The position numbers were made by a program, and so were the translations under genes. A DNA stretch of 64,000 bases from a virus (lineage: Duplodnaviria; Heunggongvirae; Uroviricota; Caudoviricetes): positions 512 through 64,511 of the IMG/VR virus record IMGVR_UViG_3300043568_002650. The stretch is one strand, 5' to 3'. The notes beneath the pieces were generated by a model. That model made no database searches and had not been told where the DNA came from. It saw nothing but the letters and a program-made list of their open reading frames with translations. The number at the start of each line of letters is the position of its first letter. The stretch's first letter is position 1. Positions 1-64,000 of this stretch are shown in pieces.

Positions 1-130
1 TAATTAAATACATTAATACGTTAGGACAGGAGGTCGATGCGACGACTAAAGGGTTATTAATAAAAGTATATGAGGATGGCAGTCTAGAAAAAATATACAA
101 TTAAGATAAATAATAAAAAAGACTTAGTTT

Positions 131-1954
131 ATGTCGAGTTTAACACTAAACGAGAGTCAGATTCAGCAATTAGACGCATTAAATTCAGTATTTGAAGCAG
201 CTGAGCCTAGACTTTCTAAGATTCTTACCTTTGATAACTTAGTAAATGAGGCACATGCCTTAAGAGTAATTGAATCAAATATTCCAGAAAGTTTACGATT
301 TGACCTTCATCTAGATATGATATTAGGTGAAAGTAGTTATAATATTGCTGATTACTATCGATCACTCTCTAATGGGACAAACTATATTTTAGAGGCAGCT
401 CGAAAAGTATTACCTGATTCTCCATCAATCACTGAATCTATTGAGAGTCTTAAAGAGTACTTAGGTTCTTTACTAAATGAGGAGTCATTAACTTTAGGTA
501 TGCCAACCGATGTTATGTCAATGGCCGCTCCATTAAAGCCACGAAGTGGAGGTTTTTGGGGAACACTTAAAAGCCTATGGAATGCCGTTACTGAAGGAGG
601 ATCAGTTATAGGAATTATTCATTTTATAATCGATATTATTGGTTTAGTTGGTGACTTTATCTTTCCGGGAGTAGGTGTAGTTGCCGACATTATCAATGCA
701 ATTATTTATGCTATTCGTGGAGAATGGTTAATGTGTGCAATCTCAGTTATTGCAGCAGTAGTTATTGGAGCCGGCGATGCTCTAAAACTCGTTAGATTTG
801 CGGCTAAGCCTGGACAAAAAGTATTAACTACTCTTGCAAAAGAAGGAGGATCTAAACAGGCAGCAGAGATGTTGGCAAAAATGCCAGCCAAAGAAAAAGG
901 AGGAGTTATTAAACTTCTTACTGGAATTTTTGGAAATCTTGGTGGAGCTCTAGGAAAAGCTACTTCTCTATTTGGCCAGTTTGTTTCAGCATTCGGTAAA
1001 GTCACAAGCTACATTCCTGGATTAGGCGGAGCTTTAAAATGGATATTTGATGGGCTTGGTAAAACGTTAACTAGTTTTGGAAAAAAAATGTCACTATGTA
1101 GTGCTAACTTTAAATTAGCAACATCTGCTTCTAAAAAAGCGGCAGCTACCGCCGTTGATGCTACACTTAAGGGCGGAGGAGACTTTGTATTTGATGGTCC
1201 TTGGGTAAAAGTATTTAATAAAGAGGGAAAACAGGTAGGTAAGTATCCTGCTAAACAGTTTGAAAAGATCTCAGGTGAAGCTCTTGCTGAAATAACAGCT
1301 AAAAAGGCTGGTTCAAAGGAAGCATCTAAGATTCTATATAAGAATGGTGATGATGTTGCTAAAGTGACTAAGACTTTAGAAAGTCCAGCAGTTCAAGCAT
1401 CTATGAGAAAGAGAGCATATGCTTTCTTTGATACTACGTCATTTTGGAAAGGATCTAAAAGACTATTCAACATAAAAAATCTTTCATTCTTTATTGGTAA
1501 ACAAATCTATAAAATAATTCATAAAACTGATTGGACTGATGGTAAAAAAAATAAGTGGTCTAAGCGAGAAGTTGAAGGTCACGGCAACGGCGCAATGAAT
1601 GATTGGATTGGCGATAAGATAAAGGAAGAAGGAAAACAGGATAAAATATTAATACTTGATTCATCTGATCAAGAAGTAGTAGACCGTGTAACAGATTACC
1701 AAAATCATTTTGCTAAGCTCAATAACGAGCGTAGTGTAATGCAGGTAGTCACTAAACAGTATGACAAGAATGGTCCAGGTGCAGAATTTGCAGATTTCTT
1801 TGATCAAGTCGCAAAAGGTGAAGTTACACGAGGTGGAGCCGGTGATATGGTCGATCATACTATAGCAGATGAACTAAACGTCAAATCTAAACTTACTGAG
1901 AGTGTCGCTACGCTAGTTAGAAAAGTATCAAATTTTTCAGATTTTAATAGATGA
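131..1954 (+). CDS. hypothetical late protein, Gly/Ala-rich hydrophobic segments (possible virion/membrane-active protein)
   Basis: 607 aa ORF after ATAAATA at 106-112; hydrophobic stretch IIGIIHFIIDIIGLVG...VIAAVVIGAG. Confidence 0.7.
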   Translation: MSSLTLNESQIQQLDALNSVFEAAEPRLSKILTFDNLVNEAHALRVIESNIPESLRFDLHLDMILGESSYNIADYYRSLSNGTNYILEAARKVLPDSPSITESIESLKEYLGSLLNEESLTLGMPTDVMSMAAPLKPRSGGFWGTLKSLWNAVTEGGSVIGIIHFIIDIIGLVGDFIFPGVGVVADIINAIIYAIRGEWLMCAISVIAAVVIGAGDALKLVRFAAKPGQKVLTTLAKEGGSKQAAEMLAKMPAKEKGGVIKLLTGIFGNLGGALGKATSLFGQFVSAFGKVTSYIPGLGGALKWIFDGLGKTLTSFGKKMSLCSANFKLATSASKKAAATAVDATLKGGGDFVFDGPWVKVFNKEGKQVGKYPAKQFEKISGEALAEITAKKAGSKEASKILYKNGDDVAKVTKTLESPAVQASMRKRAYAFFDTTSFWKGSKRLFNIKNLSFFIGKQIYKIIHKTDWTDGKKNKWSKREVEGHGNGAMNDWIGDKIKEEGKQDKILILDSSDQEVVDRVTDYQNHFAKLNNERSVMQVVTKQYDKNGPGAEFADFFDQVAKGEVTRGGAGDMVDHTIADELNVKSKLTESVATLVRKVSNFSDFNR

Positions 1955-2799
1955 AATTAAAAAATTTTAAAAGTTACTCAAGTCACTATTCAAAGGATCC
2001 AAAAAACTTTGAAAAAAGGATTGCTCTTGCCTCAACTGGTGGGGAGTCTCCATTATTTGATAACTATTCAACCTTTGAGGATACTCTAAGTATCGAAAAA
2101 TCAGTTCCTGTCATAATTTGGGGTAATTTTAAATTTTCAAATATTAATGAAAATTTCTGTAGCGTAGTATATAACCAAAAAAATATTCCAACTAGAGACG
2201 AAATATCATCTGCTTTTCAAGAAGAGGACTTTATTCCAAATATAGTAAAGGATCGATCTTCAATAAAGAAGATGAAATTTCCAATCGTTGGGGTTTCCGG
2301 TGAAGACGAAGAGGAATTTAAAACATACGGACAATTTAAGAAATCTGAGAAATTCTTCAATCACTTTAGAGAAAAATTAACACCTACTTCTAGATTTGAA
2401 ATATTAGTAGTGGATGATACACCAGTTCATGCACAAAAGAAGATTGCTAATACTCCATTTGATATTGACTTAAGTCGATGGAAACACCTAGGTGAAGCTG
2501 AGTCAATCTGTAAAAAGATTCACTCTAAATATTCTCCTGAATTCTATATCGTAACTGTTCTTGAAGCTAATGGAAAAATCTATCTTGATTCAATTACTAG
2601 AAATGTAAATCTTACACCAGTGCAGAGCGTAAAATTATATGAATCTGCATATCAAAAATATTATGAAACTAGTCTACCTTCGTGGTTTAGAAAAAAGACA
2701 TTTGACGATCATATAAAACCATACTATACTAAAAAGTATTATGATACTCTGCTATTTAAACCTACTGGAGTAATCGATTACCAGAAATACTTAGATTAA
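1951..2799 (+). CDS. hypothetical protein, weak ATP-grasp-like resemblance
   Basis: 282 aa ORF overlapping upstream stop (ATGA); KMKFPIVG...FREK...RFEILVVDD loosely RimK-like. Confidence 0.55.
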   Translation: MKLKNFKSYSSHYSKDPKNFEKRIALASTGGESPLFDNYSTFEDTLSIEKSVPVIIWGNFKFSNINENFCSVVYNQKNIPTRDEISSAFQEEDFIPNIVKDRSSIKKMKFPIVGVSGEDEEEFKTYGQFKKSEKFFNHFREKLTPTSRFEILVVDDTPVHAQKKIANTPFDIDLSRWKHLGEAESICKKIHSKYSPEFYIVTVLEANGKIYLDSITRNVNLTPVQSVKLYESAYQKYYETSLPSWFRKKTFDDHIKPYYTKKYYDTLLFKPTGVIDYQKYLD

Positions 2800-2829
2800 T
2801 AATTATCAAACATAACTCTAAAGATAACA

Positions 2830-3324
2830 ATGTTAAGTTTTAACGACTTTTTAAACGAAAAATGGGGAGAGGACATTCAATTAAAAGAGCGTCGTGCCGT
2901 CGGTATTGTAGTGTTATGGAATAACCGAATACTCTTGATCCATCCAACTAATTCATCGTGGAAGAAATCTACATGTGGAATACCTAAAGGTAAGCTTGAA
3001 CAGGGCGAAGATTTTTTAGCTGGCGCTCTTAGAGAACTTGAAGAAGAGACTGGAATAAGATTAGACGCGTCTCAATTGGATCCAGAGCAACACAAAATTG
3101 ATTTCTATAATCACAAGAATGAAGTCGATGGTCACTTAATATATTTTGTTTGCGAGATTATGGACCTCTCAGAAATAGGCCTGGTATCTGACCGACTACC
3201 TAAAAGTCAACTTCAATTAGAAGAGGTAGATTGGGGTAAATTTGTCACCGCGGAAGAAGCATATCCAATTATTTCTAGAAATCAAATGATCATTCTAGAT
3301 AGACATCTTACTCTAAATAAATAA
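2830..3324 (+). CDS. NUDIX hydrolase
   Basis: Nudix box GKLEQGEDFLAGALRELEEETGI; N-terminus MLSFNDFLNE. Confidence 0.92.
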   Translation: MLSFNDFLNEKWGEDIQLKERRAVGIVVLWNNRILLIHPTNSSWKKSTCGIPKGKLEQGEDFLAGALRELEEETGIRLDASQLDPEQHKIDFYNHKNEVDGHLIYFVCEIMDLSEIGLVSDRLPKSQLQLEEVDWGKFVTAEEAYPIISRNQMIILDRHLTLNK

Positions 3325-3342
3325 CTAAAATACTTTAATTTT

Positions 3343-4722
3343 GTGAGTTTACTTAATTTCAATACATGGCATAGTTTAAATGAAGCAGTTACATTTGATA
3401 AGAGTGCAAATTATGCAGATAAAACATTTGGTTATCCAGTAGGAGCAGTAGATACAACTAAAGTTTTTCTAGGCGGGACTGGTAGTGATTGGGGCGGTAG
3501 CATGCAACGAGCTCTATGGTTTGCGAGAACAGCAGACGATTGGGCAAAGTCAAATGGAAAAAATGGAAGTCTAATCAGCTCTCAAAAAAGATCTAGGGTC
3601 TTGACTGCTTCCGGTAATACCTCAGACCACTATAAAGGAAACAATAATACATATGCAGTAGATATTGCTGCTTCTGGAACAGAAGGTGATACTTTGCTTG
3701 CATACATAATGGAAAAGTTTGGGCATCCTGAATATAAAGGAGGTTCATGGTTTAATATCACAATTGATGGCTATCGATATCAAGTAGGATGGAAAGTAAA
3801 AAACCATTTTGACCACATTCATGTTGGTGTAAAGAGGACAGTCGGTGAAAGAATAGAATCAGCAGTTAATAAAGTAAAGGAGTCGCTAGGTGCAAAGCTA
3901 GTAAAAAATCCAAAGATTGCCGAATGGTTAAAGAAAAACATACCTAATGCAGTGACTAGTGAAAAACTTGATAGTATTTTAGCGGCTGATCCTAAGACAT
4001 TTGAATGGTTCAAAAGGACCTTTAACTTAAATGATGCTGGTGATTCACTAGTCTCGACTGACCTGACTACTGCAAATATAAAATCTAATTATACTGGAGA
4101 AAAAGCAACCAACATTAATTTATTAGTTAATGAAATAACTGCTCTTGGCGTCACCAATAAATATGCAATAGTCGGTATGTTATCTACTATAGGCAAGGAG
4201 AGCGGATTTGTTCCTAAGAATGAGATCCCATATAAGTCAACCAGTAATGCACGAATTCGAAAAATATTTGGATCCAGAGTAAAAGGATTAACTGACGATG
4301 AGTTAACTGCCCTAAAAAACAATGATATTAAGTTTTGGGATCGAGTATATGGATCAGATGATCCTACTGGAAAGTCACAACAGTATGGAAATAATAATCC
4401 TGGAGATGGAGCCAAATACTTAGGTCGAGGTTTTAATGGAATTACATTTAAAAGTAACTATAAAAAATATGGTGATGCAATCGGAATGGATCTTGTCGCT
4501 AATCCTGAATCTCTAAATGATCCAGCAGTTGCAGCAAAGGCTGCCGTAAAATTCTTGTTAAATGGACTAAAAACCAAAGGTATTGACCCAAATAGTTTTA
4601 CTGATAAAAAAGATGCTATTCATGCATTCGTACAAGTAAACGCTGGGCTTGGTTCAAATATCGAAGGTTCTGAGACTCTTGCAAATGCAATAAAAGTATC
4701 AGATAATTTTAATCTAGCCTAA
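3343..4722 (+). CDS. two-domain peptidoglycan hydrolase (M15-like peptidase plus GH19-like glycosidase)
   Basis: SDHYKG..AVDIA..HFDHIHVG metal motif; YLGRGFNGITFKSNYKKYG...DLVANPE GH19-like motif; GTG start. Confidence 0.75.
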   Translation: MSLLNFNTWHSLNEAVTFDKSANYADKTFGYPVGAVDTTKVFLGGTGSDWGGSMQRALWFARTADDWAKSNGKNGSLISSQKRSRVLTASGNTSDHYKGNNNTYAVDIAASGTEGDTLLAYIMEKFGHPEYKGGSWFNITIDGYRYQVGWKVKNHFDHIHVGVKRTVGERIESAVNKVKESLGAKLVKNPKIAEWLKKNIPNAVTSEKLDSILAADPKTFEWFKRTFNLNDAGDSLVSTDLTTANIKSNYTGEKATNINLLVNEITALGVTNKYAIVGMLSTIGKESGFVPKNEIPYKSTSNARIRKIFGSRVKGLTDDELTALKNNDIKFWDRVYGSDDPTGKSQQYGNNNPGDGAKYLGRGFNGITFKSNYKKYGDAIGMDLVANPESLNDPAVAAKAAVKFLLNGLKTKGIDPNSFTDKKDAIHAFVQVNAGLGSNIEGSETLANAIKVSDNFNLA

Positions 4723-4767
4723 AACCTGAACAGATTATTTAGTTTAATACTCTAAAATATTAAACAT

Positions 4768-5259
4768 ATGTCTGAAGAAACAATCAACATCGAAGAACAA
4801 GAAGTATTAATCGAAGATACTCAATCTGAAACTATGCCAGAATCTGAAGGAGTGGTAGAAGAACCTCAAGCCGAACTTAGTGAATTAGATAAAGCCATTC
4901 AAGCTAGAATGGGTCATTTTGCTATCAATATTTCACCAGCTGACCTGAAATATATTAAGAACTTGCTAAATAACAAGATCGAATGGAAAGGTCCAAATGA
5001 GGCTTATTTAATGCTAATGGCTCTTCTCTCTATCTCTAGCGAGCTTAAGGAGAGAGATTCATCATCAAATGAAAGATTACAAGTACAGTTGCCTTCAACT
5101 ACCTTAGAATCAATCAACTTCTTCTTAAATCGTGTTACTGGTAAAGGCGAAGAATCTGCACATAGACTGTTCGCAGTGTCAATGTTACTTCGACCATCAA
5201 TGGAAGAAATTAAAAAACTTGACGAAACTATCGAAAAGTTACAATCTGAGGAAAAATAA
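4768..5259 (+). CDS. hypothetical protein
   Basis: 163 aa ORF, acidic N-terminus. Confidence 0.75.
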   Translation: MSEETINIEEQEVLIEDTQSETMPESEGVVEEPQAELSELDKAIQARMGHFAINISPADLKYIKNLLNNKIEWKGPNEAYLMLMALLSISSELKERDSSSNERLQVQLPSTTLESINFFLNRVTGKGEESAHRLFAVSMLLRPSMEEIKKLDETIEKLQSEEK

Positions 5260-5297
5260 ATCTATCCTTAGATAAATAATAAAAAAGTTTATTAAAG

Positions 5298-5642
5298 ATG
5301 AAAGTAAAGAACTTTGCAGGATTTATGAAAACGCGCAAAATGAATGAGAACGAGGAATATTCAGAAAACCAATATGGTACTGATGAATATGGCGATGGCG
5401 AGTTCGAAGCAGGTATGTATGGAGCTAATCCAGAAGACGAAGAAGAGCCAGAAGAGGGTGCTGAAGAAGGTGCTGAAGAAGGTGAAGAAGAGTTGACAAT
5501 GGAAGATCTTAAAGCGATGATTGACGATCTTACTGAAAGAGTTAAGAAACTTGAGCCAGAAGAGGAAGAAGAACCTGAAGAAGGAGAAGAGGGAGCTGAA
5601 GGCGAAGAAGATGCTGAAGGCGAAGCTGAACCTGCCGTATAA
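5298..5642 (+). CDS. very acidic late protein (candidate head internal/core protein)
   Basis: ATAAATA at 5272; MKVKNFAGFMKTRKMNE then Glu-rich repeats. Confidence 0.75.
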   Translation: MKVKNFAGFMKTRKMNENEEYSENQYGTDEYGDGEFEAGMYGANPEDEEEPEEGAEEGAEEGEEELTMEDLKAMIDDLTERVKKLEPEEEEEPEEGEEGAEGEEDAEGEAEPAV

Positions 5643-5738
5643 TTCATAAATCACTTAATTAAGAAACTAAAGCGAATGGAAACATTCGCTTTTTTAGTTT
5701 ATCCAAATAAGATAAATAATAAAAACATTCTAAATAGA

Positions 5739-6056
5739 ATGAAAGTACATAATTTTACTCAATTTATAACTTCTCGTAAAACTAACGAAAACTCAGATCT
5801 TGACTGGAGTGATAAAAATTGGAGCGACCGAGATATTGAAGGAGTAAATCCACCTAACTCTGGTTTTGAAGGAACCAGTGCAGAAAAAATGGACTATACT
5901 GCAGGTGATTATGGTGAAACTGGCGAGAAAGATGCACTATTCGATGAAGAAGAGGATCCAATTAAAATTAAAGAGGGCATGGAAAATATGAAAGCCTTAA
6001 TTGATGATCTTACTGAAAGAATCAATATGCTAACCAAGAATAAAACTACTAAATAA
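5739..6056 (+). CDS. acidic late protein, paralog of 5298-5642
   Basis: ATAAATA at 5712 favours ATG 5739; shares MKV.NF..F...RK.NEN and KA.IDDLTER. Confidence 0.75.
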   Translation: MKVHNFTQFITSRKTNENSDLDWSDKNWSDRDIEGVNPPNSGFEGTSAEKMDYTAGDYGETGEKDALFDEEEDPIKIKEGMENMKALIDDLTERINMLTKNKTTK

Positions 6057-6493
6057 TGAGCCAGTTTGTAAGAAATAAAAGAGTATTACTATTCGAAGAG
6101 CACTGTAGAAAGAATGACATTGATGGTAAAGAGGTAGACGCTAAGATCTCAGGTGTACCACTAAAGTTAGTAGTTGCTTCAACTCCTCAAAGTCAAATGA
6201 AGGGATATAGCGATTCTAAAGCATCTCCCAGTGGAGATAATGGCATGCTCTTTGTATACGATGATGATCAGCCGCTCTCTTTTTGGATGAAGGGAGTAAA
6301 ATTTGGACTTGATATTATCTTTTTTGATACTAATATGCAATATATTGATCACCATGCCATGGAACCTGGACATGAAGTAGAAGAGAGGAATCTTCCTAAA
6401 TATCAGTCAAAGCAACCTGCCAGATTTGCAGTTGAGCTTCCTTCAGGTTGGTGTGAAAAAAACATGGACTCTGATTGTAAACTTTCTTTTTAA
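6056..6493 (+). CDS. DUF192 family protein
   Basis: ASTPQSQMKG...GMLFVY...SFWMKGVKFGLDIIFFD...FAVELPSG. Confidence 0.85.
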   Translation: MSQFVRNKRVLLFEEHCRKNDIDGKEVDAKISGVPLKLVVASTPQSQMKGYSDSKASPSGDNGMLFVYDDDQPLSFWMKGVKFGLDIIFFDTNMQYIDHHAMEPGHEVEERNLPKYQSKQPARFAVELPSGWCEKNMDSDCKLSF

Positions 6494-6521
6494 TTTAGTA
6501 CTTTAACTAAAAGGAAAAACT

Positions 6522-7826
6522 ATGCTCCATACAGAAGACTTTCGAGAACTCCGAGAATTTGTCAATGAGATGAATTCGTCTAATTCTACTAATCATAAAG
6601 TAGAAGTCCTTACGAAATACCAATATCATCCATTTATTAAACGAGTCCTATTCTATACGTATCATCCGTATTGGAATTTTGGATTAACCTCAGCCAATCT
6701 TAAAAAGCGCGAAGATCTTATTGCACCATCTGAAGTGTATGATGATCTCTTCTTAATGCTTGATGATTTTAATGAGCGGCATATGACTGGTCACTCTGCA
6801 ATTGAGGCAATGAATCGCTTTATTAAAGATTATGAAGCATGGTCTGACCTAATTTATCAAATAATTGATCGTAACCTTGAGACCCGAGCAACAGTTACCT
6901 TAATCAATCGAGTTAATCCCAAGTTTATTCCAACTTTTGATGTTGCCTTGGCTCATGATGCAGCTAAAGTAAAAGGTGTCAATATTTTTGATGGTACCTG
7001 GTTTGTTTCCAGAAAATTGGATGGAGTGCGATGTATCTGCTTTGTTCATGGTGATGATGTGAGATTCTTTTCACGTAATGGTAAAGAGTTCCTGACCTTA
7101 GGAAAGGTAGCAGAGGAAATTAGACGCTTAGGGATCACTGACCTAGTATTGGATGGTGAATTATGTCTCATGAATGAAGATGGCTCAGATGACTTCCAGG
7201 GAATCCTGAAACAAATACAACGTAAGGACCATACTATTGAGAATCCAAGATACCAAATCTTTGATATCCTGCAGGCTGGCGAATTTGCAGGTGATGATGA
7301 GTCTCCTCTATTTTCTACCCGAATCGATTGTAGAGAACACTGGTTAGGCGACTTAAAATCATCAACTATCTTGGAGATGCTGCCTCAAGTCAGAATTAAA
7401 GATGAGGATGCTCTAGAGGAATTAAAAGCTCAATCTAAAGATTCTAATTGGGAAGGACTAATTGCTCGACGAGATACCAACTATTCTTCAGGTCGGTCAA
7501 AACACATGCTTAAGATCAAAGAGTTTTTTGATGCTGAATATGTTGTTACTGGCTTGATTATGGGACCACAAAGGGTGATCGTTAATGGTAAAGAGGTTGA
7601 GGAGGACATGTTAAGTGCAGTCACAATAGATCATAAAGGTTCTCAAGTTCAAGTAGGAAGTGGTTTCACCATAGAACAACGTCGTCACTATTACCGAAAT
7701 ATTGGAGAGATTATGGGAGCAACGATTACAGTTCAATACTTCGAGGAAACAACTGATCAGCATGGCAATAATTCCCTAAGATTTCCAGTATTTAAAGGGA
7801 ACCATGGAAAAACTCGTAGTATATAA
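6522..7826 (+). CDS. lig: ATP-dependent DNA ligase
   Basis: KLDGVR adenylation motif, LDGEL, EGLIAR, LKIKEFFDAE, VGSGFT, LRFPVF. Confidence 0.95.
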   Translation: MLHTEDFRELREFVNEMNSSNSTNHKVEVLTKYQYHPFIKRVLFYTYHPYWNFGLTSANLKKREDLIAPSEVYDDLFLMLDDFNERHMTGHSAIEAMNRFIKDYEAWSDLIYQIIDRNLETRATVTLINRVNPKFIPTFDVALAHDAAKVKGVNIFDGTWFVSRKLDGVRCICFVHGDDVRFFSRNGKEFLTLGKVAEEIRRLGITDLVLDGELCLMNEDGSDDFQGILKQIQRKDHTIENPRYQIFDILQAGEFAGDDESPLFSTRIDCREHWLGDLKSSTILEMLPQVRIKDEDALEELKAQSKDSNWEGLIARRDTNYSSGRSKHMLKIKEFFDAEYVVTGLIMGPQRVIVNGKEVEEDMLSAVTIDHKGSQVQVGSGFTIEQRRHYYRNIGEIMGATITVQYFEETTDQHGNNSLRFPVFKGNHGKTRSI

Positions 7827-7830
7827 TACT

Positions 7831-8124
7831 ATGTCATTCAATAAGAAAAGAATACCTGAATTAGCTGAATTAAAACAAAATCACTCAGTATTAGGAGATA
7901 GTTATCTTGAGCAATTTAGATCATGTGATGCCCTAATCGGCCCAATTGATTCTGGAAAATATTTAGATGAATTTTTTAAATCTAAAAATCCTGACTCTAT
8001 TTCACAAGTACTCTCTCTTCTTATTGAGGCAAAGGAATTACTTCTTAATCGAGGAAGTTCAAAATACATGGATGATTTTAATAATCTACAGGAAGTAATT
8101 AATTCAATAACAAATAAACAATAA
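7831..8124 (+). CDS. hypothetical protein
   Basis: ORF in operon; ATG 7831 avoids overlap with ligase. Confidence 0.65.
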   Translation: MSFNKKRIPELAELKQNHSVLGDSYLEQFRSCDALIGPIDSGKYLDEFFKSKNPDSISQVLSLLIEAKELLLNRGSSKYMDDFNNLQEVINSITNKQ

Positions 8125-8127
8125 ATT

Positions 8128-8328
8128 ATGTATTACATCGCAAAAGTAAAGTTTGAGACAATTGATGATCAAACCGGAAGACCAAAAAAGATTTACGAAC
8201 AATATCTAGTAGATGCTGGATCGATCTCGGAAGCCGAAGAGCTACTAAAAGAAAGATTTAAAGATTCTATTGCTGAGTTTTCAGTAGTGAGTGTAGTTGA
8301 GTCCAAAATCATGGGAATCGTTAAGTAA
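8128..8328 (+). CDS. DUF4494-like protein (Bacteroidota-type)
   Basis: YIAKVKFE...KKIYEQYLVDAGSISEAE. Confidence 0.7.
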   Translation: MYYIAKVKFETIDDQTGRPKKIYEQYLVDAGSISEAEELLKERFKDSIAEFSVVSVVESKIMGIVK

Positions 8329-8330
8329 GT

Positions 8331-8636
8331 ATGAAAAAGATGCCAACCAAAGTCGCAGAACGTGTCTATGATGTGTTGTGCAAGTTTGCAGAAGCGAATC
8401 CGAATCACTATGAAAAGGAGACTTTCATTTTTCACTTCGGTGTCTTAAGTACAACGTCGTCAACCTATAAACTTAACTGCATGGATGATGCTCAACGAAC
8501 ATTCCATTGTAGTTCTACTGGAAAAATGAGAGTTGATGGAACCAATTCAGGTAAAGTCAATGGAATACTATGGAAAATGTCCGAAGAGCTAATGTCAAAA
8601 AACATTGAACCTGATGCAATTTCAAGTACCGATTGA
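8331..8636 (+). CDS. hypothetical protein
   Basis: ORF in tightly packed operon. Confidence 0.7.
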   Translation: MKKMPTKVAERVYDVLCKFAEANPNHYEKETFIFHFGVLSTTSSTYKLNCMDDAQRTFHCSSTGKMRVDGTNSGKVNGILWKMSEELMSKNIEPDAISSTD

Positions 8637-9042
8637 GAAAGATTTAGCCTTTACTCAGGATCTATTTTCCTTGATTTCAAAAAATATTTCTGACCTTGCC
8701 GGAGAATACGAAAAACTTCCTAGTAAAATAATCTTTATGGGAAACATTGGAGAGGAGCTATTAGCTTTTATCCAAGAGAAGGAATGGAATTTTAAAGGAT
8801 TTGAACTTGAGAGCGCTAGTAGTATATTAGACGCTCTCATTTTTAAATATAGTGCTCCACTTACCCAAGTGGATGGGCGAATGGGTACTCTATTTGATGG
8901 AGGTACTCTACACGGAAAGGAGATAAATGGAATCCCTGGACCAGAAACAGCACAAAAAATTATCTCAACGTATGCCTCTCCGAGTTTTATATTAGAGAGA
9001 ACAGTGAGACCGGAAAAACGAATATTATTAGTTAGAAAATGA
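8605..9042 (+). CDS. hypothetical protein
   Basis: ORF in operon; start uncertain (ATG 8614 possible). Confidence 0.65.
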   Translation: MNLMQFQVPIEKDLAFTQDLFSLISKNISDLAGEYEKLPSKIIFMGNIGEELLAFIQEKEWNFKGFELESASSILDALIFKYSAPLTQVDGRMGTLFDGGTLHGKEINGIPGPETAQKIISTYASPSFILERTVRPEKRILLVRK

Positions 9043-9560
9043 GTATAGTTCGATTTATTGCAGATCCTCATCTAGGTCACTTAAATATGGCAAAGCGTCG
9101 TGGGTTTAATTCTTTTGAAGAACATGATGAATACTTTATTAAGCAGTGGAACTCAGTAGTTGGTAAACGAGATCTTACCTATATCCTAGGAGACATTACA
9201 ATGGAATCCTCCAAATACTATCATCTATTAGATAGGTTAAATGGTCGAAAAATTGTAGTTGGCGGAAATCATGATAAACCAGGACATACTAAAGAACTGT
9301 TAAAATATGTAGAGTCAATTGTTGGAATGATTCAATATAAAGGTATCTTCTTGACCCACTGTCCAGTTCATCCACGAGAAATGGAATATCGAATTAAACA
9401 TAATATCCACGGACACATTCATGAAAATCGAATAGAATACAGCATACGATTTCTTGGTATCAAATTATTTTCTCGAGTAGATCGTCGATATCACTGTGTT
9501 TCATGTGAACATGTTAATTATACTCCAAAGACTCTAAAAGAATTGGGAATCACTCGATGA
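9039..9560 (+). CDS. calcineurin-like metallophosphoesterase
   Basis: ADPHLGH, LGD, GNHD, LTHCP, IHGHIH motifs. Confidence 0.9.
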   Translation: MSIVRFIADPHLGHLNMAKRRGFNSFEEHDEYFIKQWNSVVGKRDLTYILGDITMESSKYYHLLDRLNGRKIVVGGNHDKPGHTKELLKYVESIVGMIQYKGIFLTHCPVHPREMEYRIKHNIHGHIHENRIEYSIRFLGIKLFSRVDRRYHCVSCEHVNYTPKTLKELGITR

Positions 9561-9844
9561 TTAGATCAATAATTAATTGGGAACTTTGGCATAAACTTAA
9601 AGGAAAAGATCGCAAGATCGATACTGAATACGCATTTAAAAAAGAAAAAAGAATGGGACATAAGACTATTGAAGTTTGTTTAGGTGTTGGAATGAATCAA
9701 ATCTTTCCAGAATACACTAAGATTGAGATTCATCAGCTATCTAAAAAGGAGGAATATACTGAACGAGAAAGAAGATTAGCTGAGATGATGAAGCTTGATC
9801 AGGATCTTGGATTATATGACGAACTTCCACATGGAGAAAAATAA
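9557..9844 (+). CDS. hypothetical protein
   Basis: ATGA overlap with upstream stop. Confidence 0.65.
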   Translation: MIRSIINWELWHKLKGKDRKIDTEYAFKKEKRMGHKTIEVCLGVGMNQIFPEYTKIEIHQLSKKEEYTERERRLAEMMKLDQDLGLYDELPHGEK

Positions 9845-10004
9845 AAAGCCTCTTCCTTGTAATTTTGATCACAATGGGGAGTGTCTCATTTGCGATTGCT
9901 GGCCTGAAAACTGTGCATACACCAGATATTTGCAGGAAGACTATAAGTGGGAAACTAAAGAAGAACTAGAAGAAATGTTTAAGGACTATGAACAACCTCG
10001 ATAA
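9795..10004 (+). CDS. small Cys-rich hypothetical protein
   Basis: C..H..ECLICDCWPENC; true start probably downstream. Confidence 0.5.
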   Translation: MIRILDYMTNFHMEKNKKPLPCNFDHNGECLICDCWPENCAYTRYLQEDYKWETKEELEEMFKDYEQPR

Positions 10005-11322
10005 ACAATATCAAACACTACTCCAAACAATACTTGATTATGGTATTGAAAAAGGAGATAGAACAGGCACCGGAACCAAATCTATTTTTGGTTATACGAT
10101 TCGCCATAATATGAAGGAGGGATTCCCTCTTATCACAACTAAGAAGATGCCATTCCGTCTTATAGCAACCGAACTGATATGGTTCCTACGTGGTGATACA
10201 AACATTAAATTTCTTGTTGATAATGATTGTCATATTTGGGATGGTGATGCGTATAAGAACTATCTTAAAAATTGGAAACCCCAACCAATTATAGAAACAC
10301 AATCCTATTTGATAGAACAGGAGTATGTGAATGATAGACCACTACCAAAAGATATGTTTATTCATTGTATCAAAACAGATGATGAGTTTGCTAAGAAATG
10401 GGGTGATTTAGGTCCTGTGTATGGAGCACAATGGAGAGCTTGGGGAGGATATGATAGGATTCCATCTGGATATAATCATGGTTCAATAACCCATTTCAAA
10501 GAAGTACCTAAACATGACCAACTCGCAAACCTAATCAGTGACCTTAAGACAAACCCAGACTCAAGACGTTTGATGGTTACTGCTTGGAATCCTGCAGAAT
10601 TAGACCAAATGGTATTACCACCTTGTCATTATGGATTTCAAGTTTATACAAGAGAGTTGAGTTTGAAAGAGAGAATGAATTTATGTAAAGAACGATGGGA
10701 GGATATTGATGATGGACAACCTATGTTACCATCTGATATTGAATATTTTATGAATAATGAATGGAATATCCCAACCAGAGCAATCTCTTTAATGTGGAAT
10801 CAACGCTCAGTAGATACATTCTTAGGTTTACCATTCAACATTGCATCTTATGGATTGTTATTAGAAATCATTGCTAAATCAGTTAATATGGTTCCTGATG
10901 AATTGATTGGTAACTTAGGTGATACACATTTATATTCAAATCATATTGAACAAGCAAAAGAACAGATTGGTAGAGAGTTAACACACGAAGAGAGGCATGA
11001 AATGTTAAAAGTTGCAATGGGACCTTTAAGATACCAATCTGCAGTAGACGAACAAATGCCATTTGGTGGAGGTCTCTCTGAATACTATGAGTCTTATAAG
11101 ATTCCATATTACAGCAGAGAACCATATCCACTACCAACCTTAAACATCAACACTGAGTTTTGGCCAACAGAATCTGGAGAATGTGGAGAAGGACCGATTG
11201 ATGCTACTGCAGTATTTAATGGGTTTAGCAATGAACACTTCTGTAAATGTTTACTTGAAGAAGATTTACAATTAGGTAACTATCAATCACACGCACATAT
11301 TAAAGCTCCACTATCAAATTAA
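9988..11322 (+). CDS. thyA: thymidylate synthase ThyA with insertions
   Basis: DRTGTGT, ELIWFLRG, LGPVYGAQWR, LPPCH, QRSVDTFLGLPFNIASY, GDTHLYSNH. Confidence 0.97.
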   Translation: MNNLDKQYQTLLQTILDYGIEKGDRTGTGTKSIFGYTIRHNMKEGFPLITTKKMPFRLIATELIWFLRGDTNIKFLVDNDCHIWDGDAYKNYLKNWKPQPIIETQSYLIEQEYVNDRPLPKDMFIHCIKTDDEFAKKWGDLGPVYGAQWRAWGGYDRIPSGYNHGSITHFKEVPKHDQLANLISDLKTNPDSRRLMVTAWNPAELDQMVLPPCHYGFQVYTRELSLKERMNLCKERWEDIDDGQPMLPSDIEYFMNNEWNIPTRAISLMWNQRSVDTFLGLPFNIASYGLLLEIIAKSVNMVPDELIGNLGDTHLYSNHIEQAKEQIGRELTHEERHEMLKVAMGPLRYQSAVDEQMPFGGGLSEYYESYKIPYYSREPYPLPTLNINTEFWPTESGECGEGPIDATAVFNGFSNEHFCKCLLEEDLQLGNYQSHAHIKAPLSN

Positions 11323-11326
11323 ATAT

Positions 11327-11650
11327 ATGACAAGTATAGAAATTCAAAAATTTGGAGAAATCCAATACCTTAAAGGTAGACTCGATGAATTACACAAGGC
11401 TCTGCATAATGTGACTAGCATGGAAAAGAGCAGAAGACTTGATCAGCGAGTTGAAAAATACTTTAATAAGCTTCGCGAAGTAGATGAAGTTGCATATCAC
11501 CTCTATCAAGTTGAGCTTCGAAACAGACTCAGGGCTAAAGAAAAATCCAAAGAGGAGATGAAAGCTCTACTAGAGGAAATTATCAGTTCTGACAATCTAC
11601 AGGAATCTGAGTTAAAGGACAGAATACTTCACAAAATAAACACATATTAA
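11327..11650 (+). CDS. hypothetical coiled-coil protein
   Basis: ORF in operon. Confidence 0.7.
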   Translation: MTSIEIQKFGEIQYLKGRLDELHKALHNVTSMEKSRRLDQRVEKYFNKLREVDEVAYHLYQVELRNRLRAKEKSKEEMKALLEEIISSDNLQESELKDRILHKINTY

Positions 11651-11651
11651 T

Positions 11652-11924
11652 ATGAACTACACAAATCCAAATGATCTTGATCGTCATGACAAGCCAGAAG
11701 ACTGGTTAAACTCTTCCCTAATCTTTGCAAGAACACTAAGTCTAATCCTAAGAGAGGGAGAAGGTCTAGTTGTTGATATCGTAGGTGATGCAAAGTTTCA
11801 ACTAGATGAATCAGTACAGAAAGTAATAGTATTTAGTAGAGAAGGCCAAATCGTAGTGACTGAGTGTGAGGAAGACTTAGAGGAAGGTCAATTTGTAATG
11901 GTACATAACGAAAATCCAAACTAG
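11652..11924 (+). CDS. hypothetical protein
   Basis: ORF in operon. Confidence 0.7.
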   Translation: MNYTNPNDLDRHDKPEDWLNSSLIFARTLSLILREGEGLVVDIVGDAKFQLDESVQKVIVFSREGQIVVTECEEDLEEGQFVMVHNENPN

Positions 11925-11925
11925 A

Positions 11926-12117
11926 ATGAGTATGACTATAATAGGATTTGTAGATACCAATCCAGACACTGGAGAAGAGTATCCATTTGTTAAGATGTGC
12001 GAGTGTGAACATGAGTGGGCCGTAACCTGGATAGTTAGCGTATTAAAAAGAGATTTATCAGAAAACGCAGATGAGCCAAATCGAGAAATAAAAATAAAAA
12101 CTGATGAAAATACTTAG
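11926..12117 (+). CDS. hypothetical protein
   Basis: ORF in operon. Confidence 0.6.
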   Translation: MSMTIIGFVDTNPDTGEEYPFVKMCECEHEWAVTWIVSVLKRDLSENADEPNREIKIKTDENT

Positions 12118-12370
12118 ACCTGAAGTTGAAGCATGTATCGTAAATGGAGGAGGAATCCAGGACATGTTCGATAATGTAATAAAAGTCCTGTTTAATATTA
12201 CAGATGACGAATATGATTTTATTGCAGAAAGTGCAAGCGATGACGAGTTAAACATATTCTTAGCTGCACTTGGAGACATGGAAAAAGGTTCAAGCTTTAC
12301 TGAAAGACGTAAAGCATTGGAACTTCGAAACACGATATTAGCAAAATTTAACACTGAGGAAAAAGAATAA
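12104..12370 (+). CDS. hypothetical protein
   Basis: ORF in operon. Confidence 0.7.
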   Translation: MKILRPEVEACIVNGGGIQDMFDNVIKVLFNITDDEYDFIAESASDDELNIFLAALGDMEKGSSFTERRKALELRNTILAKFNTEEKE

Positions 12371-12801
12371 TGGAATTCTTAAACTCACACCCAATTAAAA
12401 AGTCAGACCTTGGATTTCATGGGAATCTATTCGGTGGAAAACTTCTTGCCTGGATTGATGCCTCCGCTGCTGGTTATGCAATGCAATTGTGTGATACTCC
12501 TCGTATGGTTACAGTAAGCATAGATAAGTGTAATTTTGAAAAACCTGCAAGGGAGGGTCAACTTATAAAAATCTATGGTTTTCCGCAAGCCATCGGTAAT
12601 AGCTCAGTTAACCTGTATATGGAAGCTAGAGCGCATAGCGTGTACACAGGCAAGCAGGCTATTGTGTTAAAAACACATATCCGGTTTGTACATATTGATG
12701 AGGATGGAAATCCTATTCCAATTGGTGAAAAAGGTAGAACCCGAATCCAACGATTAATTGAATCTGAATATGCGACGAGCGATGTTGATCTTACGAAGTA
12801 G
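12370..12801 (+). CDS. acyl-CoA thioesterase (hotdog fold)
   Basis: HGNLFGGKLLAWIDASA...VTVSID..NFEKP...FVHIDEDGNP. Confidence 0.9.
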   Translation: MEFLNSHPIKKSDLGFHGNLFGGKLLAWIDASAAGYAMQLCDTPRMVTVSIDKCNFEKPAREGQLIKIYGFPQAIGNSSVNLYMEARAHSVYTGKQAIVLKTHIRFVHIDEDGNPIPIGEKGRTRIQRLIESEYATSDVDLTK

Positions 12802-13177
12802 AGCAGACTTTCCTCAAAAGATTGAGGAGATGCAAGTAATGTATCCATCTAAGGCAGAAGCAATGATGGAAGTAGACCATGCGATTGACTACTTGCATAA
12901 AGTCAGAATATACCGACAGTATACTGAGTCTGATGACATGTTTCATTATCAAGTAGTACTTCACATGCAACTTAAGAACTACTTAGAAAATGTGCCAGAC
13001 TGGAAGATAGAACCTGAAGTGAAACCTTCCTTCTTTTCAAAAGCCTTTCATTTAATAACTACATGGCATGTACAAGTGTTAGTATGGATGGTTAAAAACT
13101 TTCCTAAACTCTTTGCTAAACTACGAAAAAGAGTACTGGTAAAACATGCTGAGTTAAAAAAGAAGAATTTAATTTAA
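12758..13177 (+). CDS. hypothetical protein
   Basis: ORF; start uncertain. Confidence 0.6.
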   Translation: MNLNMRRAMLILRSRADFPQKIEEMQVMYPSKAEAMMEVDHAIDYLHKVRIYRQYTESDDMFHYQVVLHMQLKNYLENVPDWKIEPEVKPSFFSKAFHLITTWHVQVLVWMVKNFPKLFAKLRKRVLVKHAELKKKNLI

Positions 13178-13227
13178 AACTTACTTTAAAAAGAGTATTA
13201 TAATTAAAACCTTTTAAATTTAACCAA

Positions 13228-13470
13228 ATGGCATTACGCACTTACATCATCGGTACCGAGAATGTTGGACTAACAACTCACAGAGAAGCAGCTGACTCTA
13301 ATCTTCTTAAAATGAAGGCAAAAAGCGTTGAACACGTACTTCAAACACTTAAAGAAGATTACGATTGGGGCGAATACGAAAAGGGAGGAACCTTCTTCGA
13401 CAAATGGTATTTTCCAAAGGATCAAGTAATAGTTTGCATTGACACACTAGCAAATCTTGATGAATTGTAA
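13228..13470 (+). CDS. hypothetical protein
   Basis: own TTTAAA-N20-TATAAT promoter at 13173-13204. Confidence 0.7.
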   Translation: MALRTYIIGTENVGLTTHREAADSNLLKMKAKSVEHVLQTLKEDYDWGEYEKGGTFFDKWYFPKDQVIVCIDTLANLDEL

Positions 13471-13548
13471 AATAAATTTTTCAACAATTGAAACTTTTTA
13501 TATTTTTGCAGTATAAATAATACAACAAAATAACTATTGATACTTTCA

Positions 13549-13632
13549 ATGAAACAATTAACAAATATCTCAATCCTTAGAACGGCCCTTCTGATAGAAG
13601 CAGGCGAGGGAAGAGTACGGTTAATAAGTTGA
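13549..13632 (+). CDS. putative leader peptide 1 (27 aa, MKQLTNISILRTALLIEAGEGRVRLIS)
   Basis: lies between TATAAATA (13512) and terminator 13654-13684. Confidence 0.55.
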   Translation: MKQLTNISILRTALLIEAGEGRVRLIS

Positions 13633-13653
13633 GTCAAAAATATAAGAATATTT

Positions 13654-13684
13654 AAACCTCAACCCAAAAAGTTGAGGTTTTTTT
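13654..13684 (+). terminator. intrinsic terminator/attenuator
   Basis: AAACCTCAAC/GTTGAGGTTT stem followed by U tract. Confidence 0.85.
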
Positions 13685-13724
13685 GTTTTAATGTGATTGT
13701 AAAAAGAGTATTATAACATTATAT

Positions 13725-13797
13725 CGCGGAGTAGAGAAGTTGGTATCTCGCAAGGCTCATAACCTTGAGGTCGTTCGTTCGAGTCGGACCTCCGCTA
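13725..13797 (+). tRNA. trnM: tRNA-Met(CAT), initiator-like
   Basis: cloverleaf, loop CTCATAA, C1:U72 mismatch. Confidence 0.9.
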
Positions 13798-13811
13798 CTA
13801 AAAAAGAAAAC

Positions 13812-13820
13812 GTTCTTTGA
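13812..13820 (+). promoter_or_regulatory. boxA-like antitermination site (also at 14444-14460, 16709-16725, 19740-19749)
   Basis: GTTCTTTGA(C/A)A repeated four times near starts of RNA blocks. Confidence 0.6.
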
Positions 13821-13827
13821 AAAAATT

Positions 13828-14096
13828 AAGAGTGCTGAGATTACAGGACGAATGTGAAAAACGGAACTTGTTCCAACCACACGGCAGAAGATGCCCTTAA
13901 TAATATTGCAAAAAGTTCGATAGATCTATATTAAGACCCAGGGCACAAATCCGTGTGAGGGAGGCTGAGTAGAAGAAGAACCTGCTATAGAATAATGTAC
14001 GTACACGTACTAATATATAAAGTCCTGAATGTGAGTATGGCAAGGGAGTTGATAATACCGGTTAAAAACAACTTTATTCTATAGATAGCAATACTT
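13828..14096 (+). ncRNA. candidate structured ncRNA (~270 nt, pseudoknotted)
   Basis: CAGGAC/GTCCTG, CACACGG/CCGTGTG, GCCCT/AGGGC, 11-bp CTATAGAATAA/TTATTCTATAG; no ORF. Confidence 0.55.
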
Positions 14097-14168
14097 GTTC
14101 CCATCGTCTAACGGTTAGGACGTTAGGTTTTCATCCTAGAAATCGGAGTTCGATTCTCCGTGGGAATA
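14097..14168 (+). tRNA. trnE: tRNA-Glu(TTC)
   Basis: cloverleaf, loop TTTTCAT. Confidence 0.93.
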
Positions 14169-14174
14169 CAAAAT

Positions 14175-14315
14175 GGTTCCGAATGGATATACTCATAAAC
14201 GTAATGAGTCACTACCGAACGGTGGGTATTAGAAAAATTAAGGCAGTATCTGACGGGGTACTAGTGCTAAGATTGGATGAATATCATGCAGGTTCGACCC
14301 CTGCCGGAATCACCA
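14175..14315 (+). ncRNA. oversized tRNA-like RNA with encoded CCA
   Basis: acceptor GGTTCCG/CGGAATC-A-CCA and T arm GCAGGTTCGACCCCTGC; non-tRNA interior. Confidence 0.65.
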
Positions 14316-14321
14316 AATTAT

Positions 14322-14394
14322 TGTGGAGTAGAGAAGTTGGTATCTCGTTGGGCTCATAACCCAAAGATCGGCAGTTCGAGTCTGTCCTCCGCTA
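14322..14394 (+). tRNA. trnfM: tRNA-fMet(CAT)
   Basis: anticodon stem with GGG/CCC, 1:72 mismatch. Confidence 0.92.
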
Positions 14395-14470
14395 CAACCA
14401 GTATCTGGTAGATAATTAATTTTATCTAACAGATCTAACAAATGTTCTTTGACATATTGGATCTAAAAAC

Positions 14471-14544
14471 GGTTCCGTAGCTCAGCCGGATAGAGCAACG
14501 CCCTTCTAAGGCGAAGGTCGCACGTTCGAATCGTGCCGGGATCA
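14471..14544 (+). tRNA. trnR: tRNA-Arg(TCT)
   Basis: cloverleaf, loop CTTCTAA. Confidence 0.95.
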
Positions 14545-14603
14545 CGGGAGTGTATGCAGTAGAGTTCAGCTTATGAGCAGATGTAACACGCACTTAAAGA
14601 TGG

Positions 14604-14756
14604 GGTTACAAGGTGATAGGCCGTTTGTTCAGCTTTGGCGATAAAAGCTGTCGATTTAAGTCACAAGTTTATCGTAAAAACATATGTTGACCGTGATGTT
14701 ATTGGGTCTGATCACCCGTTTCACGTTAACGGCGAAACCCTCCCAAGGGAGTAGCC
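14604..14756 (+). ncRNA. candidate structured spacer ncRNA
   Basis: GGTTAC/GTAGCC closing stem; GCCGTT/AACGGC, CAGCTTT/AAAGCTG, CTCCC/GGGAG. Confidence 0.4.
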
Positions 14757-14761
14757 AACTT

Positions 14762-14835
14762 GCAGGTATAGCTCAATTGGCTAGAGCGTCGCCCTTCCAA
14801 GGCGAGGGTTGTCGGTTCGAGTCCGACTACCTGCT
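14762..14835 (+). tRNA. trnG: tRNA-Gly(TCC)
   Basis: cloverleaf, loop CTTCCAA. Confidence 0.95.
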
Positions 14836-14840
14836 CTATT

Positions 14841-14915
14841 GGGTTGTTAGCTCAGATTGGCTAGAGCACTGCACTTGCACTGCAGGGGTCAAGGGTTCGA
14901 GTCCCTTACGATCCA
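14841..14915 (+). tRNA. trnA: tRNA-Ala(TGC)
   Basis: cloverleaf, G3:U70, loop CTTGCAC. Confidence 0.95.
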
Positions 14916-14975
14916 CAAAAAGCCTTAACGATTATTTGTACAGTAATCACCGACGGTTAGGCTGCCGTCTCATTT

Positions 14976-15128
14976 GGTTCTATAGCATAACGTGGGTAGC
15001 TCCCAGCAGTCGCGAGTGGGTAAATGATGATAGATTGTCAGTAACACTCCTTAATACTAGGATCGGAGTAAAAGGTTAGGGCATTCTATATGTAGTTTAC
15101 AAGGTGGGTTCGATTCCTACTAGAGCCA
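14976..15128 (+). ncRNA. oversized tRNA-like RNA
   Basis: acceptor GGTTCTA/TAGAGCC-A and T arm GTGGGTTCGATTCCTAC. Confidence 0.55.
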
Positions 15129-15288
15129 CAAAGTGTTGTTCCCTTGAGAAAGGAATATTTTTAGATGATACCTTACTATGCACCTAATCAGTGATTAGGT
15201 AAGGAGTGATAAGGCTGAACGTAACTTAATGCCAAACCATAGTTGAAAATGGTAGATAAAGACAACACAGAGGTTCTCAACCTCAACT

Positions 15289-15370
15289 GCACGAGTGGTG
15301 GAATTGGTAGTCACGCTGGTCTTAGGAACCAGTGCCGTAAGGTGTGAGGGTTCGAGTCCCTCCTTGTGTA
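15289..15370 (+). tRNA. trnL: tRNA-Leu(TAG)
   Basis: cloverleaf with variable arm, loop CTTAGGA. Confidence 0.93.
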
Positions 15371-15447
15371 CGATGTTGGGTAATTCCCAAATGAACTTAG
15401 GGCGGTATCGGGCTAGCCTAAGAGAGATCGACAAAAAGCCCGTCCAT

Positions 15448-15551
15448 AGTCAGGTGGCGGAACGGTAGACGCTAAAATAATGGGTGGATAGCGTGCCATT
15501 GGGGTAGAACCAAGAAAGTTACGCATACAGGTTCGAATCCTGTCCTGACTA
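15448..15551 (+). ncRNA. AGTCAGG-family tRNA-like RNA A (pseudoknot in place of anticodon arm)
   Basis: acceptor AGTCAGG/CCTGACT, Leu-like D arm, T arm; near-copy at 19572. Confidence 0.7.
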
Positions 15552-15717
15552 CAGGTAGCCCTCTGCCTAGCGCTGGGTATGGATCGAAGATGGGGATAGC
15601 CTCTTGAACGTTAGTTAGAATACTTCGGTATCCTTTAATCAATGCGCACTACTCCTTCCGAATCGTGTGTCGGCACAGTTTGTACGTTCTGGGGATAATC
15701 CAAAAACGTGCATTTTT

Positions 15718-15832
15718 AGTCAGGTGGTGGAATGGTAAAGCACCTGGTGAGCGGTAAATGGTAGGGAGTCATGACCTGAGAGTATACGTTAAGTCTTGCC
15801 ATGAGATGCAGGTTCGACCCCTGTCCTGACTA
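15718..15832 (+). ncRNA. AGTCAGG-family tRNA-like RNA C
   Basis: same acceptor, D and T arms; 115 nt, no canonical anticodon arm. Confidence 0.65.
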
Positions 15833-15894
15833 CGCAAAAAACACTGGGCTAAGTTTCCTTACCTCGCGAGAGACGGGTTTTATATGCCTAACAT

Positions 15895-16016
15895 AGTTAG
15901 GTGGTGAAATGGTAGACCGCCCCTTCTCATCAAAGGGGAGATGGAGTTCGAATCTCTGAAGTTGAGTAAAATCAACGAGTATAGTACTATTACAGGTTCG
16001 AATCCTGTCCTGACTA
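15895..16016 (+). ncRNA. AGTCAGG-family tRNA-like RNA D (CAT loop, multi-arm variable region)
   Basis: CCCCTT-CTCATCA-AAGGGG arm, second TTCGAAT loop, canonical T arm. Confidence 0.65.
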
Positions 16017-16177
16017 CAAACTTTTACTTGACTCCGATAGGATAGTAAAGCTCATTGGGAATTCGGAAATACCGTGAATGAGGGCGCAAGTAACGGAAAC
16101 TTGCAATGGCGGAGTGCCAAATACACTAGAAACGAGTCCTTGGGTGATCAATGGATGGTCTGAAATCTCCGCTAACT

Positions 16178-16251
16178 GGTCCTTTAACTCAGTCTGGTAG
16201 AGTGCCGCGCTCATAACGCGAGAGTCGTAGGTTCAAATCCTGCATGGACCA
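16178..16251 (+). tRNA. tRNA-Met/Ile2(CAT)
   Basis: cloverleaf, loop CTCATAA; elongator-like. Confidence 0.88.
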
Positions 16252-16382
16252 CTGGAAAATATTTTAAATAAAAATGAAAAAATATTTTACTTATTAAAAT
16301 AAAAGGTGTATATTAGCAACCTCAAACGATCAAATAGATCCAATACGTTAAAAATTAGAAATTGATAAGATAAATAAACACG

Positions 16383-16538
16383 ATGAAAAACATTAACAAC
16401 ATATTAAACACGTCATATCAGACTTTACCTAGTTCGCCGATGAGCTGGAGTTCGATCTGTGACTTTAATGTTGTGCGTTTAAATAACACGTTTATTGATC
16501 CTAAACAACACTTAAAAAATACTCGGGAATTGATGTAA
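16383..16538 (+). CDS. putative leader peptide 2 (51 aa, MKNINNILNTSYQ...)
   Basis: lies between ATAAATA (16370) and terminator 16564-16594. Confidence 0.55.
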   Translation: MKNINNILNTSYQTLPSSPMSWSSICDFNVVRLNNTFIDPKQHLKNTRELM

Positions 16539-16563
16539 ATCTTTAATTATATCAAACTAAAAT

Positions 16564-16594
16564 AAACCCGAGTCCAAAAGATTCGGGTTTTTTT
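16564..16594 (+). terminator. intrinsic terminator/attenuator
   Basis: AAACCCGAGTC/GATTCGGGTTT stem followed by U tract. Confidence 0.85.
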
Positions 16595-16602
16595 GTTTTA
16601 TT

Positions 16603-16675
16603 GCTTTCGTAGCTCAGTCGGTAGAGTGCCTCACTTGTAATGAGGATGTCATCGGTTCGAACCCGGTCGAAAGCT
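16603..16675 (+). tRNA. trnT: tRNA-Thr(TGT)
   Basis: cloverleaf, loop CTTGTAA. Confidence 0.95.
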
Positions 16676-16733
16676 CAAAAGATTGTTGAACTTCAATCTA
16701 AAAAAAATGTTCTTTGACATATTGGCTTTAAAT

Positions 16734-16804
16734 TTTCCCCTCGTCTAACGGCAGGACACGTGGTTTTGGTCCACGGAATCGAGGTTCGAATCCTTGGGGG
16801 AAAA
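16734..16804 (+). tRNA. trnQ: tRNA-Gln(TTG)
   Basis: cloverleaf, loop TTTTGGT. Confidence 0.93.
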
Positions 16805-16810
16805 CAATAA

Positions 16811-16896
16811 GGAAGTTTAATTAAGCTGGCGCTTAACCTAGTCTTGAAAACTAGTGGTACTGAAATATGTATGGGGATCGATACCTCAGGCTTCCT
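16811..16896 (+). tRNA. trnS: tRNA-Ser(TGA)
   Basis: long variable arm, loop CTTGAAA. Confidence 0.88.
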
Positions 16897-16958
16897 CAAA
16901 AGCGATCCACTGTGCGCTATATAAAAAGTCTTGCTTCGGCATGCTACACAGTGGACAA

Positions 16959-17031
16959 CTAGGCATGGGAAAGTTGGTAATCCGCGTGGTTTGGGACCAC
17001 GAGACCGCAGGTTCGAGCCCTGCTGCTTAGA
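16959..17031 (+). tRNA. trnP: tRNA-Pro(TGG)
   Basis: cloverleaf, loop TTTGGGA. Confidence 0.93.
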
Positions 17032-17127
17032 CGATATGGCTCATTTAGAAGTATTTTATGGATCAAATACTAGTCTAAATGAGCCATAAGTAGAAACAAG
17101 ATGATCCACAAATAAAAAATTAAACTC

Positions 17128-17346
17128 ATGGAGACAACCGTAATTAAAAAAGAGCTTTATAAACAAAAGCCTATTGCAAAATTAAAATTCATCAGATTAG
17201 GAGTAGCTTATTATTCAGCCCCAATTGAACATGAAAGTAAAACAGTAGATATTGAATTTCAAGTTCCAATTACAGACATGGGAGATACTGATTTTTATCC
17301 ATTAATGGATGCAAAATTATTAAACAGATACATCACAAACCTTTAA
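17128..17346 (+). CDS. hypothetical protein inside tRNA array
   Basis: 72 aa ORF with A-rich leader. Confidence 0.7.
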   Translation: METTVIKKELYKQKPIAKLKFIRLGVAYYSAPIEHESKTVDIEFQVPITDMGDTDFYPLMDAKLLNRYITNL

Positions 17347-17399
17347 AAAAATCCAAAGATTATGGAAAGTGACAAGAGCGACAAGAGTCGCAAACGAGA

Positions 17400-17474
17400 G
17401 ATCTCGTAGCTCAGTTGGTTTAGAGCACCTCACTTTTAATGAGGGAGTCGTGGGTTCGAGCCCCACCGGGATCA
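17400..17474 (+). tRNA. trnK: tRNA-Lys(TTT)
   Basis: cloverleaf, loop CTTTTAA. Confidence 0.95.
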
Positions 17475-17478
17475 CACA

Positions 17479-17600
17479 TGGGGAAGAATGCAAAACAATT
17501 CGCTCTTTTGCCGTTCTTCAGCAATGATAGTAATTAAAGAGTTTCATCGCAATTAAACAGTAAATTTAATGATTTGGCCCTAAGAAGCCCTTCCCCACCA
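17479..17600 (+). ncRNA. candidate CCA-ending structured RNA upstream of TROVE gene
   Basis: TGGGGAAG/CTTCCCCA stem then CCA; AATGCAAAA shared with the 19759 RNA. Confidence 0.5.
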
Positions 17601-17667
17601 ATTCAATAAACACAAATTTGTATCAATAAACTAGTCCTGTTTATTGTAACAAAAATGAGTTTATTAT

Positions 17668-17740
17668 GCACCTTTAGCTCAGCTGGTAGAGCGCTTGTTT
17701 TACATGCAAGATGTCACAGGTTCGATCCCTGTAGGGTGTA
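17668..17740 (+). tRNA. trnV: tRNA-Val(TAC)
   Basis: cloverleaf, loop TTTACAT. Confidence 0.95.
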
Positions 17741-17839
17741 CAAAACCTTTTTCGAAAAAAGTTTAAGCAAAAAGTGAAACTATCAGTTTTTATATTGTAT
17801 AGTATTAATCACAAAACAAAAAATTAATTCCTTGTACTA

Positions 17840-19468
17840 ATGACAAAGTTTAGAAACGACAAACTTCGTTCGACGCTAGCTGGAATGCAGCCTCAAGCGA
17901 ATCTGGTAGAAGCGGTGAAAATCCCAAAACCAGACACTAAGAATCGTCAAGGACATGCAGCTTATTCACAAGATAAGTGGCTTAGACTCTTGACGATGTT
18001 AAACACACTAAAGCTAGAAAATCAATTCTATCGTTCTGAGACAGAAACGATGAGGGAGTTGAAAGGACTAGTCGATGAGTGTGCAAAAGAAGACGCTTAC
18101 TTCGTAGCTCAATCTATCGTGTATTCACGATGTGTTGGTGAAGGAATGAGATCAATTAACCACCTTGCGGCAAGCTACCTAGCTCCACACTGTGCGGGTC
18201 AAGAATGGGCAAAACGTTTCTATTCCCTATGGAACAAACGTACTCAATCCGGAGGAACATTATTTCGTCCAGATGATATGGCTGAAATCGTTGCATGCTT
18301 CTCAGCATTAAACGGGACTAAAGTCACAAATGCAATGAAAAAAGGATTTGCTGATGCTCTTGAAAACTTAGATGCTTATGCATTACTAAAATACAAGAGC
18401 TCTCTAGTTGACGTAATCAACTTAGTTCACCCAAATCCATCAGCGTCTAGTGCAGTAGCAGAGGTAAATGGAGAAAAAGTTCCAGTTCTTTCGGCTATCA
18501 TGAAAGGCTTATCAGTATCTGCGGATACTTGGGAAGTTGCTCAGTCTGATGCAGGTCAAGAAGTTGCGAAAGCAGTTAAAGAAGGTAAAATCGACAAGTC
18601 AGAAGCTGAAACTATCCTAAAGGAAGCTAAGGCTGAAAACTGGGATGCTCTTTTAACTGACGGTAAACTTGGAATCCTAGCTGCTCTTCGAAATATTAGA
18701 AATGTATTGAAGACAGTTAACAAAGGAGACACGGTTACTAAATTGACTGCTCTTTTATCTAGTCCAGATGCAATCCGAAAAGGAAAGATTATGCCATACC
18801 AAATTGACCTAGCTCACGAGGTAACGATCTCAGAATTCTCTGATTCTAATGCTAGAGCGATTGCACAAGCATTACTTAAAGGATATGAAGCAGCTGTGCC
18901 AAACCTTTCAGAGATGCTTCCTGGTAAGACTCTAGTAATGGTGGATTTCTCTGGATCAATGGGTACACCAATGACGGATGGCGCAAGAAGCGGAAAACGT
19001 TATACTAGTCGATGCATGGATAAAGCGGCTTTGATCGCAGCAACCATTGCAAAGGCAACAAATGGAGATGTAATCCGATTTGGTTCAAGTGCTGAATACG
19101 TAAAATGGAACGCTAACTCTGATGTATTCTCTATTGCTAGCGCAATGAAGAGAGATATGGGAGGAACTAACTTATCAGCAGCATGGGCAGTAGCTCAAAT
19201 GTCTGGACGTCAGTACGACCGAGTGTTCATCTTATCTGATAATGAGTGTAACCGTGGAAACTCTTACAAAGCATACGAGACATACACAAAAGCATGCGGA
19301 AGCCCATACGTTTACTCGGTGGATCTAGCAGCTTACGGAACGACTCAACTTGCTGGAGATAAAGTTCGTTTCTACTATGGATACGGATACTCAATGTTCG
19401 ATGATATCGCAAAAAGCGAGTTCAATCCAAATTATCACTTAGAGAAAGTTCGCAAGATCAAAATCTAA
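17840..19468 (+). CDS. rsr: TROVE/vWA RNA-binding protein (Ro60/Rsr family)
   Basis: helical TROVE-like region (LKYKSSLVDVINLVHP, ALRNIRN, IMPYQI) and vWA MIDAS VDFSGSM...GGTNL...FILSDNE. Confidence 0.85.
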   Translation: MTKFRNDKLRSTLAGMQPQANLVEAVKIPKPDTKNRQGHAAYSQDKWLRLLTMLNTLKLENQFYRSETETMRELKGLVDECAKEDAYFVAQSIVYSRCVGEGMRSINHLAASYLAPHCAGQEWAKRFYSLWNKRTQSGGTLFRPDDMAEIVACFSALNGTKVTNAMKKGFADALENLDAYALLKYKSSLVDVINLVHPNPSASSAVAEVNGEKVPVLSAIMKGLSVSADTWEVAQSDAGQEVAKAVKEGKIDKSEAETILKEAKAENWDALLTDGKLGILAALRNIRNVLKTVNKGDTVTKLTALLSSPDAIRKGKIMPYQIDLAHEVTISEFSDSNARAIAQALLKGYEAAVPNLSEMLPGKTLVMVDFSGSMGTPMTDGARSGKRYTSRCMDKAALIAATIAKATNGDVIRFGSSAEYVKWNANSDVFSIASAMKRDMGGTNLSAAWAVAQMSGRQYDRVFILSDNECNRGNSYKAYETYTKACGSPYVYSVDLAAYGTTQLAGDKVRFYYGYGYSMFDDIAKSEFNPNYHLEKVRKIKI

Positions 19469-19480
19469 ATAAAAAATAAG

Positions 19481-19564
19481 ATTGCTGGGTGGCAAGTTAC
19501 AGAGTTACTTCTTTATATCTGAAACATAAAACCAAAATACTCTCGACAGTATTCCCCCAGCAAT
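19481..19564 (+). ncRNA. Y-RNA-like RNA 1 (minimal)
   Basis: 9-bp ATTGCTGGG/CCCAGCAAT stem, interrupted helix, TTACTTC motif, 13 nt after TROVE stop. Confidence 0.6.
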
Positions 19565-19571
19565 TTTTTAT

Positions 19572-19675
19572 AGTCAGGTGGCGGAATGGTAGACGCTACA
19601 TTAATGGGTGGATAGTGTGCCATTGGGGAAGAACCATAAAAGTTACACATATGGGTTCGATTCCTGTCCTGACTA
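19572..19675 (+). ncRNA. AGTCAGG-family tRNA-like RNA B
   Basis: near-copy of 15448-15551 with compensatory GCGT/ACGC to GTGT/ACAC change. Confidence 0.7.
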
Positions 19676-19696
19676 CAAAAAAATATTAAGAATAAT

Positions 19697-19728
19697 TTTA
19701 AACGTAAAAGGATTCTTAGTATTATAAT
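19697..19728 (+). promoter_or_regulatory. middle-class promoter TTTAA(A/T)-N19-20-TATAAT (also 13173, 13687, 59434, 60679)
   Basis: five + strand copies with AGTATTATA(A/G) core and near-constant spacing. Confidence 0.6.
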
Positions 19729-19758
19729 CAAGTAAACAAGTTCTTTGAAAAAAATTAA

Positions 19759-19889
19759 TTATCGGGTAGTAATGCAAAAGGTTACTTCTTAGCTCAGCGG
19801 TTGAGCAATTTTCTTAAACAAAATAGGCCGCGGGTTCAATTCCCGCAGAAGCGCGAAAGCGTTACACCTTTGCAACTTTCTCCTGATAA
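19759..19889 (+). ncRNA. Y-RNA-like RNA 2 with embedded tRNA-like cloverleaf
   Basis: TTATCGGG/CCTGATAA stem, bulged TGCAAAAGGT/ACCTTTGCA helix, D arm, CTTAAAC loop, T arm. Confidence 0.7.
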
Positions 19890-19895
19890 ACTTAT

Positions 19896-20034
19896 TAAAG
19901 GTAATAGTAATCTAAACCGTTACTTCGTCTGTTAAACGAGAGGTCGTTGGTTCGAATCCAACATGGGGAGTAATCTTCATTAGCTCAGCTGGCTAGAGCG
20001 CTAAAATCTCGGTTGGAAACTTTCTTTACCTTTA
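19896..20034 (+). ncRNA. Y-RNA-like RNA 3 with circularly permuted tRNA-Asn(GTT)
   Basis: TAAAGGTAA/TTACCTTTA stem; order: anticodon arm, T arm, ATGGGGA-GTAA-TCTTCAT closed acceptor, D arm. Confidence 0.75.
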
Positions 20035-20040
20035 TCATTT

Positions 20041-20245
20041 GGAAGATATTCCCTCAGTTATGAGCTAATAGCAGTTTATTCTAGTTTCCTATAAAACTAG
20101 AGGTGCTGTTGACTGGGGCCAGAATCAGTTAATGCCTTTTTAGAGAGCGAAGAGTTTGGAAGCGAAGCTCTACCTTTGATCAGATGCTAGCATGAAGATC
20201 AAGCATAAGAGGCCGGAAGATGGAATGTAAGCCGGCCTCTTTTTT
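20041..20245 (+). ncRNA. candidate structured ncRNA ending in a GC hairpin plus U tract
   Basis: TCTAGTTT/AAACTAGA, TTGACTG/CAGTTAA, TTGATC/GATCAA, AAGAGGCCGG/CCGGCCTCTT. Confidence 0.4.
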
Positions 20246-20259
20246 AAAATCAATTTATT

Positions 20260-20338
20260 GGAGTGTTGAGCATTTGGCTGGCTCGCTTGACTGTAAATCA
20301 AGTCCTAACGGCATGGGGGTTCGAATCCCTTCACTCCA
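20260..20338 (+). tRNA. trnY: tRNA-Tyr(GTA)
   Basis: variable arm, loop CTGTAAA. Confidence 0.92.
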
Positions 20339-20341
20339 ACG

Positions 20342-20478
20342 AAAGATAGTGGCCTTCTCTGTCGATGCTGTCGACAAGCTAAGCAGATCAAAGAATTTCA
20401 TCACCCTTTGCTGAGGCCTCATTAAAACTCAGGAAGCAATTAAGATTGGAGCGAGACGGGTACTCCATCACTATCTTT
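20342..20478 (+). ncRNA. candidate structured spacer ncRNA
   Basis: perfect 10-bp AAAGATAGTG/CACTATCTTT closing stem with internal hairpins. Confidence 0.55.
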
Positions 20479-20487
20479 TATTTTTTC

Positions 20488-20561
20488 GGTCTGTCAGTCC
20501 AGTTGGAGTGGACGCCTGCCTGTCACGTAGGAGATCACGGGTTCGAGTCCCGTACGGACCG
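20488..20561 (+). tRNA. trnD: tRNA-Asp(GTC)
   Basis: cloverleaf, loop CTGTCAC. Confidence 0.95.
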
Positions 20562-20614
20562 CCGGGAATATTTTGTACCTTCATTGAGATAAATAATCAA
20601 AATGAAGGTACACT

Positions 20615-21271
20615 ATGGCAAGAAAGGAACATCAATATCATTACATTTACAAGACTACTTGTAATGTTACTGGAAGATATTACATCGGGATGCACTCGAC
20701 TTCTAACTTAGAAGATAGATATATTGGAAGCGGGACTAGATTATGGAAGTCACTCAATAAACATGGAAAGGAGAATCATTCAATTGAAATATTAGAATGG
20801 TATTCAGATAGAAATTCATTGAAACTAAGAGAAAAAGAATTAGTTAATGAGGAAACTCTTAATGATCCAATGTGTATGAATTTAATGATTGGTGGAGGAG
20901 GTGGAAAAATATCAGACGAGCAACAAAGGTCTAGATCAATCACTGGAGGTCGTGCATTTGCTAATAAATTAAAAAGTGATCCTGAGTTATTAAAACACGT
21001 TCAAATGATTGCATCAAATAACTTGAAAAAATTACATGAGAAAGGAGATTTCAATTATAATACTTTTCAAGGAAAGACGCATTCCGATGAGACTAAAAAT
21101 AAAATTGGAGCAGCAAATTCAATTAAGCAGAGTGGATATAATAATTCACAATATGGAACTTGTTGGATAACTAATGAAATTGATTCTAAGAAAATTCATA
21201 AGGGCGATCTTATCCCAAGTGGATGGAGATTAGGTCGAAAAGCCCTCAAAATAAGAAGTCGTAACTCCTAG
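20615..21271 (+). CDS. GIY-YIG homing endonuclease with NUMOD3-like motif (Seg-like)
   Basis: YIYKTTCNVTGRYYIGMHST...YIGSG; GKTHSDETKNKIG. Confidence 0.88.
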   Translation: MARKEHQYHYIYKTTCNVTGRYYIGMHSTSNLEDRYIGSGTRLWKSLNKHGKENHSIEILEWYSDRNSLKLREKELVNEETLNDPMCMNLMIGGGGGKISDEQQRSRSITGGRAFANKLKSDPELLKHVQMIASNNLKKLHEKGDFNYNTFQGKTHSDETKNKIGAANSIKQSGYNNSQYGTCWITNEIDSKKIHKGDLIPSGWRLGRKALKIRSRNS

Positions 21272-21301
21272 TAAAAACCTAGGCTAATTTCTTGTTTATC
21301 T

Positions 21302-21377
21302 GGACTCATAGCTCAATTGGTAGAGCATCGCACTGTTAATGCGAGGGTTGTAGGATCGTGCCCTGCTGAGTCCGCCA
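21302..21377 (+). tRNA. trnN: tRNA-Asn(GTT)
   Basis: cloverleaf, encoded CCA, atypical T loop ATCGTGC. Confidence 0.9.
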
Positions 21378-21389
21378 AAAATTGAATAT

Positions 21390-21463
21390 ATCCATGTATT
21401 TCAGCTGGTTAGAATATCACCCTGATAAGGTGAAGGTCGAAGGTTCAAGTCCTTCCATGGATA
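21390..21463 (+). tRNA. trnI: tRNA-Ile(GAT)
   Basis: cloverleaf, loop CTGATAA. Confidence 0.93.
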
Positions 21464-21519
21464 CAAAGGGGAGTAACTTGCGTGGGTGCCCCAAGTGCTG
21501 CAGCATTACCACGCTCTAC

Positions 21520-21611
21520 GGAAATGTGTCAGAGTGGTTTATTGTACTTCCCTGCTAAGGAAGTGGTCGCTGCAAAGAGGCCCGTTGGTTCGAATCCAGC
21601 CATTTCCGCCA
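21520..21611 (+). tRNA. trnS: tRNA-Ser(GCT)
   Basis: long variable arm, loop CTGCTAA, encoded CCA. Confidence 0.95.
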
Positions 21612-21614
21612 AAC

Positions 21615-21684
21615 ATCGTGACTTAGTGGAAAAGAACGAGCTCTCATAAGGCACGTCAAGTGAGTTCGAACCTCACGCACGATA
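21615..21684 (+). tRNA. degenerate tRNA(CAT)
   Basis: good T arm and CTCATAA loop; weak D and anticodon stems. Confidence 0.55.
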
Positions 21685-21702
21685 CTAAAAAATAAAAAAA
21701 TT

Positions 21703-21858
21703 ATGAAAGTAATAATGACAGGAAATTTCGAATCATCTAAATTGATGCTTCGAGGAAGAGACCCATCGCCCAAAGGACGAAAGGGATGGCGTAGTCGGGC
21801 CGCACAAGTCTGCATCAAGTTTACGAATAAATTGACGAAGGCCAAGTCAATGGTGTAA
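21703..21858 (+). CDS. small basic hypothetical protein (51 aa)
   Basis: A-rich leader; below the ORF-track size cutoff. Confidence 0.45.
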   Translation: MKVIMTGNFESSKLMLRGRDPSPKGRKGWRSRAAQVCIKFTNKLTKAKSMV

Positions 21859-21891
21859 ATCGACTCTCCCCACTTACGGAGTGGGGTTTAT

Positions 21892-21966
21892 GGTGGTTGT
21901 AGCTCAGTTGGTTAGAGCGCTGGTTTGTGGTACCAGAGGTGGTGGGTTCGAGACCCATCTTCCACC
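21892..21966 (+). tRNA. trnH: tRNA-His(GTG)
   Basis: G-1:C73, loop TTGTGGT. Confidence 0.9.
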
Positions 21967-21979
21967 CAAAAAACAAAAT

Positions 21980-22062
21980 GCCTCGATGGTGGAATTGGTA
22001 GTCACGTCGTGTTTAAGCCGCGATATCTTTAAGGTGTGAGGGTTCGACTCCCTCTCGAGGTA
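21980..22062 (+). tRNA. trnL: tRNA-Leu(TAA)
   Basis: variable arm, loop TTTAAGC. Confidence 0.9.
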
Positions 22063-22064
22063 CT

Positions 22065-22183
22065 AAAGGAATGGTAAGTGAAGCTGTTAGGTACGATAAG
22101 GTTTAATCACCCAAAGCATTAAAAAAAGGGTTTGGAGTAAACGTACAAACCAGAAACCCCGAGAGACCCGAGGCCATTCCTTT
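22065..22183 (+). ncRNA. candidate structured spacer ncRNA
   Basis: perfect 10-bp AAAGGAATGG/CCATTCCTTT closing stem. Confidence 0.5.
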
Positions 22184-22188
22184 TCTTT

Positions 22189-22262
22189 ACACCTTTAGCT
22201 CAGCTGGATAGAGTCTCTGATTACGGATCAGATGGTCGGGAGTTCGAATCTCTCAAGGTGTA
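22189..22262 (+). tRNA. trnR: tRNA-Arg(ACG)
   Basis: cloverleaf, loop TTACGGA. Confidence 0.93.
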
Positions 22263-22308
22263 CTCTTATAGAATCCGATGTCGGTCCCGATCTAGGTCGG
22301 GCAAATAC

Positions 22309-22381
22309 ACAGACATAGCTCAGTTGGTAGAGCACTGGTCTCCAAAACCAGGTGTCGGGAGTTCGAGCCTCTCTGTCTGTG
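22309..22381 (+). tRNA. trnW: tRNA-Trp(CCA)
   Basis: cloverleaf, loop CTCCAAA. Confidence 0.95.
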
Positions 22382-22388
22382 CTCAATT

Positions 22389-22464
22389 GGTGAAGTAGCA
22401 AAGCTGGTCTATGCAGCGGACTGAAAATCCGATGATGGCGGTTCGACTCCGTCCTTCACCACCA
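22389..22464 (+). tRNA. trnF: tRNA-Phe(GAA)
   Basis: cloverleaf, loop CTGAAAA, encoded CCA. Confidence 0.93.
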
Positions 22465-22482
22465 AAAGCCAATATGTTTCAT

Positions 22483-22552
22483 GGTCAGGCTAGTCGCGGC
22501 GGCTAGTTGGTCTGCAAAACCACCGGAGTGAGTTCGACTCTCACCCTGACCT
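22483..22552 (+). tRNA. trnC: tRNA-Cys(GCA)
   Basis: loop CTGCAAA, U73; atypical D arm. Confidence 0.88.
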
Positions 22553-22573
22553 CTTTTTAATATGTCTCCTCAG

Positions 22574-22580
22574 ATAAATA
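22574..22580 (+). promoter_or_regulatory. T4-like late promoter (G/T)ATAAATA (also 106, 3317, 5272, 5712, 13513, 16370, 20589, 28586; - strand near 32225, 34140, 36418, 38320, 39310, 42958, 63323)
   Basis: recurrent ATAAATA 10-40 nt before starts; resembles the T4 late promoter TATAAATA. Confidence 0.7.
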
Positions 22581-22598
22581 ATAAAAAGTCTTATTGGG

Positions 22599-24278
22599 TT
22601 GGCACCTTTTCATATATTTGCAAAGAAAAATGCAAAGAAACTTTCAAATTTTAAAGTAGGAGTTAGCCTACGAATAAAGATAAAATTAGCAATTGCTGCA
22701 ATTCTAATGATTGCATATATGTGCGTTAAAATTTCAATTCTTGCTGGATTGCGTGAGTCTACTGAGGTTACTCGATGGATAGAATTTGTTGGTGTTATTT
22801 CATATATTCTAATATCAATCCTATTAATTAAAGACTTTATCAATTTAACTAAACATTCAGTATCTAAGGAATCTATTGATAAGATGAGTGAGTTAGAAAA
22901 TTTCTTAGACTCTTCGTCAATTATATCTAAGGCTGATGCTAAAGGTAAAATTACTTATGTAAATGATAAATTCACTAAGGTTTCTGGTTACTCACTAGAA
23001 GAAGTGCTTGGAAAAGATCACTCTATTGTAAATTCAGGAGATCAACCTGATGGATATTGGGGAAAAATGTATGCTCAAGTTCTTACTGGAAAAATATGGA
23101 ATGATGTAGTCACAAATAGAGCAAAGGATGGCTCTCTATATTATGTAGATACTTATATCAAAGCTCAATTTAATCAGCATGGTAAGCTTGAAGGATTTAT
23201 GTCGATTCGCCAAGATGTTACTGAGCTACGAAGAAGGGAGGCTGAGATATCTAATAGAATGAATGCAATTAATAGATCAAATGCTGTTATTGAATTTGAC
23301 CTAGATGGAAATATTAAATTTGCAAACGATTTATTTTTAAAAACATTAGGCTACTCCTTAAATAGTGAAATTATAGGAAAACACCATAGTTTATTTGTTG
23401 AAGATGAAGTAATAGATACTGATGAATATCGAGACTTTTGGAAAACATTGGGCACTGGCAAATTCTTTATGGGAGAGATCACTCGAAAGAAGAAAGACGG
23501 ATCACTAATCTATCTTCAAGCAACATATAATCCTATTATAGGCACTGATGGAAAGCCATATCGAGTAATGAAAATCGCTACTGATATTACTCAAAGTTTT
23601 AATCAACAAGCTGAAATTGAAAAGAAGAATACTTATCTTGAGCATGCGGCAAAGATTCTACGGCATGATATGCATAGTGGAATCAATACCTATATGCCTC
23701 GAGGATTATCATCACTAGAACGAAGACTTTCAGATGACCAGATAAAAGAGCTTAAGATTGAAGCTCCACTAAAAATGATTAAAGAAGGATTACGACACAC
23801 TCAAAAAGTATATAAAGGAGTTTACGAATTTACTAATCTAGTAAAAAAGGATGTTGTTCTTACTCGCGAAGACTTAAATCTCAAAGACATACTCGAGGAC
23901 TATTTGTCCTCGACTGCATATAGACCGCAAGTAATAATCTCAGATCTAGGTCAGTCTAGTGTTAATGAAGCATTATTTTGTACTTCATTAGATAATCTTA
24001 TTCGTAATGGTTTAAAGTATAATGACAGTCCTAGTAAACTAGTTAAGATATACCGTATTGATGATATTCTTTATGTTGAAGACAATGGACGCGGTTTAAG
24101 CCAAGAAGATTTTAACCATCTTTCCAAACCATATACACGAAAAGAAGGACAGCAGGAATCAGGAACTGGTCTTGGGCTTAATATCTGTATTGCAATTCTT
24201 GAAGAACATGGATTCTCTATTACTTGTTCTAAACTTTCACAAGTTGGAACGCAAATGAAAATACGACTAAGCAGATAA
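22599..24278 (+). CDS. PAS/PAC sensor histidine kinase
   Basis: 2 TM helices, two PAS-PAC units, H box RHDMHSG, N box DNLIRNGLKY, G1 EDNGRG, G2 GTGLGL. Confidence 0.92.
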   Translation: MAPFHIFAKKNAKKLSNFKVGVSLRIKIKLAIAAILMIAYMCVKISILAGLRESTEVTRWIEFVGVISYILISILLIKDFINLTKHSVSKESIDKMSELENFLDSSSIISKADAKGKITYVNDKFTKVSGYSLEEVLGKDHSIVNSGDQPDGYWGKMYAQVLTGKIWNDVVTNRAKDGSLYYVDTYIKAQFNQHGKLEGFMSIRQDVTELRRREAEISNRMNAINRSNAVIEFDLDGNIKFANDLFLKTLGYSLNSEIIGKHHSLFVEDEVIDTDEYRDFWKTLGTGKFFMGEITRKKKDGSLIYLQATYNPIIGTDGKPYRVMKIATDITQSFNQQAEIEKKNTYLEHAAKILRHDMHSGINTYMPRGLSSLERRLSDDQIKELKIEAPLKMIKEGLRHTQKVYKGVYEFTNLVKKDVVLTREDLNLKDILEDYLSSTAYRPQVIISDLGQSSVNEALFCTSLDNLIRNGLKYNDSPSKLVKIYRIDDILYVEDNGRGLSQEDFNHLSKPYTRKEGQQESGTGLGLNICIAILEEHGFSITCSKLSQVGTQMKIRLSR

Positions 24279-24886
24279 TGACAAAAATCCTTCACTTATT
24301 CTTCTTTCTTTTTTTATCATTTTTATCATACACACAAAATGACTACCCAGTTCAAACTGTTTTGAAAGGTGATTCTGTGGTAATCTATACAGTTGAGCAA
24401 AATAATGATATAGAGTTTCTTTTAGCAAACCAGAGAAACCGTGTAAACTATTTTAAAAATAATATTGCTAGACAAGAAGAGATTATTGATAGTCTAAATC
24501 GGCTAGTACAAAAGCAAAAACTTTTTGCTGACAGTTTACAGCTGATCCTAAACACAAATTCTAGTGATTATGATAGTTTATATGCAAAGTATCGCAATAC
24601 AGAAAAATGGCTTTATAATACAGCAGTTGACAATGCATTTATTTATTATTCATTTGAAAACTCTGCAGTCATGGCTATTGATTTAACCTCATATGTTTTA
24701 GTAGGTTATAAAAGATCTGGTAATTTTTTATTAGCACGCAGAGGACCAGTGTATGATGATCTGTACTGGAAAGAGTATAATCGAAACTACCCAAGTGAGC
24801 CTAACAACGATTGGCTTACCTTTTACAAAATACGTTGGAGGCCTTCGTTAGTGCAGTTTCCTTATCGAATAAACCCACAGCCATGA
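24278..24886 (+). CDS. exported hypothetical protein with coiled coil
   Basis: signal-peptide-like N-terminus MTKILHLFFFLFLSFLSYTQ. Confidence 0.75.
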   Translation: MTKILHLFFFLFLSFLSYTQNDYPVQTVLKGDSVVIYTVEQNNDIEFLLANQRNRVNYFKNNIARQEEIIDSLNRLVQKQKLFADSLQLILNTNSSDYDSLYAKYRNTEKWLYNTAVDNAFIYYSFENSAVMAIDLTSYVLVGYKRSGNFLLARRGPVYDDLYWKEYNRNYPSEPNNDWLTFYKIRWRPSLVQFPYRINPQP

Positions 24887-26331
24887 AAAAACTACTTATC
24901 ACAGCAATATTAATACTATTTGGTATTAGTTTTACAAGCGCTCAATACTCTGTAAAAGATCAAGAGAAAAAAATTGTTTGGGTTAGCGGCATACCTACCT
25001 GTCCAAGTGATCCACAAATAACGGCCTTAATCGAAAAAGCTGGACTTGAAAACTTAAAAAAGCCTAAAAAAGGAATTACTAGAGCTGAATCTAATACTTG
25101 TCGGGAACTCGGTAAAGTGTTTAACCAAAGGGAAATGTATGAAGGTGCAGATTGGTATCTAGAGAGAGTGAAAGGTTATGTTGAAGTTATTAATTTAGCA
25201 CCTGATGCAGTATTTGAAATGCCAAAGGAAATTGAGGAAATGCCATTATCCGAAGATAATGTAAAATCATTAGAGTCAGATAAAGCATTCTTAGAAAATC
25301 TCCCACAAAGCTACGATGACGTTTCCCCTAATGACATGAAAAAACTTGCTAGTGAAATTGGAAATAAACTAAAAGCTCTAATTGCAGAAAAGGAAGCTCT
25401 ACTCACAAGTCATGCTCCGCAAGAAGTAATCGACGTAAAGGACGCTACTATTGGAACTCTTGGAAAAGAGAAAAAAATTATCGATCTATCAATTAAAAAA
25501 GATGGATTGGAAGTTGAAGTTGATGACTTAGAAGTTGAAAAGAAAACTTTGACCAAATGGTTATGGTTGTCATGTGCAAGTATATTAGTCGCTTTCTTAG
25601 GGATCATTGCACTACTTCAAAGAAAAACAATTAAAGTAAAAGACGGTGAGATTGAAAGACAGCTGGCAGATATTAATAAAAAGAATACTTATTTAGAATA
25701 TGCGGCACGAATCATTCGTCATGATATGCATAGCGGAATCAATACTTATATGCCTCGAGGATTAAGTGGTTTACAAAAGCGAATTACTCCAGAGATTATT
25801 GCCGAACTTAAAATTGGATCCTCTATACAAATGATACAAGAAGGTCTTTTACATACACAAAAAGTTTATAAAAATGTTTATGAATTTACTAATCTTGTAA
25901 AGGTGAAATCTGAGTTTAATAAAGTGGAAATTGATGCTAAAATCTCATTAGAAAAGTACTTATCAAGCACATCGTATAGTAAACAAGTAAAGATTTTAGA
26001 TCTCGGTACACTATTAGCAAATGAACAATTGTTATGTAATGCTATAGATAATTTAATTAAGAATGGACTTAAATATAATGACCACACGATCAGAACAATC
26101 AAAATATATAAATTAAAAGATTTTATTATTGTTGAAGATAACGGCAAAGGTCTTACCTCTCAAAAATTTGAAGAGTACGTGAAAAGAGGAGTAGATATTG
26201 AAGCTGAAACAGGATTAGGTTTAGGGATTGCGAAAGCAATTATTGAAGAGCATGGATTTAAGCTATCCTGTGAAGAAATACCTTCAGGTGGAACAAAAAT
26301 GAAAATTAAAATAACAAATAATAATGATTGA
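24883..26331 (+). CDS. membrane sensor histidine kinase
   Basis: start MKKLLITAIL (signal peptide), one TM helix, RHDMHSG H box, DNLIKNGLKY, EDNGKG, GLGLGI. Confidence 0.9.
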   Translation: MKKLLITAILILFGISFTSAQYSVKDQEKKIVWVSGIPTCPSDPQITALIEKAGLENLKKPKKGITRAESNTCRELGKVFNQREMYEGADWYLERVKGYVEVINLAPDAVFEMPKEIEEMPLSEDNVKSLESDKAFLENLPQSYDDVSPNDMKKLASEIGNKLKALIAEKEALLTSHAPQEVIDVKDATIGTLGKEKKIIDLSIKKDGLEVEVDDLEVEKKTLTKWLWLSCASILVAFLGIIALLQRKTIKVKDGEIERQLADINKKNTYLEYAARIIRHDMHSGINTYMPRGLSGLQKRITPEIIAELKIGSSIQMIQEGLLHTQKVYKNVYEFTNLVKVKSEFNKVEIDAKISLEKYLSSTSYSKQVKILDLGTLLANEQLLCNAIDNLIKNGLKYNDHTIRTIKIYKLKDFIIVEDNGKGLTSQKFEEYVKRGVDIEAETGLGLGIAKAIIEEHGFKLSCEEIPSGGTKMKIKITNNND

Positions 26332-26755
26332 TTCAATTTTACTAGTGGATGACGAAAGTTTATTTCACCTAGTTTTCGAGGATGCATGTAGTCTCCTTGA
26401 TATCTCTCTTACTTTAGAGAGCATTGACAGTTCAGACGAAGCTGCGAAGCTGTTTGAAGGATGGCAAAAAGATTCAGACGGTAAACCCGAATGCGTATTT
26501 GTGGACCTAAATATTATAGGTTCATCATATGATGGAATTGAACTTATTCGTAAGATTAATTTTGAATACGGTAATAACGTAGTAATTGGAATTATCTCTT
26601 CTTCTGATGAACCGGAAGAGCAGGCAAAAGCAGTTCAATCTGGAGCACAGTTTTGGATTATTAAATCTGACGAAATAGAACCTAGATTAGAAGAGTTTAG
26701 AAATGACTATGAATCATACCGAAATAGAACAGCTCCATTTAAAATATACAGATAA
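26324..26755 (+). CDS. single-domain response regulator (receiver)
   Basis: ILLVDD, phospho-acceptor FVDLN, IISSS, IIKS. Confidence 0.92.
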   Translation: MIDSILLVDDESLFHLVFEDACSLLDISLTLESIDSSDEAAKLFEGWQKDSDGKPECVFVDLNIIGSSYDGIELIRKINFEYGNNVVIGIISSSDEPEEQAKAVQSGAQFWIIKSDEIEPRLEEFRNDYESYRNRTAPFKIYR

Positions 26756-27408
26756 TGAAGTTTAGTAGAGAAGCTATTGATTCAATTATTGCTCTAAAAA
26801 AGAGAAACATCTATTTAGAAGGAAATATTATCAAGCTCATTGAGTCAGATGATGAAGATTTCACTCAATATTTAGCTGAAGCTTTGGCTAAGGATAAAGA
26901 GAATCGTAAGCGCCGCCTTGATGTTACTAAACAAATACAGGGACAAAATTCTGAACTACTTAAAAAGAGAGCAGAAAACGAAAATCTTATGCTTGAACTT
27001 AGAGAAACTTTAGCTGAGATGGAGGAATCTAAATCTCAAATAGAATTTCAAAATACTGAACTTGTTCAGTGGAAAGAAAAGAATGAAATTATTGGAGAAG
27101 AGCTAAAGGCCGCACTAGAGCATGCAGAAAAAGCAAAAGATCTTGCTGAAACAGATTTAGACATGCTACAAAAAAGAACTCAATTTGAATTGATTGGGAC
27201 AATTGTCAAAGTTGCCTTATACGTTATTATAGGAGTCGGTGCCGTGACTACTGTCATGTATAGTATCGCTCTTTTTGCAGATAAGGACACTCAAATTATT
27301 GGATCTACGTGGAGTAACATGTTTGGGATATTATTAACTAACGCATTTTCTATAATCGGTACGATTATGGGTGTAAAATACGCTAGTGAAAAACCCAAAA
27401 AAGAATAA
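26755..27408 (+). CDS. coiled-coil protein with two C-terminal TM helices
   Basis: long heptads then IVKVALYVIIGVGAVTTVMYSIALF and MFGILLTNAFSIIGTIMGV. Confidence 0.8.
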   Translation: MKFSREAIDSIIALKKRNIYLEGNIIKLIESDDEDFTQYLAEALAKDKENRKRRLDVTKQIQGQNSELLKKRAENENLMLELRETLAEMEESKSQIEFQNTELVQWKEKNEIIGEELKAALEHAEKAKDLAETDLDMLQKRTQFELIGTIVKVALYVIIGVGAVTTVMYSIALFADKDTQIIGSTWSNMFGILLTNAFSIIGTIMGVKYASEKPKKE

Positions 27409-27422
27409 AAAAATAAATTAAA

Positions 27423-27731
27423 ATGGCTGAGAAAAAACAAACAAAGGGAAACTTATTTTTCGGATGGGAAAATATTAAGTGGTTTATTAAAGAAATTAGA
27501 GAAATGTATTCATCAAGTAATTCATATTTTTCTAAAAAGAGAATTGAATCAGGCGTAGCATTTGCAGTAGCTCAATGGGGAATGATTTTCTTCCTACTTG
27601 AGAAGCACACTGAAATGACATCTTCTGATCTTGCAATTTGGGCAGGTATTGAGTTTGCTGTATCTGGATATATCGTTAATCAGATCCAAAAGGAGAAGAA
27701 AGGGTCTTCAGATGAGTCTGAGAACTCATAA
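27423..27731 (+). CDS. small two-TM protein, holin candidate
   Basis: 102 aa, two hydrophobic helices, charged tail, directly before the endolysin. Confidence 0.55.
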   Translation: MAEKKQTKGNLFFGWENIKWFIKEIREMYSSSNSYFSKKRIESGVAFAVAQWGMIFFLLEKHTEMTSSDLAIWAGIEFAVSGYIVNQIQKEKKGSSDESENS

Positions 27732-27751
27732 TAAAAATAATACAATAACTT

Positions 27752-28579
27752 ATGTTACTAAAGAAAGGATCCTCTGGAGAGGACGTAAAAAGACTTCAGA
27801 TAAAATTAGGCCTTACTCCAGATGCGGGTGTTGCACAGTTTGGTCCAAAGACGGAATCCGCTGTTAAATCATGGCAAAAAGCAAATGGTTTAGAAGATGA
27901 TGGTATAGTAGGTGATACTACTTGGGGAAAACTATTTGGTGTAACTGATCAGATCACAGATGCAGTTACTCAAGTTCAAGGTCTTGCTCTAGATAAACTA
28001 AAGGGGCATATTGCAGAGGTAGTATTTCAACAAATCGCAGGAGTATGTAAGGCATTTAATATTACAAATAATTTAAGACTAGCTCATTTTCTTGCACAGT
28101 GTTCACATGAATCAGGTGGATTTAAAGCAGTGAGTGAAAACTTAAATTACTCAGCAGATGGACTAAAGAAAATATTTCCAAAATATTTTCCAGGAAACCT
28201 AAATGAGTCATATGCAAGACAACCTGAAAAGATTGCAAGCAGAGTCTATGGCGGTCGTATGGGAAATGGTGATGAGTCAACTAAGGAAGGTTACAAGTTT
28301 AGAGGTCGCGGATATATCCAATTAACTGGTAAAAGCAATTATGAAACATTTACTAAATTTATTGGCGAAGACTGTATTGCTAATCCTGACCTAGTTGCAA
28401 CAAAATATCCATTAGCATCAGCTGCATTCTTCTTTAATAAAAATGGACTATGGTCAATTTGTGATAAAGGAGCAGATGACACGACTGTTACTGCTGTGAC
28501 TAAAAGAGTAAACGGTGGAACGATTGGATTAGCGGATCGTATTAAACACTTTAAGGAATATTATAATCTACTTAAGTAA
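27752..28579 (+). CDS. endolysin: PG-binding domain plus GH19 glycosidase
   Basis: LKKGSSGEDVKRLQ..FGPKTESAVKSWQ..DGIVG; AHFLAQCSHESGGF; FRGRGYIQLTG; VTKRVNGG. Confidence 0.93.
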   Translation: MLLKKGSSGEDVKRLQIKLGLTPDAGVAQFGPKTESAVKSWQKANGLEDDGIVGDTTWGKLFGVTDQITDAVTQVQGLALDKLKGHIAEVVFQQIAGVCKAFNITNNLRLAHFLAQCSHESGGFKAVSENLNYSADGLKKIFPKYFPGNLNESYARQPEKIASRVYGGRMGNGDESTKEGYKFRGRGYIQLTGKSNYETFTKFIGEDCIANPDLVATKYPLASAAFFFNKNGLWSICDKGADDTTVTAVTKRVNGGTIGLADRIKHFKEYYNLLK

Positions 28580-28633
28580 AGAGGTATAAATAACAAAGGG
28601 AGAACTGGTCTCCCTTTAAAATAATTCACACCT

Positions 28634-28864
28634 ATGAATAAAGGAGAGCGCTTCATATTCTATGGCAAATCAGGTGTGGTTAAAGGTATTGTTGCTAACT
28701 CTTTTGAAAAAGTGACATATGATCTTAAACACGGAGTAAAAGTCATAACACCCTATATTGTTTCGACTGACGATGAAACATATAATGAAAAATTGTGTTT
28801 AAAAATTGATTCAGAGATAGGACCAACTTTTTTAAAGAAGTTATTAAACTTCTTTAGTCGGTAA
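28634..28864 (+). CDS. hypothetical protein
   Basis: TATAAATA at 28585 upstream. Confidence 0.65.
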   Translation: MNKGERFIFYGKSGVVKGIVANSFEKVTYDLKHGVKVITPYIVSTDDETYNEKLCLKIDSEIGPTFLKKLLNFFSR

Positions 28865-29750
28865 TTTGATCGAGCGCCTTTTTTATCTCCTTAACTCCAC
28901 CTACCTCCTTAAGTAGGATTCTAAAATTATCAATTAGAGAATCTGCAGTCAAGTTAGATTCAATATCTTGAGTAGAGGATTTAGAAAGAAGATCCTTTTG
29001 AAAAGCTAATACTTCTCTTAACTTCTCAGATTTTTCAGTATCTTGTAGAGAACTGAATCCGATTGATTTTACACGTTCACGTTTTCCTTTTATATCAGCA
29101 GATATCTCTTCAATATTTGGAGTAACTTCAGATACCATAAATCTCTTTAGACTTTCTTTAACTGCAGAATATCGTAAGTATTGATTTAAGTTATTTGTAA
29201 ATTCTTGTTGCTTTTTCTCAATATTTGTAGATTCATCATAGAGAAGATCTAAAAAATCAGATGCATCAATTGTTGGAGCATCATCTCCATTTGGTGTAAT
29301 TCTATTTGTTGCAGCAGTAAGTAGTCCAGTAAGTTCATTTGGTAAAATTGTAAATCGAATAATTTTTGATTCGTTTCGATCAATGATCTTCTTAGAATGA
29401 TGCACGATAGATAGTCGGTCAGCTACTATTTTATTAGAAATGTTTGCGTATCGTCCATAAGAGTAATTAGATGATCCTGGGGAAGTAAGATATATTTTTA
29501 AGTCCTTTGAATCTCCGTATATTGATGATAATAATTCATTTTGAACTGGGCGTAGTGTTAACTCGATTGAGCCTTGTGAAGAAGTGGATATGATATACAT
29601 TGACTCTGGAAAAGATGACATAAGAGTAGTCAGAGCATTCATATATTCTTCATCAAGTTCAGTAAGCTGACGTTCTGGAATCTCAAAAGAATAATAAGTC
29701 TTTTGAGATTCATTTAAAGAGATCCAATATTTAAAGTCAAGTAAATTCAT
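28854..29750 (-). CDS. hypothetical late protein with capsid-targeting-like N-terminus
   Basis: MNLLDFKYWISLNE. Confidence 0.75.
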   Translation of the reverse strand: MNLLDFKYWISLNESQKTYYSFEIPERQLTELDEEYMNALTTLMSSFPESMYIISTSSQGSIELTLRPVQNELLSSIYGDSKDLKIYLTSPGSSNYSYGRYANISNKIVADRLSIVHHSKKIIDRNESKIIRFTILPNELTGLLTAATNRITPNGDDAPTIDASDFLDLLYDESTNIEKKQQEFTNNLNQYLRYSAVKESLKRFMVSEVTPNIEEISADIKGKRERVKSIGFSSLQDTEKSEKLREVLAFQKDLLSKSSTQDIESNLTADSLIDNFRILLKEVGGVKEIKKALDQITD

Positions 29751-30109
29751 TAGTAGTTTAAAAAGTCTAATCCGTTTGCCGCAATGAGATCAAAGAAGGA
29801 ATCTGCTGAGTCCTCATATACAAGTATTTCACCTAAGCTAAGGAGTGCACGATTTTCATCTATATTAAGTTCAAGTAGATATTTGGAACCACTATAGTTA
29901 AACTTGATCTCAATAATTCCATCGCCTACCATTCCTCTCACATTTGATGCACCCGACTCTTCTAAGTATTCTTGAATTCGATGAGAGTGATCTAATAATT
30001 GGAACTCAGATCCATCTTCATTAGGAGCTTCAAAATCACGAAGCTCACCCGAATCATCGATGTAAGCTTCGTTAATAAATTGTTGATATGTCTTTGCTCT
30101 TCCTATCAT
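29750..30109 (-). CDS. hypothetical late protein with capsid-targeting-like N-terminus
   Basis: MIGRAKTYQQFINE. Confidence 0.75.
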   Translation of the reverse strand: MIGRAKTYQQFINEAYIDDSGELRDFEAPNEDGSEFQLLDHSHRIQEYLEESGASNVRGMVGDGIIEIKFNYSGSKYLLELNIDENRALLSLGEILVYEDSADSFFDLIAANGLDFLNY

Positions 30110-30122
30110 TGTACCAAGAGAC

Positions 30123-32201
30123 TTATTTTTTTACACTCTTTATTGCTCGTTTGTATATTGCAAGGTATGTATTAAAATATACTGTTGCTGGGTTGTCGCT
30201 ACCTATTACATATTTTAGTTCAACTGCAGCTAATGAATCAATTAACCCATTAGCCTTAATGACTGCAAATACTTTACTCCATTCTTCTGAATCAAGATCG
30301 TCTCTAAGCCAATAACTTAAAGCTATGTCCTGATTTGCAGAGTCTTTCTTAAATGCTGTATGCAAGGCAACAAGATCGGCTTTTGTCTTTATTTTCTTGT
30401 ATACACGAACGATTTCAGTAATAACTGTACCTGCGTCATCCATTGCAAGAATTAAATTATGTGCTAGACCAGCCATTGCGTCCTTACTGATAGTTCCGCC
30501 AGCTGAACTAGAAGAAGTTACTCCGCCAATACCATATGTATCAATTAATGGTTTCGGATCATTTACTTTTTCCCAAGCTCCAACTCCATTTAAACTGACG
30601 TTCCATACTTTATTGACTACTTTATATAGGTGCTTGTCTGCTCTAGATGGAACACCACCAGTATTTACGATTTTAATAAAATGACCATCAGCAGATGGTG
30701 CTTTTTCAATTAATGTTTTTATTGAAGACGGATTAAGAAGTATCGTTAGAGGTCCTTTATCTTTTTTAGAATACCATACTTTATCTTTTACGAAATAACT
30801 ATAATCGTTCTTTCCTTGTAAAAAGTAAGCGTTTGAATCTACTTTATTACTATTATTATTTTGAGTATTTAGGTTACGTGTTGAAGTAGTAGTCGATTTG
30901 CTCGGAGCAACTGTCTCTGCGTTTGCAAAATTAAATTCAGATTCAATGATTAGACTCATTCCATCTAATCCAATATAGTTAGAAACTGACTCATTAACTT
31001 TTTGAACCATGTTAACAAATTCAGGTTCAATAACTGAACCATTATTATTAGGATATTTTGGATTCTCTGCAATAATTTTTAAAAGTTTAACCAGTGCACT
31101 AGTTAATGAGCCATAATTTCCAAGGTAACCCTTTGCCCCAGCTTTCTTAAACGCTTGATACGTTGAATGGTTTGCAAGGTGTCTTGCAAATTTCTTAGCT
31201 AATAAATCTTGGAATTTCTTTAATTCTGGATTATTTTGCATACCTTCAATAAATCCAGTAGCCGGAACTTTAATATCTCCGGTATTTGCTTGTGAACTAT
31301 TTGCAATACCTAAGAATTCGCCTACATCAAATCCTCTAATTACATCTGACTCTGACTCTACAATTCGAGTAGCAGAAAGATCTAAATAAAATTCTTTAGA
31401 TTCTGCAGTATACGAGATCATATCAACTAGTTTTTGAGTAATCTCGTCGGCTTCAATTTCTCCAGCAAATTCACTATCTGGAATAGCGAATCCTGCATTT
31501 ATAGCTTTAATAAATAGCTGTGATGATTGTCCTAATTTCTTAGCACCAGCTTCTGCTCTTACGTTAGCCATAATAGGGGCAGCCTTTGCTCTAGGCTCAG
31601 TTAATATTTTATTGTATGCAAGAATAACAAAACTAATTAATTTAGGATCAGTTGAGTCCATCATTGCAGCAATAGGATAAGGTAATTTAAAACCAGTAGT
31701 ACTAGTATTAGATCCTTTTGTTTGACCAGATACAATATTTGAAATTGCTTTAGTATTTAATATTGCTCCGCCTAGTGCTTGAGCTAATTCGGTTGAGCTA
31801 ACAAATCTAACTTGTGAATTAATTCCAGGCTGCGTTGGGTCCTGCATCTTAAGAGCATTCTTATTATAGATCTTAAAGATAACTACCTGTTTTCTATCAT
31901 TGTCTTTACCTACTTCGTATACAACAACATTATTTGTGAGATCTTTTAATGCAGAATAGTAACTAATTATTTCACCTTGACTTTGTATCCAAGCTAGGAG
32001 AGCATCGAAGCCATCGATTGTCATTCTACCGTTACCGTCAATAATATCTGCATCATTAACAATCTTTAGCTTTAACGTGCTTTTATCAATAGGTATCGCA
32101 ACGATCTTATTATTTTTATCTCCACTTTCTCTTTCTCTTCCTGGAAGGTCAGCTTCATTTATTTTCTTCCAGTCTCCGAATTTTTGAATGATATGGCTCA
32201 T
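30123..32201 (-). CDS. large hypothetical virion-associated protein
   Basis: 692 aa; MSHIIQKFGDWKKINE; internal RIVESE and LIIESE repeats. Confidence 0.75.
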   Translation of the reverse strand: MSHIIQKFGDWKKINEADLPGRERESGDKNNKIVAIPIDKSTLKLKIVNDADIIDGNGRMTIDGFDALLAWIQSQGEIISYYSALKDLTNNVVVYEVGKDNDRKQVVIFKIYNKNALKMQDPTQPGINSQVRFVSSTELAQALGGAILNTKAISNIVSGQTKGSNTSTTGFKLPYPIAAMMDSTDPKLISFVILAYNKILTEPRAKAAPIMANVRAEAGAKKLGQSSQLFIKAINAGFAIPDSEFAGEIEADEITQKLVDMISYTAESKEFYLDLSATRIVESESDVIRGFDVGEFLGIANSSQANTGDIKVPATGFIEGMQNNPELKKFQDLLAKKFARHLANHSTYQAFKKAGAKGYLGNYGSLTSALVKLLKIIAENPKYPNNNGSVIEPEFVNMVQKVNESVSNYIGLDGMSLIIESEFNFANAETVAPSKSTTTSTRNLNTQNNNSNKVDSNAYFLQGKNDYSYFVKDKVWYSKKDKGPLTILLNPSSIKTLIEKAPSADGHFIKIVNTGGVPSRADKHLYKVVNKVWNVSLNGVGAWEKVNDPKPLIDTYGIGGVTSSSSAGGTISKDAMAGLAHNLILAMDDAGTVITEIVRVYKKIKTKADLVALHTAFKKDSANQDIALSYWLRDDLDSEEWSKVFAVIKANGLIDSLAAVELKYVIGSDNPATVYFNTYLAIYKRAIKSVKK

Positions 32202-32223
32202 AGTTATGGGCTTATTATTTTTA

Positions 32224-32571
32224 TTATTTATCTGAGTTACCCTCTTCAGTTTGATGTAATTCTTCCCAATATTTATCGGATTCTTCCTGTAGAGTTAGCT
32301 TTTCCTCATCTGTCAATGGACGTGATTCTTTTTCCCAAATCGATGCTACCATTTCTTGTAGATGATGTGGTAAAAAGTGCCATGCCATGACGTCTAGTCC
32401 ATTCTGGTCTAACATGGATTCTAAATATATTCCGGTGTCACAAAACTCCCTTAGTGTCTTGCAAGTATCTCTTCTTACATGCTGAGTAAGAATAGTAAAT
32501 CGTGAATTGTCGTGAATCGAGACTTCCCATTTTTCAAGAAAATCTAGTCTTTTTGAGTCTGTAATTTGCAT
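32224..32571 (-). CDS. hypothetical protein
   Basis: 115 aa ORF. Confidence 0.65.
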   Translation of the reverse strand: MQITDSKRLDFLEKWEVSIHDNSRFTILTQHVRRDTCKTLREFCDTGIYLESMLDQNGLDVMAWHFLPHHLQEMVASIWEKESRPLTDEEKLTLQEESDKYWEELHQTEEGNSDK

Positions 32572-32672
32572 ATTTTTCTTTAATTTATTTAAACTCTTAA
32601 TTTTTTTTTAGTTCTTTAATCAAACTAACAACGTTTAATTATTTAAAAAAGTAAACATTAATTTAAGAAATT

Positions 32673-33557
32673 GTGAGACAATTAAAAATTACACCAAACA
32701 ACTTGACCGGCCGAACTGATAATATCTCAAGATATTTCACAGACGTTTCAAGCTGCACAATGCTTGGTCCAGAAGAAGAATTTAGTATTGGACTACGAGC
32801 TCAACAGGGTGATGAAGAAGCCATTGAAAAATTAATTTCATCAAACTTAAGATTTGTAGTTTCTGTGGCAAAGCAGTATGCATCATCTGGTGTCCTATTA
32901 GAAGACCTAATCTGTCAGGGAAATATTGGTTTGTGTGACGCAGCTAGAATGTTTGACCCGACTCGAGGATTCAAGTTTATTTCATTTGCCGTATGGCATA
33001 TCAGAAAAGAGATCTTGTCCTACCTAAATTCAGATCACCGAACGGTTAGGATTCCTCAAAATGTACTAAATGATTTAACTAAGGTTAGACGAGCGGATGA
33101 GGTTATTCTTCAGGAAGAGGGCCGATATGGCACAGCTGATGAATTGCAAGAAACTATTTCTAAGACGGGAAAAGATTTTACAGTCGATCATATTAAAAGG
33201 ATTACTAATGCAGACACTCGATCAGTTCCACTAGAATCTGATAAACCGGATGAATATAGCGGACCGCTAGATTGGTTAAGTAGTGGAAGCACCGCTACTC
33301 AATTTACGGATGAATCTGACATGAGTGAGATGGCAAAAATTGTCCTTGCTAAATTAACAAATATTCAAAAGGATATTGTTACTCGAAGACTTGGAATAGA
33401 TGGCTGTGAACCTGAAACCTTTTCAACGATTGCAGGTAGATATGAAAGAACTCCTGAATGGGCACGAGCAATCTATGTTAAATCAATTAGAGGTATGCGA
33501 AGTAGACTAAACAGATCTCACATCACTCGAGATAGAGTAATAAATTGCGAGATTTAA
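32673..33557 (+). CDS. RNA polymerase sigma70 factor (RpoD/RpoS-like) 1
   Basis: SNLRFVVSVAKQY, DLICQGNIGL..AARMFDPTRGFKFISFAVWHIR, region 4 HTH. Confidence 0.93.
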   Translation: MRQLKITPNNLTGRTDNISRYFTDVSSCTMLGPEEEFSIGLRAQQGDEEAIEKLISSNLRFVVSVAKQYASSGVLLEDLICQGNIGLCDAARMFDPTRGFKFISFAVWHIRKEILSYLNSDHRTVRIPQNVLNDLTKVRRADEVILQEEGRYGTADELQETISKTGKDFTVDHIKRITNADTRSVPLESDKPDEYSGPLDWLSSGSTATQFTDESDMSEMAKIVLAKLTNIQKDIVTRRLGIDGCEPETFSTIAGRYERTPEWARAIYVKSIRGMRSRLNRSHITRDRVINCEI

Positions 33558-34123
33558 TCCTGATCAAAGTATCCCTTACGAGTCTTATGTTTAACTGAGA
33601 ATTCTGGATCTTCTAAATCGACATGATCAAGTATCCATCGCATAGCAACTCGATAAAATTGATCTTCTGGTGTAGAACGAAGGTCTATAATTCTAATATC
33701 CATTGATCCATATCCATATGGCCTTCTACCTCGTACTCCAGTCCATATTCCTTTTGGAGTCATTCGACGAATCACCTTTGGTCCAGGAAAAAGACCAATT
33801 GCATATTTATCATGTGGACGATATCCAGGAAAACCGAAAAGTATTGATCCATTTAATAATTGAGTCTTAGAAGAGACTAATTCAAGTCCATGGGATTGAA
33901 GTTCAGCATATTCTGGACTGCTTACGATAGCTTGAATCTCCGGAACGTTGTCTATAATTGAAGGGACTCCTCTCTTTCTTAGAAAAGCCGTGATTTCACG
34001 GTCATCGATCATTCCAAGATAAACAAGTTGGCGCAAATCTTCTATTTTTTGGTTTATGTCCTCTTCTGACTCGTTTTCAAATACTCTTGACCACTTTCCA
34101 AAACCTGTTACAAAATTCTCCAT
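33554..34123 (-). CDS. hypothetical late protein (targeting-like plus SHOCT-like motif)
   Basis: FGKWSRVFENE; KIEDLRQLVYLGMID. Confidence 0.7.
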   Translation of the reverse strand: MENFVTGFGKWSRVFENESEEDINQKIEDLRQLVYLGMIDDREITAFLRKRGVPSIIDNVPEIQAIVSSPEYAELQSHGLELVSSKTQLLNGSILFGFPGYRPHDKYAIGLFPGPKVIRRMTPKGIWTGVRGRRPYGYGSMDIRIIDLRSTPEDQFYRVAMRWILDHVDLEDPEFSVKHKTRKGYFDQD

Positions 34124-34207
34124 CGCGGTAGTTTTTATTATTTATTCAAAAAGAAAGCCCGAACTCTCGCTCGGGCCAACCGTAAATCGCCTAGGGTAGC
34201 AGACGAT

Positions 34208-34606
34208 TTATAATAATCCTAATTCTTTAAGTAGATCATCAGCACTTCTTTCTTGACGAGTTTCATCATTTGAAAGTTGCTTATACCTCTTAATTTGCAT
34301 AATATCATTTTTAGTAAGCTCCCTATTATCCATATTAAGTATAGGATAAATTGATCTAAAATATTTAGCCCATATCATTTTCATCTTTTTAAAGATTAAA
34401 CCCTTTAGTGTAGAGTTATCATAAAGATCCATCATGCCATGAAACCAAATCATTAGGTCAGCAGTCTTAAGTTGACCTTGGGAAGCAGCCTCCTCAAATT
34501 CTCTATTTAGGGTGTCAGCGCGATCAGTGATTTGCTGTTCATCCTCATTATTCTCATTTAGTCTAACCCAGTTTCTAAATGTTGTTACATACATATGTTG
34601 AGCCAT
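34208..34606 (-). CDS. hypothetical late protein
   Basis: FRNWVRLNE. Confidence 0.7.
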   Translation of the reverse strand: MAQHMYVTTFRNWVRLNENNEDEQQITDRADTLNREFEEAASQGQLKTADLMIWFHGMMDLYDNSTLKGLIFKKMKMIWAKYFRSIYPILNMDNRELTKNDIMQIKRYKQLSNDETRQERSADDLLKELGLL

Positions 34607-34625
34607 CAGTATCCTAATTTTATTT

Positions 34626-34988
34626 TTATTTATTTGCGTAACGTATTAGTAATTCGCCAATCACCTCAATCTTGCCAACAAGCCTTTGAAACTCGACCTG
34701 TTCCAACTTAATCTTACTAGAAGTTCCGCGAGCAAGTTCTTTTACGAGTGAACTTAATTCAGATTGTAGAGATTTAGTATCTATCTTGCCAGAGGCTGCC
34801 CTCTTGTAATACGGAAGTTTTACAACAAAGTGTTGATACGTAAGTAGAGCAGATCCGCCTTTCTCCTTAGCTGCATTTGAAATTTTAGTTGCTCCTTCTA
34901 GACGAGCTTTTGAAAACTCCTCAAAGGTTAGGTCTTGTGTTTTAGCTTCATTAATGAATAGTGAATACGCTTTAATTAGGTCTTCCAT
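34626..34988 (-). CDS. hypothetical late protein
   Basis: MEDLIKAYSLFINE. Confidence 0.7.
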   Translation of the reverse strand: MEDLIKAYSLFINEAKTQDLTFEEFSKARLEGATKISNAAKEKGGSALLTYQHFVVKLPYYKRAASGKIDTKSLQSELSSLVKELARGTSSKIKLEQVEFQRLVGKIEVIGELLIRYANK

Positions 34989-35002
34989 TGATACAAATTA
35001 TT

Positions 35003-35200
35003 TTAACTTCCTAGGAATTGGATATTTTCAGGTCGCCATTCAACTACTCCATTTGCCTCGTAAGGGAATGAACCCATGGTTGCTTTAGCTAACTTATCTA
35101 GAGGATCCTCGATCTTAGGAGTAGGCAGGGGCCCATATTGAACTTCACTTTTAGGTGAATCAATATTCTTAATTATCTTACCGTTGAATAGTCCGTCCAT
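35003..35200 (-). CDS. hypothetical protein
   Basis: 65 aa ORF in operon. Confidence 0.6.
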   Translation of the reverse strand: MDGLFNGKIIKNIDSPKSEVQYGPLPTPKIEDPLDKLAKATMGSFPYEANGVVEWRPENIQFLGS

Positions 35201-35203
35201 TTT

Positions 35204-35776
35204 CTAATTGTCATTATTTGTCAAGTCACTAACTAGCTCTTGGATAGATTCAGTAATATACCCATTGGATATTTCTATGTGGCCTAGTACTTCATTTGGG
35301 TTAAGTTGCCTCATAATAGGTTCTTTATAATAGTCAAGAATATCTCTATTTCTCGTGGTACCGTCTGACTCTTCCCAAGTGAGTCTCTGTTCAGGGCCTA
35401 GGTCTGGATAGAACATACTCACATCAATCGTGCCATTTAGATATACTTGCCACATAAGTTCAACATTAAATGATTGTGTTATATAATCATCAAACGCTTC
35501 CTCCTCATTGGGTGAGTCAAATACATATTGAAAGTCTAGTGCTTCATCCTTGACCCATTCTTCAATCTCCTCTTCCAGCTCTAAATCAAGTAGTGAGATT
35601 TCTGACTTACTTAATTTTGTGAGTTTTCCGAGAGATGCCTGAATCTTAATACGATCACGTATCAAATCCTCTGCACTAATCATACCAATATCATATAAGT
35701 GTTCAATATCTGCAAGTTGACTCTCCCCAGAATATTCAGAGTTTTCATTAATCCATTGAGTAAAGTTTAGTATCAC
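35204..35776 (-). CDS. acidic late protein (targeting-like plus SHOCT-like motif)
   Basis: MILNFTQWINE; QLADIEHLYDIGMISAED. Confidence 0.7.
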   Translation of the reverse strand: MILNFTQWINENSEYSGESQLADIEHLYDIGMISAEDLIRDRIKIQASLGKLTKLSKSEISLLDLELEEEIEEWVKDEALDFQYVFDSPNEEEAFDDYITQSFNVELMWQVYLNGTIDVSMFYPDLGPEQRLTWEESDGTTRNRDILDYYKEPIMRQLNPNEVLGHIEISNGYITESIQELVSDLTNNDN

Positions 35777-35792
35777 TAGATAAATCGTCTTT

Positions 35793-36398
35793 TTATACTT
35801 CTTTTCCTCCTCCTAGAGTGGGAGCACTAGTTGATGTCATACTGCTTGCGAGTGAAGCAATACCATTTGAGAGTTCAGGATTTTTAAAGTGATCTACGAA
35901 ACCTAACATATTGGCAATCTTGTAACGATTTAGTTTTACCTGATCTGATGAGTTACCGTCGACCGAGACAAAGGAGTCTCCCTCAACCTTAACTACAATA
36001 CCGGTGTGTCCACCGCCAATACGCGACTTGATAAAGATTTGTCCAGGTTTTACTAGTGAAGGGTCAGCCATTGCTGCTTTAGCATCGATACAACTATCTG
36101 GACTCTTCTTTTTGGATTCATTCCAAAAGTTAAGTACTGCTCCTGTCTTATATAGTGGAGTTGCAAGCCCCTTACCTTTACAAAATTCTTCAAATATCGC
36201 ATAGACAAATGCCATACACCAAGGATTACCAGTTCCGAGTCCAATTGACTTAAGAAAACCTTTGACCATCTCACCAGCGTTATTACCCTCTTCCCGCTTA
36301 CCAACATACTTTTTAAGTATGCCGACTAGATTACCAGCATCTGCTGGACCGACTGCAATCGTGTCTTCATTGATAAATTCGCGAAATGATTTTAGCAT
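35793..36398 (-). CDS. CHAP-domain amidase/peptidase
   Basis: GNPWCMAFV...GHTGIV...DGNS; MLKSFREFINE. Confidence 0.88.
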   Translation of the reverse strand: MLKSFREFINEDTIAVGPADAGNLVGILKKYVGKREEGNNAGEMVKGFLKSIGLGTGNPWCMAFVYAIFEEFCKGKGLATPLYKTGAVLNFWNESKKKSPDSCIDAKAAMADPSLVKPGQIFIKSRIGGGHTGIVVKVEGDSFVSVDGNSSDQVKLNRYKIANMLGFVDHFKNPELSNGIASLASSMTSTSAPTLGGGKEV

Positions 36399-36421
36399 CA
36401 GGGTTGGGTAATTTTTATTAT

Positions 36422-37042
36422 TTATTTCTGAAAATGCTTGGCTATTCGATTGCTTAGTCGAACTCTAGGATCTTCCGGATCTCTTGATAACACCGCGTAT
36501 GGTAACATAAAACCAAAACTAAGTAGTATTCTCCTTGACCTAAATGGAGCTGGCGTCCAGTGTTTGTAGAGGCTGGCCTCAAAACAATACATGTCAGACT
36601 GATTGATAGTTAAAGTGTCGGGGTCAATACAAAAATCATAGGGTTCTGCAAGCACACTGATATTACACTTATAGTTGATATGACCCTCTACTGCAGCATC
36701 ATAGTGTTTCTGTACCTCTCCTCCGGTAGACATGTCAATCACTTGTAAAAAACTATTGTCTACTGGTATATTAAGTTGAGAACTGATCTTTTCCCTAATC
36801 GAGTAGATAAATTGAGGTACCTCACTCTGTACTACACTAGATATTGACTGAAACTCGGTGATGTAATTAGTTAGTTCAGTATTTGAGAGATCAAACATTG
36901 CACTAGTGCCACTTAGAGACTTTGATAATTTATCTAGGTGGTGATTGGGTTTACCTGTACGTGTGACTAGACCCGATGCCCAATCAACTATTTTAGCGCT
37001 CTCCTCCTCATCTATAAAATTTTTAAAGTGCCGGTAACTCAT
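36422..37042 (-). CDS. 2OG-Fe(II) oxygenase-like protein
   Basis: GGEVQKHYD...KCNISV...YKHWT..RILLSFGF. Confidence 0.7.
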   Translation of the reverse strand: MSYRHFKNFIDEEESAKIVDWASGLVTRTGKPNHHLDKLSKSLSGTSAMFDLSNTELTNYITEFQSISSVVQSEVPQFIYSIREKISSQLNIPVDNSFLQVIDMSTGGEVQKHYDAAVEGHINYKCNISVLAEPYDFCIDPDTLTINQSDMYCFEASLYKHWTPAPFRSRRILLSFGFMLPYAVLSRDPEDPRVRLSNRIAKHFQK

Positions 37043-37371
37043 TTTCCCCAGCTAGATTTAATTCTCTTTAATCCGTGCTCTGCTAAGAACTCACTAGGTA
37101 CCCGATCCTCCCCAATAATAGTATGCATTTGAGAAGCTAGCATGTTTTGGTGCATTGCCTCATTTACGTTAATAAAGCAGAACCAGTGAGTTGCTGGTAA
37201 TTCTCCAGTTGAGGAAAGAGGTATTTTTAGGTGATCTAGTGAAATATCTTCACCCTTTTTCTTTTTTAATTCAAGTAACCCTTCAGTTAATTTAAGTTGC
37301 GGTAAAACAGTAGTTGCTCTTTCACGAGCATCGGTGATGTTTGAGTCTTCACATAGTATACATAATCTCAT
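37039..37371 (-). CDS. hypothetical protein
   Basis: 110 aa ORF in operon. Confidence 0.7.
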   Translation of the reverse strand: MRLCILCEDSNITDARERATTVLPQLKLTEGLLELKKKKGEDISLDHLKIPLSSTGELPATHWFCFINVNEAMHQNMLASQMHTIIGEDRVPSEFLAEHGLKRIKSSWGK

Positions 37372-37385
37372 ATAATTAAATTTTT

Positions 37386-38300
37386 TTAGAAACTGGTGAT
37401 TGAAAGTATGGCAACATTCTCGGCTGACTCAATAAGTAAATCTTTAACGAAAGTCAAATAATATGGGGTGACAGCTCCGCCAGTGTCAGTGTCCATTTTA
37501 AATAGCCCAATGCTCGAATTATCTTCAGGATCTAACCATGATGCGTCTACATATACTACACCTTTGTGCTCAACTGCTCCAAATACAGTATCGATTGACT
37601 GAATATTTGGTTCGCTTGGTGAAGGCAACAGTACATTACTATAGGTAAACTCGCCAGTCTCAATATTGAATGGGCCAGTAATAAATTGTGGTAGCGCATT
37701 ATCTATTGCAATTGCCCAGGTAGCTCCTTCATACAGGAATAGGTTCCTAAGTAAGTATCCAGTCTCCTCTGGGTCCACTTCTGAAACTACAGTTGCCGTT
37801 GCTTCTGGTAAAAGAGGATCAAGCTCAATTCGAATAATACTACTAATCGCTTTTTTAAAGAAGTTATCCAGGTAGATAAAGTTTCCTTCCCCTTCATAAT
37901 AGAGAGAAGAGGCGCCTTTTGCAGCATAGTCTGAAATATCGTTCTCGATAAATTCAAGTTCTCTTGTAGTACGATCAATCCTTACAAAGGAAACCTCACC
38001 TTCAACATCAACAGTCGCATATACTAATCCATCGTCTGTGTTTAGGGTGGCCTGTGTAATATCAGGAAACGGTGCATAATTAAAGGACCAGTTTGCCTCG
38101 CCTCTACCTAGGCTATATGCAAGACCAGTTGCGGCTACTCCATATAGACCAGCCAATGGATCTAGTCCGCCGGAACCGGCGGCTGCAGCGGCAGCTACTG
38201 CCGCGCTGTATGACATCTGTTCAAACATCATCTGCTCTTCCATCTCTCGACGAATTTTAAGCTGTTCTGGACTCTCTGAGCCCCAATTGATAAATGACAT
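37386..38300 (-). CDS. hypothetical beta-rich protein with poly-Ala/Gly linker
   Basis: 304 aa; SAAVAAAAAAGSGG then acidic beta-repeat-like region. Confidence 0.7.
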   Translation of the reverse strand: MSFINWGSESPEQLKIRREMEEQMMFEQMSYSAAVAAAAAAGSGGLDPLAGLYGVAATGLAYSLGRGEANWSFNYAPFPDITQATLNTDDGLVYATVDVEGEVSFVRIDRTTRELEFIENDISDYAAKGASSLYYEGEGNFIYLDNFFKKAISSIIRIELDPLLPEATATVVSEVDPEETGYLLRNLFLYEGATWAIAIDNALPQFITGPFNIETGEFTYSNVLLPSPSEPNIQSIDTVFGAVEHKGVVYVDASWLDPEDNSSIGLFKMDTDTGGAVTPYYLTFVKDLLIESAENVAILSITSF

Positions 38301-38328
38301 ACTAAAAAGTTATTTTAATTATTTATCT

Positions 38329-38856
38329 CTAGTATGAAGTATGTAGAGTTAAGTTAAAAAGATCGTGTATAAATGTCTCCTCATCATCCGTTGCCTCGTA
38401 TTTATCAAAAATCACATTAACATCCTTAACTGCTGGATTGAAAGACGTACCATTGACTGTAATGCTTGACCAGTGACCATCAACCCAACTGTATTCAAAG
38501 ATTAGGGTGTCACCAGTTGAAAGTAGTATATTTGCTTGGTAACCATCGTTCCATGCAGTACCGAATACATACAAGGCGACTTCTCCTCGAGGACCAGTCC
38601 AATTCCTAATCCACTCTCCAACTCGACCATCCACTTCCCAATCACCAGTCTCTTCAATCTCAAAATAATAATCATCAGGTCGAATCATTGACTCAATTGG
38701 GGTGTCAGTCTCTACTGATATCTTAATAATCGCCTCAATTAATTCCTTTTTATCAATTATGCTAAGATCAAATAGGTAACGTACATCCTCTAATTTAGAG
38801 ACGGGTGCAGACTCTGACTCGTGAAGTACTCCTCGATATTTAATGATATGCTTCAT
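38329..38856 (-). CDS. acidic late protein (SHOCT-like motif)
   Basis: YRGVLHESE; KLEDVRYLFDLSIIDKKE. Confidence 0.7.
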   Translation of the reverse strand: MKHIIKYRGVLHESESAPVSKLEDVRYLFDLSIIDKKELIEAIIKISVETDTPIESMIRPDDYYFEIEETGDWEVDGRVGEWIRNWTGPRGEVALYVFGTAWNDGYQANILLSTGDTLIFEYSWVDGHWSSITVNGTSFNPAVKDVNVIFDKYEATDDEETFIHDLFNLTLHTSY

Positions 38857-38862
38857 ATAGAT

Positions 38863-39204
38863 TTATTTACGACGAATTGACCAGCCACTTTGTGAAGCTC
38901 GTTCCTCCGCCTTTTCCTCTGCTGACATTGCGTTGTATTCTTCCCACTTGCTTTTCATCTCCTTAACCGCTTCCTTCATTGCCTTTTTAACTTCAGCAAT
39001 TGTTTTGTATTTAGAGAGACCTGTTTTAAATCTGGATAATATATTAAGCTCATCTAATTCTTTTGCTAAATCCTGAATCTCGTCCTGGTCCTTTGTTGAA
39101 AGTTCTCGATATTGATCGCGTAAACGAGTACTACCTTGAGGTAGTGCATGATAGAATTTCGCCTCATTAATAAATTGACCAAAGTTTTTTACTACTTGTT
39201 TCAT
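38863..39204 (-). CDS. hypothetical late protein
   Basis: MKQVVKNFGQFINE. Confidence 0.7.
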   Translation of the reverse strand: MKQVVKNFGQFINEAKFYHALPQGSTRLRDQYRELSTKDQDEIQDLAKELDELNILSRFKTGLSKYKTIAEVKKAMKEAVKEMKSKWEEYNAMSAEEKAEERASQSGWSIRRK

Positions 39205-39367
39205 TGTTAAATTATTTTTTTATTTATTTCTATTATATGTATGTAGACCAGTCCAAGCGTGAGCATCTAGAGCAAGTTGATAAATGACATACTAAAAAGT
39301 TATTTAGGTTATTTATACGAAAAAAGGCTCCATGAAAGGAGCCTCTATCTAATTTAAAGATCTTGGA

Positions 39368-39691
39368 TTAGTAACGACTCTCACGTGAACGAAAGATCTC
39401 GTCCATGTCACTAGGATCGTCGTACTTGTAGCTGTCAGCCGTCTCTCTTTCCAGTGCCTCGATTTGATCTGCAGGTCCGTGAAGTGTAAAGAATGCCGGT
39501 TCGTTTGCATTGCCATTATTCTCTGTTTGGATATCCATGATAATACAGTCAGGCGCAGTCTTGGCGATAATCATTAGGTATTCAGCCATCTCAGCTGCAC
39601 CTATTCCCAATACCATCTCAAGGTGGATCTCCTTGTCAAAGCGTGACCCTTCATTTAAGAACTGACCAAAGTTTTTTACTTGAGTTTTCAT
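39368..39691 (-). CDS. hypothetical late protein
   Basis: MKTQVKNFGQFLNE. Confidence 0.7.
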   Translation of the reverse strand: MKTQVKNFGQFLNEGSRFDKEIHLEMVLGIGAAEMAEYLMIIAKTAPDCIIMDIQTENNGNANEPAFFTLHGPADQIEALERETADSYKYDDPSDMDEIFRSRESRY

Positions 39692-39709
39692 ATTATTCTA
39701 CGTTTTTAG

Positions 39710-39901
39710 TTATTTATCAAGGGGGAAATCCTCTGGGTGCTGCTGAACCCTCTCAACCATACGATCAAGCTCTTCGGAGATCTCCTGTAAGAGAATATTA
39801 TGAACGGCTACTCCCCGCTCTTCCCAGCTAATAAAACCCAATTCATGAAGCTGGTTAAGATCCTCCAGCCGGGTATCAAATGTATCACTCCACTCCTTCA
39901 T
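39710..39901 (-). CDS. small SHOCT-like protein
   Basis: RLEDLNQLHELGFISWEE. Confidence 0.6.
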   Translation of the reverse strand: MKEWSDTFDTRLEDLNQLHELGFISWEERGVAVHNILLQEISEELDRMVERVQQHPEDFPLDK

Positions 39902-39939
39902 TAGATACTATTATACATAATAGCCTGGAGCCAATTAAA

Positions 39940-40860
39940 AATTCCTGGGGGATTTTTTCCCGGTGGAGAGGGGACACTTATCCAAGGGGGCGAGGTCACA
40001 AAACTCTTGGTACTCTATAATTATAAGGGGTACACGGGCAGGCATACACGGGGAGATACTTGGGGAGTATACCTGGGGGAGAGAAACAAGAAACCCTGAG
40101 TTAAACTAACCCAGGGTACCTTCTTACCTAAAACCTTTAATAAAAATGAAAAACAGAGGAATTCAAGCTCCGTTATATTGTTATTATACATAGAGTCTTG
40201 GCTGGATTAAAATAGGAGGAGGAAAAAAGGCCAGGAAAGGGCTCCTAGCCATGGGGGATTCTCGGGGCCCGGTGAGGGGACGGATTTTCGGGGCCAGGGC
40301 GGCCTATAGTCACAAAATTTAACTCGAAATTGCTAGCTAGTCTATCTAGCCTATCTAGTCTATCCTGATAGGCGCTCGGCCAGGGGCTCCTGGGGGCCTG
40401 CCAGGCGGTAAAATGTACCCCTGGGGCTGTCTCCTGGCCGACTGGTCCATGCCTACTGGCCAGACCGGCTCCTGGAGCTGATTCCTGCTAGTCTAGCCAG
40501 CTAGCTATCGAATAGTCCGGTCTCAGGCGCTCGGCCAGGCGCGGTTCTGGTTCCTAGCTAGGCGAATTATTAATCCAATAGCGTCTCTGGCTAGGCGAGC
40601 TTGACAGGTCTGCCGGTTGTGTCGGCTTGGCTTAATCCATTCGTGTCTCTGCTCGACTCTTGACCTGTGCTAAACCCTAAGCTAGACTGTTGCTTAGCGT
40701 CTCTGTTCGAAAAAGATCTATGCACTCGTGTCTCTAGTAATTTTTAGAGACCGCTTGATCTAGCACAGATCCTGGAAGAAAACGCTTCTTCTGCGGGTGC
40801 TAACACCTTTTCCGGTCTCCCGACTTTTATGCTTGGAAGATTGTCAGGGTTAATATAGAT
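39940..40860. other. GC-rich non-coding strand-switch region (candidate genome end, origin or packaging region)
   Basis: no ORF in the track; G runs, CCWGG and CTAG clusters, GGCGCTCGGCCAGG twice; divergent gene blocks either side. Confidence 0.6.
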
Positions 40861-41012
40861 TGGTTATATTTACTATCAGGCTCGGTCCATGGGGAATGAG
40901 ACTTTTTGCTAAGCTAAATACAACTTGTACTCTCTTGATATTTAATCTAGTAAACGCATTACCGATTGGAACTAATTGGTTATATTTACTATATAACTTA
41001 AAACATGAAAGT

Positions 41013-41192
41013 ATGACAACATCAGACATTAGAGCAGAGATCGTAGAGTTAATTAATTCAGGAATCTTAAACGTTCCTAAGATAGTAAAATACTTTCGTC
41101 AGTATCGACCTGAAGCGGATCTAGAGAAGGTCAAGGAAGAGGCAAAAGAATTAGTTGCGCAGGCGAGAGAAACTATTAAGCGTGGATATTAA
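41013..41192 (+). CDS. early hypothetical protein
   Basis: ATG after early promoter; terminator 41199-41222. Confidence 0.7.
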   Translation: MTTSDIRAEIVELINSGILNVPKIVKYFRQYRPEADLEKVKEEAKELVAQARETIKRGY

Positions 41193-41321
41193 GTTTAGAA
41201 CCCGAGCAATCGGGTTTTTTAGTGCAGACTGGCCATGGGTCTCCAGCTTTTTATTATCCTAATTTCTACCGAGGTTAATAAAAAAGTATTATATTTACTA
41301 TATAACTTAATAACAAAGAAG

Positions 41322-41474
41322 ATGAAGATAGTATTATTGTTTATCGCAGTATGTGCAGGTGTATGGACATGGAATCATCCTTTCCCGCCGAGAGTAAACG
41401 ACTTTAGCATAGCAGTTTTAGTAACGTTCGGCATTTACAGAGAATTGAGAAAATTAGTAGAAAACGAAAAATAG
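41322..41474 (+). CDS. early small membrane protein
   Basis: two hydrophobic segments after promoter. Confidence 0.65.
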   Translation: MKIVLLFIAVCAGVWTWNHPFPPRVNDFSIAVLVTFGIYRELRKLVENEK

Positions 41475-41482
41475 AGTAATAT

Positions 41483-41719
41483 ATGAAACGAGTAAGTAAG
41501 CGTATTGAGTTCGGGAATACCGCGTGTCATGGTCTATTACTACCAGTTAAATGGTTTTTAGATGAGGTAGAGGTAACCGAAATGGAATACTATGGTATTA
41601 CACTCCAAACTACGATTGAGGATATAGGCAAGGAGCCTGCAGACATGTTGGACTATCAAGAGTGGCTGATGAAGAGGAGTCTAATTAGGCATAGAGACGG
41701 AGTAGACTTCTTATTTTAG
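41483..41719 (+). CDS. early hypothetical protein
   Basis: 78 aa ORF. Confidence 0.7.
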   Translation: MKRVSKRIEFGNTACHGLLLPVKWFLDEVEVTEMEYYGITLQTTIEDIGKEPADMLDYQEWLMKRSLIRHRDGVDFLF

Positions 41720-41847
41720 GCGAGGTCAAGGCGAGCACAGCGGTTCGCCTTTTTCATGCAGACAGGCGGAGTGTCTCCCGACTTTTATTATTAGAAACGC
41801 ATTACCGATTAGAATAGATTGGTTATATTTAACCATAACTTAAAAAC

Positions 41848-41997
41848 ATGAAGATTATGAAAAGTTTATTAAATGTAGTATTGCTTAGTGTTGGACTTAT
41901 CCTAGTTGCTTTTGGAAATGATTGGGGATTATTAGGCATGGTGCCAGCCTTCTTTCAGATGTTAAAAGAGGATGTTAAAGAGGAGATAGAATTCTAG
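41848..41997 (+). CDS. early small membrane protein (49 aa)
   Basis: ATG directly after promoter module. Confidence 0.6.
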   Translation: MKIMKSLLNVVLLSVGLILVAFGNDWGLLGMVPAFFQMLKEDVKEEIEF

Positions 41998-41999
41998 TC

Positions 42000-42152
42000 A
42001 TGGAAGTATTAAACCTGATTACCGTTGAGCTGGCTAGGCTCGCTCTTCGGCTCGTACCTGGGAGGGTAGAGACACGTGGATACCTGTTGACTGTTCGTAA
42101 GTCGGAACATCGATGCCAAAGAGTCGCCTACAACCGGACACAGAAGAAATAA
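42000..42152 (+). CDS. early small basic protein (50 aa)
   Basis: follows previous stop by 2 nt; terminator at 42156. Confidence 0.45.
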   Translation: MEVLNLITVELARLALRLVPGRVETRGYLLTVRKSEHRCQRVAYNRTQKK

Positions 42153-42207
42153 CGAAGGCGGGAAATTACTCCCGCCTTTTATTGGTCTAGTATGTTCAGG
42201 TCTCTAC

Positions 42208-42939
42208 TTATGCAAGCAGTGTAATCGCGTAGTCAAGTCCGATAGAGACTGGCTGGATCTCATAGATCACGTGTGGAAGAATAGTCATAGTGCTTAGGAA
42301 ACCCGACTTATCTGTCCATGTAAATGGAATCGATCCTCCGTTGATTGCTGCTCCACGTGCTGGCGAGTAAAGGATAGCTGTAATTGGAGTGTCTCCCTTG
42401 GTCGGTACTTCAGGAGAAGAGAAGGTAATCCTAATACTTTCAAGTCCTAAAGCTCGAAAGAAGTCAGCTCGTAAATATATTGTCTCTTCTGTAATCTTAT
42501 CGATAAACTCGCTGAAGTCACCCTCAGTTACAGCCTTAATAATCTCCATTTCCCAATATTTCCTAATCTTGGCTAGTTTAGTATCGTCTCCACCTGCATC
42601 TTCAATAAACTTTTTAACAGTATCTGCATTGGGTACTAGATTCGATGCAACTGCTCTAACACTAAATAGCTCTGCTCGAGTCTGCATATCACTAAATCTT
42701 TGATATAGAGAAGCGCGTTTAGTCCTTTCGATAGGGAGAAATTCAATAGTCGTAGTTACACCATCCGTTTCTACTTCTTCTGATACAATATCTAGTGCAT
42801 AGAAAGTCTCTTGAATCCAGTTGGAAGAAGGAGTAATATTTAACATAGGTTTAAGTCTTGTTGGAGTCTCCTCAGCAGTCAGTTGGGGATCAGCCGCTGC
42901 AATGGGTGAAGGTAATTGGTAAGCTCTAGTATATGGCAT
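42208..42939 (-). CDS. hypothetical late-promoter gene inserted in early region
   Basis: 243 aa; GATAAATA upstream on - strand. Confidence 0.75.
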   Translation of the reverse strand: MPYTRAYQLPSPIAAADPQLTAEETPTRLKPMLNITPSSNWIQETFYALDIVSEEVETDGVTTTIEFLPIERTKRASLYQRFSDMQTRAELFSVRAVASNLVPNADTVKKFIEDAGGDDTKLAKIRKYWEMEIIKAVTEGDFSEFIDKITEETIYLRADFFRALGLESIRITFSSPEVPTKGDTPITAILYSPARGAAINGGSIPFTWTDKSGFLSTMTILPHVIYEIQPVSIGLDYAITLLA

Positions 42940-43069
42940 TCAGTAATAATTTTTTATTATTTATCGGATCTAGTAGATCAATCGGGTCTCCCGCTATTTT
43001 TATTTAGAAACGCATTACCGATTAGAGTAAATTGGTTATATTTACTATATAACTTAAAAACAACGAGAT

Positions 43070-43213
43070 ATGAAAAGATTAGAGTTAATTACATTAAGAG
43101 CTATGCAAGGATTAACTATTACATTGGGAACAATGGTAGTAATTGCAATTGGTTACGCATTCATTCAGGTTGCAACTGGTAATATCCACAGTAGCGCAAG
43201 TTTCGAGTTTTAG
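43070..43213 (+). CDS. early small membrane protein (47 aa)
   Basis: ATG after promoter; TM helix. Confidence 0.6.
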   Translation: MKRLELITLRAMQGLTITLGTMVVIAIGYAFIQVATGNIHSSASFEF

Positions 43214-43430
43214 CGACACCAATCTTCTTGGAAATAGATTACTGGCGGGCCTCAAAGCTCGCCTTTCTTGTTTCCATTTATTGTAGATAGGTGGAGCGTC
43301 TCCTATTTCTACCCACAAAAAAGATGTTACTAAAATTTAGTAACACCGATCTCTTGATAATTATTATTGGAAACGCATTACCAGATTGTATAAATTGATT
43401 ATATTTACTTATAACTTAAAACACAAGACT

Positions 43431-43631
43431 ATGAATCAGATTATTAAAATGGCACTAGAAAATGTTGTACTTTGCAGAGGTACAAACACAGCGAGTGAAT
43501 CTTATGATTACGCTAAGCGAATGGAGCGAGTAATTAAAGATAACCTTGTTGAGAGACTTAAAGAGATTGCCCTAAATCCTGGAACGGCATTGGAAGAACT
43601 TGATAATTTTATTACCCAACTAGAAAAATAA
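43431..43631 (+). CDS. early hypothetical protein
   Basis: ATG after promoter. Confidence 0.7.
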   Translation: MNQIIKMALENVVLCRGTNTASESYDYAKRMERVIKDNLVERLKEIALNPGTALEELDNFITQLEK

Positions 43632-43637
43632 GAGGAG

Positions 43638-43943
43638 ATGATAAGAAAGAAGAGAGAACAGAAGGAACTAGTAATCGATCTTACTGGACCAGACGGAAAT
43701 GTATTTGTGCTAATGGGATACGCTCGTACGCTGAGTCGTCAAATACGAGAGCTGTATGAGGACGAGATGACAACTAATCGTGAACATAATCAGATTCTAC
43801 TAAAGCTAGGCATGGCAGATGCTAAAGCTTTTCCTGAAAACTTGGCTGATCGGATCATTGCAGAGATGACATCATCAGACTACGAGAACGCGGTGGAAGT
43901 ATTCGACCGATATTTTGGGAGCTTCGTGATATTGGACCGATAG
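43638..43943 (+). CDS. early hypothetical protein
   Basis: IDLTGPDGNVFVLMG motif. Confidence 0.75.
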   Translation: MIRKKREQKELVIDLTGPDGNVFVLMGYARTLSRQIRELYEDEMTTNREHNQILLKLGMADAKAFPENLADRIIAEMTSSDYENAVEVFDRYFGSFVILDR

Positions 43944-44229
43944 AAGGTGTTTGTTTTAAGTTGGAGACTTGGGGTTGGCTTGTGCCAGCCCTTTGTTGTT
44001 TACTCCGTAGTGACAGTTTTAGATCAAGACCTGATCGGGCTGTCTCTAGGAATTCTTGGAGACGGGCTAGCCTGCACAATTGCTGTGTACATGACCTGTT
44101 GATGACAACTCTTTAAACGGTTGCAAACAACTTTTGTGTCTCCCGCATTTTATTACTTTTTATTTTCGAAAACGCATTACCCATCCAAAGATTATAGTTA
44201 TATTTACTTATAACTTAAAAACAAAAGAT

Positions 44230-44442
44230 ATGAAAGCTAATGTAAAAGAATTAATGATGAATGCTAAAGAGGCCCTATCTAAAGGTAATCAAATGGTTGC
44301 AAGCGATCACTTAAATAAGGGAATAATCGTCCTCGCTCGATTAACACAAGAGGGAGTGGTAAATACCGAAGGTGCGTCAGTTGACCGATGGAAAGAGAGA
44401 TTTTGGTTTGAGTTAGAAGTCAACGATCTCATCGAAGATTAG
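44230..44442 (+). CDS. early hypothetical protein
   Basis: ATG after promoter; terminator 44462. Confidence 0.7.
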   Translation: MKANVKELMMNAKEALSKGNQMVASDHLNKGIIVLARLTQEGVVNTEGASVDRWKERFWFELEVNDLIED

Positions 44443-44534
44443 AGACACTCAAGATCCTTCTAAACCCGGTTAATCCGGGTTTTTTTATGGAACCTACCCT
44501 CGATTTGGAGTATATAATAAAAAGGAGACCCGCT

Positions 44535-44726
44535 ATGGAAGAACAAATCGAACGTACCCTAGACCAATATTACGACTGGAACAGACCCGAGATAAAAGAT
44601 CTGCAGATACTTGAAGAGTCTCCTGACTTGGGAATCCTGTGTATCCGATGGAGACACCGTGACAAGACCATTACAGTAAAGTCGATATTACAAGATACTA
44701 CACTATTATTAACTGTGTTGAGATGA
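44535..44726 (+). CDS. hypothetical protein
   Basis: ORF; start 44487 or 44535. Confidence 0.55.
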   Translation: MEEQIERTLDQYYDWNRPEIKDLQILEESPDLGILCIRWRHRDKTITVKSILQDTTLLLTVLR

Positions 44727-45022
44727 TGAAGAAACCTTTTAGAGAATGGGCACGCGATCTAGAAGTGGAGATAATATTGGACCGTGATGGAATCAATTTC
44801 TTCCAATGGACTCTCGAAGACGAGTACGAGTCTAGACTGAGTGAAGCTCTGGAATATTTCAGTCAGCGCCCCGACTACTTGAGACAAGAGTGTCAGGAAC
44901 ATCTAATCGAATTAGACCACTTAGAGACTCGCTTTGTCGAGATCGAAGAGTACGAGAAATGTGCCGCCATCCGAGACTTACGTATCGATCTCCAATCTAG
45001 ATATAAGGAATTCTTGGATTAG
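44723..45022 (+). CDS. UVR-motif protein
   Basis: FVEIEEYEKCAAIRDL. Confidence 0.65.
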   Translation: MMKKPFREWARDLEVEIILDRDGINFFQWTLEDEYESRLSEALEYFSQRPDYLRQECQEHLIELDHLETRFVEIEEYEKCAAIRDLRIDLQSRYKEFLD

Positions 45023-45138
45023 CAAGTATCCAAACGTCTCTTGACAAATCTGAAATTATTTAGAAAAAAAGTGTTAAAAAGTTTTTCCCGTTAAAATAAA
45101 ATAGTTATATTTACTTATAACTTAAAAACAAGCACAAC

Positions 45139-45360
45139 ATGAAAAACAAACTAGATATTAAAAGTGATGCTGCTGACATAGTAGAGATGACTCGACCTTA
45201 TCTTGAGATCCCTACCAGCATGATTATAACTATTAAAAAGAATCTTAACTCACTTCTTAAAGAGGAGGCAGAGGGCGACCCAATGGCGATCGCTGCTATT
45301 CGTGCCGCATGGCATATGGAGATATTTGATGCGGATGTTGAACTTGTAAAAAGAAATTAA
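45139..45360 (+). CDS. early hypothetical protein
   Basis: ATG after promoter. Confidence 0.7.
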   Translation: MKNKLDIKSDAADIVEMTRPYLEIPTSMIITIKKNLNSLLKEEAEGDPMAIAAIRAAWHMEIFDADVELVKRN

Positions 45361-45452
45361 GATGTATAGAAGAAAAAGAGCAATACTGAAGGACTACGTC
45401 TCCTTAATTGTAAAGAGACGTGCACAGTACAGAACAATCCAGACTGTTAACA

Positions 45453-45614
45453 ATGAAGAAGGTTGTTAGAGACCCGCACAAGATCAGGCTCACAGCTAGT
45501 CGCGAGTCGCAGAAGAGTCAAGGATTCTTCGATGGTAGATTCGTAGCGAGAGCAGAGGAGTCGAAGAAGAGTTATAAACGTAAACCCAAACACCCAAACG
45601 GAGATGAGGACTAA
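45453..45614 (+). CDS. small basic protein, ArfA-like C-terminus
   Basis: GRFVARAEESKKSYKRKPKH. Confidence 0.5.
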   Translation: MKKVVRDPHKIRLTASRESQKSQGFFDGRFVARAEESKKSYKRKPKHPNGDED

Positions 45615-45834
45615 AGAGTTATTTGCAGAAGACCTAGGTAATGGTAAGACGAGAGTATTTGGACCGTGTGTCTTTACTGGAGAAGAATACAGTTGTGAAG
45701 TACCTACGCAAGGTCTCGAGAGACACCTAGCAGGGGAGCATGCACAGACCGCAATGCCGTCGGTTAGCGCCGATGACAGAGAGTTCCTGATCTCGGGAAT
45801 CTCGCCAGCTGGCTGGAAAAAAACTTTCGGCTAG
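45604..45834 (+). CDS. early hypothetical protein
   Basis: C..TG...C; SADDREFLISGISP..W. Confidence 0.7.
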   Translation: MRTKELFAEDLGNGKTRVFGPCVFTGEEYSCEVPTQGLERHLAGEHAQTAMPSVSADDREFLISGISPAGWKKTFG

Positions 45835-46010
45835 TCAAGTTTTTAAGTTATCGAAGAAGGGGAGCTCGCAAGGCTCCCTTTCCGGTTTACTCCGTAGTGG
45901 CTATTTTAGATCAAGACCCGATCAAGGTGTCTCTAGTCTTTTATTACCCAGTATTCTACCAGTGTATAATAAAAATTATTATATTTACTTATAACTTAAA
46001 ACTAAAGAGT

Positions 46011-46166
46011 ATGACAAAAGGATTTAAAGAGTTACTAAAATTAGCTAAGTCTGCAAAGGTAACAACGTATGATGAATTACAAAACTTGGTCTATGAGTGT
46101 ACCAACGAGATTACTGGAGCCGATTTCGAATGCGTTAGGCAACAGTTAAAGATTAGAATGTTTTAG
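46011..46166 (+). CDS. early hypothetical protein
   Basis: ATG after promoter. Confidence 0.65.
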   Translation: MTKGFKELLKLAKSAKVTTYDELQNLVYECTNEITGADFECVRQQLKIRMF

Positions 46167-46385
46167 ATAATCTTTAAACCCGAGCAATCGGGTTTTTTCA
46201 TGCAGCTTGCTCGCGGGTCTCTGGGAATTCTTAGAGACGAGCCTGATCGGGCAGATGTCTTAGGGGTCCGCGAGTTGTTAACGTCGGCTGGCAACTAAAT
46301 TAGTCTCTTGCTATTTAATTACCCAATCCCTACCAACGTATATAAGAAATTATTATATTTACTATATAACTTAATCCACTAGACC

Positions 46386-46691
46386 ATGACAAAGAAGATA
46401 AACTGCACAGACGTGTATCAAGCTATTCAGGACTTTCTCGGCGGAGAGAACGGTAGTCCACTAATGAACGAACCTTATCGTGACTCGGACGGAGACATAG
46501 TATTTGCAGATTACAATGGAGTAGAGTTTTACGAGCACGCTCTACTTGATTGGTATCGTTCTCTAGTTGAGGATAAGCTTATTGCTGACTCTTTGGAGAC
46601 AGCCGGTGTCAGCATTGAATTGGTTGACGATTATGATTGGCTGGAATCAGACGACCAATTGGATGACGATGAGGATGAAGAAGATTATTAA
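46386..46691 (+). CDS. early highly acidic protein
   Basis: D/E-rich tail. Confidence 0.7.
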   Translation: MTKKINCTDVYQAIQDFLGGENGSPLMNEPYRDSDGDIVFADYNGVEFYEHALLDWYRSLVEDKLIADSLETAGVSIELVDDYDWLESDDQLDDDEDEEDY

Positions 46692-46861
46692 AGTATTGTT
46701 TTAAGTTAAGAATCAGCTCGAGTAATCGGGCTTTTTCTTTTTTGGTTGGATTAGGATCAGGCTGGCGAGTCTCTAGACTTTTATGTAAAAATAGTTACTC
46801 AAGAAGTGTACTAATTAATAAATTATAGTTATATTTACTATATAACTTAAAAACAAAAAGG

Positions 46862-47017
46862 ATGTACAGTTTAAAATGTGATTACTACACAAAGGAGTTC
46901 CCAACGCTAGAGGAGCTCATCGATGATGTTATGGCCAGCGGAATGGACCCCAACCATGAGGTGACAAGAGACGGTCGAGGTACTGGCGAAGATGCCATTG
47001 ATTTTATCATGTTCTAA
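46862..47017 (+). CDS. early small protein (51 aa)
   Basis: ATG after promoter. Confidence 0.65.
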   Translation: MYSLKCDYYTKEFPTLEELIDDVMASGMDPNHEVTRDGRGTGEDAIDFIMF

Positions 47018-47019
47018 TT

Positions 47020-47220
47020 ATGGAGACGTCACTACTTAGCATGTTCCACGAGTTGAATTCATTCGTGCCATGCGCTCAGTACTTCAAATCGGCCAGCGAC
47101 TCTGGAATCACGGTCAGTAATAATAGAAAATTCGCAGGTCTCGTAAGGGAGTGGTCCGCTGGAGACTACGACGAGTGTCCAGACTTGCTAGTACAGAGAT
47201 TAACCAACTTAATCCATTAA
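47020..47220 (+). CDS. early hypothetical protein
   Basis: ORF in operon. Confidence 0.65.
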   Translation: METSLLSMFHELNSFVPCAQYFKSASDSGITVSNNRKFAGLVREWSAGDYDECPDLLVQRLTNLIH

Positions 47221-47223
47221 GCC

Positions 47224-47400
47224 ATGTCAACAAGTGTAAAGTTAATTAGAGGAAATGCAATAGAGATTGAGGTAGGAACCCGTGTAGAGTTCACAGTCGG
47301 CGACGAAGTATTAAGTGATACTATAACCTTTATTGGAGACGACACAATAGAAGGCGAGAAGTTTGACCTAACCCATACTCGATTCCGAGTAGTAGAGTAA
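47224..47400 (+). CDS. early small protein (58 aa)
   Basis: ORF in operon. Confidence 0.6.
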   Translation: MSTSVKLIRGNAIEIEVGTRVEFTVGDEVLSDTITFIGDDTIEGEKFDLTHTRFRVVE

Positions 47401-47620
47401 CAAAGAGCAGCCTAAGCGAGTGTCTCGGCCGGGTAAAGGTGCCGCCGCCAAGAAAGAGACAGGACAGGGGTCAGCGAGAGCTGGCCCTTTCCGGTTTACT
47501 CCGTAGTAACCGTTTTAGATCAAGGCTGGATCCGAGTGTCTCTAGACTTTTATTTCTGCAGGATTTTTTTATTTAAAAGATTATAGTTATATTTACTATA
47601 TAACTTAAAAACAAAAAGAA

Positions 47621-48034
47621 ATGAAAGCAGGAAAGTATTTTATTGGTGACCTATGCTATGTATTAGGAGACCGTTGGGATGAGGTATGCAGCCTCATTAT
47701 TATTGACCATAGTTGTTTGGACGGAGAGTTCGAGCTTAGTGATGGGACCAAATTTGCGATCTATGGCACCGCACATGGAGATGGCGTATATCCTGATCAG
47801 AGAGGCAATGGGTATCCAGTAGATTCGGGTTCGATTGGTTGTGTACTAGTTGATGATATAACAGAGGGAGAATTGGATGAATCCCTAGGAAATATCCATG
47901 ATTTTGAGGAGGACTTTAAGACCGGTGAGGAGAATGGAATAATTAGGATCGGTGATGTTGATATCGATACTCGAGGAGAGTGTGATGACGAGGACCTAGA
48001 TGAATATTTTGAGGACGAAGATGAAGATTACTAG
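47621..48034 (+). CDS. early acidic protein
   Basis: YFIGDLCYVL...TAHGDGVY..VDSGSIG. Confidence 0.75.
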   Translation: MKAGKYFIGDLCYVLGDRWDEVCSLIIIDHSCLDGEFELSDGTKFAIYGTAHGDGVYPDQRGNGYPVDSGSIGCVLVDDITEGELDESLGNIHDFEEDFKTGEENGIIRIGDVDIDTRGECDDEDLDEYFEDEDEDY

Positions 48035-48190
48035 AGTATTGTTTTAAGTTAAGGGTTGGCTCGAGTGATCGGGCCTTTTCTTTGTTTAATCCACGAGTGT
48101 CTCTAGACTTTTGTGCCCAAAAGTTTCTGCAAGATTTTTTTATTTAAAAGATTATTGTTATATTTACTATATAACTTAATAACATAACCT

Positions 48191-48427
48191 ATGTCAGTAG
48201 CAAAAAACAAAGAAGAATGGTGGAGCCTAGTAAGAAGGGACCTCGCTAAGTGGAATGCAGAGAACCATCCAGAAGATCGCATGGGTATTCAAGACTGGAT
48301 CGGCGAAGTTGGACCTAAGATTCATGGATGGATCGCTTTCAGAGATGATGATGGCGATTGGGATGCTTCGTTGAGCGGATTTCCAGAGTACGACGATGAG
48401 GACGAGGATGATGATTACAATTACTAA
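48191..48427 (+). CDS. early acidic protein
   Basis: ATG after promoter. Confidence 0.7.
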   Translation: MSVAKNKEEWWSLVRRDLAKWNAENHPEDRMGIQDWIGEVGPKIHGWIAFRDDDGDWDASLSGFPEYDDEDEDDDYNY

Positions 48428-48438
48428 AAAATAAGAGT

Positions 48439-48660
48439 ATGAAAGTATATCAATTACAGCTATGGGCAACTATCTCATACACACCAGGAGGAGTGTGTCT
48501 AGAGGTAGGTAAGACTTTTGCCAACCGGGAAGATGCCGACAAGGAACTCGATAAGCTCAATAAGAAACTATCCAGAGAATACGACGAGGACGAGGAATTC
48601 CGAGGATTCGAATTGGATTGCGAACCGAACTGGTATATTGAAGAAATAAAAATAAAGTAG
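48439..48660 (+). CDS. early hypothetical protein
   Basis: ORF in operon. Confidence 0.7.
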   Translation: MKVYQLQLWATISYTPGGVCLEVGKTFANREDADKELDKLNKKLSREYDEDEEFRGFELDCEPNWYIEEIKIK

Positions 48661-48771
48661 CCAAGCCCGCGGCCCGCGTCTCTTGTAAAACTTTCAAAAA
48701 AGTTTCCGCAGAATTGTCAAGATTAAAAGATTATGGTTATATTTACTATATAACTTAAAAACATAAAGAGT

Positions 48772-49017
48772 ATGGTATTAGAACCAATTGCACCAGAAAC
48801 GTTACGCGCTCGCCTAAGAGAGGGAGTCGTACAGTTCGCTTTCAAGAAAGTGGACGGAACATTGAGAACCGCTGTAGGCACCACAAACCTTGCCACGATT
48901 CCTGTAGAGAATCATCCAAAGGGCACAGGAACACCTTCCGACAAGTCGGTAAGATTCTTCGACGTGGAGAAGAGAGAGTGGAGAAGTGTGAGTATCCTAC
49001 GTGAAATCTATCTATAA
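48772..49017 (+). CDS. SH3-like beta-barrel (WYL_2/DUF2693-like) protein
   Basis: LREGVVQFAFKKVDGTLRTAVGTTN...FFDVEKREWRS. Confidence 0.75.
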   Translation: MVLEPIAPETLRARLREGVVQFAFKKVDGTLRTAVGTTNLATIPVENHPKGTGTPSDKSVRFFDVEKREWRSVSILREIYL

Positions 49018-49018
49018 G

Positions 49019-49234
49019 ATGAGCACACTAAAGGTAGGAGACACAGTAATGTGGCGTGGCGGATTCGGGAGTGAACCGCCGCGCAAAGCAAAAGTGATTG
49101 GACTAGAGGTATGCCCAGCCGGAGAAAAGTATGGGGAGAGCAGAGACCATGTTGAGTGGAGCAAGATTCACTCCGTAGTGGTAGACCTCGATAATGGTCA
49201 CTGGGCGAAGGGTCATCAAATCTCTCCGCTATGA
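49019..49234 (+). CDS. early hypothetical protein
   Basis: LKVGDTVMWRGGFG. Confidence 0.7.
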   Translation: MSTLKVGDTVMWRGGFGSEPPRKAKVIGLEVCPAGEKYGESRDHVEWSKIHSVVVDLDNGHWAKGHQISPL

Positions 49235-49392
49235 GTATCCTAAGGTTTACAGATGGTGAGAGCTTTGATACTTCAGGGCCCATCAGAAAGGAGGAACGTT
49301 ACGATGGATGGTACGTATTAGGAGACGGGAAGATGATTCCTGTAAGGGACGAGGAAGAAGCAGATAAGGTAATCGAGAGATTAACTAGATAG
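49231..49392 (+). CDS. early small protein (53 aa)
   Basis: ATGA overlap with upstream stop. Confidence 0.6.
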   Translation: MSILRFTDGESFDTSGPIRKEERYDGWYVLGDGKMIPVRDEEEADKVIERLTR

Positions 49393-49770
49393 GAAGTTGT
49401 TTTAAGTTAGGGAGACGATGGGTCAGCGAGAGCTGGCCCTTTGTTGTTCCTATAGGTTTACTCCGTAGTCCGGTTACCCTGCCCGTTGAGACCGGTAGAG
49501 ACCCTCGCTGCCATGGGTGTCGGAGCCCAATCTTAAATCCTACCTTTTTTGAATCACGACCAGTCTAAAGAGTCTCTACAACTATTTTTTCTACACGAGT
49601 GTCAAGTGTCAATTATTATAGTTATATTTACTATAGGGCGTCGTCCTGGAAAAGTACGCAAAATAAGTTAGGCTAAAAATAAAAAGTAGTCTCTGCAACT
49701 ATTTTTTCTACATGATTGTCAAGTGTCAATTATTATAGTTATATTTACTTATAACTTAAAAACAAAAGAG

Positions 49771-50070
49771 ATGAAAACTGTAGTAGAATTAATTATCCCA
49801 ATTGAATCTCAAAATCGTCACACGGGATATGATGAACCTCGTAAAGCAGAATACTTGGCATGTGATATTCAGTCGATGTTCGGAATCAAGCCGACATGCC
49901 TCTTCTTTACTGGAGAACTTAGGATTCAATTTGACCTTAACCAGTTCGAAAAAATTAAATGGTTTCATGGACGCAAGTGGAGGTCTAACGTCACTCACGA
50001 AGTAAAGAGACACGGTAAGATGAATGGATACTCTCCTAACTTAAGAGGCATGAAAATAATTGAAATTTAA
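49771..50070 (+). CDS. early hypothetical protein
   Basis: ATG after promoter. Confidence 0.7.
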   Translation: MKTVVELIIPIESQNRHTGYDEPRKAEYLACDIQSMFGIKPTCLFFTGELRIQFDLNQFEKIKWFHGRKWRSNVTHEVKRHGKMNGYSPNLRGMKIIEI

Positions 50071-50082
50071 TAAGATATAACT

Positions 50083-50382
50083 ATGGAGTGTTGGATAGAA
50101 AGAGGAGACCTTGTATCCTGGATGGATGCACGTAGGATTCAAACAAGAGTGGTCTCTCGAGACGCAGTTGATGGAGACCTGAATCAACAGACTGGCGAGT
50201 GGTTAGTGGTAAAGAGTGACGGAAGAGTCCAGTCCCTTGATGGGCGACTCTGTATTGTAATAAGAGTATTCTCTCACAGTGGACTCCGCGCTCGCTGGAT
50301 TGGAGACCAGGTGCAGGTGCAAGAAAGGGATGGGCGGACCAGAATTTACGATTCCCGCGGATTCTTGCAAAGAGTCTGCTAG
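50083..50382 (+). CDS. early hypothetical protein
   Basis: 99 aa ORF, GAGAC-rich. Confidence 0.5.
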   Translation: MECWIERGDLVSWMDARRIQTRVVSRDAVDGDLNQQTGEWLVVKSDGRVQSLDGRLCIVIRVFSHSGLRARWIGDQVQVQERDGRTRIYDSRGFLQRVC

Positions 50383-50470
50383 GCCGTGTCTCCATACTTT
50401 TATTACCCAATAATTGTCAAGTGTCAATTATTATAGTTATATTTACTTATAACCTAAAAACCTAAACACC

Positions 50471-50680
50471 ATGACAAAAATCAAGTATGACCTTAGCGTG
50501 GACAATCGCTACTTACGAAGAGTAAAAAGTTCCCTTAAAAACGATGAAATAAAGATCCTTGAGAAACACGATCTTCCGGATTGTGGGACCTTGCTCGTTA
50601 TCGAAGGGCCCATTGAAGATATCAAGCATTGGTGTCTATGGAACGAGTTTGACTTTAGTGAAACTAACATTATTCAATAG
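50471..50680 (+). CDS. early hypothetical protein
   Basis: ATG after promoter. Confidence 0.7.
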   Translation: MTKIKYDLSVDNRYLRRVKSSLKNDEIKILEKHDLPDCGTLLVIEGPIEDIKHWCLWNEFDFSETNIIQ

Positions 50681-50685
50681 TGATT

Positions 50686-50928
50686 ATGAAACTAAAGGAA
50701 TTAAAGAAGGAAAATCTCACTGCACACGATGCTTTGATAGAGATGTGGAGCGAGCTCTCACTGTGTTCGCTAGCGACCGCTCGACGATACTTGGTAGCGG
50801 ACATAGGAGACCGCTACCGTTTGGAAAAGACCCTCGATGGTGTCTTTATATTTCATGACTCGGAAGCAGGAGATACGTGGAAGTATTCCGAGAAATTAAA
50901 TGGCTGGACCTGGTTGATAAGCTTTTAA
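50686..50928 (+). CDS. early hypothetical protein
   Basis: ORF in operon. Confidence 0.6.
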   Translation: MKLKELKKENLTAHDALIEMWSELSLCSLATARRYLVADIGDRYRLEKTLDGVFIFHDSEAGDTWKYSEKLNGWTWLISF

Positions 50929-51024
50929 AGCAGGTCACCGAGTCTCTTGACTTTCTTTTTGGCAGGATTGTACTTATTCAAAGATTATTGTTATATTTAC
51001 TATATAAACTTAAAAACAAACAAG

Positions 51025-51249
51025 ATGAAAAAATTATTTTGCGCAGTAGTGTCTGACCCAGACGACGTTTATGGATTAGTGAGTCCAATCATTTACCATA
51101 TTAAGGGTAATAACTCGACTCAAGTAGAGGATGCGGTTCGAGAGATGTTGGAAGACGAATATGATTACGAACCGAAATGGATTGAACAATTAGATATTTT
51201 TACGTTTGAGGTGACTGACGTGGAGATTATTGAATTAGATACACTATAA
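51025..51249 (+). CDS. early acidic protein
   Basis: ATG after promoter; terminator 51255. Confidence 0.7.
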   Translation: MKKLFCAVVSDPDDVYGLVSPIIYHIKGNNSTQVEDAVREMLEDEYDYEPKWIEQLDIFTFEVTDVEIIELDTL

Positions 51250-51375
51250 GATTAAACCCGAGAGATCGGGTTTTTTCATGCACTAGATCTAAGTGTCTCT
51301 TGACTTTTGTTACCGGAAAATTGTACTATGTCAATTATTATAGTTATATTTACTTATAACTTAAAAACAAACAGG

Positions 51376-51741
51376 ATGAATTTAAACGTAACATTAATAG
51401 AGCCTCAAAAGAAAGATTATGAAAGAGTAATCAATTTTGATTGGGACACTACATTCGGTAAGGCAAGTTTCTATGGAAGCGGTGCTCCTTTCTCTCATAA
51501 CGCAGAGAAGATGTCTAAGCTCATCAAAGACCCCGTTAAATTAGTACGTAGAGCTAAGGCAGTTGCGGCTGTATGGGGATTGAACGACTATCATGGAGGT
51601 GTAGGCGGTGGTAATTGGAAAGTCGAGAATGTTTGGACTCCATTTGAGAGAGCTCTACGTTCGATGGGATTTACCCATTCCCAAATTGCAGAGATCGGTC
51701 GTCATGATGTTGATCGAGAATTTATAAGAAGTTTACGCTAG
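51376..51741 (+). CDS. early hypothetical protein
   Basis: ATG after promoter. Confidence 0.7.
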   Translation: MNLNVTLIEPQKKDYERVINFDWDTTFGKASFYGSGAPFSHNAEKMSKLIKDPVKLVRRAKAVAAVWGLNDYHGGVGGGNWKVENVWTPFERALRSMGFTHSQIAEIGRHDVDREFIRSLR

Positions 51742-51797
51742 GATTGTCAAGTATCAAGAATTCTTTGTATATTTAACCATAACTTAAAACTAAAAAG

Positions 51798-52112
51798 ATG
51801 CCAGCATTCACAGAAGGACAAGAGGAGAGAATCCAGCAAGCAGTAAGAACACGGGTTGAAGAATATGTGTCACAGGGCAGAGACGTTGCGTTCAGCCTAG
51901 TAGCATCGACCCATGATAACAGTGACCATATCGTTAGGATCGGCACAAGTATCCTATGTACTCGATGGGGAGTCGGTTATCCAGGCGGAAGCTTTGCACA
52001 GGCAATCGTTGATAACAACTTGAGCGAGGCATTTGGCCGAGCAGATAGTATTAATGTAAATGCTATCCGATTTTATGTAACATTATTATACAATCAAAGT
52101 TACGTATCATGA
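51798..52112 (+). CDS. early hypothetical protein
   Basis: PGGSFAQAIVDNNLSEAFGRAD. Confidence 0.7.
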   Translation: MPAFTEGQEERIQQAVRTRVEEYVSQGRDVAFSLVASTHDNSDHIVRIGTSILCTRWGVGYPGGSFAQAIVDNNLSEAFGRADSINVNAIRFYVTLLYNQSYVS

Positions 52113-52360
52113 GAGCACAGCAAATACACGCACTAATTAATATGGGAGCTGGCGATAGAGTTCGTCAGTATCTCAAGAAGCTGAGTCTAAAGGATCGCCT
52201 ACCTGCTCTGCATGACCTTATTCCTTATGTAGACCAGACTCCGGAGAATTTAAAATTCTTTAGAGACCATTTTTCACAGGAGATCGGCGCCCTGATCTCG
52301 GCTAAATACGATTACGTAAAGGCAGAGAAGTTGTATAACACAGCCAAGTTATTAAAATAG
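52109..52360 (+). CDS. early hypothetical protein
   Basis: ATGA overlap. Confidence 0.65.
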   Translation: MRAQQIHALINMGAGDRVRQYLKKLSLKDRLPALHDLIPYVDQTPENLKFFRDHFSQEIGALISAKYDYVKAEKLYNTAKLLK

Positions 52361-52527
52361 TTTACTCCGTAGTAATAAGATGTTTTGTTTTAAGTTGTAT
52401 AGGATTGGGCTGGAGAAATCTAGCCCTTCTTTTTGTCTGTATCCACCGAGTCTCTAGCTATTTTTATTCCACCCGATTTTTTATATTCAAAGATTATTGT
52501 TATATTTACTATATAAACTTAAAGACC

Positions 52528-53094
52528 ATGGGATTAGATATTAGCGCATTGAGTAATATTAAACGTTCTGAAGTACAGGACCCAGAAGATTACGATAGTA
52601 TTCGTATCTGGAAACAGACCAACTTTCCTGACCACTGTGAATTGGAAGAGGGTTCATATGAAGAGACCGCTGACACTCGCGGCCACCAGTTCAGAGCTGG
52701 TTCCTATTCAGGACATAATACATTTAGAAACGTCCTGGCTCTGTGTACTCTTGGAGTAAAGGCTGAGACTGTTTGGGAAGCTGATGATATTTTTATGAGT
52801 CGACCATTCTTTAACCTAATTAATTTCTCAGACTGTGAGGGTATAATTGGACCTGATTATAGTGCTGCACTATTCGAAGACTTTAGAGACAATCGAGAAA
52901 GATTCATACGTAACCTTAAGCAAGAAATAGATTTTACTAAGGAGACCGACGACCCGTTATCACTAGAGCCTGAATTTATCCTTGATGATTTTAACTTGAG
53001 TGATATGGATATCGAATATTATATTGAATTATACGACGATTGGACCTTGGCTTTTGAATTGGCAAAGGATGGTGGAATAGTTCAGTTCCGCTAG
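52528..53094 (+). CDS. early hypothetical protein
   Basis: MGLDI start; FRAGSYSG, LINFSDCEG. Confidence 0.75.
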   Translation: MGLDISALSNIKRSEVQDPEDYDSIRIWKQTNFPDHCELEEGSYEETADTRGHQFRAGSYSGHNTFRNVLALCTLGVKAETVWEADDIFMSRPFFNLINFSDCEGIIGPDYSAALFEDFRDNRERFIRNLKQEIDFTKETDDPLSLEPEFILDDFNLSDMDIEYYIELYDDWTLAFELAKDGGIVQFR

Positions 53095-53195
53095 GCAAGA
53101 CCAGGCTGGCGAGTCTCTTGACTTTCTTCACCCAAGAATTGTTAAGTGTCAAAAATTATAGTTATATTTACTTATAACTTAAAAACATAAAGTAT

Positions 53196-53660
53196 ATGAA
53201 AACAGTACACAGCATTTGGAACGTATTAGACGGAGATGGTCCGCTAAAAGGGGTTAAGACAAGTATCGGTAATAACTGTATCTTATTTGAAGTATCCTGT
53301 GATACAGATGATGGTACATATCCAACAGTCGCTTCCTATACTAGAGATGCGAATGCATTGGACAACGAAGGGGCAAGTCACTTCCTAAATAGATTGACTA
53401 GAAAAAAGGACAAGACTCAACTTGACTATGATGGAGTAAAGATTATCCGAGACTCTAAGTGGGACAGCGAAGCTACACTTGAGTTTAAGGAGCCAATTGA
53501 CGTGGTACTTGGATTTGATGGAGACCGTCCTATGATGGTAAAGGTAAAGAAGATTAGAGGCGAGTTTCATCACGAATTTTTCTGGACCAAGAATGGAAGA
53601 CAGAATAGGATCGCTAATGGTTATGAGATATGGTTTATAATATCTGAATATTCAGCATAA
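53196..53660 (+). CDS. early hypothetical protein
   Basis: ATG after promoter. Confidence 0.7.
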   Translation: MKTVHSIWNVLDGDGPLKGVKTSIGNNCILFEVSCDTDDGTYPTVASYTRDANALDNEGASHFLNRLTRKKDKTQLDYDGVKIIRDSKWDSEATLEFKEPIDVVLGFDGDRPMMVKVKKIRGEFHHEFFWTKNGRQNRIANGYEIWFIISEYSA

Positions 53661-53995
53661 TGGCAAAGGTGAGACTGTTTCATGCGACCTCAGCAAGGAA
53701 TGCGGAGAGCATTAGAGAAAAAGGACTCCTTTCCAAATGGGAAGGAGTATACCTTACTGACTCGGCAGAGAGTGCAGCACGTTGGATAGGTTTTAGATTG
53801 GCTGCGATGGGAGAACCGCAAATGATCGTAGTTGAGGTAGAGGTAGAGGAGAAGGGATTAGTTGAAGGTTGCGATCACAGTCCGCTAATGGTGCAGATAT
53901 TTGGAGTCGGTAAGAGCCTCGTCTCGCCCAAGACGATTCCTCCCAGCAAGATTAAAGGAATAGAGTATTACCAATTAAATGAACCGCATAGCTAG
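53660..53995 (+). CDS. ADP-ribosyltransferase-fold-like protein
   Basis: LFHAT...SIREKGL...GVYLTDS..A..W...IPPSKI. Confidence 0.55.
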   Translation: MAKVRLFHATSARNAESIREKGLLSKWEGVYLTDSAESAARWIGFRLAAMGEPQMIVVEVEVEEKGLVEGCDHSPLMVQIFGVGKSLVSPKTIPPSKIKGIEYYQLNEPHS

Positions 53996-54114
53996 CGGTT
54001 CATTTTTGGATCCTATGCCAAGTGTCTCCAGTCTTTTGTGCGGAAAAGTTTCAATAAGATTGTACTAATTCAAACTTTATAGTTATATTTACTTATAACT
54101 TAAAAACAAACAGG

Positions 54115-54240
54115 ATGGACAAGACAAAAGAAAAACAGGTTAAGAAGCCTAGGTGCCAGCACACAAGAACCTATGTGGCAGTGCGTCACCTATCTGGAAT
54201 ATCCCTAGTTAAATGCAGTGAATGCGGACAAGCGATATGA
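54115..54240 (+). CDS. small Zn-ribbon-like protein (41 aa)
   Basis: C.H...CSEC; ATG after promoter. Confidence 0.55.
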   Translation: MDKTKEKQVKKPRCQHTRTYVAVRHLSGISLVKCSECGQAI

Positions 54241-54491
54241 ATTGGGGACCAATCAAAGACCGAGTAGTAGAAGCCAAGAACGAGAGAGCTCGGTGCTGGA
54301 TTAAGCTGGACAGGGAGGGTAAGGTCGTATCTCTTTACGTAAAGACCAGGCCTGAATCAATCTCAAAGTTCTTTCCCGACGACGCGTTTGAAGAGACACT
54401 GGATGGAGCCAAGCTAAGAGCCGAGATTGAGGTAGAGAGATACTACATGGCTGACGAAATTGCTAAACTTAATAGTAAAAGGAGAGTATAA
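54237..54491 (+). CDS. early hypothetical protein
   Basis: ATGA overlap. Confidence 0.65.
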   Translation: MNWGPIKDRVVEAKNERARCWIKLDREGKVVSLYVKTRPESISKFFPDDAFEETLDGAKLRAEIEVERYYMADEIAKLNSKRRV

Positions 54492-54494
54492 GAT

Positions 54495-54827
54495 ATGATG
54501 AAGTTTATTGAAGAATATGATGAAGTGTCGGGAACAACATTTATCATTCCAGAGTTTGAGATTGAGATTGAGGATGCAACGGATCTTCAAGGATACGTAG
54601 ATTCTAACCGGGATCTAGTCACTAAAGCAATTGCTGCAGCGGCTGACCTGATGGTGGAGTTTGAGCTAGACGAGATTCCGTGCTTTGTAATCAAGAATAT
54701 TAATACTATATTTAAACTAAATAGAGCTGAGGCGGTTTACTCCGTAGACCAGTGTATACAATATTTCTTGGAGATAGAGGACTACGAGAAATGCGCAAGA
54801 TTAACTAACGTAAAATCAAGATTATGA
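54495..54827 (+). CDS. UVR-motif protein
   Basis: YFLEIEDYEKCARL. Confidence 0.65.
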   Translation: MMKFIEEYDEVSGTTFIIPEFEIEIEDATDLQGYVDSNRDLVTKAIAAAADLMVEFELDEIPCFVIKNINTIFKLNRAEAVYSVDQCIQYFLEIEDYEKCARLTNVKSRL

Positions 54828-55036
54828 GCAAACAAAGAGCATTAGGCTTTAAGCAATTGGCCTGCAAACTGTGCGGTGAGATCGTACACAAAGTAGATAT
54901 TAACGCGGATGCAATTACCTGTTCTGACTGTGTACAGAAGGAATTGAATGGCGGATTCTCCATGACGGAGGACCAGTATTGGGAAGCGGTAAGAGCAGGC
55001 AGAGTAGTCTCTTGCAAAAGTGACGAGGAGGAGTAA
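54824..55036 (+). CDS. small zinc-finger protein
   Basis: CKLC...CSDC. Confidence 0.7.
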   Translation: MSKQRALGFKQLACKLCGEIVHKVDINADAITCSDCVQKELNGGFSMTEDQYWEAVRAGRVVSCKSDEEE

Positions 55037-55111
55037 AAATATTTTTGCCAGGATTGTACACTGTCAAGAATTATTGTTACATTTACTATATAACTTAAAA
55101 ACTAAAAGATT

Positions 55112-55831
55112 ATGAGATTCGAAACATCAGAAAATTTGCCGAAGTATTTTAAGACAATTCAAAAAAGCAAACCATTAACAGTTGCTGAAGAGGGTCAATT
55201 AGTATTAGATATCCAGACTGGAGACTCGCAAGCAGTTGCGGCACTGGTGCAGGCAAACTTAAAGTTTGTAGTAAAAGTAGCTAATCGACATATGGGACAA
55301 GGCGTGCCAATTGATGACCTAATCCAGGAAGGGAACATAGGTTTGATAGAGGCTGCTCAAGCGTTCAAGCCGCGTGAAGGACAGAGATTTATTAACTATG
55401 CTCAACTGTGGATCAGGAAACGTATCAACGAGTCAGTCGCTAAGACTGGCCGAATCGTTCGCTTACCTCACAACCAAGAGTACGAGATCTTTAAGTCTAA
55501 AAGAAAAGGAGAAGAGGTTGAGGCGCCAACTCGAGTAAGCATTGACAAGAAGATTGGAGATGAGGGCGAGAACACGCTAGGAGATATTATCCTTAAAACT
55601 GGATCTGAAGTAGAGTTTGCAATGGAGATGGACTCAATCAAGTTCAGAGTAAAGCAGGCTCTTAGTGTTCTTAAAGAACGTGATCGTGGAATTATCATGG
55701 ACTACTTTGGTATTGAGAGAGAGTACGAGGTGCCAACTGACATGATCGCCGAGAAATACTCAATGACTAATGTTCGAGTGTGCCAAATCGTAAAGGCATC
55801 AGTTGAAAAGATGAAATTAACAATTATATAA
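55112..55831 (+). CDS. RNA polymerase sigma70 factor (RpoD/RpoS-like) 2, early
   Basis: ANLKFVVKVANRH, DLIQEGNIGLIEAA..F..RFINYAQLWIR, region 4 HTH. Confidence 0.93.
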   Translation: MRFETSENLPKYFKTIQKSKPLTVAEEGQLVLDIQTGDSQAVAALVQANLKFVVKVANRHMGQGVPIDDLIQEGNIGLIEAAQAFKPREGQRFINYAQLWIRKRINESVAKTGRIVRLPHNQEYEIFKSKRKGEEVEAPTRVSIDKKIGDEGENTLGDIILKTGSEVEFAMEMDSIKFRVKQALSVLKERDRGIIMDYFGIEREYEVPTDMIAEKYSMTNVRVCQIVKASVEKMKLTII

Positions 55832-55847
55832 TTTACTCCGTAGTAAG

Positions 55848-56183
55848 ATGAAGAAGGTAATATTATTCAACGGTGAGGACGAAGTAATCGTAACTCCCGA
55901 AGAGATTAAAGAGATGGGGAAATGTGCACCAAAAGAATTAGTATCCTACTTCCAGGCAACTACGATCTATAGAGACGTGATGAAGGATCTCATCAAGGAC
56001 TTGGGCAAGGCAGTGTTAAGTGTTAACGATGAAGAGTTAACTGATCTACGTATCCGGATGGTAGAGTCAGGATATCAAACTATCGCGGCCGAACTGATTG
56101 AAGTATTTGGTGAAGACACTGCTGCCATGATCATGGCTCAAACATATAACGCTATAAACCTAGAGAAAGATGGAAGCATTTGA
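55848..56183 (+). CDS. hypothetical protein
   Basis: ORF in operon. Confidence 0.7.
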   Translation: MKKVILFNGEDEVIVTPEEIKEMGKCAPKELVSYFQATTIYRDVMKDLIKDLGKAVLSVNDEELTDLRIRMVESGYQTIAAELIEVFGEDTAAMIMAQTYNAINLEKDGSI

Positions 56184-56427
56184 TGATCAAGAATTTATCG
56201 CTAAATTAGAAGAGTTAAAGGAGAAAGATATCGACGGATTCATGGGTCTAGTTCTTCTTTCTCTAAAAACCCATCCCGATGTCGCAGTACAAGCTAATAC
56301 ACCCATTGAGAACAAGGTCACGGCCATGAAGAGGGTACTAAAACATTTCGAAGAGAGGGAGGACTATGAGGACTGTGCCTTTCTTCGAGACCTACAAAAA
56401 AGGATTGAAGATGCAGAGGAGAGATAA
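56170..56427 (+). CDS. UVR-motif protein
   Basis: HFEEREDYEDCAFLRDL. Confidence 0.65.
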   Translation: MEAFDDQEFIAKLEELKEKDIDGFMGLVLLSLKTHPDVAVQANTPIENKVTAMKRVLKHFEEREDYEDCAFLRDLQKRIEDAEER

Positions 56428-56668
56428 GTATCTTGTAATGAGTAATAAAGATTTAGACCTTGATTGGGAGCAAGCGCTGAGAGAGACACTCGGCGTTTGT
56501 CATACAGTAAAGCAAGCATATCAAATCGCTCTTTTTCTTGGAGAGATAAGCAAGCCTGATTCAAGTTATCGTAAAGTACTAGAAACTATTAAAGTAAAGG
56601 GTGCTTATACTATTCACCAAAAGGGAGGAGATCAGGCTGCGACAATCGTACAAATAAAACACTATTAA
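56411..56668 (+). CDS. hypothetical protein
   Basis: ORF in operon; start uncertain. Confidence 0.6.
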   Translation: MQRRDKYLVMSNKDLDLDWEQALRETLGVCHTVKQAYQIALFLGEISKPDSSYRKVLETIKVKGAYTIHQKGGDQAATIVQIKHY

Positions 56669-56669
56669 C

Positions 56670-56864
56670 ATGGCAAAGAAAGAAACACCTGAATTACTAG
56701 CTCAAGAGAAGCTAGAGCGCGTCTCTACTTTTGTAGAGGACCGCAAAGAGATTTATTTACAAGAACACAGAGACGCAAGTACCGATGTCGAGAAATTTAT
56801 TTGGTCGGAAATGATTGGATTACTTGATGAAATCTCGATGATTACCGAAGCCGAGAGTCTCTAG
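56670..56864 (+). CDS. hypothetical protein
   Basis: ORF in operon. Confidence 0.65.
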   Translation: MAKKETPELLAQEKLERVSTFVEDRKEIYLQEHRDASTDVEKFIWSEMIGLLDEISMITEAESL

Positions 56865-56938
56865 CTTTTTATTTCTGCCGGATTGTCATGGTTAGGATTA
56901 ATTGGTTATATTTACTTATAACTTAAAAACTAAAGCAG

Positions 56939-57181
56939 ATGACTAAAGAAGAATTTAAAGCTGGCGTTCTATTTCTACACAACGTAAAGAACGATTATCA
57001 ATTTAATCCTAATGATCCAGGATATTTAGGCTTCCTCAACTGTGGAGAGGATATTACAGACGATCCAGGATTTATGATAGTCGTCGATAATCAGGAAGAG
57101 TTCGAGCCAATCATGGAGGAATTAGGACTTACCACCGAACAAGGCATCCATGCTGAAGAGACAGTATTCACCCTAATCTAA
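56939..57181 (+). CDS. early hypothetical protein
   Basis: ATG after promoter. Confidence 0.7.
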   Translation: MTKEEFKAGVLFLHNVKNDYQFNPNDPGYLGFLNCGEDITDDPGFMIVVDNQEEFEPIMEELGLTTEQGIHAEETVFTLI

Positions 57182-57187
57182 GACGAC

Positions 57188-57343
57188 ATGGACTTTTACA
57201 AATGTAAACAATCAGGAGACATATTCACTGAGAACGAGATGTTAGACGAAGTAGATGAGGATGATAACTTAGATTCTTTCTACCACATCGGAGATTTTAA
57301 GACACAGGAAGAAGCAGAACAATTTCTAAAAACACTAAGATGA
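57188..57343 (+). CDS. early small acidic protein (51 aa)
   Basis: fills operon gap; stop overlaps next ATG. Confidence 0.6.
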   Translation: MDFYKCKQSGDIFTENEMLDEVDEDDNLDSFYHIGDFKTQEEAEQFLKTLR

Positions 57344-57609
57344 CACAAGAACAAGCGCAAGTAGTAGCACAAATCCTAGAGAGATTTGATTTTGAGAAAG
57401 TACTCAAGCACATGCAATCAGTAGATTGGAAGTGGTTCGATGAGGTGCCTGATATGGATGATATTAAAGGTACTGCCACTCGTCTCCTAGTCGAAGCTCA
57501 AATGGATCCGCAAGAGGTGGTATCAATGGGAACAGGAGGATTCAGAGTTTACAAACTTCCTTGGGGAATCGAACTTATCTTCTCAATCGAAAGAGGAGGA
57601 AGCTTCTAG
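57340..57609 (+). CDS. early hypothetical protein
   Basis: FDFEKVLKHMQSVDWKW...GTGGF. Confidence 0.7.
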   Translation: MTQEQAQVVAQILERFDFEKVLKHMQSVDWKWFDEVPDMDDIKGTATRLLVEAQMDPQEVVSMGTGGFRVYKLPWGIELIFSIERGGSF

Positions 57610-57711
57610 TCTGGCAGCGGGCCGAGTCTCTTGACTTTTGTTCGAGCCCGATTGTCAAGATTAAAAGGAAATTATTATATTTACTTAAGTCAAATCACTA
57701 AAAATAAAATT

Positions 57712-58092
57712 ATGGCAACTAGAAGCAGAATTGGAGTAGAATTAAAAGGAGGCAAAGTTATTTCAGTGTATTGTCACCACGATGGATACATTACCGGAGT
57801 CGGTTTAGATCTCATAAAGAAGTTCCCACTCATGACCGATCCAAAAATCGTAGAGGCCTTTATCAGGGAGGGCGATCGTTCATCAATCGACCTGTCTTAT
57901 AAAGAATGGAGAGACGAGAAGTGTCCGCCACAAAAACGTGCATCAGTACCACTATTTTTCAATGGAGATATTGAGGCGTATGGATACCTTTACACGGCAG
58001 AGGGAGAATGGTTGGTAAAGAAGGCGGGTTCACAAGTAGAACCGGACCCTGTCCCACTAGATTATGTATTAACTGGAATCATAAACCTGTAA
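57712..58092 (+). CDS. early hypothetical protein
   Basis: MATRSRIG...SVYCHHDGY. Confidence 0.75.
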   Translation: MATRSRIGVELKGGKVISVYCHHDGYITGVGLDLIKKFPLMTDPKIVEAFIREGDRSSIDLSYKEWRDEKCPPQKRASVPLFFNGDIEAYGYLYTAEGEWLVKKAGSQVEPDPVPLDYVLTGIINL

Positions 58093-58095
58093 GCT

Positions 58096-58281
58096 ATGTG
58101 GTATGAAATCAATGTAAGTAAAGATGGGAAGCACTACTTTGCCACCGATGAGAGATCAATCAGTACAATTGATAAGGCGACTGAAATTAGAGACCGACTT
58201 AGACTGGCCATGCCAGAAGACGAAGGATTTATGTATACAATTACACAGTGGCAAACATCCGGTGTACAGTTAGAGAATTAG
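58096..58281 (+). CDS. early hypothetical protein
   Basis: YEINVSKDGKHYFAT. Confidence 0.7.
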   Translation: MWYEINVSKDGKHYFATDERSISTIDKATEIRDRLRLAMPEDEGFMYTITQWQTSGVQLEN

Positions 58282-58464
58282 ACCAAGGTTCCTGCATTTC
58301 CTGGTCGGGTCAGCTTCTTAAGGGGCTGGCCTTTTTTGGGTCCACTCCGTAGTAAAGTTTCTAATTCCTACAGCACAGCGTCTCTAGCTTTTTTATTCTG
58401 CAGGATTGTCATGGTTAGGATTAATTGGTTATATTTACTATATAAACTAATAAACACGATACCG

Positions 58465-58902
58465 ATGAAATTAAAAATCTGTAATAATCTTCACCTCATC
58501 GATGGAAAGATCATAAGCTATTCAACTACGGTAGGTCGAGTGACTCCAACTGGAATAAAAGTAAATGGTAAATATAGCAGGTCTACCACTAAGCATGTTG
58601 AGAAAATCGCTGGAATATTAGGTATTCCAATAGAGTATATTAGCAAGGAAAACCAATGGTTTGATTGGTACGAACTTGGAGCTAACGTCGAATACGATGG
58701 AGCGATTAGTCAAAAATCAACACTAGTTATCTTATCAAAAATACGAGAGACTGGTTGCAGTCTAGTCAATGCGGCAGTACTTGCCTTATCTGAAATAAAA
58801 GGAAAGGACCAGCTTAACTGTATAAACCAACTACTTAAAAAAGGAGTTGATCGTCAGAGAATAGATGACATTCTTACGCTAAGCCAACTTGGATTAATAT
58901 GA
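58465..58902 (+). CDS. early hypothetical protein
   Basis: ATG after promoter; KYSRSTTKH. Confidence 0.7.
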   Translation: MKLKICNNLHLIDGKIISYSTTVGRVTPTGIKVNGKYSRSTTKHVEKIAGILGIPIEYISKENQWFDWYELGANVEYDGAISQKSTLVILSKIRETGCSLVNAAVLALSEIKGKDQLNCINQLLKKGVDRQRIDDILTLSQLGLI

Positions 58903-59000
58903 TCGTTCAGGCACCAGTGTCTCTTGACTTTCTTCACCATATAATTGTCAAGGTTAAAAGATAATGGTTATATTTACTCTATAACTAATATAAAAAGCAG

Positions 59001-59432
59001 ATGAAAAAGAAACTAATTATTTTTAGATTTGGCTCAGCGATGCCGACCCAAAAAGAGCATGCGATTATTAGCAAAATCACAGGCGGTACCGGCGAGGCAG
59101 TCGGGTGCTCAACTACGTTTGGTGTATTGTCAATCGTCAACACGAGCATGGCACCCGCTGAGGTGACCGGATTATTTAATCGAGTGGCTACCGAAACTGA
59201 TGATGCCTTACCGACCATCGTCTTTGAAGCGGATGGGCCAGTGGGCTTCAACTTTCACCCAGAATTCTTTGAGCACTTCGCACAGCTTAACCAGGCATTC
59301 GATGAAGAGTACGGCACGCCGATCAATCGATGTGTACTAAGCTTAGACGAGTTACTCGACTTGGTGAAGTCAAAGGGTCTCGACAATTTCACTGAAGTAG
59401 AACTGACAAGACTAAAAGAATTGTCAAGATAG
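59001..59432 (+). CDS. early hypothetical protein
   Basis: ATG after promoter. Confidence 0.7.
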   Translation: MKKKLIIFRFGSAMPTQKEHAIISKITGGTGEAVGCSTTFGVLSIVNTSMAPAEVTGLFNRVATETDDALPTIVFEADGPVGFNFHPEFFEHFAQLNQAFDEEYGTPINRCVLSLDELLDLVKSKGLDNFTEVELTRLKELSR

Positions 59433-59493
59433 TTTTAATAGTTCTTCAGTTTTTAGTATTATAATCTAGTCAAACCAATAAAATATAAGCAGT

Positions 59494-60642
59494 ATGATCG
59501 AAATCAAAGGAGGTAGAAAAGAACAGGTAGTTCGACAGTGGTTTAACGACACCCATGATGGGATCGTACCACGAGCAAAGGTATTAGATATGTTCAACGA
59601 GTTTGAGCTAGTACCTAAAGACGAGGATATCTCGTACGGGCTCTTCAATGGAGTAATTAAAAAGATACAGGCAGAGGGCCATGGCGCGAGCTCAGCCCAG
59701 GCTCAAGAGTCAAGTGGCCCTCGCCTAATTCACTCCGTAGTAGACTGTGAGCCTAATATTATTAACGTGGAGGACATGGAGTTTCCAAGCTTTGGACTCT
59801 TTCCTACTGGCAAGAAGATCGACGATCTCTTCTCAGACCATGAAGCGGGTGGTGGACTCTACGGCGGCACTGTGAATATCGTAATTGGAGAGTCAGGTGT
59901 CGGCAAGAGTACCGTGATGCTGGACCTCTTAGCCTCTATTGTGGACCAGAATCCAGAAGCTAAGATACTCTATATCTCCAGCGAGATGACTCGTAACGAT
60001 ATCATGTTCTACTATAGAAAGACACCTGCTATTGGCAAGGTGCCTACCCTACTCCTAATGGACTATGTTAAGAACGGTCAATTGGCCCAAGTCTTGGAGA
60101 AGAGTTTCAATGGGGAGCACGACGTTATCTTATTAGACTCTTATCAAGATGTCTTGGTAAAATTGAAGGAGGTACATGGTTGGAAGTCAACTAAAGCAGA
60201 AAGCTGGTTAACTAACATGATGATTGATGCTGCAGAGAAATGTGGTAATGCCGTCTTGGCAATTCAGCACATGACTAAAGGTGGTCAGTATGTTGGTTCT
60301 ACTTATCTTAAGCATGCCACTACCGCGATGTTAGAGATACGTTTCGACTTGACAGGTCAGCGTTATATCGAGTTCTCAAAGAACAGACGAGGCGGTAGCG
60401 GTACTGGTAAGAGACTCTACTACAAGCTTGACGAGACCGGTGCAGTAGTATACGATACCGCTCGCTTTACTGAGACAGAGGAGATGCGTAACTTTGAGAA
60501 CGTGGAAACCCTACGCCAACAGGACTTGACAGCCCAGTTCGAGAATATCTTTCTAGGCGGTAATCGACACCTAGACGAGGACTCCGTAGAAGAGGAGTCG
60601 GGCGAAGTCAAATCGTCAGAGTTCTGGCCAGTTGAAGAATAA
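59494..60642 (+). CDS. RadA/Sms-like RecA-family ATPase
   Basis: Walker A GESGVGKST, LYISSEM, Walker B LLDSYQ, HMTKGG..GSTYLKH. Confidence 0.85.
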   Translation: MIEIKGGRKEQVVRQWFNDTHDGIVPRAKVLDMFNEFELVPKDEDISYGLFNGVIKKIQAEGHGASSAQAQESSGPRLIHSVVDCEPNIINVEDMEFPSFGLFPTGKKIDDLFSDHEAGGGLYGGTVNIVIGESGVGKSTVMLDLLASIVDQNPEAKILYISSEMTRNDIMFYYRKTPAIGKVPTLLLMDYVKNGQLAQVLEKSFNGEHDVILLDSYQDVLVKLKEVHGWKSTKAESWLTNMMIDAAEKCGNAVLAIQHMTKGGQYVGSTYLKHATTAMLEIRFDLTGQRYIEFSKNRRGGSGTGKRLYYKLDETGAVVYDTARFTETEEMRNFENVETLRQQDLTAQFENIFLGGNRHLDEDSVEEESGEVKSSEFWPVEE

Positions 60643-60741
60643 AATATTACTGGGGAGTTGAAATATTACTCCCCAAATTTTAAAGCTTAGTGCATAAATA
60701 GTATTATAGTATTAGTCAAAACAACTTAAAAAATTTTAACC

Positions 60742-61917
60742 ATGAGAGAAGTATCAAATCAACAGTTCGACCTAATTCGAGAAACAATGACCGCTAACGA
60801 GCATGCTACAAAGCAGGTTCCAATCACGGCAATCAAACTTACCGAGCACTCGTTTGCTAGAAATCAAATCGAGATCGGTGGTCAACCAGTAAAGGTATCC
60901 AATGGATTCTTCTTACGAATGGCAAGTATGCTAAAGATGAATGCATCCTTGACCCGAGAGTTTATCAAGAACGACAATTCAAAAGTTGCTGCGGCAATGA
61001 TGAATGCTCTAAACGAGTATCGCCGTTCACAAGGAGGTAAGGACGTCCTAGTCATCGCCAACCCTGAGACCAGAGAGGTGATTGATATCTGTGACCCTAA
61101 ACGTTACAGACGCTTGACTAACGAGTCCTTATTCGACATGACCTCAAAAATCATGAATGAACACCCGTCCCTAATTATAGAGACAGTAGACCACAGTCCA
61201 AGTGGAGGTAATACTTCTATCAACTTCTTGAATTCAGAGGAGGTAGGATTTCCAGGAGCAGGCAATGACGAGTTCTTTAAGTTCGGCTTCTCCATCACAC
61301 AGACTTCTAAAGACACTATCGTCGAGACCTACAATACTCGATTGGTATGTTCCAATGGAATGCGTGTAAGCTTTGGAAGTGGTTCAATCGGTGGTAATCG
61401 TGACATACACTTCGAGGAGAGATTTAAACTAGGAGGAACGGAAGCTGATGATATTAGAACCTTCCTTAACCGAGTGGATGCCATGAAGAAGGCTGGCTTT
61501 GTACCTGGAGGATTCCAACACGCTATCCAATCTGCAGTCGGCACTAAGGCAAGTCTAGCCGAGGTCGAGAACGCAATGATGTTGGCTCAACGTAAAGTTA
61601 GAGAGGACGATCCTCAATTCAAGAAAGGATTTATTGATGCAATCGAACGTAACTACTTCGGCGGTCACCAAGATACCTTAGCACGTATTATGCAAAAGGG
61701 ACAAGACCCATACAAATTGAACGACAAGCAGAAAGGATTTATCAAGACAGGCATGTCAGTATGGGACGTAATCAACTCGCTTACCTACTTAGGTTCAAAT
61801 AACTCAGGCATTGAGTTGGCTGACAAGTACGAGTTGAAAGCACAGGCAGGAGACTTATTCGCCAAAGGATCGAACTCAGGTTTTGACCTACAATTCGCTC
61901 AGTACGCGCAATTATAA
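60742..61917 (+). CDS. DUF932-like protein
   Basis: TYNTRLVCSNG motif; 391 aa. Confidence 0.7.
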   Translation: MREVSNQQFDLIRETMTANEHATKQVPITAIKLTEHSFARNQIEIGGQPVKVSNGFFLRMASMLKMNASLTREFIKNDNSKVAAAMMNALNEYRRSQGGKDVLVIANPETREVIDICDPKRYRRLTNESLFDMTSKIMNEHPSLIIETVDHSPSGGNTSINFLNSEEVGFPGAGNDEFFKFGFSITQTSKDTIVETYNTRLVCSNGMRVSFGSGSIGGNRDIHFEERFKLGGTEADDIRTFLNRVDAMKKAGFVPGGFQHAIQSAVGTKASLAEVENAMMLAQRKVREDDPQFKKGFIDAIERNYFGGHQDTLARIMQKGQDPYKLNDKQKGFIKTGMSVWDVINSLTYLGSNNSGIELADKYELKAQAGDLFAKGSNSGFDLQFAQYAQL

Positions 61918-61935
61918 GTTGGTTTGACGACGGGA

Positions 61936-61960
61936 AAGGGAGCTTCGGCTCCCTTTTTTT
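61936..61960 (+). terminator. intrinsic terminator
   Basis: AAAGGGAGC-TTCG-GCTCCCTTT followed by U tract. Confidence 0.85.
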
Positions 61961-62225
61961 GTGCCTAATATTTTACTCCGTAGTCCGGGTCTCTGCTATC
62001 GCGCGTCGTAACACGCCCGCCCGTACACGGGAGCAGGCCCGGGTCTCTGGTTTTCCCTGCCCGCCGGGGCTCATGACAGCCTAGTCTACCATGGAGCTCG
62101 AGGCCCAATCTAAGGAGGCACAGTTTCCCTTGGCGAGGCTTTGTCACATGACCGGTAAGTTTCTATATAGACGAGAAGAGGGTCCCTTAGAGAGAGCCTG
62201 TTAGACTGATGTCATGAAGTAACTA

Positions 62226-62600
62226 TTAGAAGCCTTTGAATAGACGGTGATGTATGAGTCTATCCATACCTCCTTCACGTAGAGACTGGAGATCCTGTAA
62301 ATTAATTAGGATTACCTGGGCAGGAGAGCTACCACCGCCATCGTCAGTATCGTCCATGATCCAGACAGCATTTACCCCAGGCAGGAGCTCATGCACGCTA
62401 CTCTCTACCTCGCCACTCTTAGTCAGCGGTAAGATATTATTAAAGGTAGTAAGCATCCCATCAAGCTCGGCCCAGATAGGATCCTTCTCGGTGACGGTCA
62501 CGATTGGAGACTCTATCCGCTTTAAGATCGCGGCACGTTGCCAGTCATAGAGTATCTCGTCTATCTCTTCGGGCAGGTTAGGTATAGTATAGTGCTTCAT
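62226..62600 (-). CDS. hypothetical protein
   Basis: 124 aa; C-terminal LFKGF resembles its neighbours. Confidence 0.65.
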   Translation of the reverse strand: MKHYTIPNLPEEIDEILYDWQRAAILKRIESPIVTVTEKDPIWAELDGMLTTFNNILPLTKSGEVESSVHELLPGVNAVWIMDDTDDGGGSSPAQVILINLQDLQSLREGGMDRLIHHRLFKGF

Positions 62601-62603
62601 AAG

Positions 62604-62963
62604 TTAAAAATCTTTAAATAGGTAGGTTATCGCCGAATTCCCATTAAAGTCCCGAACAGCAAGTAAATAGCGTGGGGTCGTCTTAACGTAGGCGGGGATA
62701 TACGTTTCGCCGAAATTGAAGCAGTACATATTGTTGAGGTCATATTCAGTACTACTCCAATAGGATGCAAGTTGCCATTTGCTGGCTCTAACATTAGGAA
62801 TCTTTGAGACATTCGGCAGGAGGATCCTTTTAAATTCATCAAGTGTCGGTGCCCTCCAATTTGGACCTAGTGCAGCCATAGCATCTAGCGCTTCTCCCCA
62901 AGTCATCTTGCCAAAATCCTCTGGCCAAACCTGTAAATCCTCTATTATTATCACGTCTTCCAT
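62604..62963 (-). CDS. DUF1566 (C-lectin-fold) protein B
   Basis: MTWGEA..WRAPTLDEF..YWSSTE..AVR. Confidence 0.85.
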   Translation of the reverse strand: MEDVIIIEDLQVWPEDFGKMTWGEALDAMAALGPNWRAPTLDEFKRILLPNVSKIPNVRASKWQLASYWSSTEYDLNNMYCFNFGETYIPAYVKTTPRYLLAVRDFNGNSAITYLFKDF

Positions 62964-62966
62964 AAG

Positions 62967-63317
62967 TTAAAAGTTTTTTAGTAATAAGCCAATCGCAATC
63001 TCTCCAGTAATGTCCCGAACCGCACGCACATAAGATGTGGTGAGCTTAAAGTAGTCGTGAGCATTCCCATTGTAGACGTTGAAGAACCACGCGATGTTGG
63101 CGTCACGCTCTGTACTACTCCAATAGTAGGCGAAGGATATAGTTTTTCCAAACAGTTTCTCCCTATTTGGATAGAGTACCTCCCTAAATTCTTCAATGGT
63201 CGGCAGGCGCCAACCTGGACCTAGCTTAGCTACTTCAGCTGTAGCTTCGTCCCAAGTCATCTTACCAAGATCCTCGGGCCAAATTTCTAACTCCTCTATT
63301 ATTAGCGCGTCTCTCAT
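62967..63317 (-). CDS. DUF1566 (C-lectin-fold) protein A
   Basis: MTWDEA..GWRLPTIEEF..YWSSTE..AW.FN..G....YVRAVR. Confidence 0.88.
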   Translation of the reverse strand: MRDALIIEELEIWPEDLGKMTWDEATAEVAKLGPGWRLPTIEEFREVLYPNREKLFGKTISFAYYWSSTERDANIAWFFNVYNGNAHDYFKLTTSYVRAVRDITGEIAIGLLLKNF

Positions 63318-63328
63318 AAAGATATTTA

Positions 63329-64000
63329 TTACATTAAGTCGGAAAGATTCTCCTTGCTAGGAGTCTCTGGCTTGTCCTCCCAATTAGGTGTGATCTTGCC
63401 GGGGTGCTCGCGTCTCTGCTTTTTCCTTGGCACAGGTAAGACATCCCCGTCTAGCTTGTCTAACCTGTCTACCCCTGCTTTAAGTAGGAGATTCGTGAGA
63501 TCCTTCTCCTGTTCTAACCTATACTCTGGCACCGTGATGGCCGAGTTGATTACCACCACCTCTACCCCATAATATCGGAACCAGGCCGGAAAGATCTCCC
63601 AGCCTACTCGAGCCAGTCTGTCCGGCGTCTCTACTATAATCACCGACACCTTCTTTTTAATTACATCTTGGATTAGCTCATGCAGACCGGGTCTCCAGTC
63701 CAGAGAGAAGTCAGTAGCCGGGCACCAGTCGTCGTAGAGCTTTTCCAGAGAGATACCCCGCTGTGCTGACCAGTTTCGGACTAGTTGTTGTTGTCTCTGC
63801 ATGAGGGCTCGGTCGGACTCCGTAGTCCCGGCTACCCTACAATAGGCTACAGCCCAGTTATCTCGCACAAGTCTCTTGCCGAGTAGAGCATAGATGTCGT
63901 CGTCCCAGTACATCTTACGACCTTTGGCGTCTTCGCTATACCTGATCCTACCTTTCTTGGTCCATGACTTTAGGGTGTTATAGCTACAGCTGAGTACCTC
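63329..64000 (-). CDS. tnpA: IS607-type serine recombinase (MerR-like HTH plus resolvase), 5' end outside the window
   Basis: frame open to the edge (CSYNTLKSWTKKGRI); AYCRVA, QRQQQ, ETPDRLARVG. Confidence 0.85.
   Translation of the reverse strand, partial: EVLSCSYNTLKSWTKKGRIRYSEDAKGRKMYWDDDIYALLGKRLVRDNWAVAYCRVAGTTESDRALMQRQQQLVRNWSAQRGISLEKLYDDWCPATDFSLDWRPGLHELIQDVIKKKVSVIIVETPDRLARVGWEIFPAWFRYYGVEVVVINSAITVPEYRLEQEKDLTNLLLKAGVDRLDKLDGDVLPVPRKKQRREHPGKITPNWEDKPETPSKENLSDLM

Follow-up and report, generated by a model that had tools for sequence, protein, structure and literature searches.

The early-gene arm

The sequence studied here comes from an uncultured lake phage. The window is a stretch of 64,000 nucleotides within a 128.5-kb record, which is a fragment that contains no genome end. 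From about position 40400 the window enters the early-gene arm, where about 26 near-identical promoter cassettes form an array (Table 1). Each cassette is laid out as an upstream box, a T-tract, the promoter TTGTCA-N18-TATATT and a leader (TATAACTTAAAAAC), with an ATG about 25 nt further on. All of the roughly 26 promoter copies, with their conserved leader, lie on the + strand and sit in intergenic spaces. We infer both the early class of these promoters and the host. The array also has 11 + strand terminator-like hairpins, several of them directly before boxes; they are not in every cassette, and the box rarely pairs.

The arm is rich in the word GTCTC and its complement GAGAC. Together they occur 127 times in 40400-64000 (5.4/kb) versus 54 times in 1-39500 (1.4/kb), as an earlier note had proposed from the letters alone. 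Its spot counts are exact (8 sites in 44400-45100, 6 in 50080-50400), and its estimate of roughly one per kb for the first 28 kb agrees with our 34 sites, or 1.2/kb. In the whole record the enrichment spans from about 40 to about 76 kb. Compared to a maximal-order Markov model, no 5-mer of the region ranks above GAGAC/GTCTC, and this still holds with the promoter modules masked. The late region has the site at its expected frequency, neither avoided nor in excess.

This excess is real and composite, arising from two sources. Roughly one copy in three belongs to a conserved DNA word that is found at promoters with whole-turn spacing or in small palindromes; most copies within genes reflect the codon and amino-acid usage of early genes. 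The orientation of the word follows the split between coding and non-coding sequence, not the polarity of the genome. Between 40400 and 62100, the 6.1 kb of non-coding DNA hold 52 sites, 41 of which are GTCTC on the + strand, and the 15.6 kb of coding DNA hold 65, of which 54 are sense GAGAC. This bears on the idea of a Chi-like word that would tame the host RecBCD or AddAB nuclease on the entering DNA. The word is short and differs between lineages, as such a word might, and the GGAGCGG of some relatives contains AGCGG, the Bacillus Chi. But Chi acts in one orientation, and here there is no strong strand bias (59 GTCTC and 68 GAGAC on the + strand of 40400-64000). A Chi role would also leave the phase-locking to promoters described below unexplained, and we find it barely credible.

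Table 1. Features of the GTCTC/GAGAC-rich arm, in window positions.
Feature	Position	Strand	Remark
GTCTC/GAGAC over-representation region	40400..64000	.	127 sites, 5.4/kb; extends to ~76 kb in full record
Same-strand GTCTC ladder, n=7	40429..40819	+	40429, 40520, 40583, 40645, 40699, 40730, 40815
Palindrome GTCTC-N12-GAGAC	40730..40751	.	85 nt upstream of box 40815
Array of ~26 near-identical early promoter cassettes	40841..58985	+	box, T-tract, core promoter, leader, ATG
Promoter box	40815..40828	+	49 nt before core
Promoter box	41239..41252	+	50 nt before core
Promoter box	41773..41786	+	precedes slightly degenerate core
Promoter box	42986..42999	+	50 nt before core
Palindrome GTCTC-N12-GAGAC, GAATTC centre	44042..44063	.	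96 nt upstream of box 44138
Promoter box	44138..44151	+	60 nt before core
Gene stretch, 8 sites, mainly sense GAGAC	44400..45100	+	coding class, largely composition
Promoter box	45036..45049	+	69 nt before core
Palindrome GTCTC-N12-GAGAC	45398..45419	.	between two small genes; no nearby promoter
Palindrome GTCTC-N2-GAGAC, 12 bp	45713..45724	.	within a gene
Promoter box	45929..45942	+	50 nt before core
Palindrome GTCTC-N12-GAGAC, GAATTC centre	46217..46238	.	86 nt upstream of box 46303
Promoter box	46303..46316	+	50 nt before core
Promoter box	46769..46782	+	60 nt before core
GTCTC-N19-GAGAC pair	47138..47166	.	kept in relative L010, position 10728
Promoter box	47538..47551	+	49 nt before core
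Promoter box	48099..48112	+	59 nt before core
Promoter box	48678..48691	+	59 nt before core
Promoter box	49572..49585	+	50 nt before core; duplicated cassette
Promoter box	49689..49702	+	50 nt before core
99-codon gene	50083..50382	+	5 ORF sites: 4 sense GAGAC + 1 GTCTC
Palindrome GTCTC-N2-GAGAC, 12 bp	50152..50163	.	within gene 50083-50382
Promoter box	50388..50401	+	49 nt before core
Promoter box	50942..50955	+	49 nt before core
Promoter box	51295..51308	+	49 nt before core
Promoter box	52450..52463	+	50 nt before core
Promoter box	53113..53126	+	49 nt before core
Promoter box	54024..54037	+	59 nt before core
Promoter box	55007..55020	+	70 nt before core; ahead of early sigma-factor gene
Promoter box	56857..56870	+	49 nt before core
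Promoter box	57626..57639	+	49 nt before core
Promoter box	58380..58393	+	49 nt before core
Promoter box	58919..58932	+	49 nt before core

A phased box upstream of the early promoters

The box cGnGTCTCYnGAmTTTT is present at 24 of the 26 early promoters, in a single orientation, 49-70 nt before the conserved core TTATATTTACT. GTCTC thus lies upstream of nearly every early promoter, as had been claimed, and the box fits the consensus quoted then, GTCTCT(A/T)G(A/C)CTTTT. The distance from box to core is 49/50 nt at 17 promoters, 59/60 nt at 5 and 69/70 nt at 2, so that it changes by whole helical turns; when the GTCTC-box relatives are counted together with this phage, 56, 15 and 3 of 97 non-redundant promoters fall into these classes. 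The word GTCTCY itself spans about -62 to -58, with its centre near -60, and the T-tract CTTTTATT follows 9-17 nt past the word, at about -53 to -45, which is the position of an UP element. The box is an island of information (cGnGTCTCYnGAmTT) between variable flanks and has no conserved partner upstream; a partner of even 4 bp exists for only 4-5 of the 25 boxes examined in this phage.

Palindromes and a ladder outside promoters

Non-coding DNA outside the promoter modules has 21 sites in 2.84 kb, where about 4.3 are expected, and there GTCTC and GAGAC rank first and second of the 1024 five-mers. Some of these copies form a same-face ladder in a GC-rich, gene-free stretch ahead of the first promoter, in which five of the six spacings deviate from whole helical turns by no more than 0.15 turn and a TTAATCCA-N5-GTCTCTG unit repeats at 62 bp. 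Inverted pairs occur in N12, N9 and N2 forms, and they are found 85-96 bp upstream of some boxes.

Inverted pairs could also act as RNA, with GUCUC/GAGAC stems in read-through early transcripts serving as signals for processing, stability or attenuation. Sense GAGAC does prevail within genes, and for some N12 elements the sense strand gives the more stable fold (-14.3 vs. -5.5 kcal/mol for the one at 44042, -12.3 vs. -6.3 kcal/mol for the one at 46217), with G-U pairs being responsible. However, over 20 elements there is no bias in stability for the sense strand (12 vs. 8, mean difference -0.7 kcal/mol), and thus DNA sites fit better than RNA hairpins. Moreover, the closest relative has the orthologue of the 46217 element in inverted form, the promoter boxes have no partner arm, the N2 palindromes are unable to form hairpins, and an Rfam search of the region gave no match. 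We consider an RNA-level element to be very unlikely.

Conservation and exchange of the word in relatives

Conservation was evaluated using three sets of relatives with 73-84% identity. The boxes are conserved in 24 of 25 cases (12.6 expected) and the other non-coding sites in 15 of 18 (7.2 expected), which makes 39 of 43 for all non-coding copies versus 19.8 expected. Coding sites are conserved in 48 of 85 cases versus 33.7 expected. Among 435 five-mers, GAGAC/GTCTC is the most conserved.

There are relatives with the same core promoter in which CGCTCY or GGCTCY replaces GTCTCY at the same phased position; CGCTCY is found at -48/-49 or -58/-59, the phased places of GTCTCY. Each phage's own box word is the one that is frequent across its early region and that forms palindromes. 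Seven GTCTC-box contigs have GTCTC at 3.4-5.9/kb, CGCTC at 0.6-1.4/kb and no CGCTC palindromes. In seven CGCTC-box contigs the densities are 2.2-4.8/kb for CGCTC and 0.85-2.7/kb for GTCTC, and the palindromes take the form CGCTC..GAGCG, with N2 and N12 spacings among them. Within genes, a lineage-matched excess is weak: the observed/expected ratio of GAGCG is 0.74 in GTCTC-box phages vs. 1.45 in CGCTC-box phages, and that of GAGAC is 1.39 vs. 1.25.

A putative reader of the word

We give slightly better than even credence to GTCTCY being a cis-regulatory site for a putative sequence-specific DNA-binding protein, within PeSL-like promoter cassettes. We infer such a reader from the counts, positions, phasing, conservation and covariation of the word that are reported above. 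Of the functions that the earlier note had suggested, a binding or activator site is the best supported for the approximately 45 non-coding copies, because of their fixed orientation, 10-bp phasing, strong conservation and lineage-specific exchange of the word. The protein would read GTCTCY on one face of the helix beside RNA polymerase, placed as a class I activator is, and it would use the palindromes and the ladder as auxiliary sites. Instead of an activator, it may be a repressor for early shut-off acting at the same site. Since the box, the palindromes and the region-wide excess all use each phage's own word, the reader is more probably encoded by the phage than a host factor, and perhaps it is delivered along with the DNA.

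Some observations count against a regulator, among them the weak lineage-matched excess within genes. A word of 5-6 bp is short for a specific one. The phasing could come in part from a recurrent 10-bp A/T-tract insert, and the uniformity of the box across a lineage could reflect homogenisation of cassettes by recombination rather than a co-evolving reader. Where relatives have a CGCTC box, it frequently makes up the right (3′) arm of a GGAGCG-N19..40-CGCTCC inverted repeat, an arrangement that would also suit a structural role or one in recombination.

No candidate reader emerged either when 56 proteins in or beside the cluster were scanned with Pfam and PHROG: there was no classical helix-turn-helix family, and no MotA or AsiA homologue among cluster proteins, and DNA-related matches were limited to a sigma factor, a resolvase and a small WYL_2 protein. 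The nearest cultured phages have at most 33% identity in the two proteins tried.

Short phage-specific words at a fixed place in a whole promoter class are known from the MotA box of T4 middle promoters, which is read by a phage protein working with the host RNA polymerase. The MotA box, which depends on AsiA, takes the place of the -35 element at -30, whereas here the -35 is normal and the word is at -60. Comparable in geometry are class I activator sites such as those of CRP, centred at -61.5, -71.5 or -82.5. The site here is similarly near -60, just upstream of an UP-like tract, and displaced only by whole turns, but it is one asymmetric word of 5-6 bp and not a 22-bp dyad, and its protein is putative. 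TF1 of phage SPO1, which recognises and bends hydroxymethyluracil DNA, has preferred sites that cluster among early promoters and a role in the control of early transcription. The TF1 sites, unlike ours, do not consist of one defined 5-mer with phased spacing, and we found no evidence of base modification here.

The cassettes themselves resemble the promoter-early stem-loops (PeSLs) of T4-type phages (Arbiol et al. 2010, PMC2839356; Comeau et al. 2014, PMC4122927). In both there are many near-identical intergenic cassettes in a plastic region of small orphan genes, where an AT-rich tract precedes the -35 of a strong sigma70-like promoter and stem-loops or terminators lie nearby, here not at every cassette, and in both the region is hyperplastic, with cassette content and order shifting between close relatives. 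On the other hand, PeSLs are described without a discrete sequence-specific box, while here a 5-6 bp word is locked at about -60 in whole turns. This word also turns up in palindromes and a ladder, and sister lineages have another one in its place.

This resemblance raises the question of whether any dedicated reader is needed. GTCTC could be just a part of a PeSL-type terminator/promoter cassette, spread and homogenised by homologous recombination, and kept as an arm of short stem-loops or within intrinsically bent DNA upstream, the remaining excess being composition. The cassettes match the PeSL description down to the small ORFs (PMC2839356, PMC4122927), their order is rearranged relative to the closest relative (contig 3300044846_005100), cassette 42192-42966 exists in this phage only, the CGCTC box of relatives is often an arm of an inverted repeat, and composition accounts for most coding copies. 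But homogenisation alone would keep the flanks too, and the box is a sharp island amid variable ones. Stem partners are as rare as stated above, the non-coding copies away from promoters are enriched and conserved as well, and the word recurs in N2 palindromes that cannot fold. We regard the absence of a reader as unlikely.

Alternatively, the word may mark recombination or cleavage sites of a phage enzyme that moves cassettes, integron-like, with attC-like inverted repeats and a serine recombinase or nuclease as the enzyme. A Resolvase-domain gene (serine recombinase) is indeed found at the cluster end (~63329-64114), the phage-specific cassette has a GTCTC on either side (42200 and 42986), inverted repeats with conserved ends and variable centres are present in this phage and in the CGCTC-box relatives, and the PeSL authors speculated on a recombination protein targeting the stem-loop (PMC2839356). 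Nevertheless, helical phase-locking to the -10/-35 and a single orientation are promoter traits that recombination does not need, and the breakpoints are inseparable from the edges of shared promoter homology. This makes the proposal improbable in our judgement.

Copies inside genes

Sense GAGAC reaches 3.44/kb in early genes vs. 1.12/kb in late genes. Amino-acid composition raises its expected density from 0.81 to 1.24/kb, and early codon usage to 2.0/kb; GC3 is 0.41 in early genes vs. 0.25 in late genes. A strict set of 39 genes contains 39 copies of GAGAC where 27 are expected (rank 11) and shows no enrichment of GTCTC. The coding excess left after correction is 1.4-1.7x, and late genes likewise have 1.4x, a context excess. 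Composition accounts for two-thirds of the intragenic excess. Most intragenic copies are sense GAGAC; acidic early proteins and the GC-richer codons GAG and GAC give rise to the majority, and a small context excess adds to this. Correction for amino acids and codons, a check of the kind that the earlier note had called for, gives a split result: it removes most of the enrichment in coding sequence, while that in non-coding DNA persists. Most of the intragenic copies, which the earlier note had counted with the promoter ones, are accounted for by codon and amino-acid usage.

The earlier note had also considered restriction-decoy, modification or coating sites that mark or protect a first-injected arm. 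GTCTC is the type IIS site of BsmAI, an asymmetric word that is common in just one arm, and the relatives' word is contained in CCGCTC, likewise a known restriction site without symmetry. Against this, the three main DNA methyltransferase families (PF01555, PF02086 and PF00145) have no match in the 128.5-kb record (about half a genome), which leaves a modification mark without support. Nor did we find evidence for a decoy or a protective coat: the late region does not avoid the site, composition explains the share of the intragenic excess given above, and a decoy does not require a fixed promoter geometry. The first-injected arm found no support either. The record has no ends, and this half-genome gave no match to three T4 hallmark families of Pfam, those of gp23, gp32 and gp45-C (control genomes were unable to signal for them), so that packaging and injection polarity is not readable from it. 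We hold this whole group of explanations to be highly improbable.

The 99-codon gene in Table 1 illustrates the coding class. Its sites are read as xGA-GAC codon pairs (Gly/Arg-Asp), and the sixth site nearby, the GTCTC at 50388, is the box of the next promoter.

The excess of GTCTC and GAGAC is regional

The window covers bases 512-64511 of a linear IMG/VR virus record of 128.5 kb, for which CheckV gives a completeness of about half. The earlier note had claimed, from counts by eye, that GTCTC and its reverse complement GAGAC are over-represented in the early region. This excess is real, and the local site counts given there are exact on recounting. Together the two words occur 127 times in 40400-64000 (5.4/kb) versus 54 times in 1-39500 (1.4/kb). 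The rate expected from base composition is about 1.2-1.5/kb, so that the late region is unremarkable and the early arm has an excess of about 3.6-fold. On the full record, the enriched stretch extends from about 40 to about 76 kb. No 5-mer is more enriched in the early region relative to the first 39.5 kb than GAGAC/GTCTC, which also tops the 5-mers against a maximal-order Markov model, whether promoter modules are included or masked.

One reading of this excess, that the words are restriction or modification sites, finds no support, because the record encodes no methyltransferase of the three major families, and the late region shows no avoidance of it.

Copies within genes

Sorted by class over 40400-62100, the sites in coding DNA number 65 in 15.6 kb (4.2/kb), and 54 of them are GAGAC on the sense strand. 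Those in non-coding DNA number 52 in 6.1 kb (8.5/kb), 41 of them GTCTC on the + strand. Correcting for GC and codon usage makes the excess largely vanish from coding DNA, and clearly not from non-coding DNA.

Synonymous shuffling of a crude ORF set, which includes some wrong-strand calls and some ORFs extending into promoter modules, places GTCTC first and GAGAC second, as a strong intragenic motif would. In a strict set of 39 genes, the same shuffling leaves 39 GAGAC versus 27 expected (z 3.2, rank 11) and no enrichment of GTCTC. Because the signal in these cleaner genes is weak, we abandoned the claim of a strong intragenic motif.

Sense-strand GAGAC occurs at 3.44/kb in early genes versus 1.12/kb in late genes, a threefold gap that we split by recoding experiments. 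Amino-acid composition contributes about 1.5-fold, because early proteins are richer in Glu, Asp, and Arg, and codon preference contributes about 1.6-fold. GC3 is 0.41 for early genes (40896-61917) versus 0.25 for late genes (rest of the record), the share of GAG among Glu codons is 0.56 versus 0.30, and that of GAC among Asp codons is 0.48 versus 0.27. The residual context excess of sense GAGAC is 1.4-1.7-fold, and late genes likewise have 1.4-fold. The intragenic part of the excess is mostly ordinary composition. It is a useful caution that about half of a striking k-mer excess is ordinary codon and amino-acid bias, the late genes being poorer in GC than the early ones. Possibly, early codon usage is adapted to the tRNA pool of the host, and late codon usage to tRNAs that the phage itself encodes.

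A phased word upstream of the early promoters

One promoter cassette recurs about 26 times in 40864-58968, always on the + strand. Each copy has TTGTCA-N18-TATATT within a conserved core TTATATTTACT, followed by a leader (A)TATAACTTAAAAAC, and an ATG about 25 nt further. That GTCTC lies upstream of nearly every early promoter, as previously noticed, holds for 24 of the 26 cores, and the other two carry the one-base variants CTCTC and ATCTC in its place. The consensus of the box is cGnGTCTCYnGAmTTTT. Of these 24 GTCTC copies, 17 are 49/50 nt from the core, 5 are 59/60 nt from it, and 2 are 69/70 nt from it. The word thus spans about -62 to -58 or is displaced upstream by one or two helical turns. 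The additional turn between word and core is an A/T-tract unit.

The box could be the -10 or the -35 of a second promoter. We reject this possibility because the DNA upstream of the box has no conserved partner, neither a -35-like element for a phage sigma factor nor one that would make a bipartite site. By analogy, the geometry of the box would match that of a class I activator site, as known from CRP-type promoters.

The cassettes are a variant of the promoter-early stem-loop (PeSL) elements of T4-type phages. The PeSL papers describe a promoter, an AT-rich tract, and a stem-loop, but no phased sequence-specific box (PMC2839356, PMC4122927) such as the one in the window's phage. Here the cassette carries a lineage-specific, phase-locked word, which adds a sequence-specific component to the PeSL concept. 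Gp23, gp32, and gp45-C were not found in the half-genome record, and cultured phages include distant relatives only.

Non-coding copies outside the promoters

Non-coding DNA outside the promoter modules has 21 sites in 2.84 kb versus about 4.3 expected, and there GTCTC and GAGAC rank 1 and 2 of 1024 five-mers. Some of these copies form palindromes, and some a same-strand ladder. Three of the four N12 palindromes are 85-96 nt upstream of a box, and five of the six spacings in the ladder are at most 0.15 turn off a whole number of helical turns.

Palindromes could also act as RNA hairpins. Folding gives no stability bias toward the sense strand (12 vs. 8), and Rfam gives no match. A purely RNA role is unlikely, because of this lack of bias and because the N2 forms are unable to fold.

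The GC-rich segment that includes the ladder has 80-85% nucleotide identity in relatives versus 72-80% for their genes. It also includes twin 18-mers and CTAG-rich repeats. The segment is a possible origin or structured RNA; GC skew gives no sign of an origin.

Features of the window, with positions in window coordinates
Feature	Position	Strand	Remarks
GTCTC-N12-GAGAC palindromes (four)	40730, 44042, 45398, 46217		
GTCTC-N2-GAGAC 12-bp palindromes (two)	45713, 50152		
N19 pair (one)	47138		
Ladder of seven same-strand GTCTC copies	40429-40815		GC-rich gene-free head of the array
GC-rich, gene-free segment	39940-40860		Between divergent minus-strand block and early array
Twin 18-mers AGGCGCTCGGCCAGG	40370, 40525		
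ACTCCGTAGT copies	~45900, 47510, 49460, 52370, 55840, 58350	+	
(T)TAATCCA or TATCCA(C) near GTCTC	40570-40589, 40632-40651, 45025-45041, 48085-48104, 52438-52455		
Sigma70-family protein, RpoS/RpoD-like, 294 aa	32673-33557	+	Regions 2-4
Sigma70-family protein, 239 aa	55112-55831	+	Regions 2 and 4; in early cassette array, own boxed promoter upstream
Small WYL_2 protein	48772-49017		
Cassette	42192-42966		Flanked by GTCTC at 42200 and 42986
243-codon ORF in that cassette	42208-42939	reverse	Own terminator 42178-42155
Serine recombinase	~63329-64114	-	Resolvase N-terminal domain (E 7e-13); extends beyond window end

Conservation and covariation of the word in relatives

A nucleotide search of the phage collection finds no near relative, and protein searches find distant phages only. 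We recovered relatives sharing the promoter core by pattern scans of viral contigs. A broad core pattern gave mostly chance single matches, which were discarded; a more specific pattern gave usable relatives. The early genes of the relatives recovered by the scans align to the window with 68-93% nucleotide identity.

Where three sets of GTCTC-box relatives align to the window, 24 of 25 promoter boxes are conserved (12.6 expected), as are 15 of 18 non-promoter non-coding sites (7.2 expected) and 48 of 85 coding sites (33.7 expected). Outside the promoter modules, GAGAC/GTCTC ranks first for conservation among 435 five-mers. When the comparison is to relatives with a CGCTC box, the window's GTCTC/GAGAC sites are not preferentially kept (1/9).

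By contig, the box word is GTCTCY in seven (the window's included), CGCTCY in seven, and GGCTCY in one, with three having no box; some of the CGCTC-box contigs are near-duplicates, and the independent lineages are fewer than 14. Both main words occupy common phased positions, CGCTCY at -48/-49 and -58/-59, and GTCTCY at -49/-50 and -59/-60. GTCTC-box contigs have 3.4-5.9 GTCTC and 0.6-1.4 CGCTC per kb, and CGCTC-box contigs have 2.2-4.8 CGCTC and 0.85-2.7 GTCTC per kb, a separation that persists without the box copies. The convergent pairs also follow the box: GTCTC-box relatives have 21 GTCTC..GAGAC pairs and no CGCTC pairs, and CGCTC-box relatives have CGCTC..GAGCG pairs, N2 and N12 forms included, and only one GTCTC..GAGAC pair. 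The box of CGCTC-box phages often forms the right arm of a GGAGCG-N19..40-CGCTCC inverted repeat with a variable center (loci L015, L018, and L027 in these relatives). Within genes, the lineage-matched effect is weak, with observed/expected ratios of 0.74 in GTCTC-box versus 1.45 in CGCTC-box phages for GAGCG, and 1.39 versus 1.25 for GAGAC.

A candidate protein-binding site

Six features jointly are those of a candidate protein-binding site that would work on one helix face together with RNA polymerase: the word has a fixed orientation; its spacing to the core varies by whole turns only; an UP-like T-tract follows it directly; its conservation is sharp, with variable flanks on both sides; it is reused in palindromes and in a same-face ladder; and a different word takes the same position in sister phages.

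Possibly, the word differences between phages reflect different hosts. Because the core promoter is common to phages whose words differ, we favor a putative reader encoded by the phage. Scans with Pfam, PHROGs, and NCBIfam name no such protein, and neither the cluster nor its flank encodes a recognizable helix-turn-helix family. The small WYL_2 protein is about 80% identical between GTCTC-box and CGCTC-box phages, and so shows no obvious covariation with the word.

A tentative and rather doubtful extension of the phage-encoded reader is that each lineage of these large lake phages would have a private address word of 5-6 nt (GTCTCY, CGCTCY, or GGCTCY). Its reader would be a protein encoded by the phage that co-evolves with the word and may enter the cell along with the DNA, and the word would serve at three levels: as a phase-locked box upstream of each early promoter, as palindromic operators, and as dispersed early-arm sites. 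If so, the whole early program could be switched on or off with no dependence on host regulators or on relatives infecting the same cell. To our knowledge, only in a few model phages is it understood how a large phage that lacks an RNA polymerase of its own can fire dozens of early promoters very strongly and in synchrony, and later shut them off. A short, lineage-specific, helix-face-locked word at the early promoters gives a concrete, testable handle on a putative regulator in a large group of uncultured phages.

Other words and genes in the window

Two other short words recur in the early region. Upstream of early promoters, ACTCCGTAGT is found directly after terminator hairpins; of its 5-mers, ACTCC, CGGAG, and CGTAG are in the top ten for conservation versus relatives, and its counterpart in CGCTC-box relatives is often CGCTCCGTAGT. 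The DnaA-box-like (T)TAATCCA or TATCCA(C) is found 4-6 nt upstream of several GTCTC copies, and TATCC is the top 5-mer in the strict early genes after synonymous shuffling.

The window has two sigma70-family genes. Its GC-rich end has the serine recombinase gene, next to two Lcl_C/DUF1566 genes. The GTCTC-flanked cassette with the reverse-strand ORF is missing from the closest relative (contig 3300044846_005100).

Follow-up and report, generated by a model that had tools for sequence, protein, structure and literature searches.

The window analysed here is a stretch of 64,000 nucleotides from a 128,511-bp virus record (128.5 kb). It contains 13 exact matches to ACTCCGTAG on the + strand, each at the coordinate given in an earlier note on this DNA, and no copy on the − strand; dinucleotide shuffles yield a mean of 0.24 and a maximum of 2 copies, which agrees with the note's rough expectation of well below one. 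The source of the array is a large lake phage, lytic-type and myovirus-like. The genome-wide map that the note had called for gives 17 copies in the record (17/17 on the + strand), four of them just beyond the window end (64145, 64384, 64976 and 66175 on the window scale). All fall into one 22-kb block (44002-66175) at the spacing of 0.3-3 kb described earlier, and the word is absent from the first 43 kb of the record, as the note had stated, and from the last 62 kb. A T follows directly in 15/17 copies, and one-mismatch variants are no more frequent than expected by chance on either strand. ORFs contain five to seven of the copies, and the remainder are intergenic; under a generous ORF model (81% coding), 7/17 copies fall in ORFs, an enrichment between genes (binomial P = 0.0003). 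Four copies lie within + strand genes, always in the reading frame xAC TCC GTA Gxx, and one is antisense within a − strand gene, as expected from the earlier description of intergenic copies and copies within genes of either orientation.

Within the window, copy 1 (44002..44011, GTTT-ACTCCGTAGT) starts 10 nt after the end of a terminator-like hairpin (43971-43992), and copies 2 (45889..45898) and 3 (47498..47507) are each preceded by a hairpin and T-run; homology between the window and the related contig L005 stops exactly at copy 2, and an early promoter cassette lies downstream of copy 3. Copy 4 (49170..49179) is located within a small + strand ORF (49001-49234; frame xAC TCC GTA G). Copy 5 (49460..49469) follows a hairpin (49420-49439) and is succeeded, 9 nt on, by copy A (49479..49545, + strand) of a conserved non-coding element, CCCTGCCCG..GCCATGG..GGAGCYCAAYC, whose copy B (62058..62125, + strand) lies 85 nt behind site copy 12. 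Copy 6 (52364..52373) sits 3 nt past the stop codon of ORF 52109-52360, at an indel breakpoint relative to L005; copy 7 (54739..54747, then A) lies within + strand ORF 54495-54827; and copy 8 (55835..55844) is placed 3 nt past the stop codon of a sigma factor gene, with the next ATG 3-4 nt on, a junction kept in all G-type relatives. Copy 9 (58344..58353) follows a terminator hairpin (58307-58332). Copies 10 (59732..59741, 238 nt into the gene, in a variable linker) and 11 (60581..60589, then A, close to the 3' end) lie within a RadA-like ATPase gene, and the place of copy 10 is also occupied in C-type and reversed lineages. Copy 12 (61975..61984) follows the terminator of a DUF932-like gene at a position kept in both clades; finally, copy 13 (63817..63826) lies antisense within a resolvase-like gene and is the first of a cluster at the 5' end of this gene, continuing beyond the window at 64145 and 64384.

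The phage sigma-70-family factor (55112..55831, + strand) has regions 1.2-2.4, 3.2 and 4 and no sigma-3 domain, and its gene is preceded by a host-type early promoter cassette. The RadA/DnaB-like AAA_25 ATPase (59494..60642, + strand) and a 391-aa protein (60742..61917, + strand; DUF932-like by language-model neighbours only) are conserved block members. The left part of the site block is overlapped by a zone of 25 host-type early promoter cassettes (40865..58977, + strand; TTGTCA-N18-TATATT / TATATTTAC box plus inverted repeat), which represent a different signal class; three motif classes occupy successive zones of the genome. The resolvase-like gene (63329..64000 on the − strand, running to 64114 past the window end) encodes a MerR-type HTH and an IS607-family serine-recombinase-like domain, whose closest solved relatives are catalytic domains of IS607-family TnpA (3LHK, 6DGC, 6DGB). 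The catalytic Ser of its 'RVS' motif is Ala in the window version, and is replaced by Ala, Asn or Gly in every lineage. A conserved Ser lies a few residues C-terminal to the canonical position; there is a small chance that it could support residual catalysis.

The same word occurs in about 25 related contigs from lake phages, where it keeps to one strand and is confined to a block of 8-25 kb; in complete relatives (253 and 271 kb), this block measures 8-11 kb and holds every copy. The word is kept at syntenic places although the proteins of these relatives are only 30-50% identical. G-type loci carry the 10-mers ACTCCGTAGT (n=66) and ACTCCGTAGA (n=16), with other variants at background; the C clade has its own version, ACTCCCTAGT, and tandem site arrays at 56-58 bp spacing that adjoin the resolvase-like gene. 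A codon in the ATPase gene tracks the clade's word version, from GTA (Val) to CTA (Leu). One collinear lineage has the exact reverse complement of the word at the same gene positions, so that all 16 sites are inverted relative to genes and backbone. Each of the 27/27 fetched loci with the resolvase-like protein has the word, on one strand only, with copies just upstream of and inside the 5' end of the resolvase-like gene, where the site cluster is always found. Three relatives, G010 (464 kb), G011 (178 kb) and G012 (246 kb, terminal repeats), lack a gene with a Resolvase domain, and in these genomes the word family ACTNCSKAGT does not exceed background; all three keep an orthologous sigma factor (42-44% identity), and G012 also retains the ATPase and DUF932-like genes as well as early promoter cassettes of its own. 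The earlier proposal of a polar DNA signal holds in that syntenic conservation and codon change argue for a functional, strand-coherent and strongly selected site with a phage-specific reader; Chi/KOPS-like polarity throughout the genome is refuted by the confinement to single blocks of 8-11 kb or 22 kb and by the lineage with the inverted word.

Judged by its anatomy, ACTCCGTAG(T) is the core of a double-stranded DNA site, a pseudo-palindrome of roughly 16 bp (KKK-ACT-CC|GT-AGT-MMM) with complementary arms ACT and AGT and with flanks biased towards T/G (5') and A/C (3'). Covariation between the two flanks within a site was not found, nor was a −35-like or −10-like partner element at any spacing among 189 sites. 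Symmetry without covariation, together with the reverse-complement lineage, fits recognition of the duplex and does not fit an RNA hairpin or a sigma −10 element. Approximately 21/85 intergenic copies are placed 1-12 nt past the stop codon of the upstream gene, and a second mode follows terminator hairpins; the next ATG follows at widely varying distances (2-600 nt).

We tentatively favor, with somewhat less than even confidence, the interpretation that these are binding sites of the phage's own MerR-HTH and IS607-type resolvase-like protein, predicted to be catalytically dead, and that their role would be regulatory or architectural. In its favor are the co-occurrence of word and gene and the background levels in the three gene-less relatives, the two-fold symmetry without covariation, the lack of a partner element, the junction positions, the C-clade arrays, the IS607 kinship with loss of the nucleophile, and the precedent of the L5 repressor. 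As a caveat, the co-occurrence covers one phage family and three negative genomes only; since G010, G011 and G012 are the most distant relatives, shared ancestry could produce the same pattern of presence and absence. Transcription-factor sites are seldom as invariant as ACTCCGTAGT and ACTCCGTAGA, and the in-place inversion of all sites in one lineage also sits badly with this protein as the reader.

Further points against it come from copies that look promoter-like, 25, 29 and 41 nt before the ATGs at 64418, 65014 and 66225, whose genes lack a host-type cassette, or, in five relatives, 5-9 nt before the conserved non-coding element (in L032 a tRNA then follows). Such copies, the enrichment between genes, the placement directly after terminators and the succession of motif zones would suit a phage-specific single-element middle-gene promoter, read by host core RNA polymerase with the sigma factor of the block; this is an unlikely but serious alternative, and a promoter cascade is plausible because the sigma gene itself is under a host-type early promoter. 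The gp36 sigma of phiEco32 provides a precedent, a phage-encoded sigma-70-family factor that reads a single compact 9-bp element, tAATGTAtA, without a −35 partner (PMC8948821), similar in size to the 9-10 bp element here. However, gp36 is devoid of region 4, whereas the sigma factor here retains it and no partner element accompanies the sites; the element is two-fold symmetric in site and flanks, and it is absent from three relatives with an orthologous sigma. If the collinear lineage with the exact reverse complement at the same positions merely carried a sequence variant, the probability of this match would range from about 1 in 54 to 1 in 405. In sigma, the helices of regions 2.4 and 4.2 do not follow the word variants: they are nearly identical in L080 and L081, with opposite words, and differ strongly between the L032 group and the window, with identical words. 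Some copies lie merely 2-7 nt ahead of an ATG, tandem arrays at 56-58 bp are unusual for promoters, and a T7-like RNA polymerase was not found in the phage record or in complete related genomes. The sigma factor is probably a neighbour of the sites and not their reader.

The earlier note had thought of programmed single-strand nicks in virion DNA, which we consider improbable. Heterodimeric nicking enzymes read asymmetric pseudo-palindromes, and nicks would be compatible with an orientation that is uniform yet bears no fixed relation to the genes, as in the reversed lineage. The nick sites of tf (TACTRTGMC), phiKMV-like phages and T5 likewise are invariant 9-10-mers on one strand, at similar positions, with one-base differences among related phages (PMC3517423). 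The phiKMV motif named in the note does share TACTCCG with the group-1 copies, but its consensus reads CGACxxxxxCCTA/CTCCGG, and the upstream CGAC-N5 half has no counterpart here (PMC3517423). The present sites are moreover restricted to one region (6-17% of the genome, surrounding a single gene module) and tightly tied to gene junctions and to the conserved non-coding element; no candidate nickase was found, and the sole nuclease-family protein associated with them has lost its nucleophile. Still less probable are crossover sites of an integron-like cassette system, in which the resolvase-like protein or a partner would swap small early genes. A recombinase-family gene does border an array of small genes, the attC-like sites follow stop codons by 1-12 nt and soon precede the next ATG, block gene content is shuffled among relatives, and three of the points where homology between the window and L005 breaks off coincide with sites; yet no lineage keeps the catalytic Ser, repeated promoter cassettes account for most breakpoints and for all strain-level joints seen in metagenome contigs, and recombination at sites within conserved genes such as the ATPase would be destructive. 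A signal in RNA or in the transcription bubble, such as a site for an RNase or an RNA-binding protein, or an ops-like non-template element that loads an elongation factor, is very improbable. Copies do lie both within and outside the coding parts of + strand transcription units, at no fixed distance to start codons, and the RfaH ops element, GGCGGTAGnnTG, shares CGGTAG with the word, a putative partial resemblance. The reversed lineage, however, places the complementary word in RNA and non-template strand at the same positions, some copies are antisense within − strand gene islands, and an extended hairpin is lacking since the flanks do not covary; Rfam has no match for the word, and no NusG/RfaH-like gene was detected in the phage record and three related genomes.

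For binding by the resolvase-like protein, one of the closest parallels is the stoperator system of Cluster A mycobacteriophages, where the L5 repressor gp71 binds more than 20 strictly conserved, asymmetric and oriented intergenic 13-mers (PMC9283540). Both systems have conserved short oriented words in short intergenic spaces and near the promoter or 5' end of the regulator's own gene, with lineage-specific variants and a phage HTH protein as reader (here a candidate). In contrast, L5 sites are found throughout the genome, oriented with transcription in each arm, and do not work in the opposite orientation (PMC9283540). The sites of this phage form a single block, do not switch strand within islands of − strand genes, and have been inverted as an entire set in one lineage; a strictly polar roadblock misfits the reversed lineage because reversed L5-type stoperators lose function. 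The site here is also pseudo-palindromic, the candidate reader belongs to another family, and the L5 system is that of a temperate siphovirus, not of a large lytic-type myovirus-like phage. IS607-family TnpA shares the domain order, with an N-terminal MerR-like HTH for DNA binding and a C-terminal serine-recombinase fold; the family binds short (9 bp) directly repeated motifs, and its dimers can capture a second DNA and hold two segments (PMC6188088). IS607/IS1535 ends carry these 9-bp repeats over 40-60 bp (PMC6188088), as against 8-25 kb here, and the phage gene differs in its replaced nucleophilic Ser, in lacking a TnpB partner gene and transposon ends, and in being a fixed syntenic core gene of the phage family. 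At res, Tn3/gamma-delta resolvase has three inverted-repeat sites in 114 bp, which serve both recombination and autoregulation. These sites are likewise clustered upstream of a recombinase-family gene in a divergent intergenic region, and such clustering directly upstream of the gene suggests self-repression; here, the protein is without the serine, and the majority of sites are remote from the gene.

We propose that the candidate reader, a transposase relative, would bind DNA without cutting it because its catalytic serine is lost. It may occupy the dense site cluster where its own gene begins and thereby regulate itself, like resolvase at res; 10-15 more sites, located at gene junctions and in a few gene interiors of the early/middle block, may be occupied as well. 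There, the bound protein could stop or insulate transcription units, like mycobacteriophage stoperators, or could bridge directly repeated sites, as IS607 transposase dimers do with transposon ends; the uniform orientation within each genome would then mean that sites must be parallel to one another, with no fixed direction relative to the genes.

The 10-mer ACTCCGTAG, also written GGACTCCGTAGT, matched exactly at all 13 plus-strand positions that the earlier note had listed for the window (44002, 45889, 47498, 49170, 49460, 52364, 54739, 55835, 58344, 59732, 60581, 61975, and 63817) and nowhere on the minus strand; the proposed chance expectation of less than one copy agrees with dinucleotide-preserving shuffles, which gave a mean of 0.24 and a maximum of 2 copies. 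The complete IMG/VR virus record of 128,511 bp, of which the window covers bases 512-64511, contains 17 copies, on the plus strand every time; the four beyond the window end are located at 64145, 64384, 64976, and 66175 on the window scale. The first 43 kb of the window were confirmed to lack the word, as does the last 62 kb of the record; mapped over the whole record, the motif keeps to a single strand (17 plus-strand copies, no minus-strand copy), but it is not genome-wide, being restricted to 22 kb of 128.5 kb. T follows 15 of the 17 copies, and one-mismatch variants occur at chance level on either strand, so that the word is essentially invariant.

The ORF map bore out that copies lie between genes as well as inside genes of both orientations; only seven of the 17 fall within ORFs (P = 0.0003, using a generous ORF model with 81% coding). 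Plus-strand genes hold four copies, always in the reading frame xAC TCC GTA Gxx, and one copy lies antisense within the gene of a resolvase-like protein. A terminator-like hairpin and T-run precede six copies by a few bases, and some copies are placed 3 nt past a stop codon, for example the one after the sigma factor gene, which stands only 3-4 nt ahead of the next ATG. Across all relatives, the word follows the end of the previous plus-strand gene closely (by 1-12 nt in approximately 21 of the 85 intergenic copies); a further mode, of copies behind hairpins, lies 42-73 nt from that gene end, and the next ATG comes anywhere between 2 and 600 nt after the word. A similar peptide (..V/I-I-L/x-F-N-G/V-E-D-E/M..) is encoded just 3' of several copies in unrelated genes (window 55848-56183, 59732-59800, and 54739-54800; positions 4001-4258 of record L096), which looks as though a unit of site plus gene start was copied and, within the ATPase gene, became joined to an extension at its N-terminal side.

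Related loci, collected with the sigma factor, the ATPase, and the resolvase-like protein as queries, extend this pattern to approximately 25 contigs that carry the same word, essentially always on one strand; among approximately 190 distinct sites, the opposite-strand form ACTCCCTAG occurs once each in the related records L082 and G008, in the latter more than 110 kb away from the site-bearing block. Whole-record maps place 10 copies within an 8-kb block of a 271-kb relative (G005) and 13 copies within an 11-kb block of a 253-kb relative (G004); three partial or smaller records (G001, G002, and G003) contain 9, 16, and 14 copies in stretches of 15-19 kb. In a sister clade, whose sigma factors are 42-47% identical, the word is ACTCCCTAGT, with a few G-type copies among them; three natural versions of the site exist, G (ACTCCGTAGT), C (ACTCCCTAGT), and reversed (ACTACGGAGT). 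The places relative to genes are kept across clades with proteins just 30-50% identical: after the sigma factor gene, twice in the ATPase gene, following the terminator of the gene for a 391-aa protein, and in and before the resolvase-like gene. The in-frame copy of the ATPase gene encodes Ser-Val (GTA) in the G clade vs. Ser-Leu (CTA) in the C clade, and the antisense copies in the resolvase-like gene occupy different codon positions in the two clades; both observations indicate that the DNA word is under selection rather than the proteins.

In approximately 25 lineages the sites point the same way as most genes, and they do not flip in islands of minus-strand genes; the set is reversed in one lineage, G006, a 127.5-kb contig that is collinear over its whole length with this record (tblastx) and has the same gene order and orientation. 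On its gene-sense strand the word is ACTACGGAGT, the exact reverse complement, with 16 copies on one strand of a 25-kb block. These copies occupy the usual places: within the ATPase gene (216 nt in), 4 nt ahead of the ATG in the same family of small genes, just ahead of a conserved non-coding element, and in a cluster at the resolvase-like gene's 5' end. Since the nearest kin of G006 carry the normal word, the copies must be mutually parallel, without a fixed direction relative to genes or backbone; a reversal of the whole set is hard to reconcile with a promoter, RNA, or non-template-strand signal.

An alignment of 82 G-type and 72 C-type distinct sites confines the information to approximately -3 to +12, (T/G)(T/G)(T/G)-ACTCC(G/C)TAGT-(A/C)(A/C), with none at distances like those of -35 or -10 elements. 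Arm ACT complements arm AGT, and the preferences of the flanks likewise complement each other; the two flanks do not covary within single sites. Judged from this alignment, the complementary arms without flank covariation mark a duplex site that is read with two-fold symmetry; this lack of covariation was the reason to drop the alternative of an RNA or single-strand stem-loop. The site has dissimilar halves (ACTCC vs. ACTAC, or ACTAG in the C clade), and the sites do not use the perfect palindromes ACTCCGGAGT and ACTACGTAGT.

The candidate reader of this site is the resolvase-like protein (window 63329 to 64114, minus strand). Pfam domains place an HTH_17/MerR_1 motif at residues 33-77 ahead of a Resolvase domain at residues 88-192, the N-terminal MerR-like HTH followed by a serine-recombinase domain that characterizes IS607; its best PDB relatives are catalytic domains from transposases in the IS607 family. 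The nucleophilic Ser of the Y-x-R-V-S motif is missing: Ala aligns with the Ser of 'YARVS' in MJ0014, and Ala, Asn, or Gly take this position in six other lineages. With the nucleophile replaced, the protein looks like a domesticated DNA-binding protein that is predicted not to cut. Its gene keeps a fixed syntenic position at 27 loci of one phage family, unlike a mobile element with defined ends and often tnpB, a possibility that was rejected; the scanned block ORFs included no tnpB-like matches, and the adjoining minus-strand ORFs measure 116-124 aa. Three tandem paralogous genes of this size (window 62226-63317, minus strand), in which there is a 135-nt repeat with 75% identity, separate the 391-aa and resolvase-like genes.

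The word is present at all 27 loci with the resolvase-like gene, and copies cluster just upstream of this gene and inside its 5' end; no Resolvase-domain genes were found in the related records G010, G011, and G012. A search of viral contigs for distant homologs of the resolvase-like protein returned the same phage family alone and added no independent lineage for the link between protein and site. The TnpA proteins of the IS607 family share this unusual order of domains, nucleate on directly repeated short motifs of 9 bp, and are able to capture a second DNA (PMC6188088). Tentatively, therefore, as the best explanation that domain content and site distribution suggest, the word may be the binding site of this transposase-derived protein. 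The cluster at the protein's own gene would be self-regulatory, dispersed sites would serve at gene junctions of the early/middle block, and binding could result in a roadblock, insulation, looping, or activation; the bridging of sites by dimers of an IS607 transposase offers a possible reason why the sites are mutually parallel.

A sigma-70-family factor is encoded within the block (window 55112-55831), and the single-element promoter of phiEco32 gp36, tAATGTAtA (PMC8948821), was the analogy that made it the first candidate reader. A phage-specific promoter would explain copies located 25-41 nt ahead of genes that lack a host-type cassette, and those directly ahead of the conserved non-coding element; it is nonetheless unlikely, and the sigma factor does not hold up well as reader. 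The helices in regions 2.4 and 4.2 of this protein fail to track the word variants, and G010, G011, and G012 have an orthologous sigma factor and the word nowhere; G012 is complete, with terminal repeats, and has early cassettes of its own in addition to the ATPase and the 391-aa gene. A sigma-70-family promoter should show a -10-like element, with or without a -35 element at fixed spacing, and a fixed direction relative to the genes; no second element was found at any spacing, and the inversion of the word relative to the genes of G006 contradicts a fixed promoter direction. TAnnnT, TAnnTTT, and TTG show no peaks at any spacing across 189 sites, and a reading as MotA-like -30 box with a -10 element was abandoned since neither TAnnnT nor TAnnTTT peaks downstream. 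NusG (PF02357) was not found in this record or three related ones; the same records yielded no T7-like RNA polymerase (PF00940), a weak blank since the PF00940 control matched nowhere. One metatranscriptome run contained approximately 7% of the sampled words, and no RNA run was among the matches listed for 44-54 kb; parts of 55.7-61.9 kb are covered by RNA contigs of a 90-95% relative, one of which begins 13 nt after the copy at 60581. As a caveat, the four public runs were viewed as assembled (Logan) contigs, whose ends are not evidence for transcript starts, nicks, or molecule ends. The C clade has a second, longer sigma-like gene, approximately 24% identical to the first and approximately 4 kb upstream of it (positions 5685-6683 of record L017 and 41-733 of record L030).

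Programmed single-strand nicks in virion DNA, ligase-repairable interruptions of the T5, tf, or phiKMV type, would suit an invariant short word limited to one strand (17 vs. 0 copies in this record), yet they do not fit a regional, junction-bound pattern, and with no nickase candidate in sight they are improbable. The suggested kinship with the phiKMV nick motif (CGACxxxxxCCTA/CTCCGG) does not hold: no CGAC occurs 5 nt upstream of CCTACTCCGG, the 82 and 72 aligned sites carry no information upstream of -3, and the downstream part is CCGTAG instead of the CCGG of the phiKMV consensus; the site lacks the CGAC half and does not belong to this nick-site family. Recombination sites are more doubtful still, considering the missing catalytic Ser and rearrangement breakpoints that mostly coincide with promoter cassettes; an RNA-level or ops-like signal, against which the reversed set of G006 speaks, has the least probability. 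Signals of the Chi/KOPS type are read by a host machine and spread over the whole replicon, and their orientation is tied to the direction of replication or translocation. The local blocks found here (22 kb, and 11 and 8 kb in the 253- and 271-kb relatives), together with the inversion in G006, refute the earlier proposal of such a polar signal; the word is neither a Chi/KOPS-type signal nor a canonical sigma promoter.

For a word bound by the resolvase-like protein, the closest functional analogs are the stoperators of Cluster A mycobacteriophages (PMC9283540), which share the many identical, asymmetric intergenic sites and the additional sites at the gene of the candidate regulator itself; in contrast to stoperators, the reader here belongs to a different family, the sites are confined to a single block, and inversion of the set is tolerated. 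Stoperators are specifically bound by their regulator, which blocks transcription, and they depend for function on an orientation that follows transcription. By analogy with IS607 bridging, a transposase without its Ser might conceivably have been recruited by a family of large freshwater phages as a chromosome-organizing switch, with dimers that bridge 10-17 parallel 10-bp sites and fold, silence, or co-regulate the early block, a scenario that we consider quite unlikely; since mutual site orientation alone would matter in bridging, one lineage could invert the whole set. Searched in the literature, the word and its variants returned primers and nucleosome sequences alone, and no paper on the word or on such a use of an IS607-type protein, an absence that is not proof.

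The phage itself is a large tailed phage of lake water, found in public lake metagenomes, with a portal that shares 30-38% identity with the portals of Lak phages and huge uncultured phages, and a plus-strand array of 25 tRNA genes (window 13725-22553); a megablast of 44-52 kb against GenBank phages gave no match, nor did Rfam for 40-64 kb (E <= 1). Window 40.8-59 kb is packed with small plus-strand genes, each after a repeated cassette of approximately 90 nt (TTGTCA-N18-TATATT, the box TATATTTAC with 25 copies on the plus strand only, and an inverted repeat); approximately 25-30 near-identical cassettes (GTGTCTCTWGACTTTT .. ATTGTCAAG .. TATAGTTATATTTACTTATAACTTAAAAAC .. ATG) precede almost every small gene at 40830-59010. 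We read them as host-type early promoters, and box shape and A-rich leaders without Shine-Dalgarno point to a Bacteroidota host. Cassettes are where most rearrangement breakpoints relative to the related record L005 are found, as well as most deletion joints of lake metagenome contigs, which suggests cassette-mediated gene shuffling comparable to the PeSL elements of T4. Dense runs of GGTCTC and GTCTC(T/C), every 10-90 bp, occupy non-coding control regions (window 40300-40860 and 64150-64380) and the cassette heads; GTCTC per 5 kb rises 3-6 fold on both strands of the 40-65 kb zone. A third strand-specific word, TAGTATAAT, has 11 copies, on the minus strand only, at 67.2-118.7 kb of the genome and ahead of minus-strand genes; it probably represents a third (late) promoter class, and only 7 copies of the T4 late box TATAAATA occur.

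Further members of the site-bearing block are the RadA/DnaB-like ATPase (59494-60642) and the 391-aa protein (60742-61917), whose DUF932 likeness derives from language-model neighbors only and whose structural model is poor (pLDDT 62, pTM 0.38, 14-sequence alignment); as a query for related loci it gave no match. The conserved GC-rich non-coding element (CCCTGCCCG..GCCATGG..GGAGCYCAAYC; window 49479-49545 and 62058-62125) stands behind a site copy each time, the copies at 49460 and 61975, and recurs in five relatives, with a tRNA gene following it in record L032; it has no Rfam match, nine sequences gave no consensus fold, and a collection scan yielded the same phage family and chance matches alone. 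It may represent a small RNA or encode a short peptide. Further k-mers with high abundance in the vicinity of distant sigma homologs were tandem coding repeats or a CRISPR-like array, and were rejected as analogs of the word. In L039, a distant huge phage (IMGVR_UViG_3300021431_002946, 467 kb), four 61-nt units directly follow a sigma-like gene (positions 10940-11150), each with the 29-nt repeat GGAATAACCTCCGTRTGYAYGGAGACAAT and a unique 32-nt spacer, and two more single repeats lie nearby; by its layout this looks like a small CRISPR array.

The G, C, and reversed versions of the site, each with a matching protein, form a ready-made specificity series, and the pairing of a small binding protein with a strictly defined site of 10 bp could be useful as an orthogonal regulatory part; should the word mark nicks or promoters instead, the comparative map pinpoints the places to look. 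Large uncultured lake phages carry long blocks of small early genes. If the proposed reading is true, such a block would be governed or organized by a domesticated IS607-type transposase and identical, parallel DNA sites; this would be a clear example of a transposase domesticated by a phage, and a second, independent invention of the stoperator principle.
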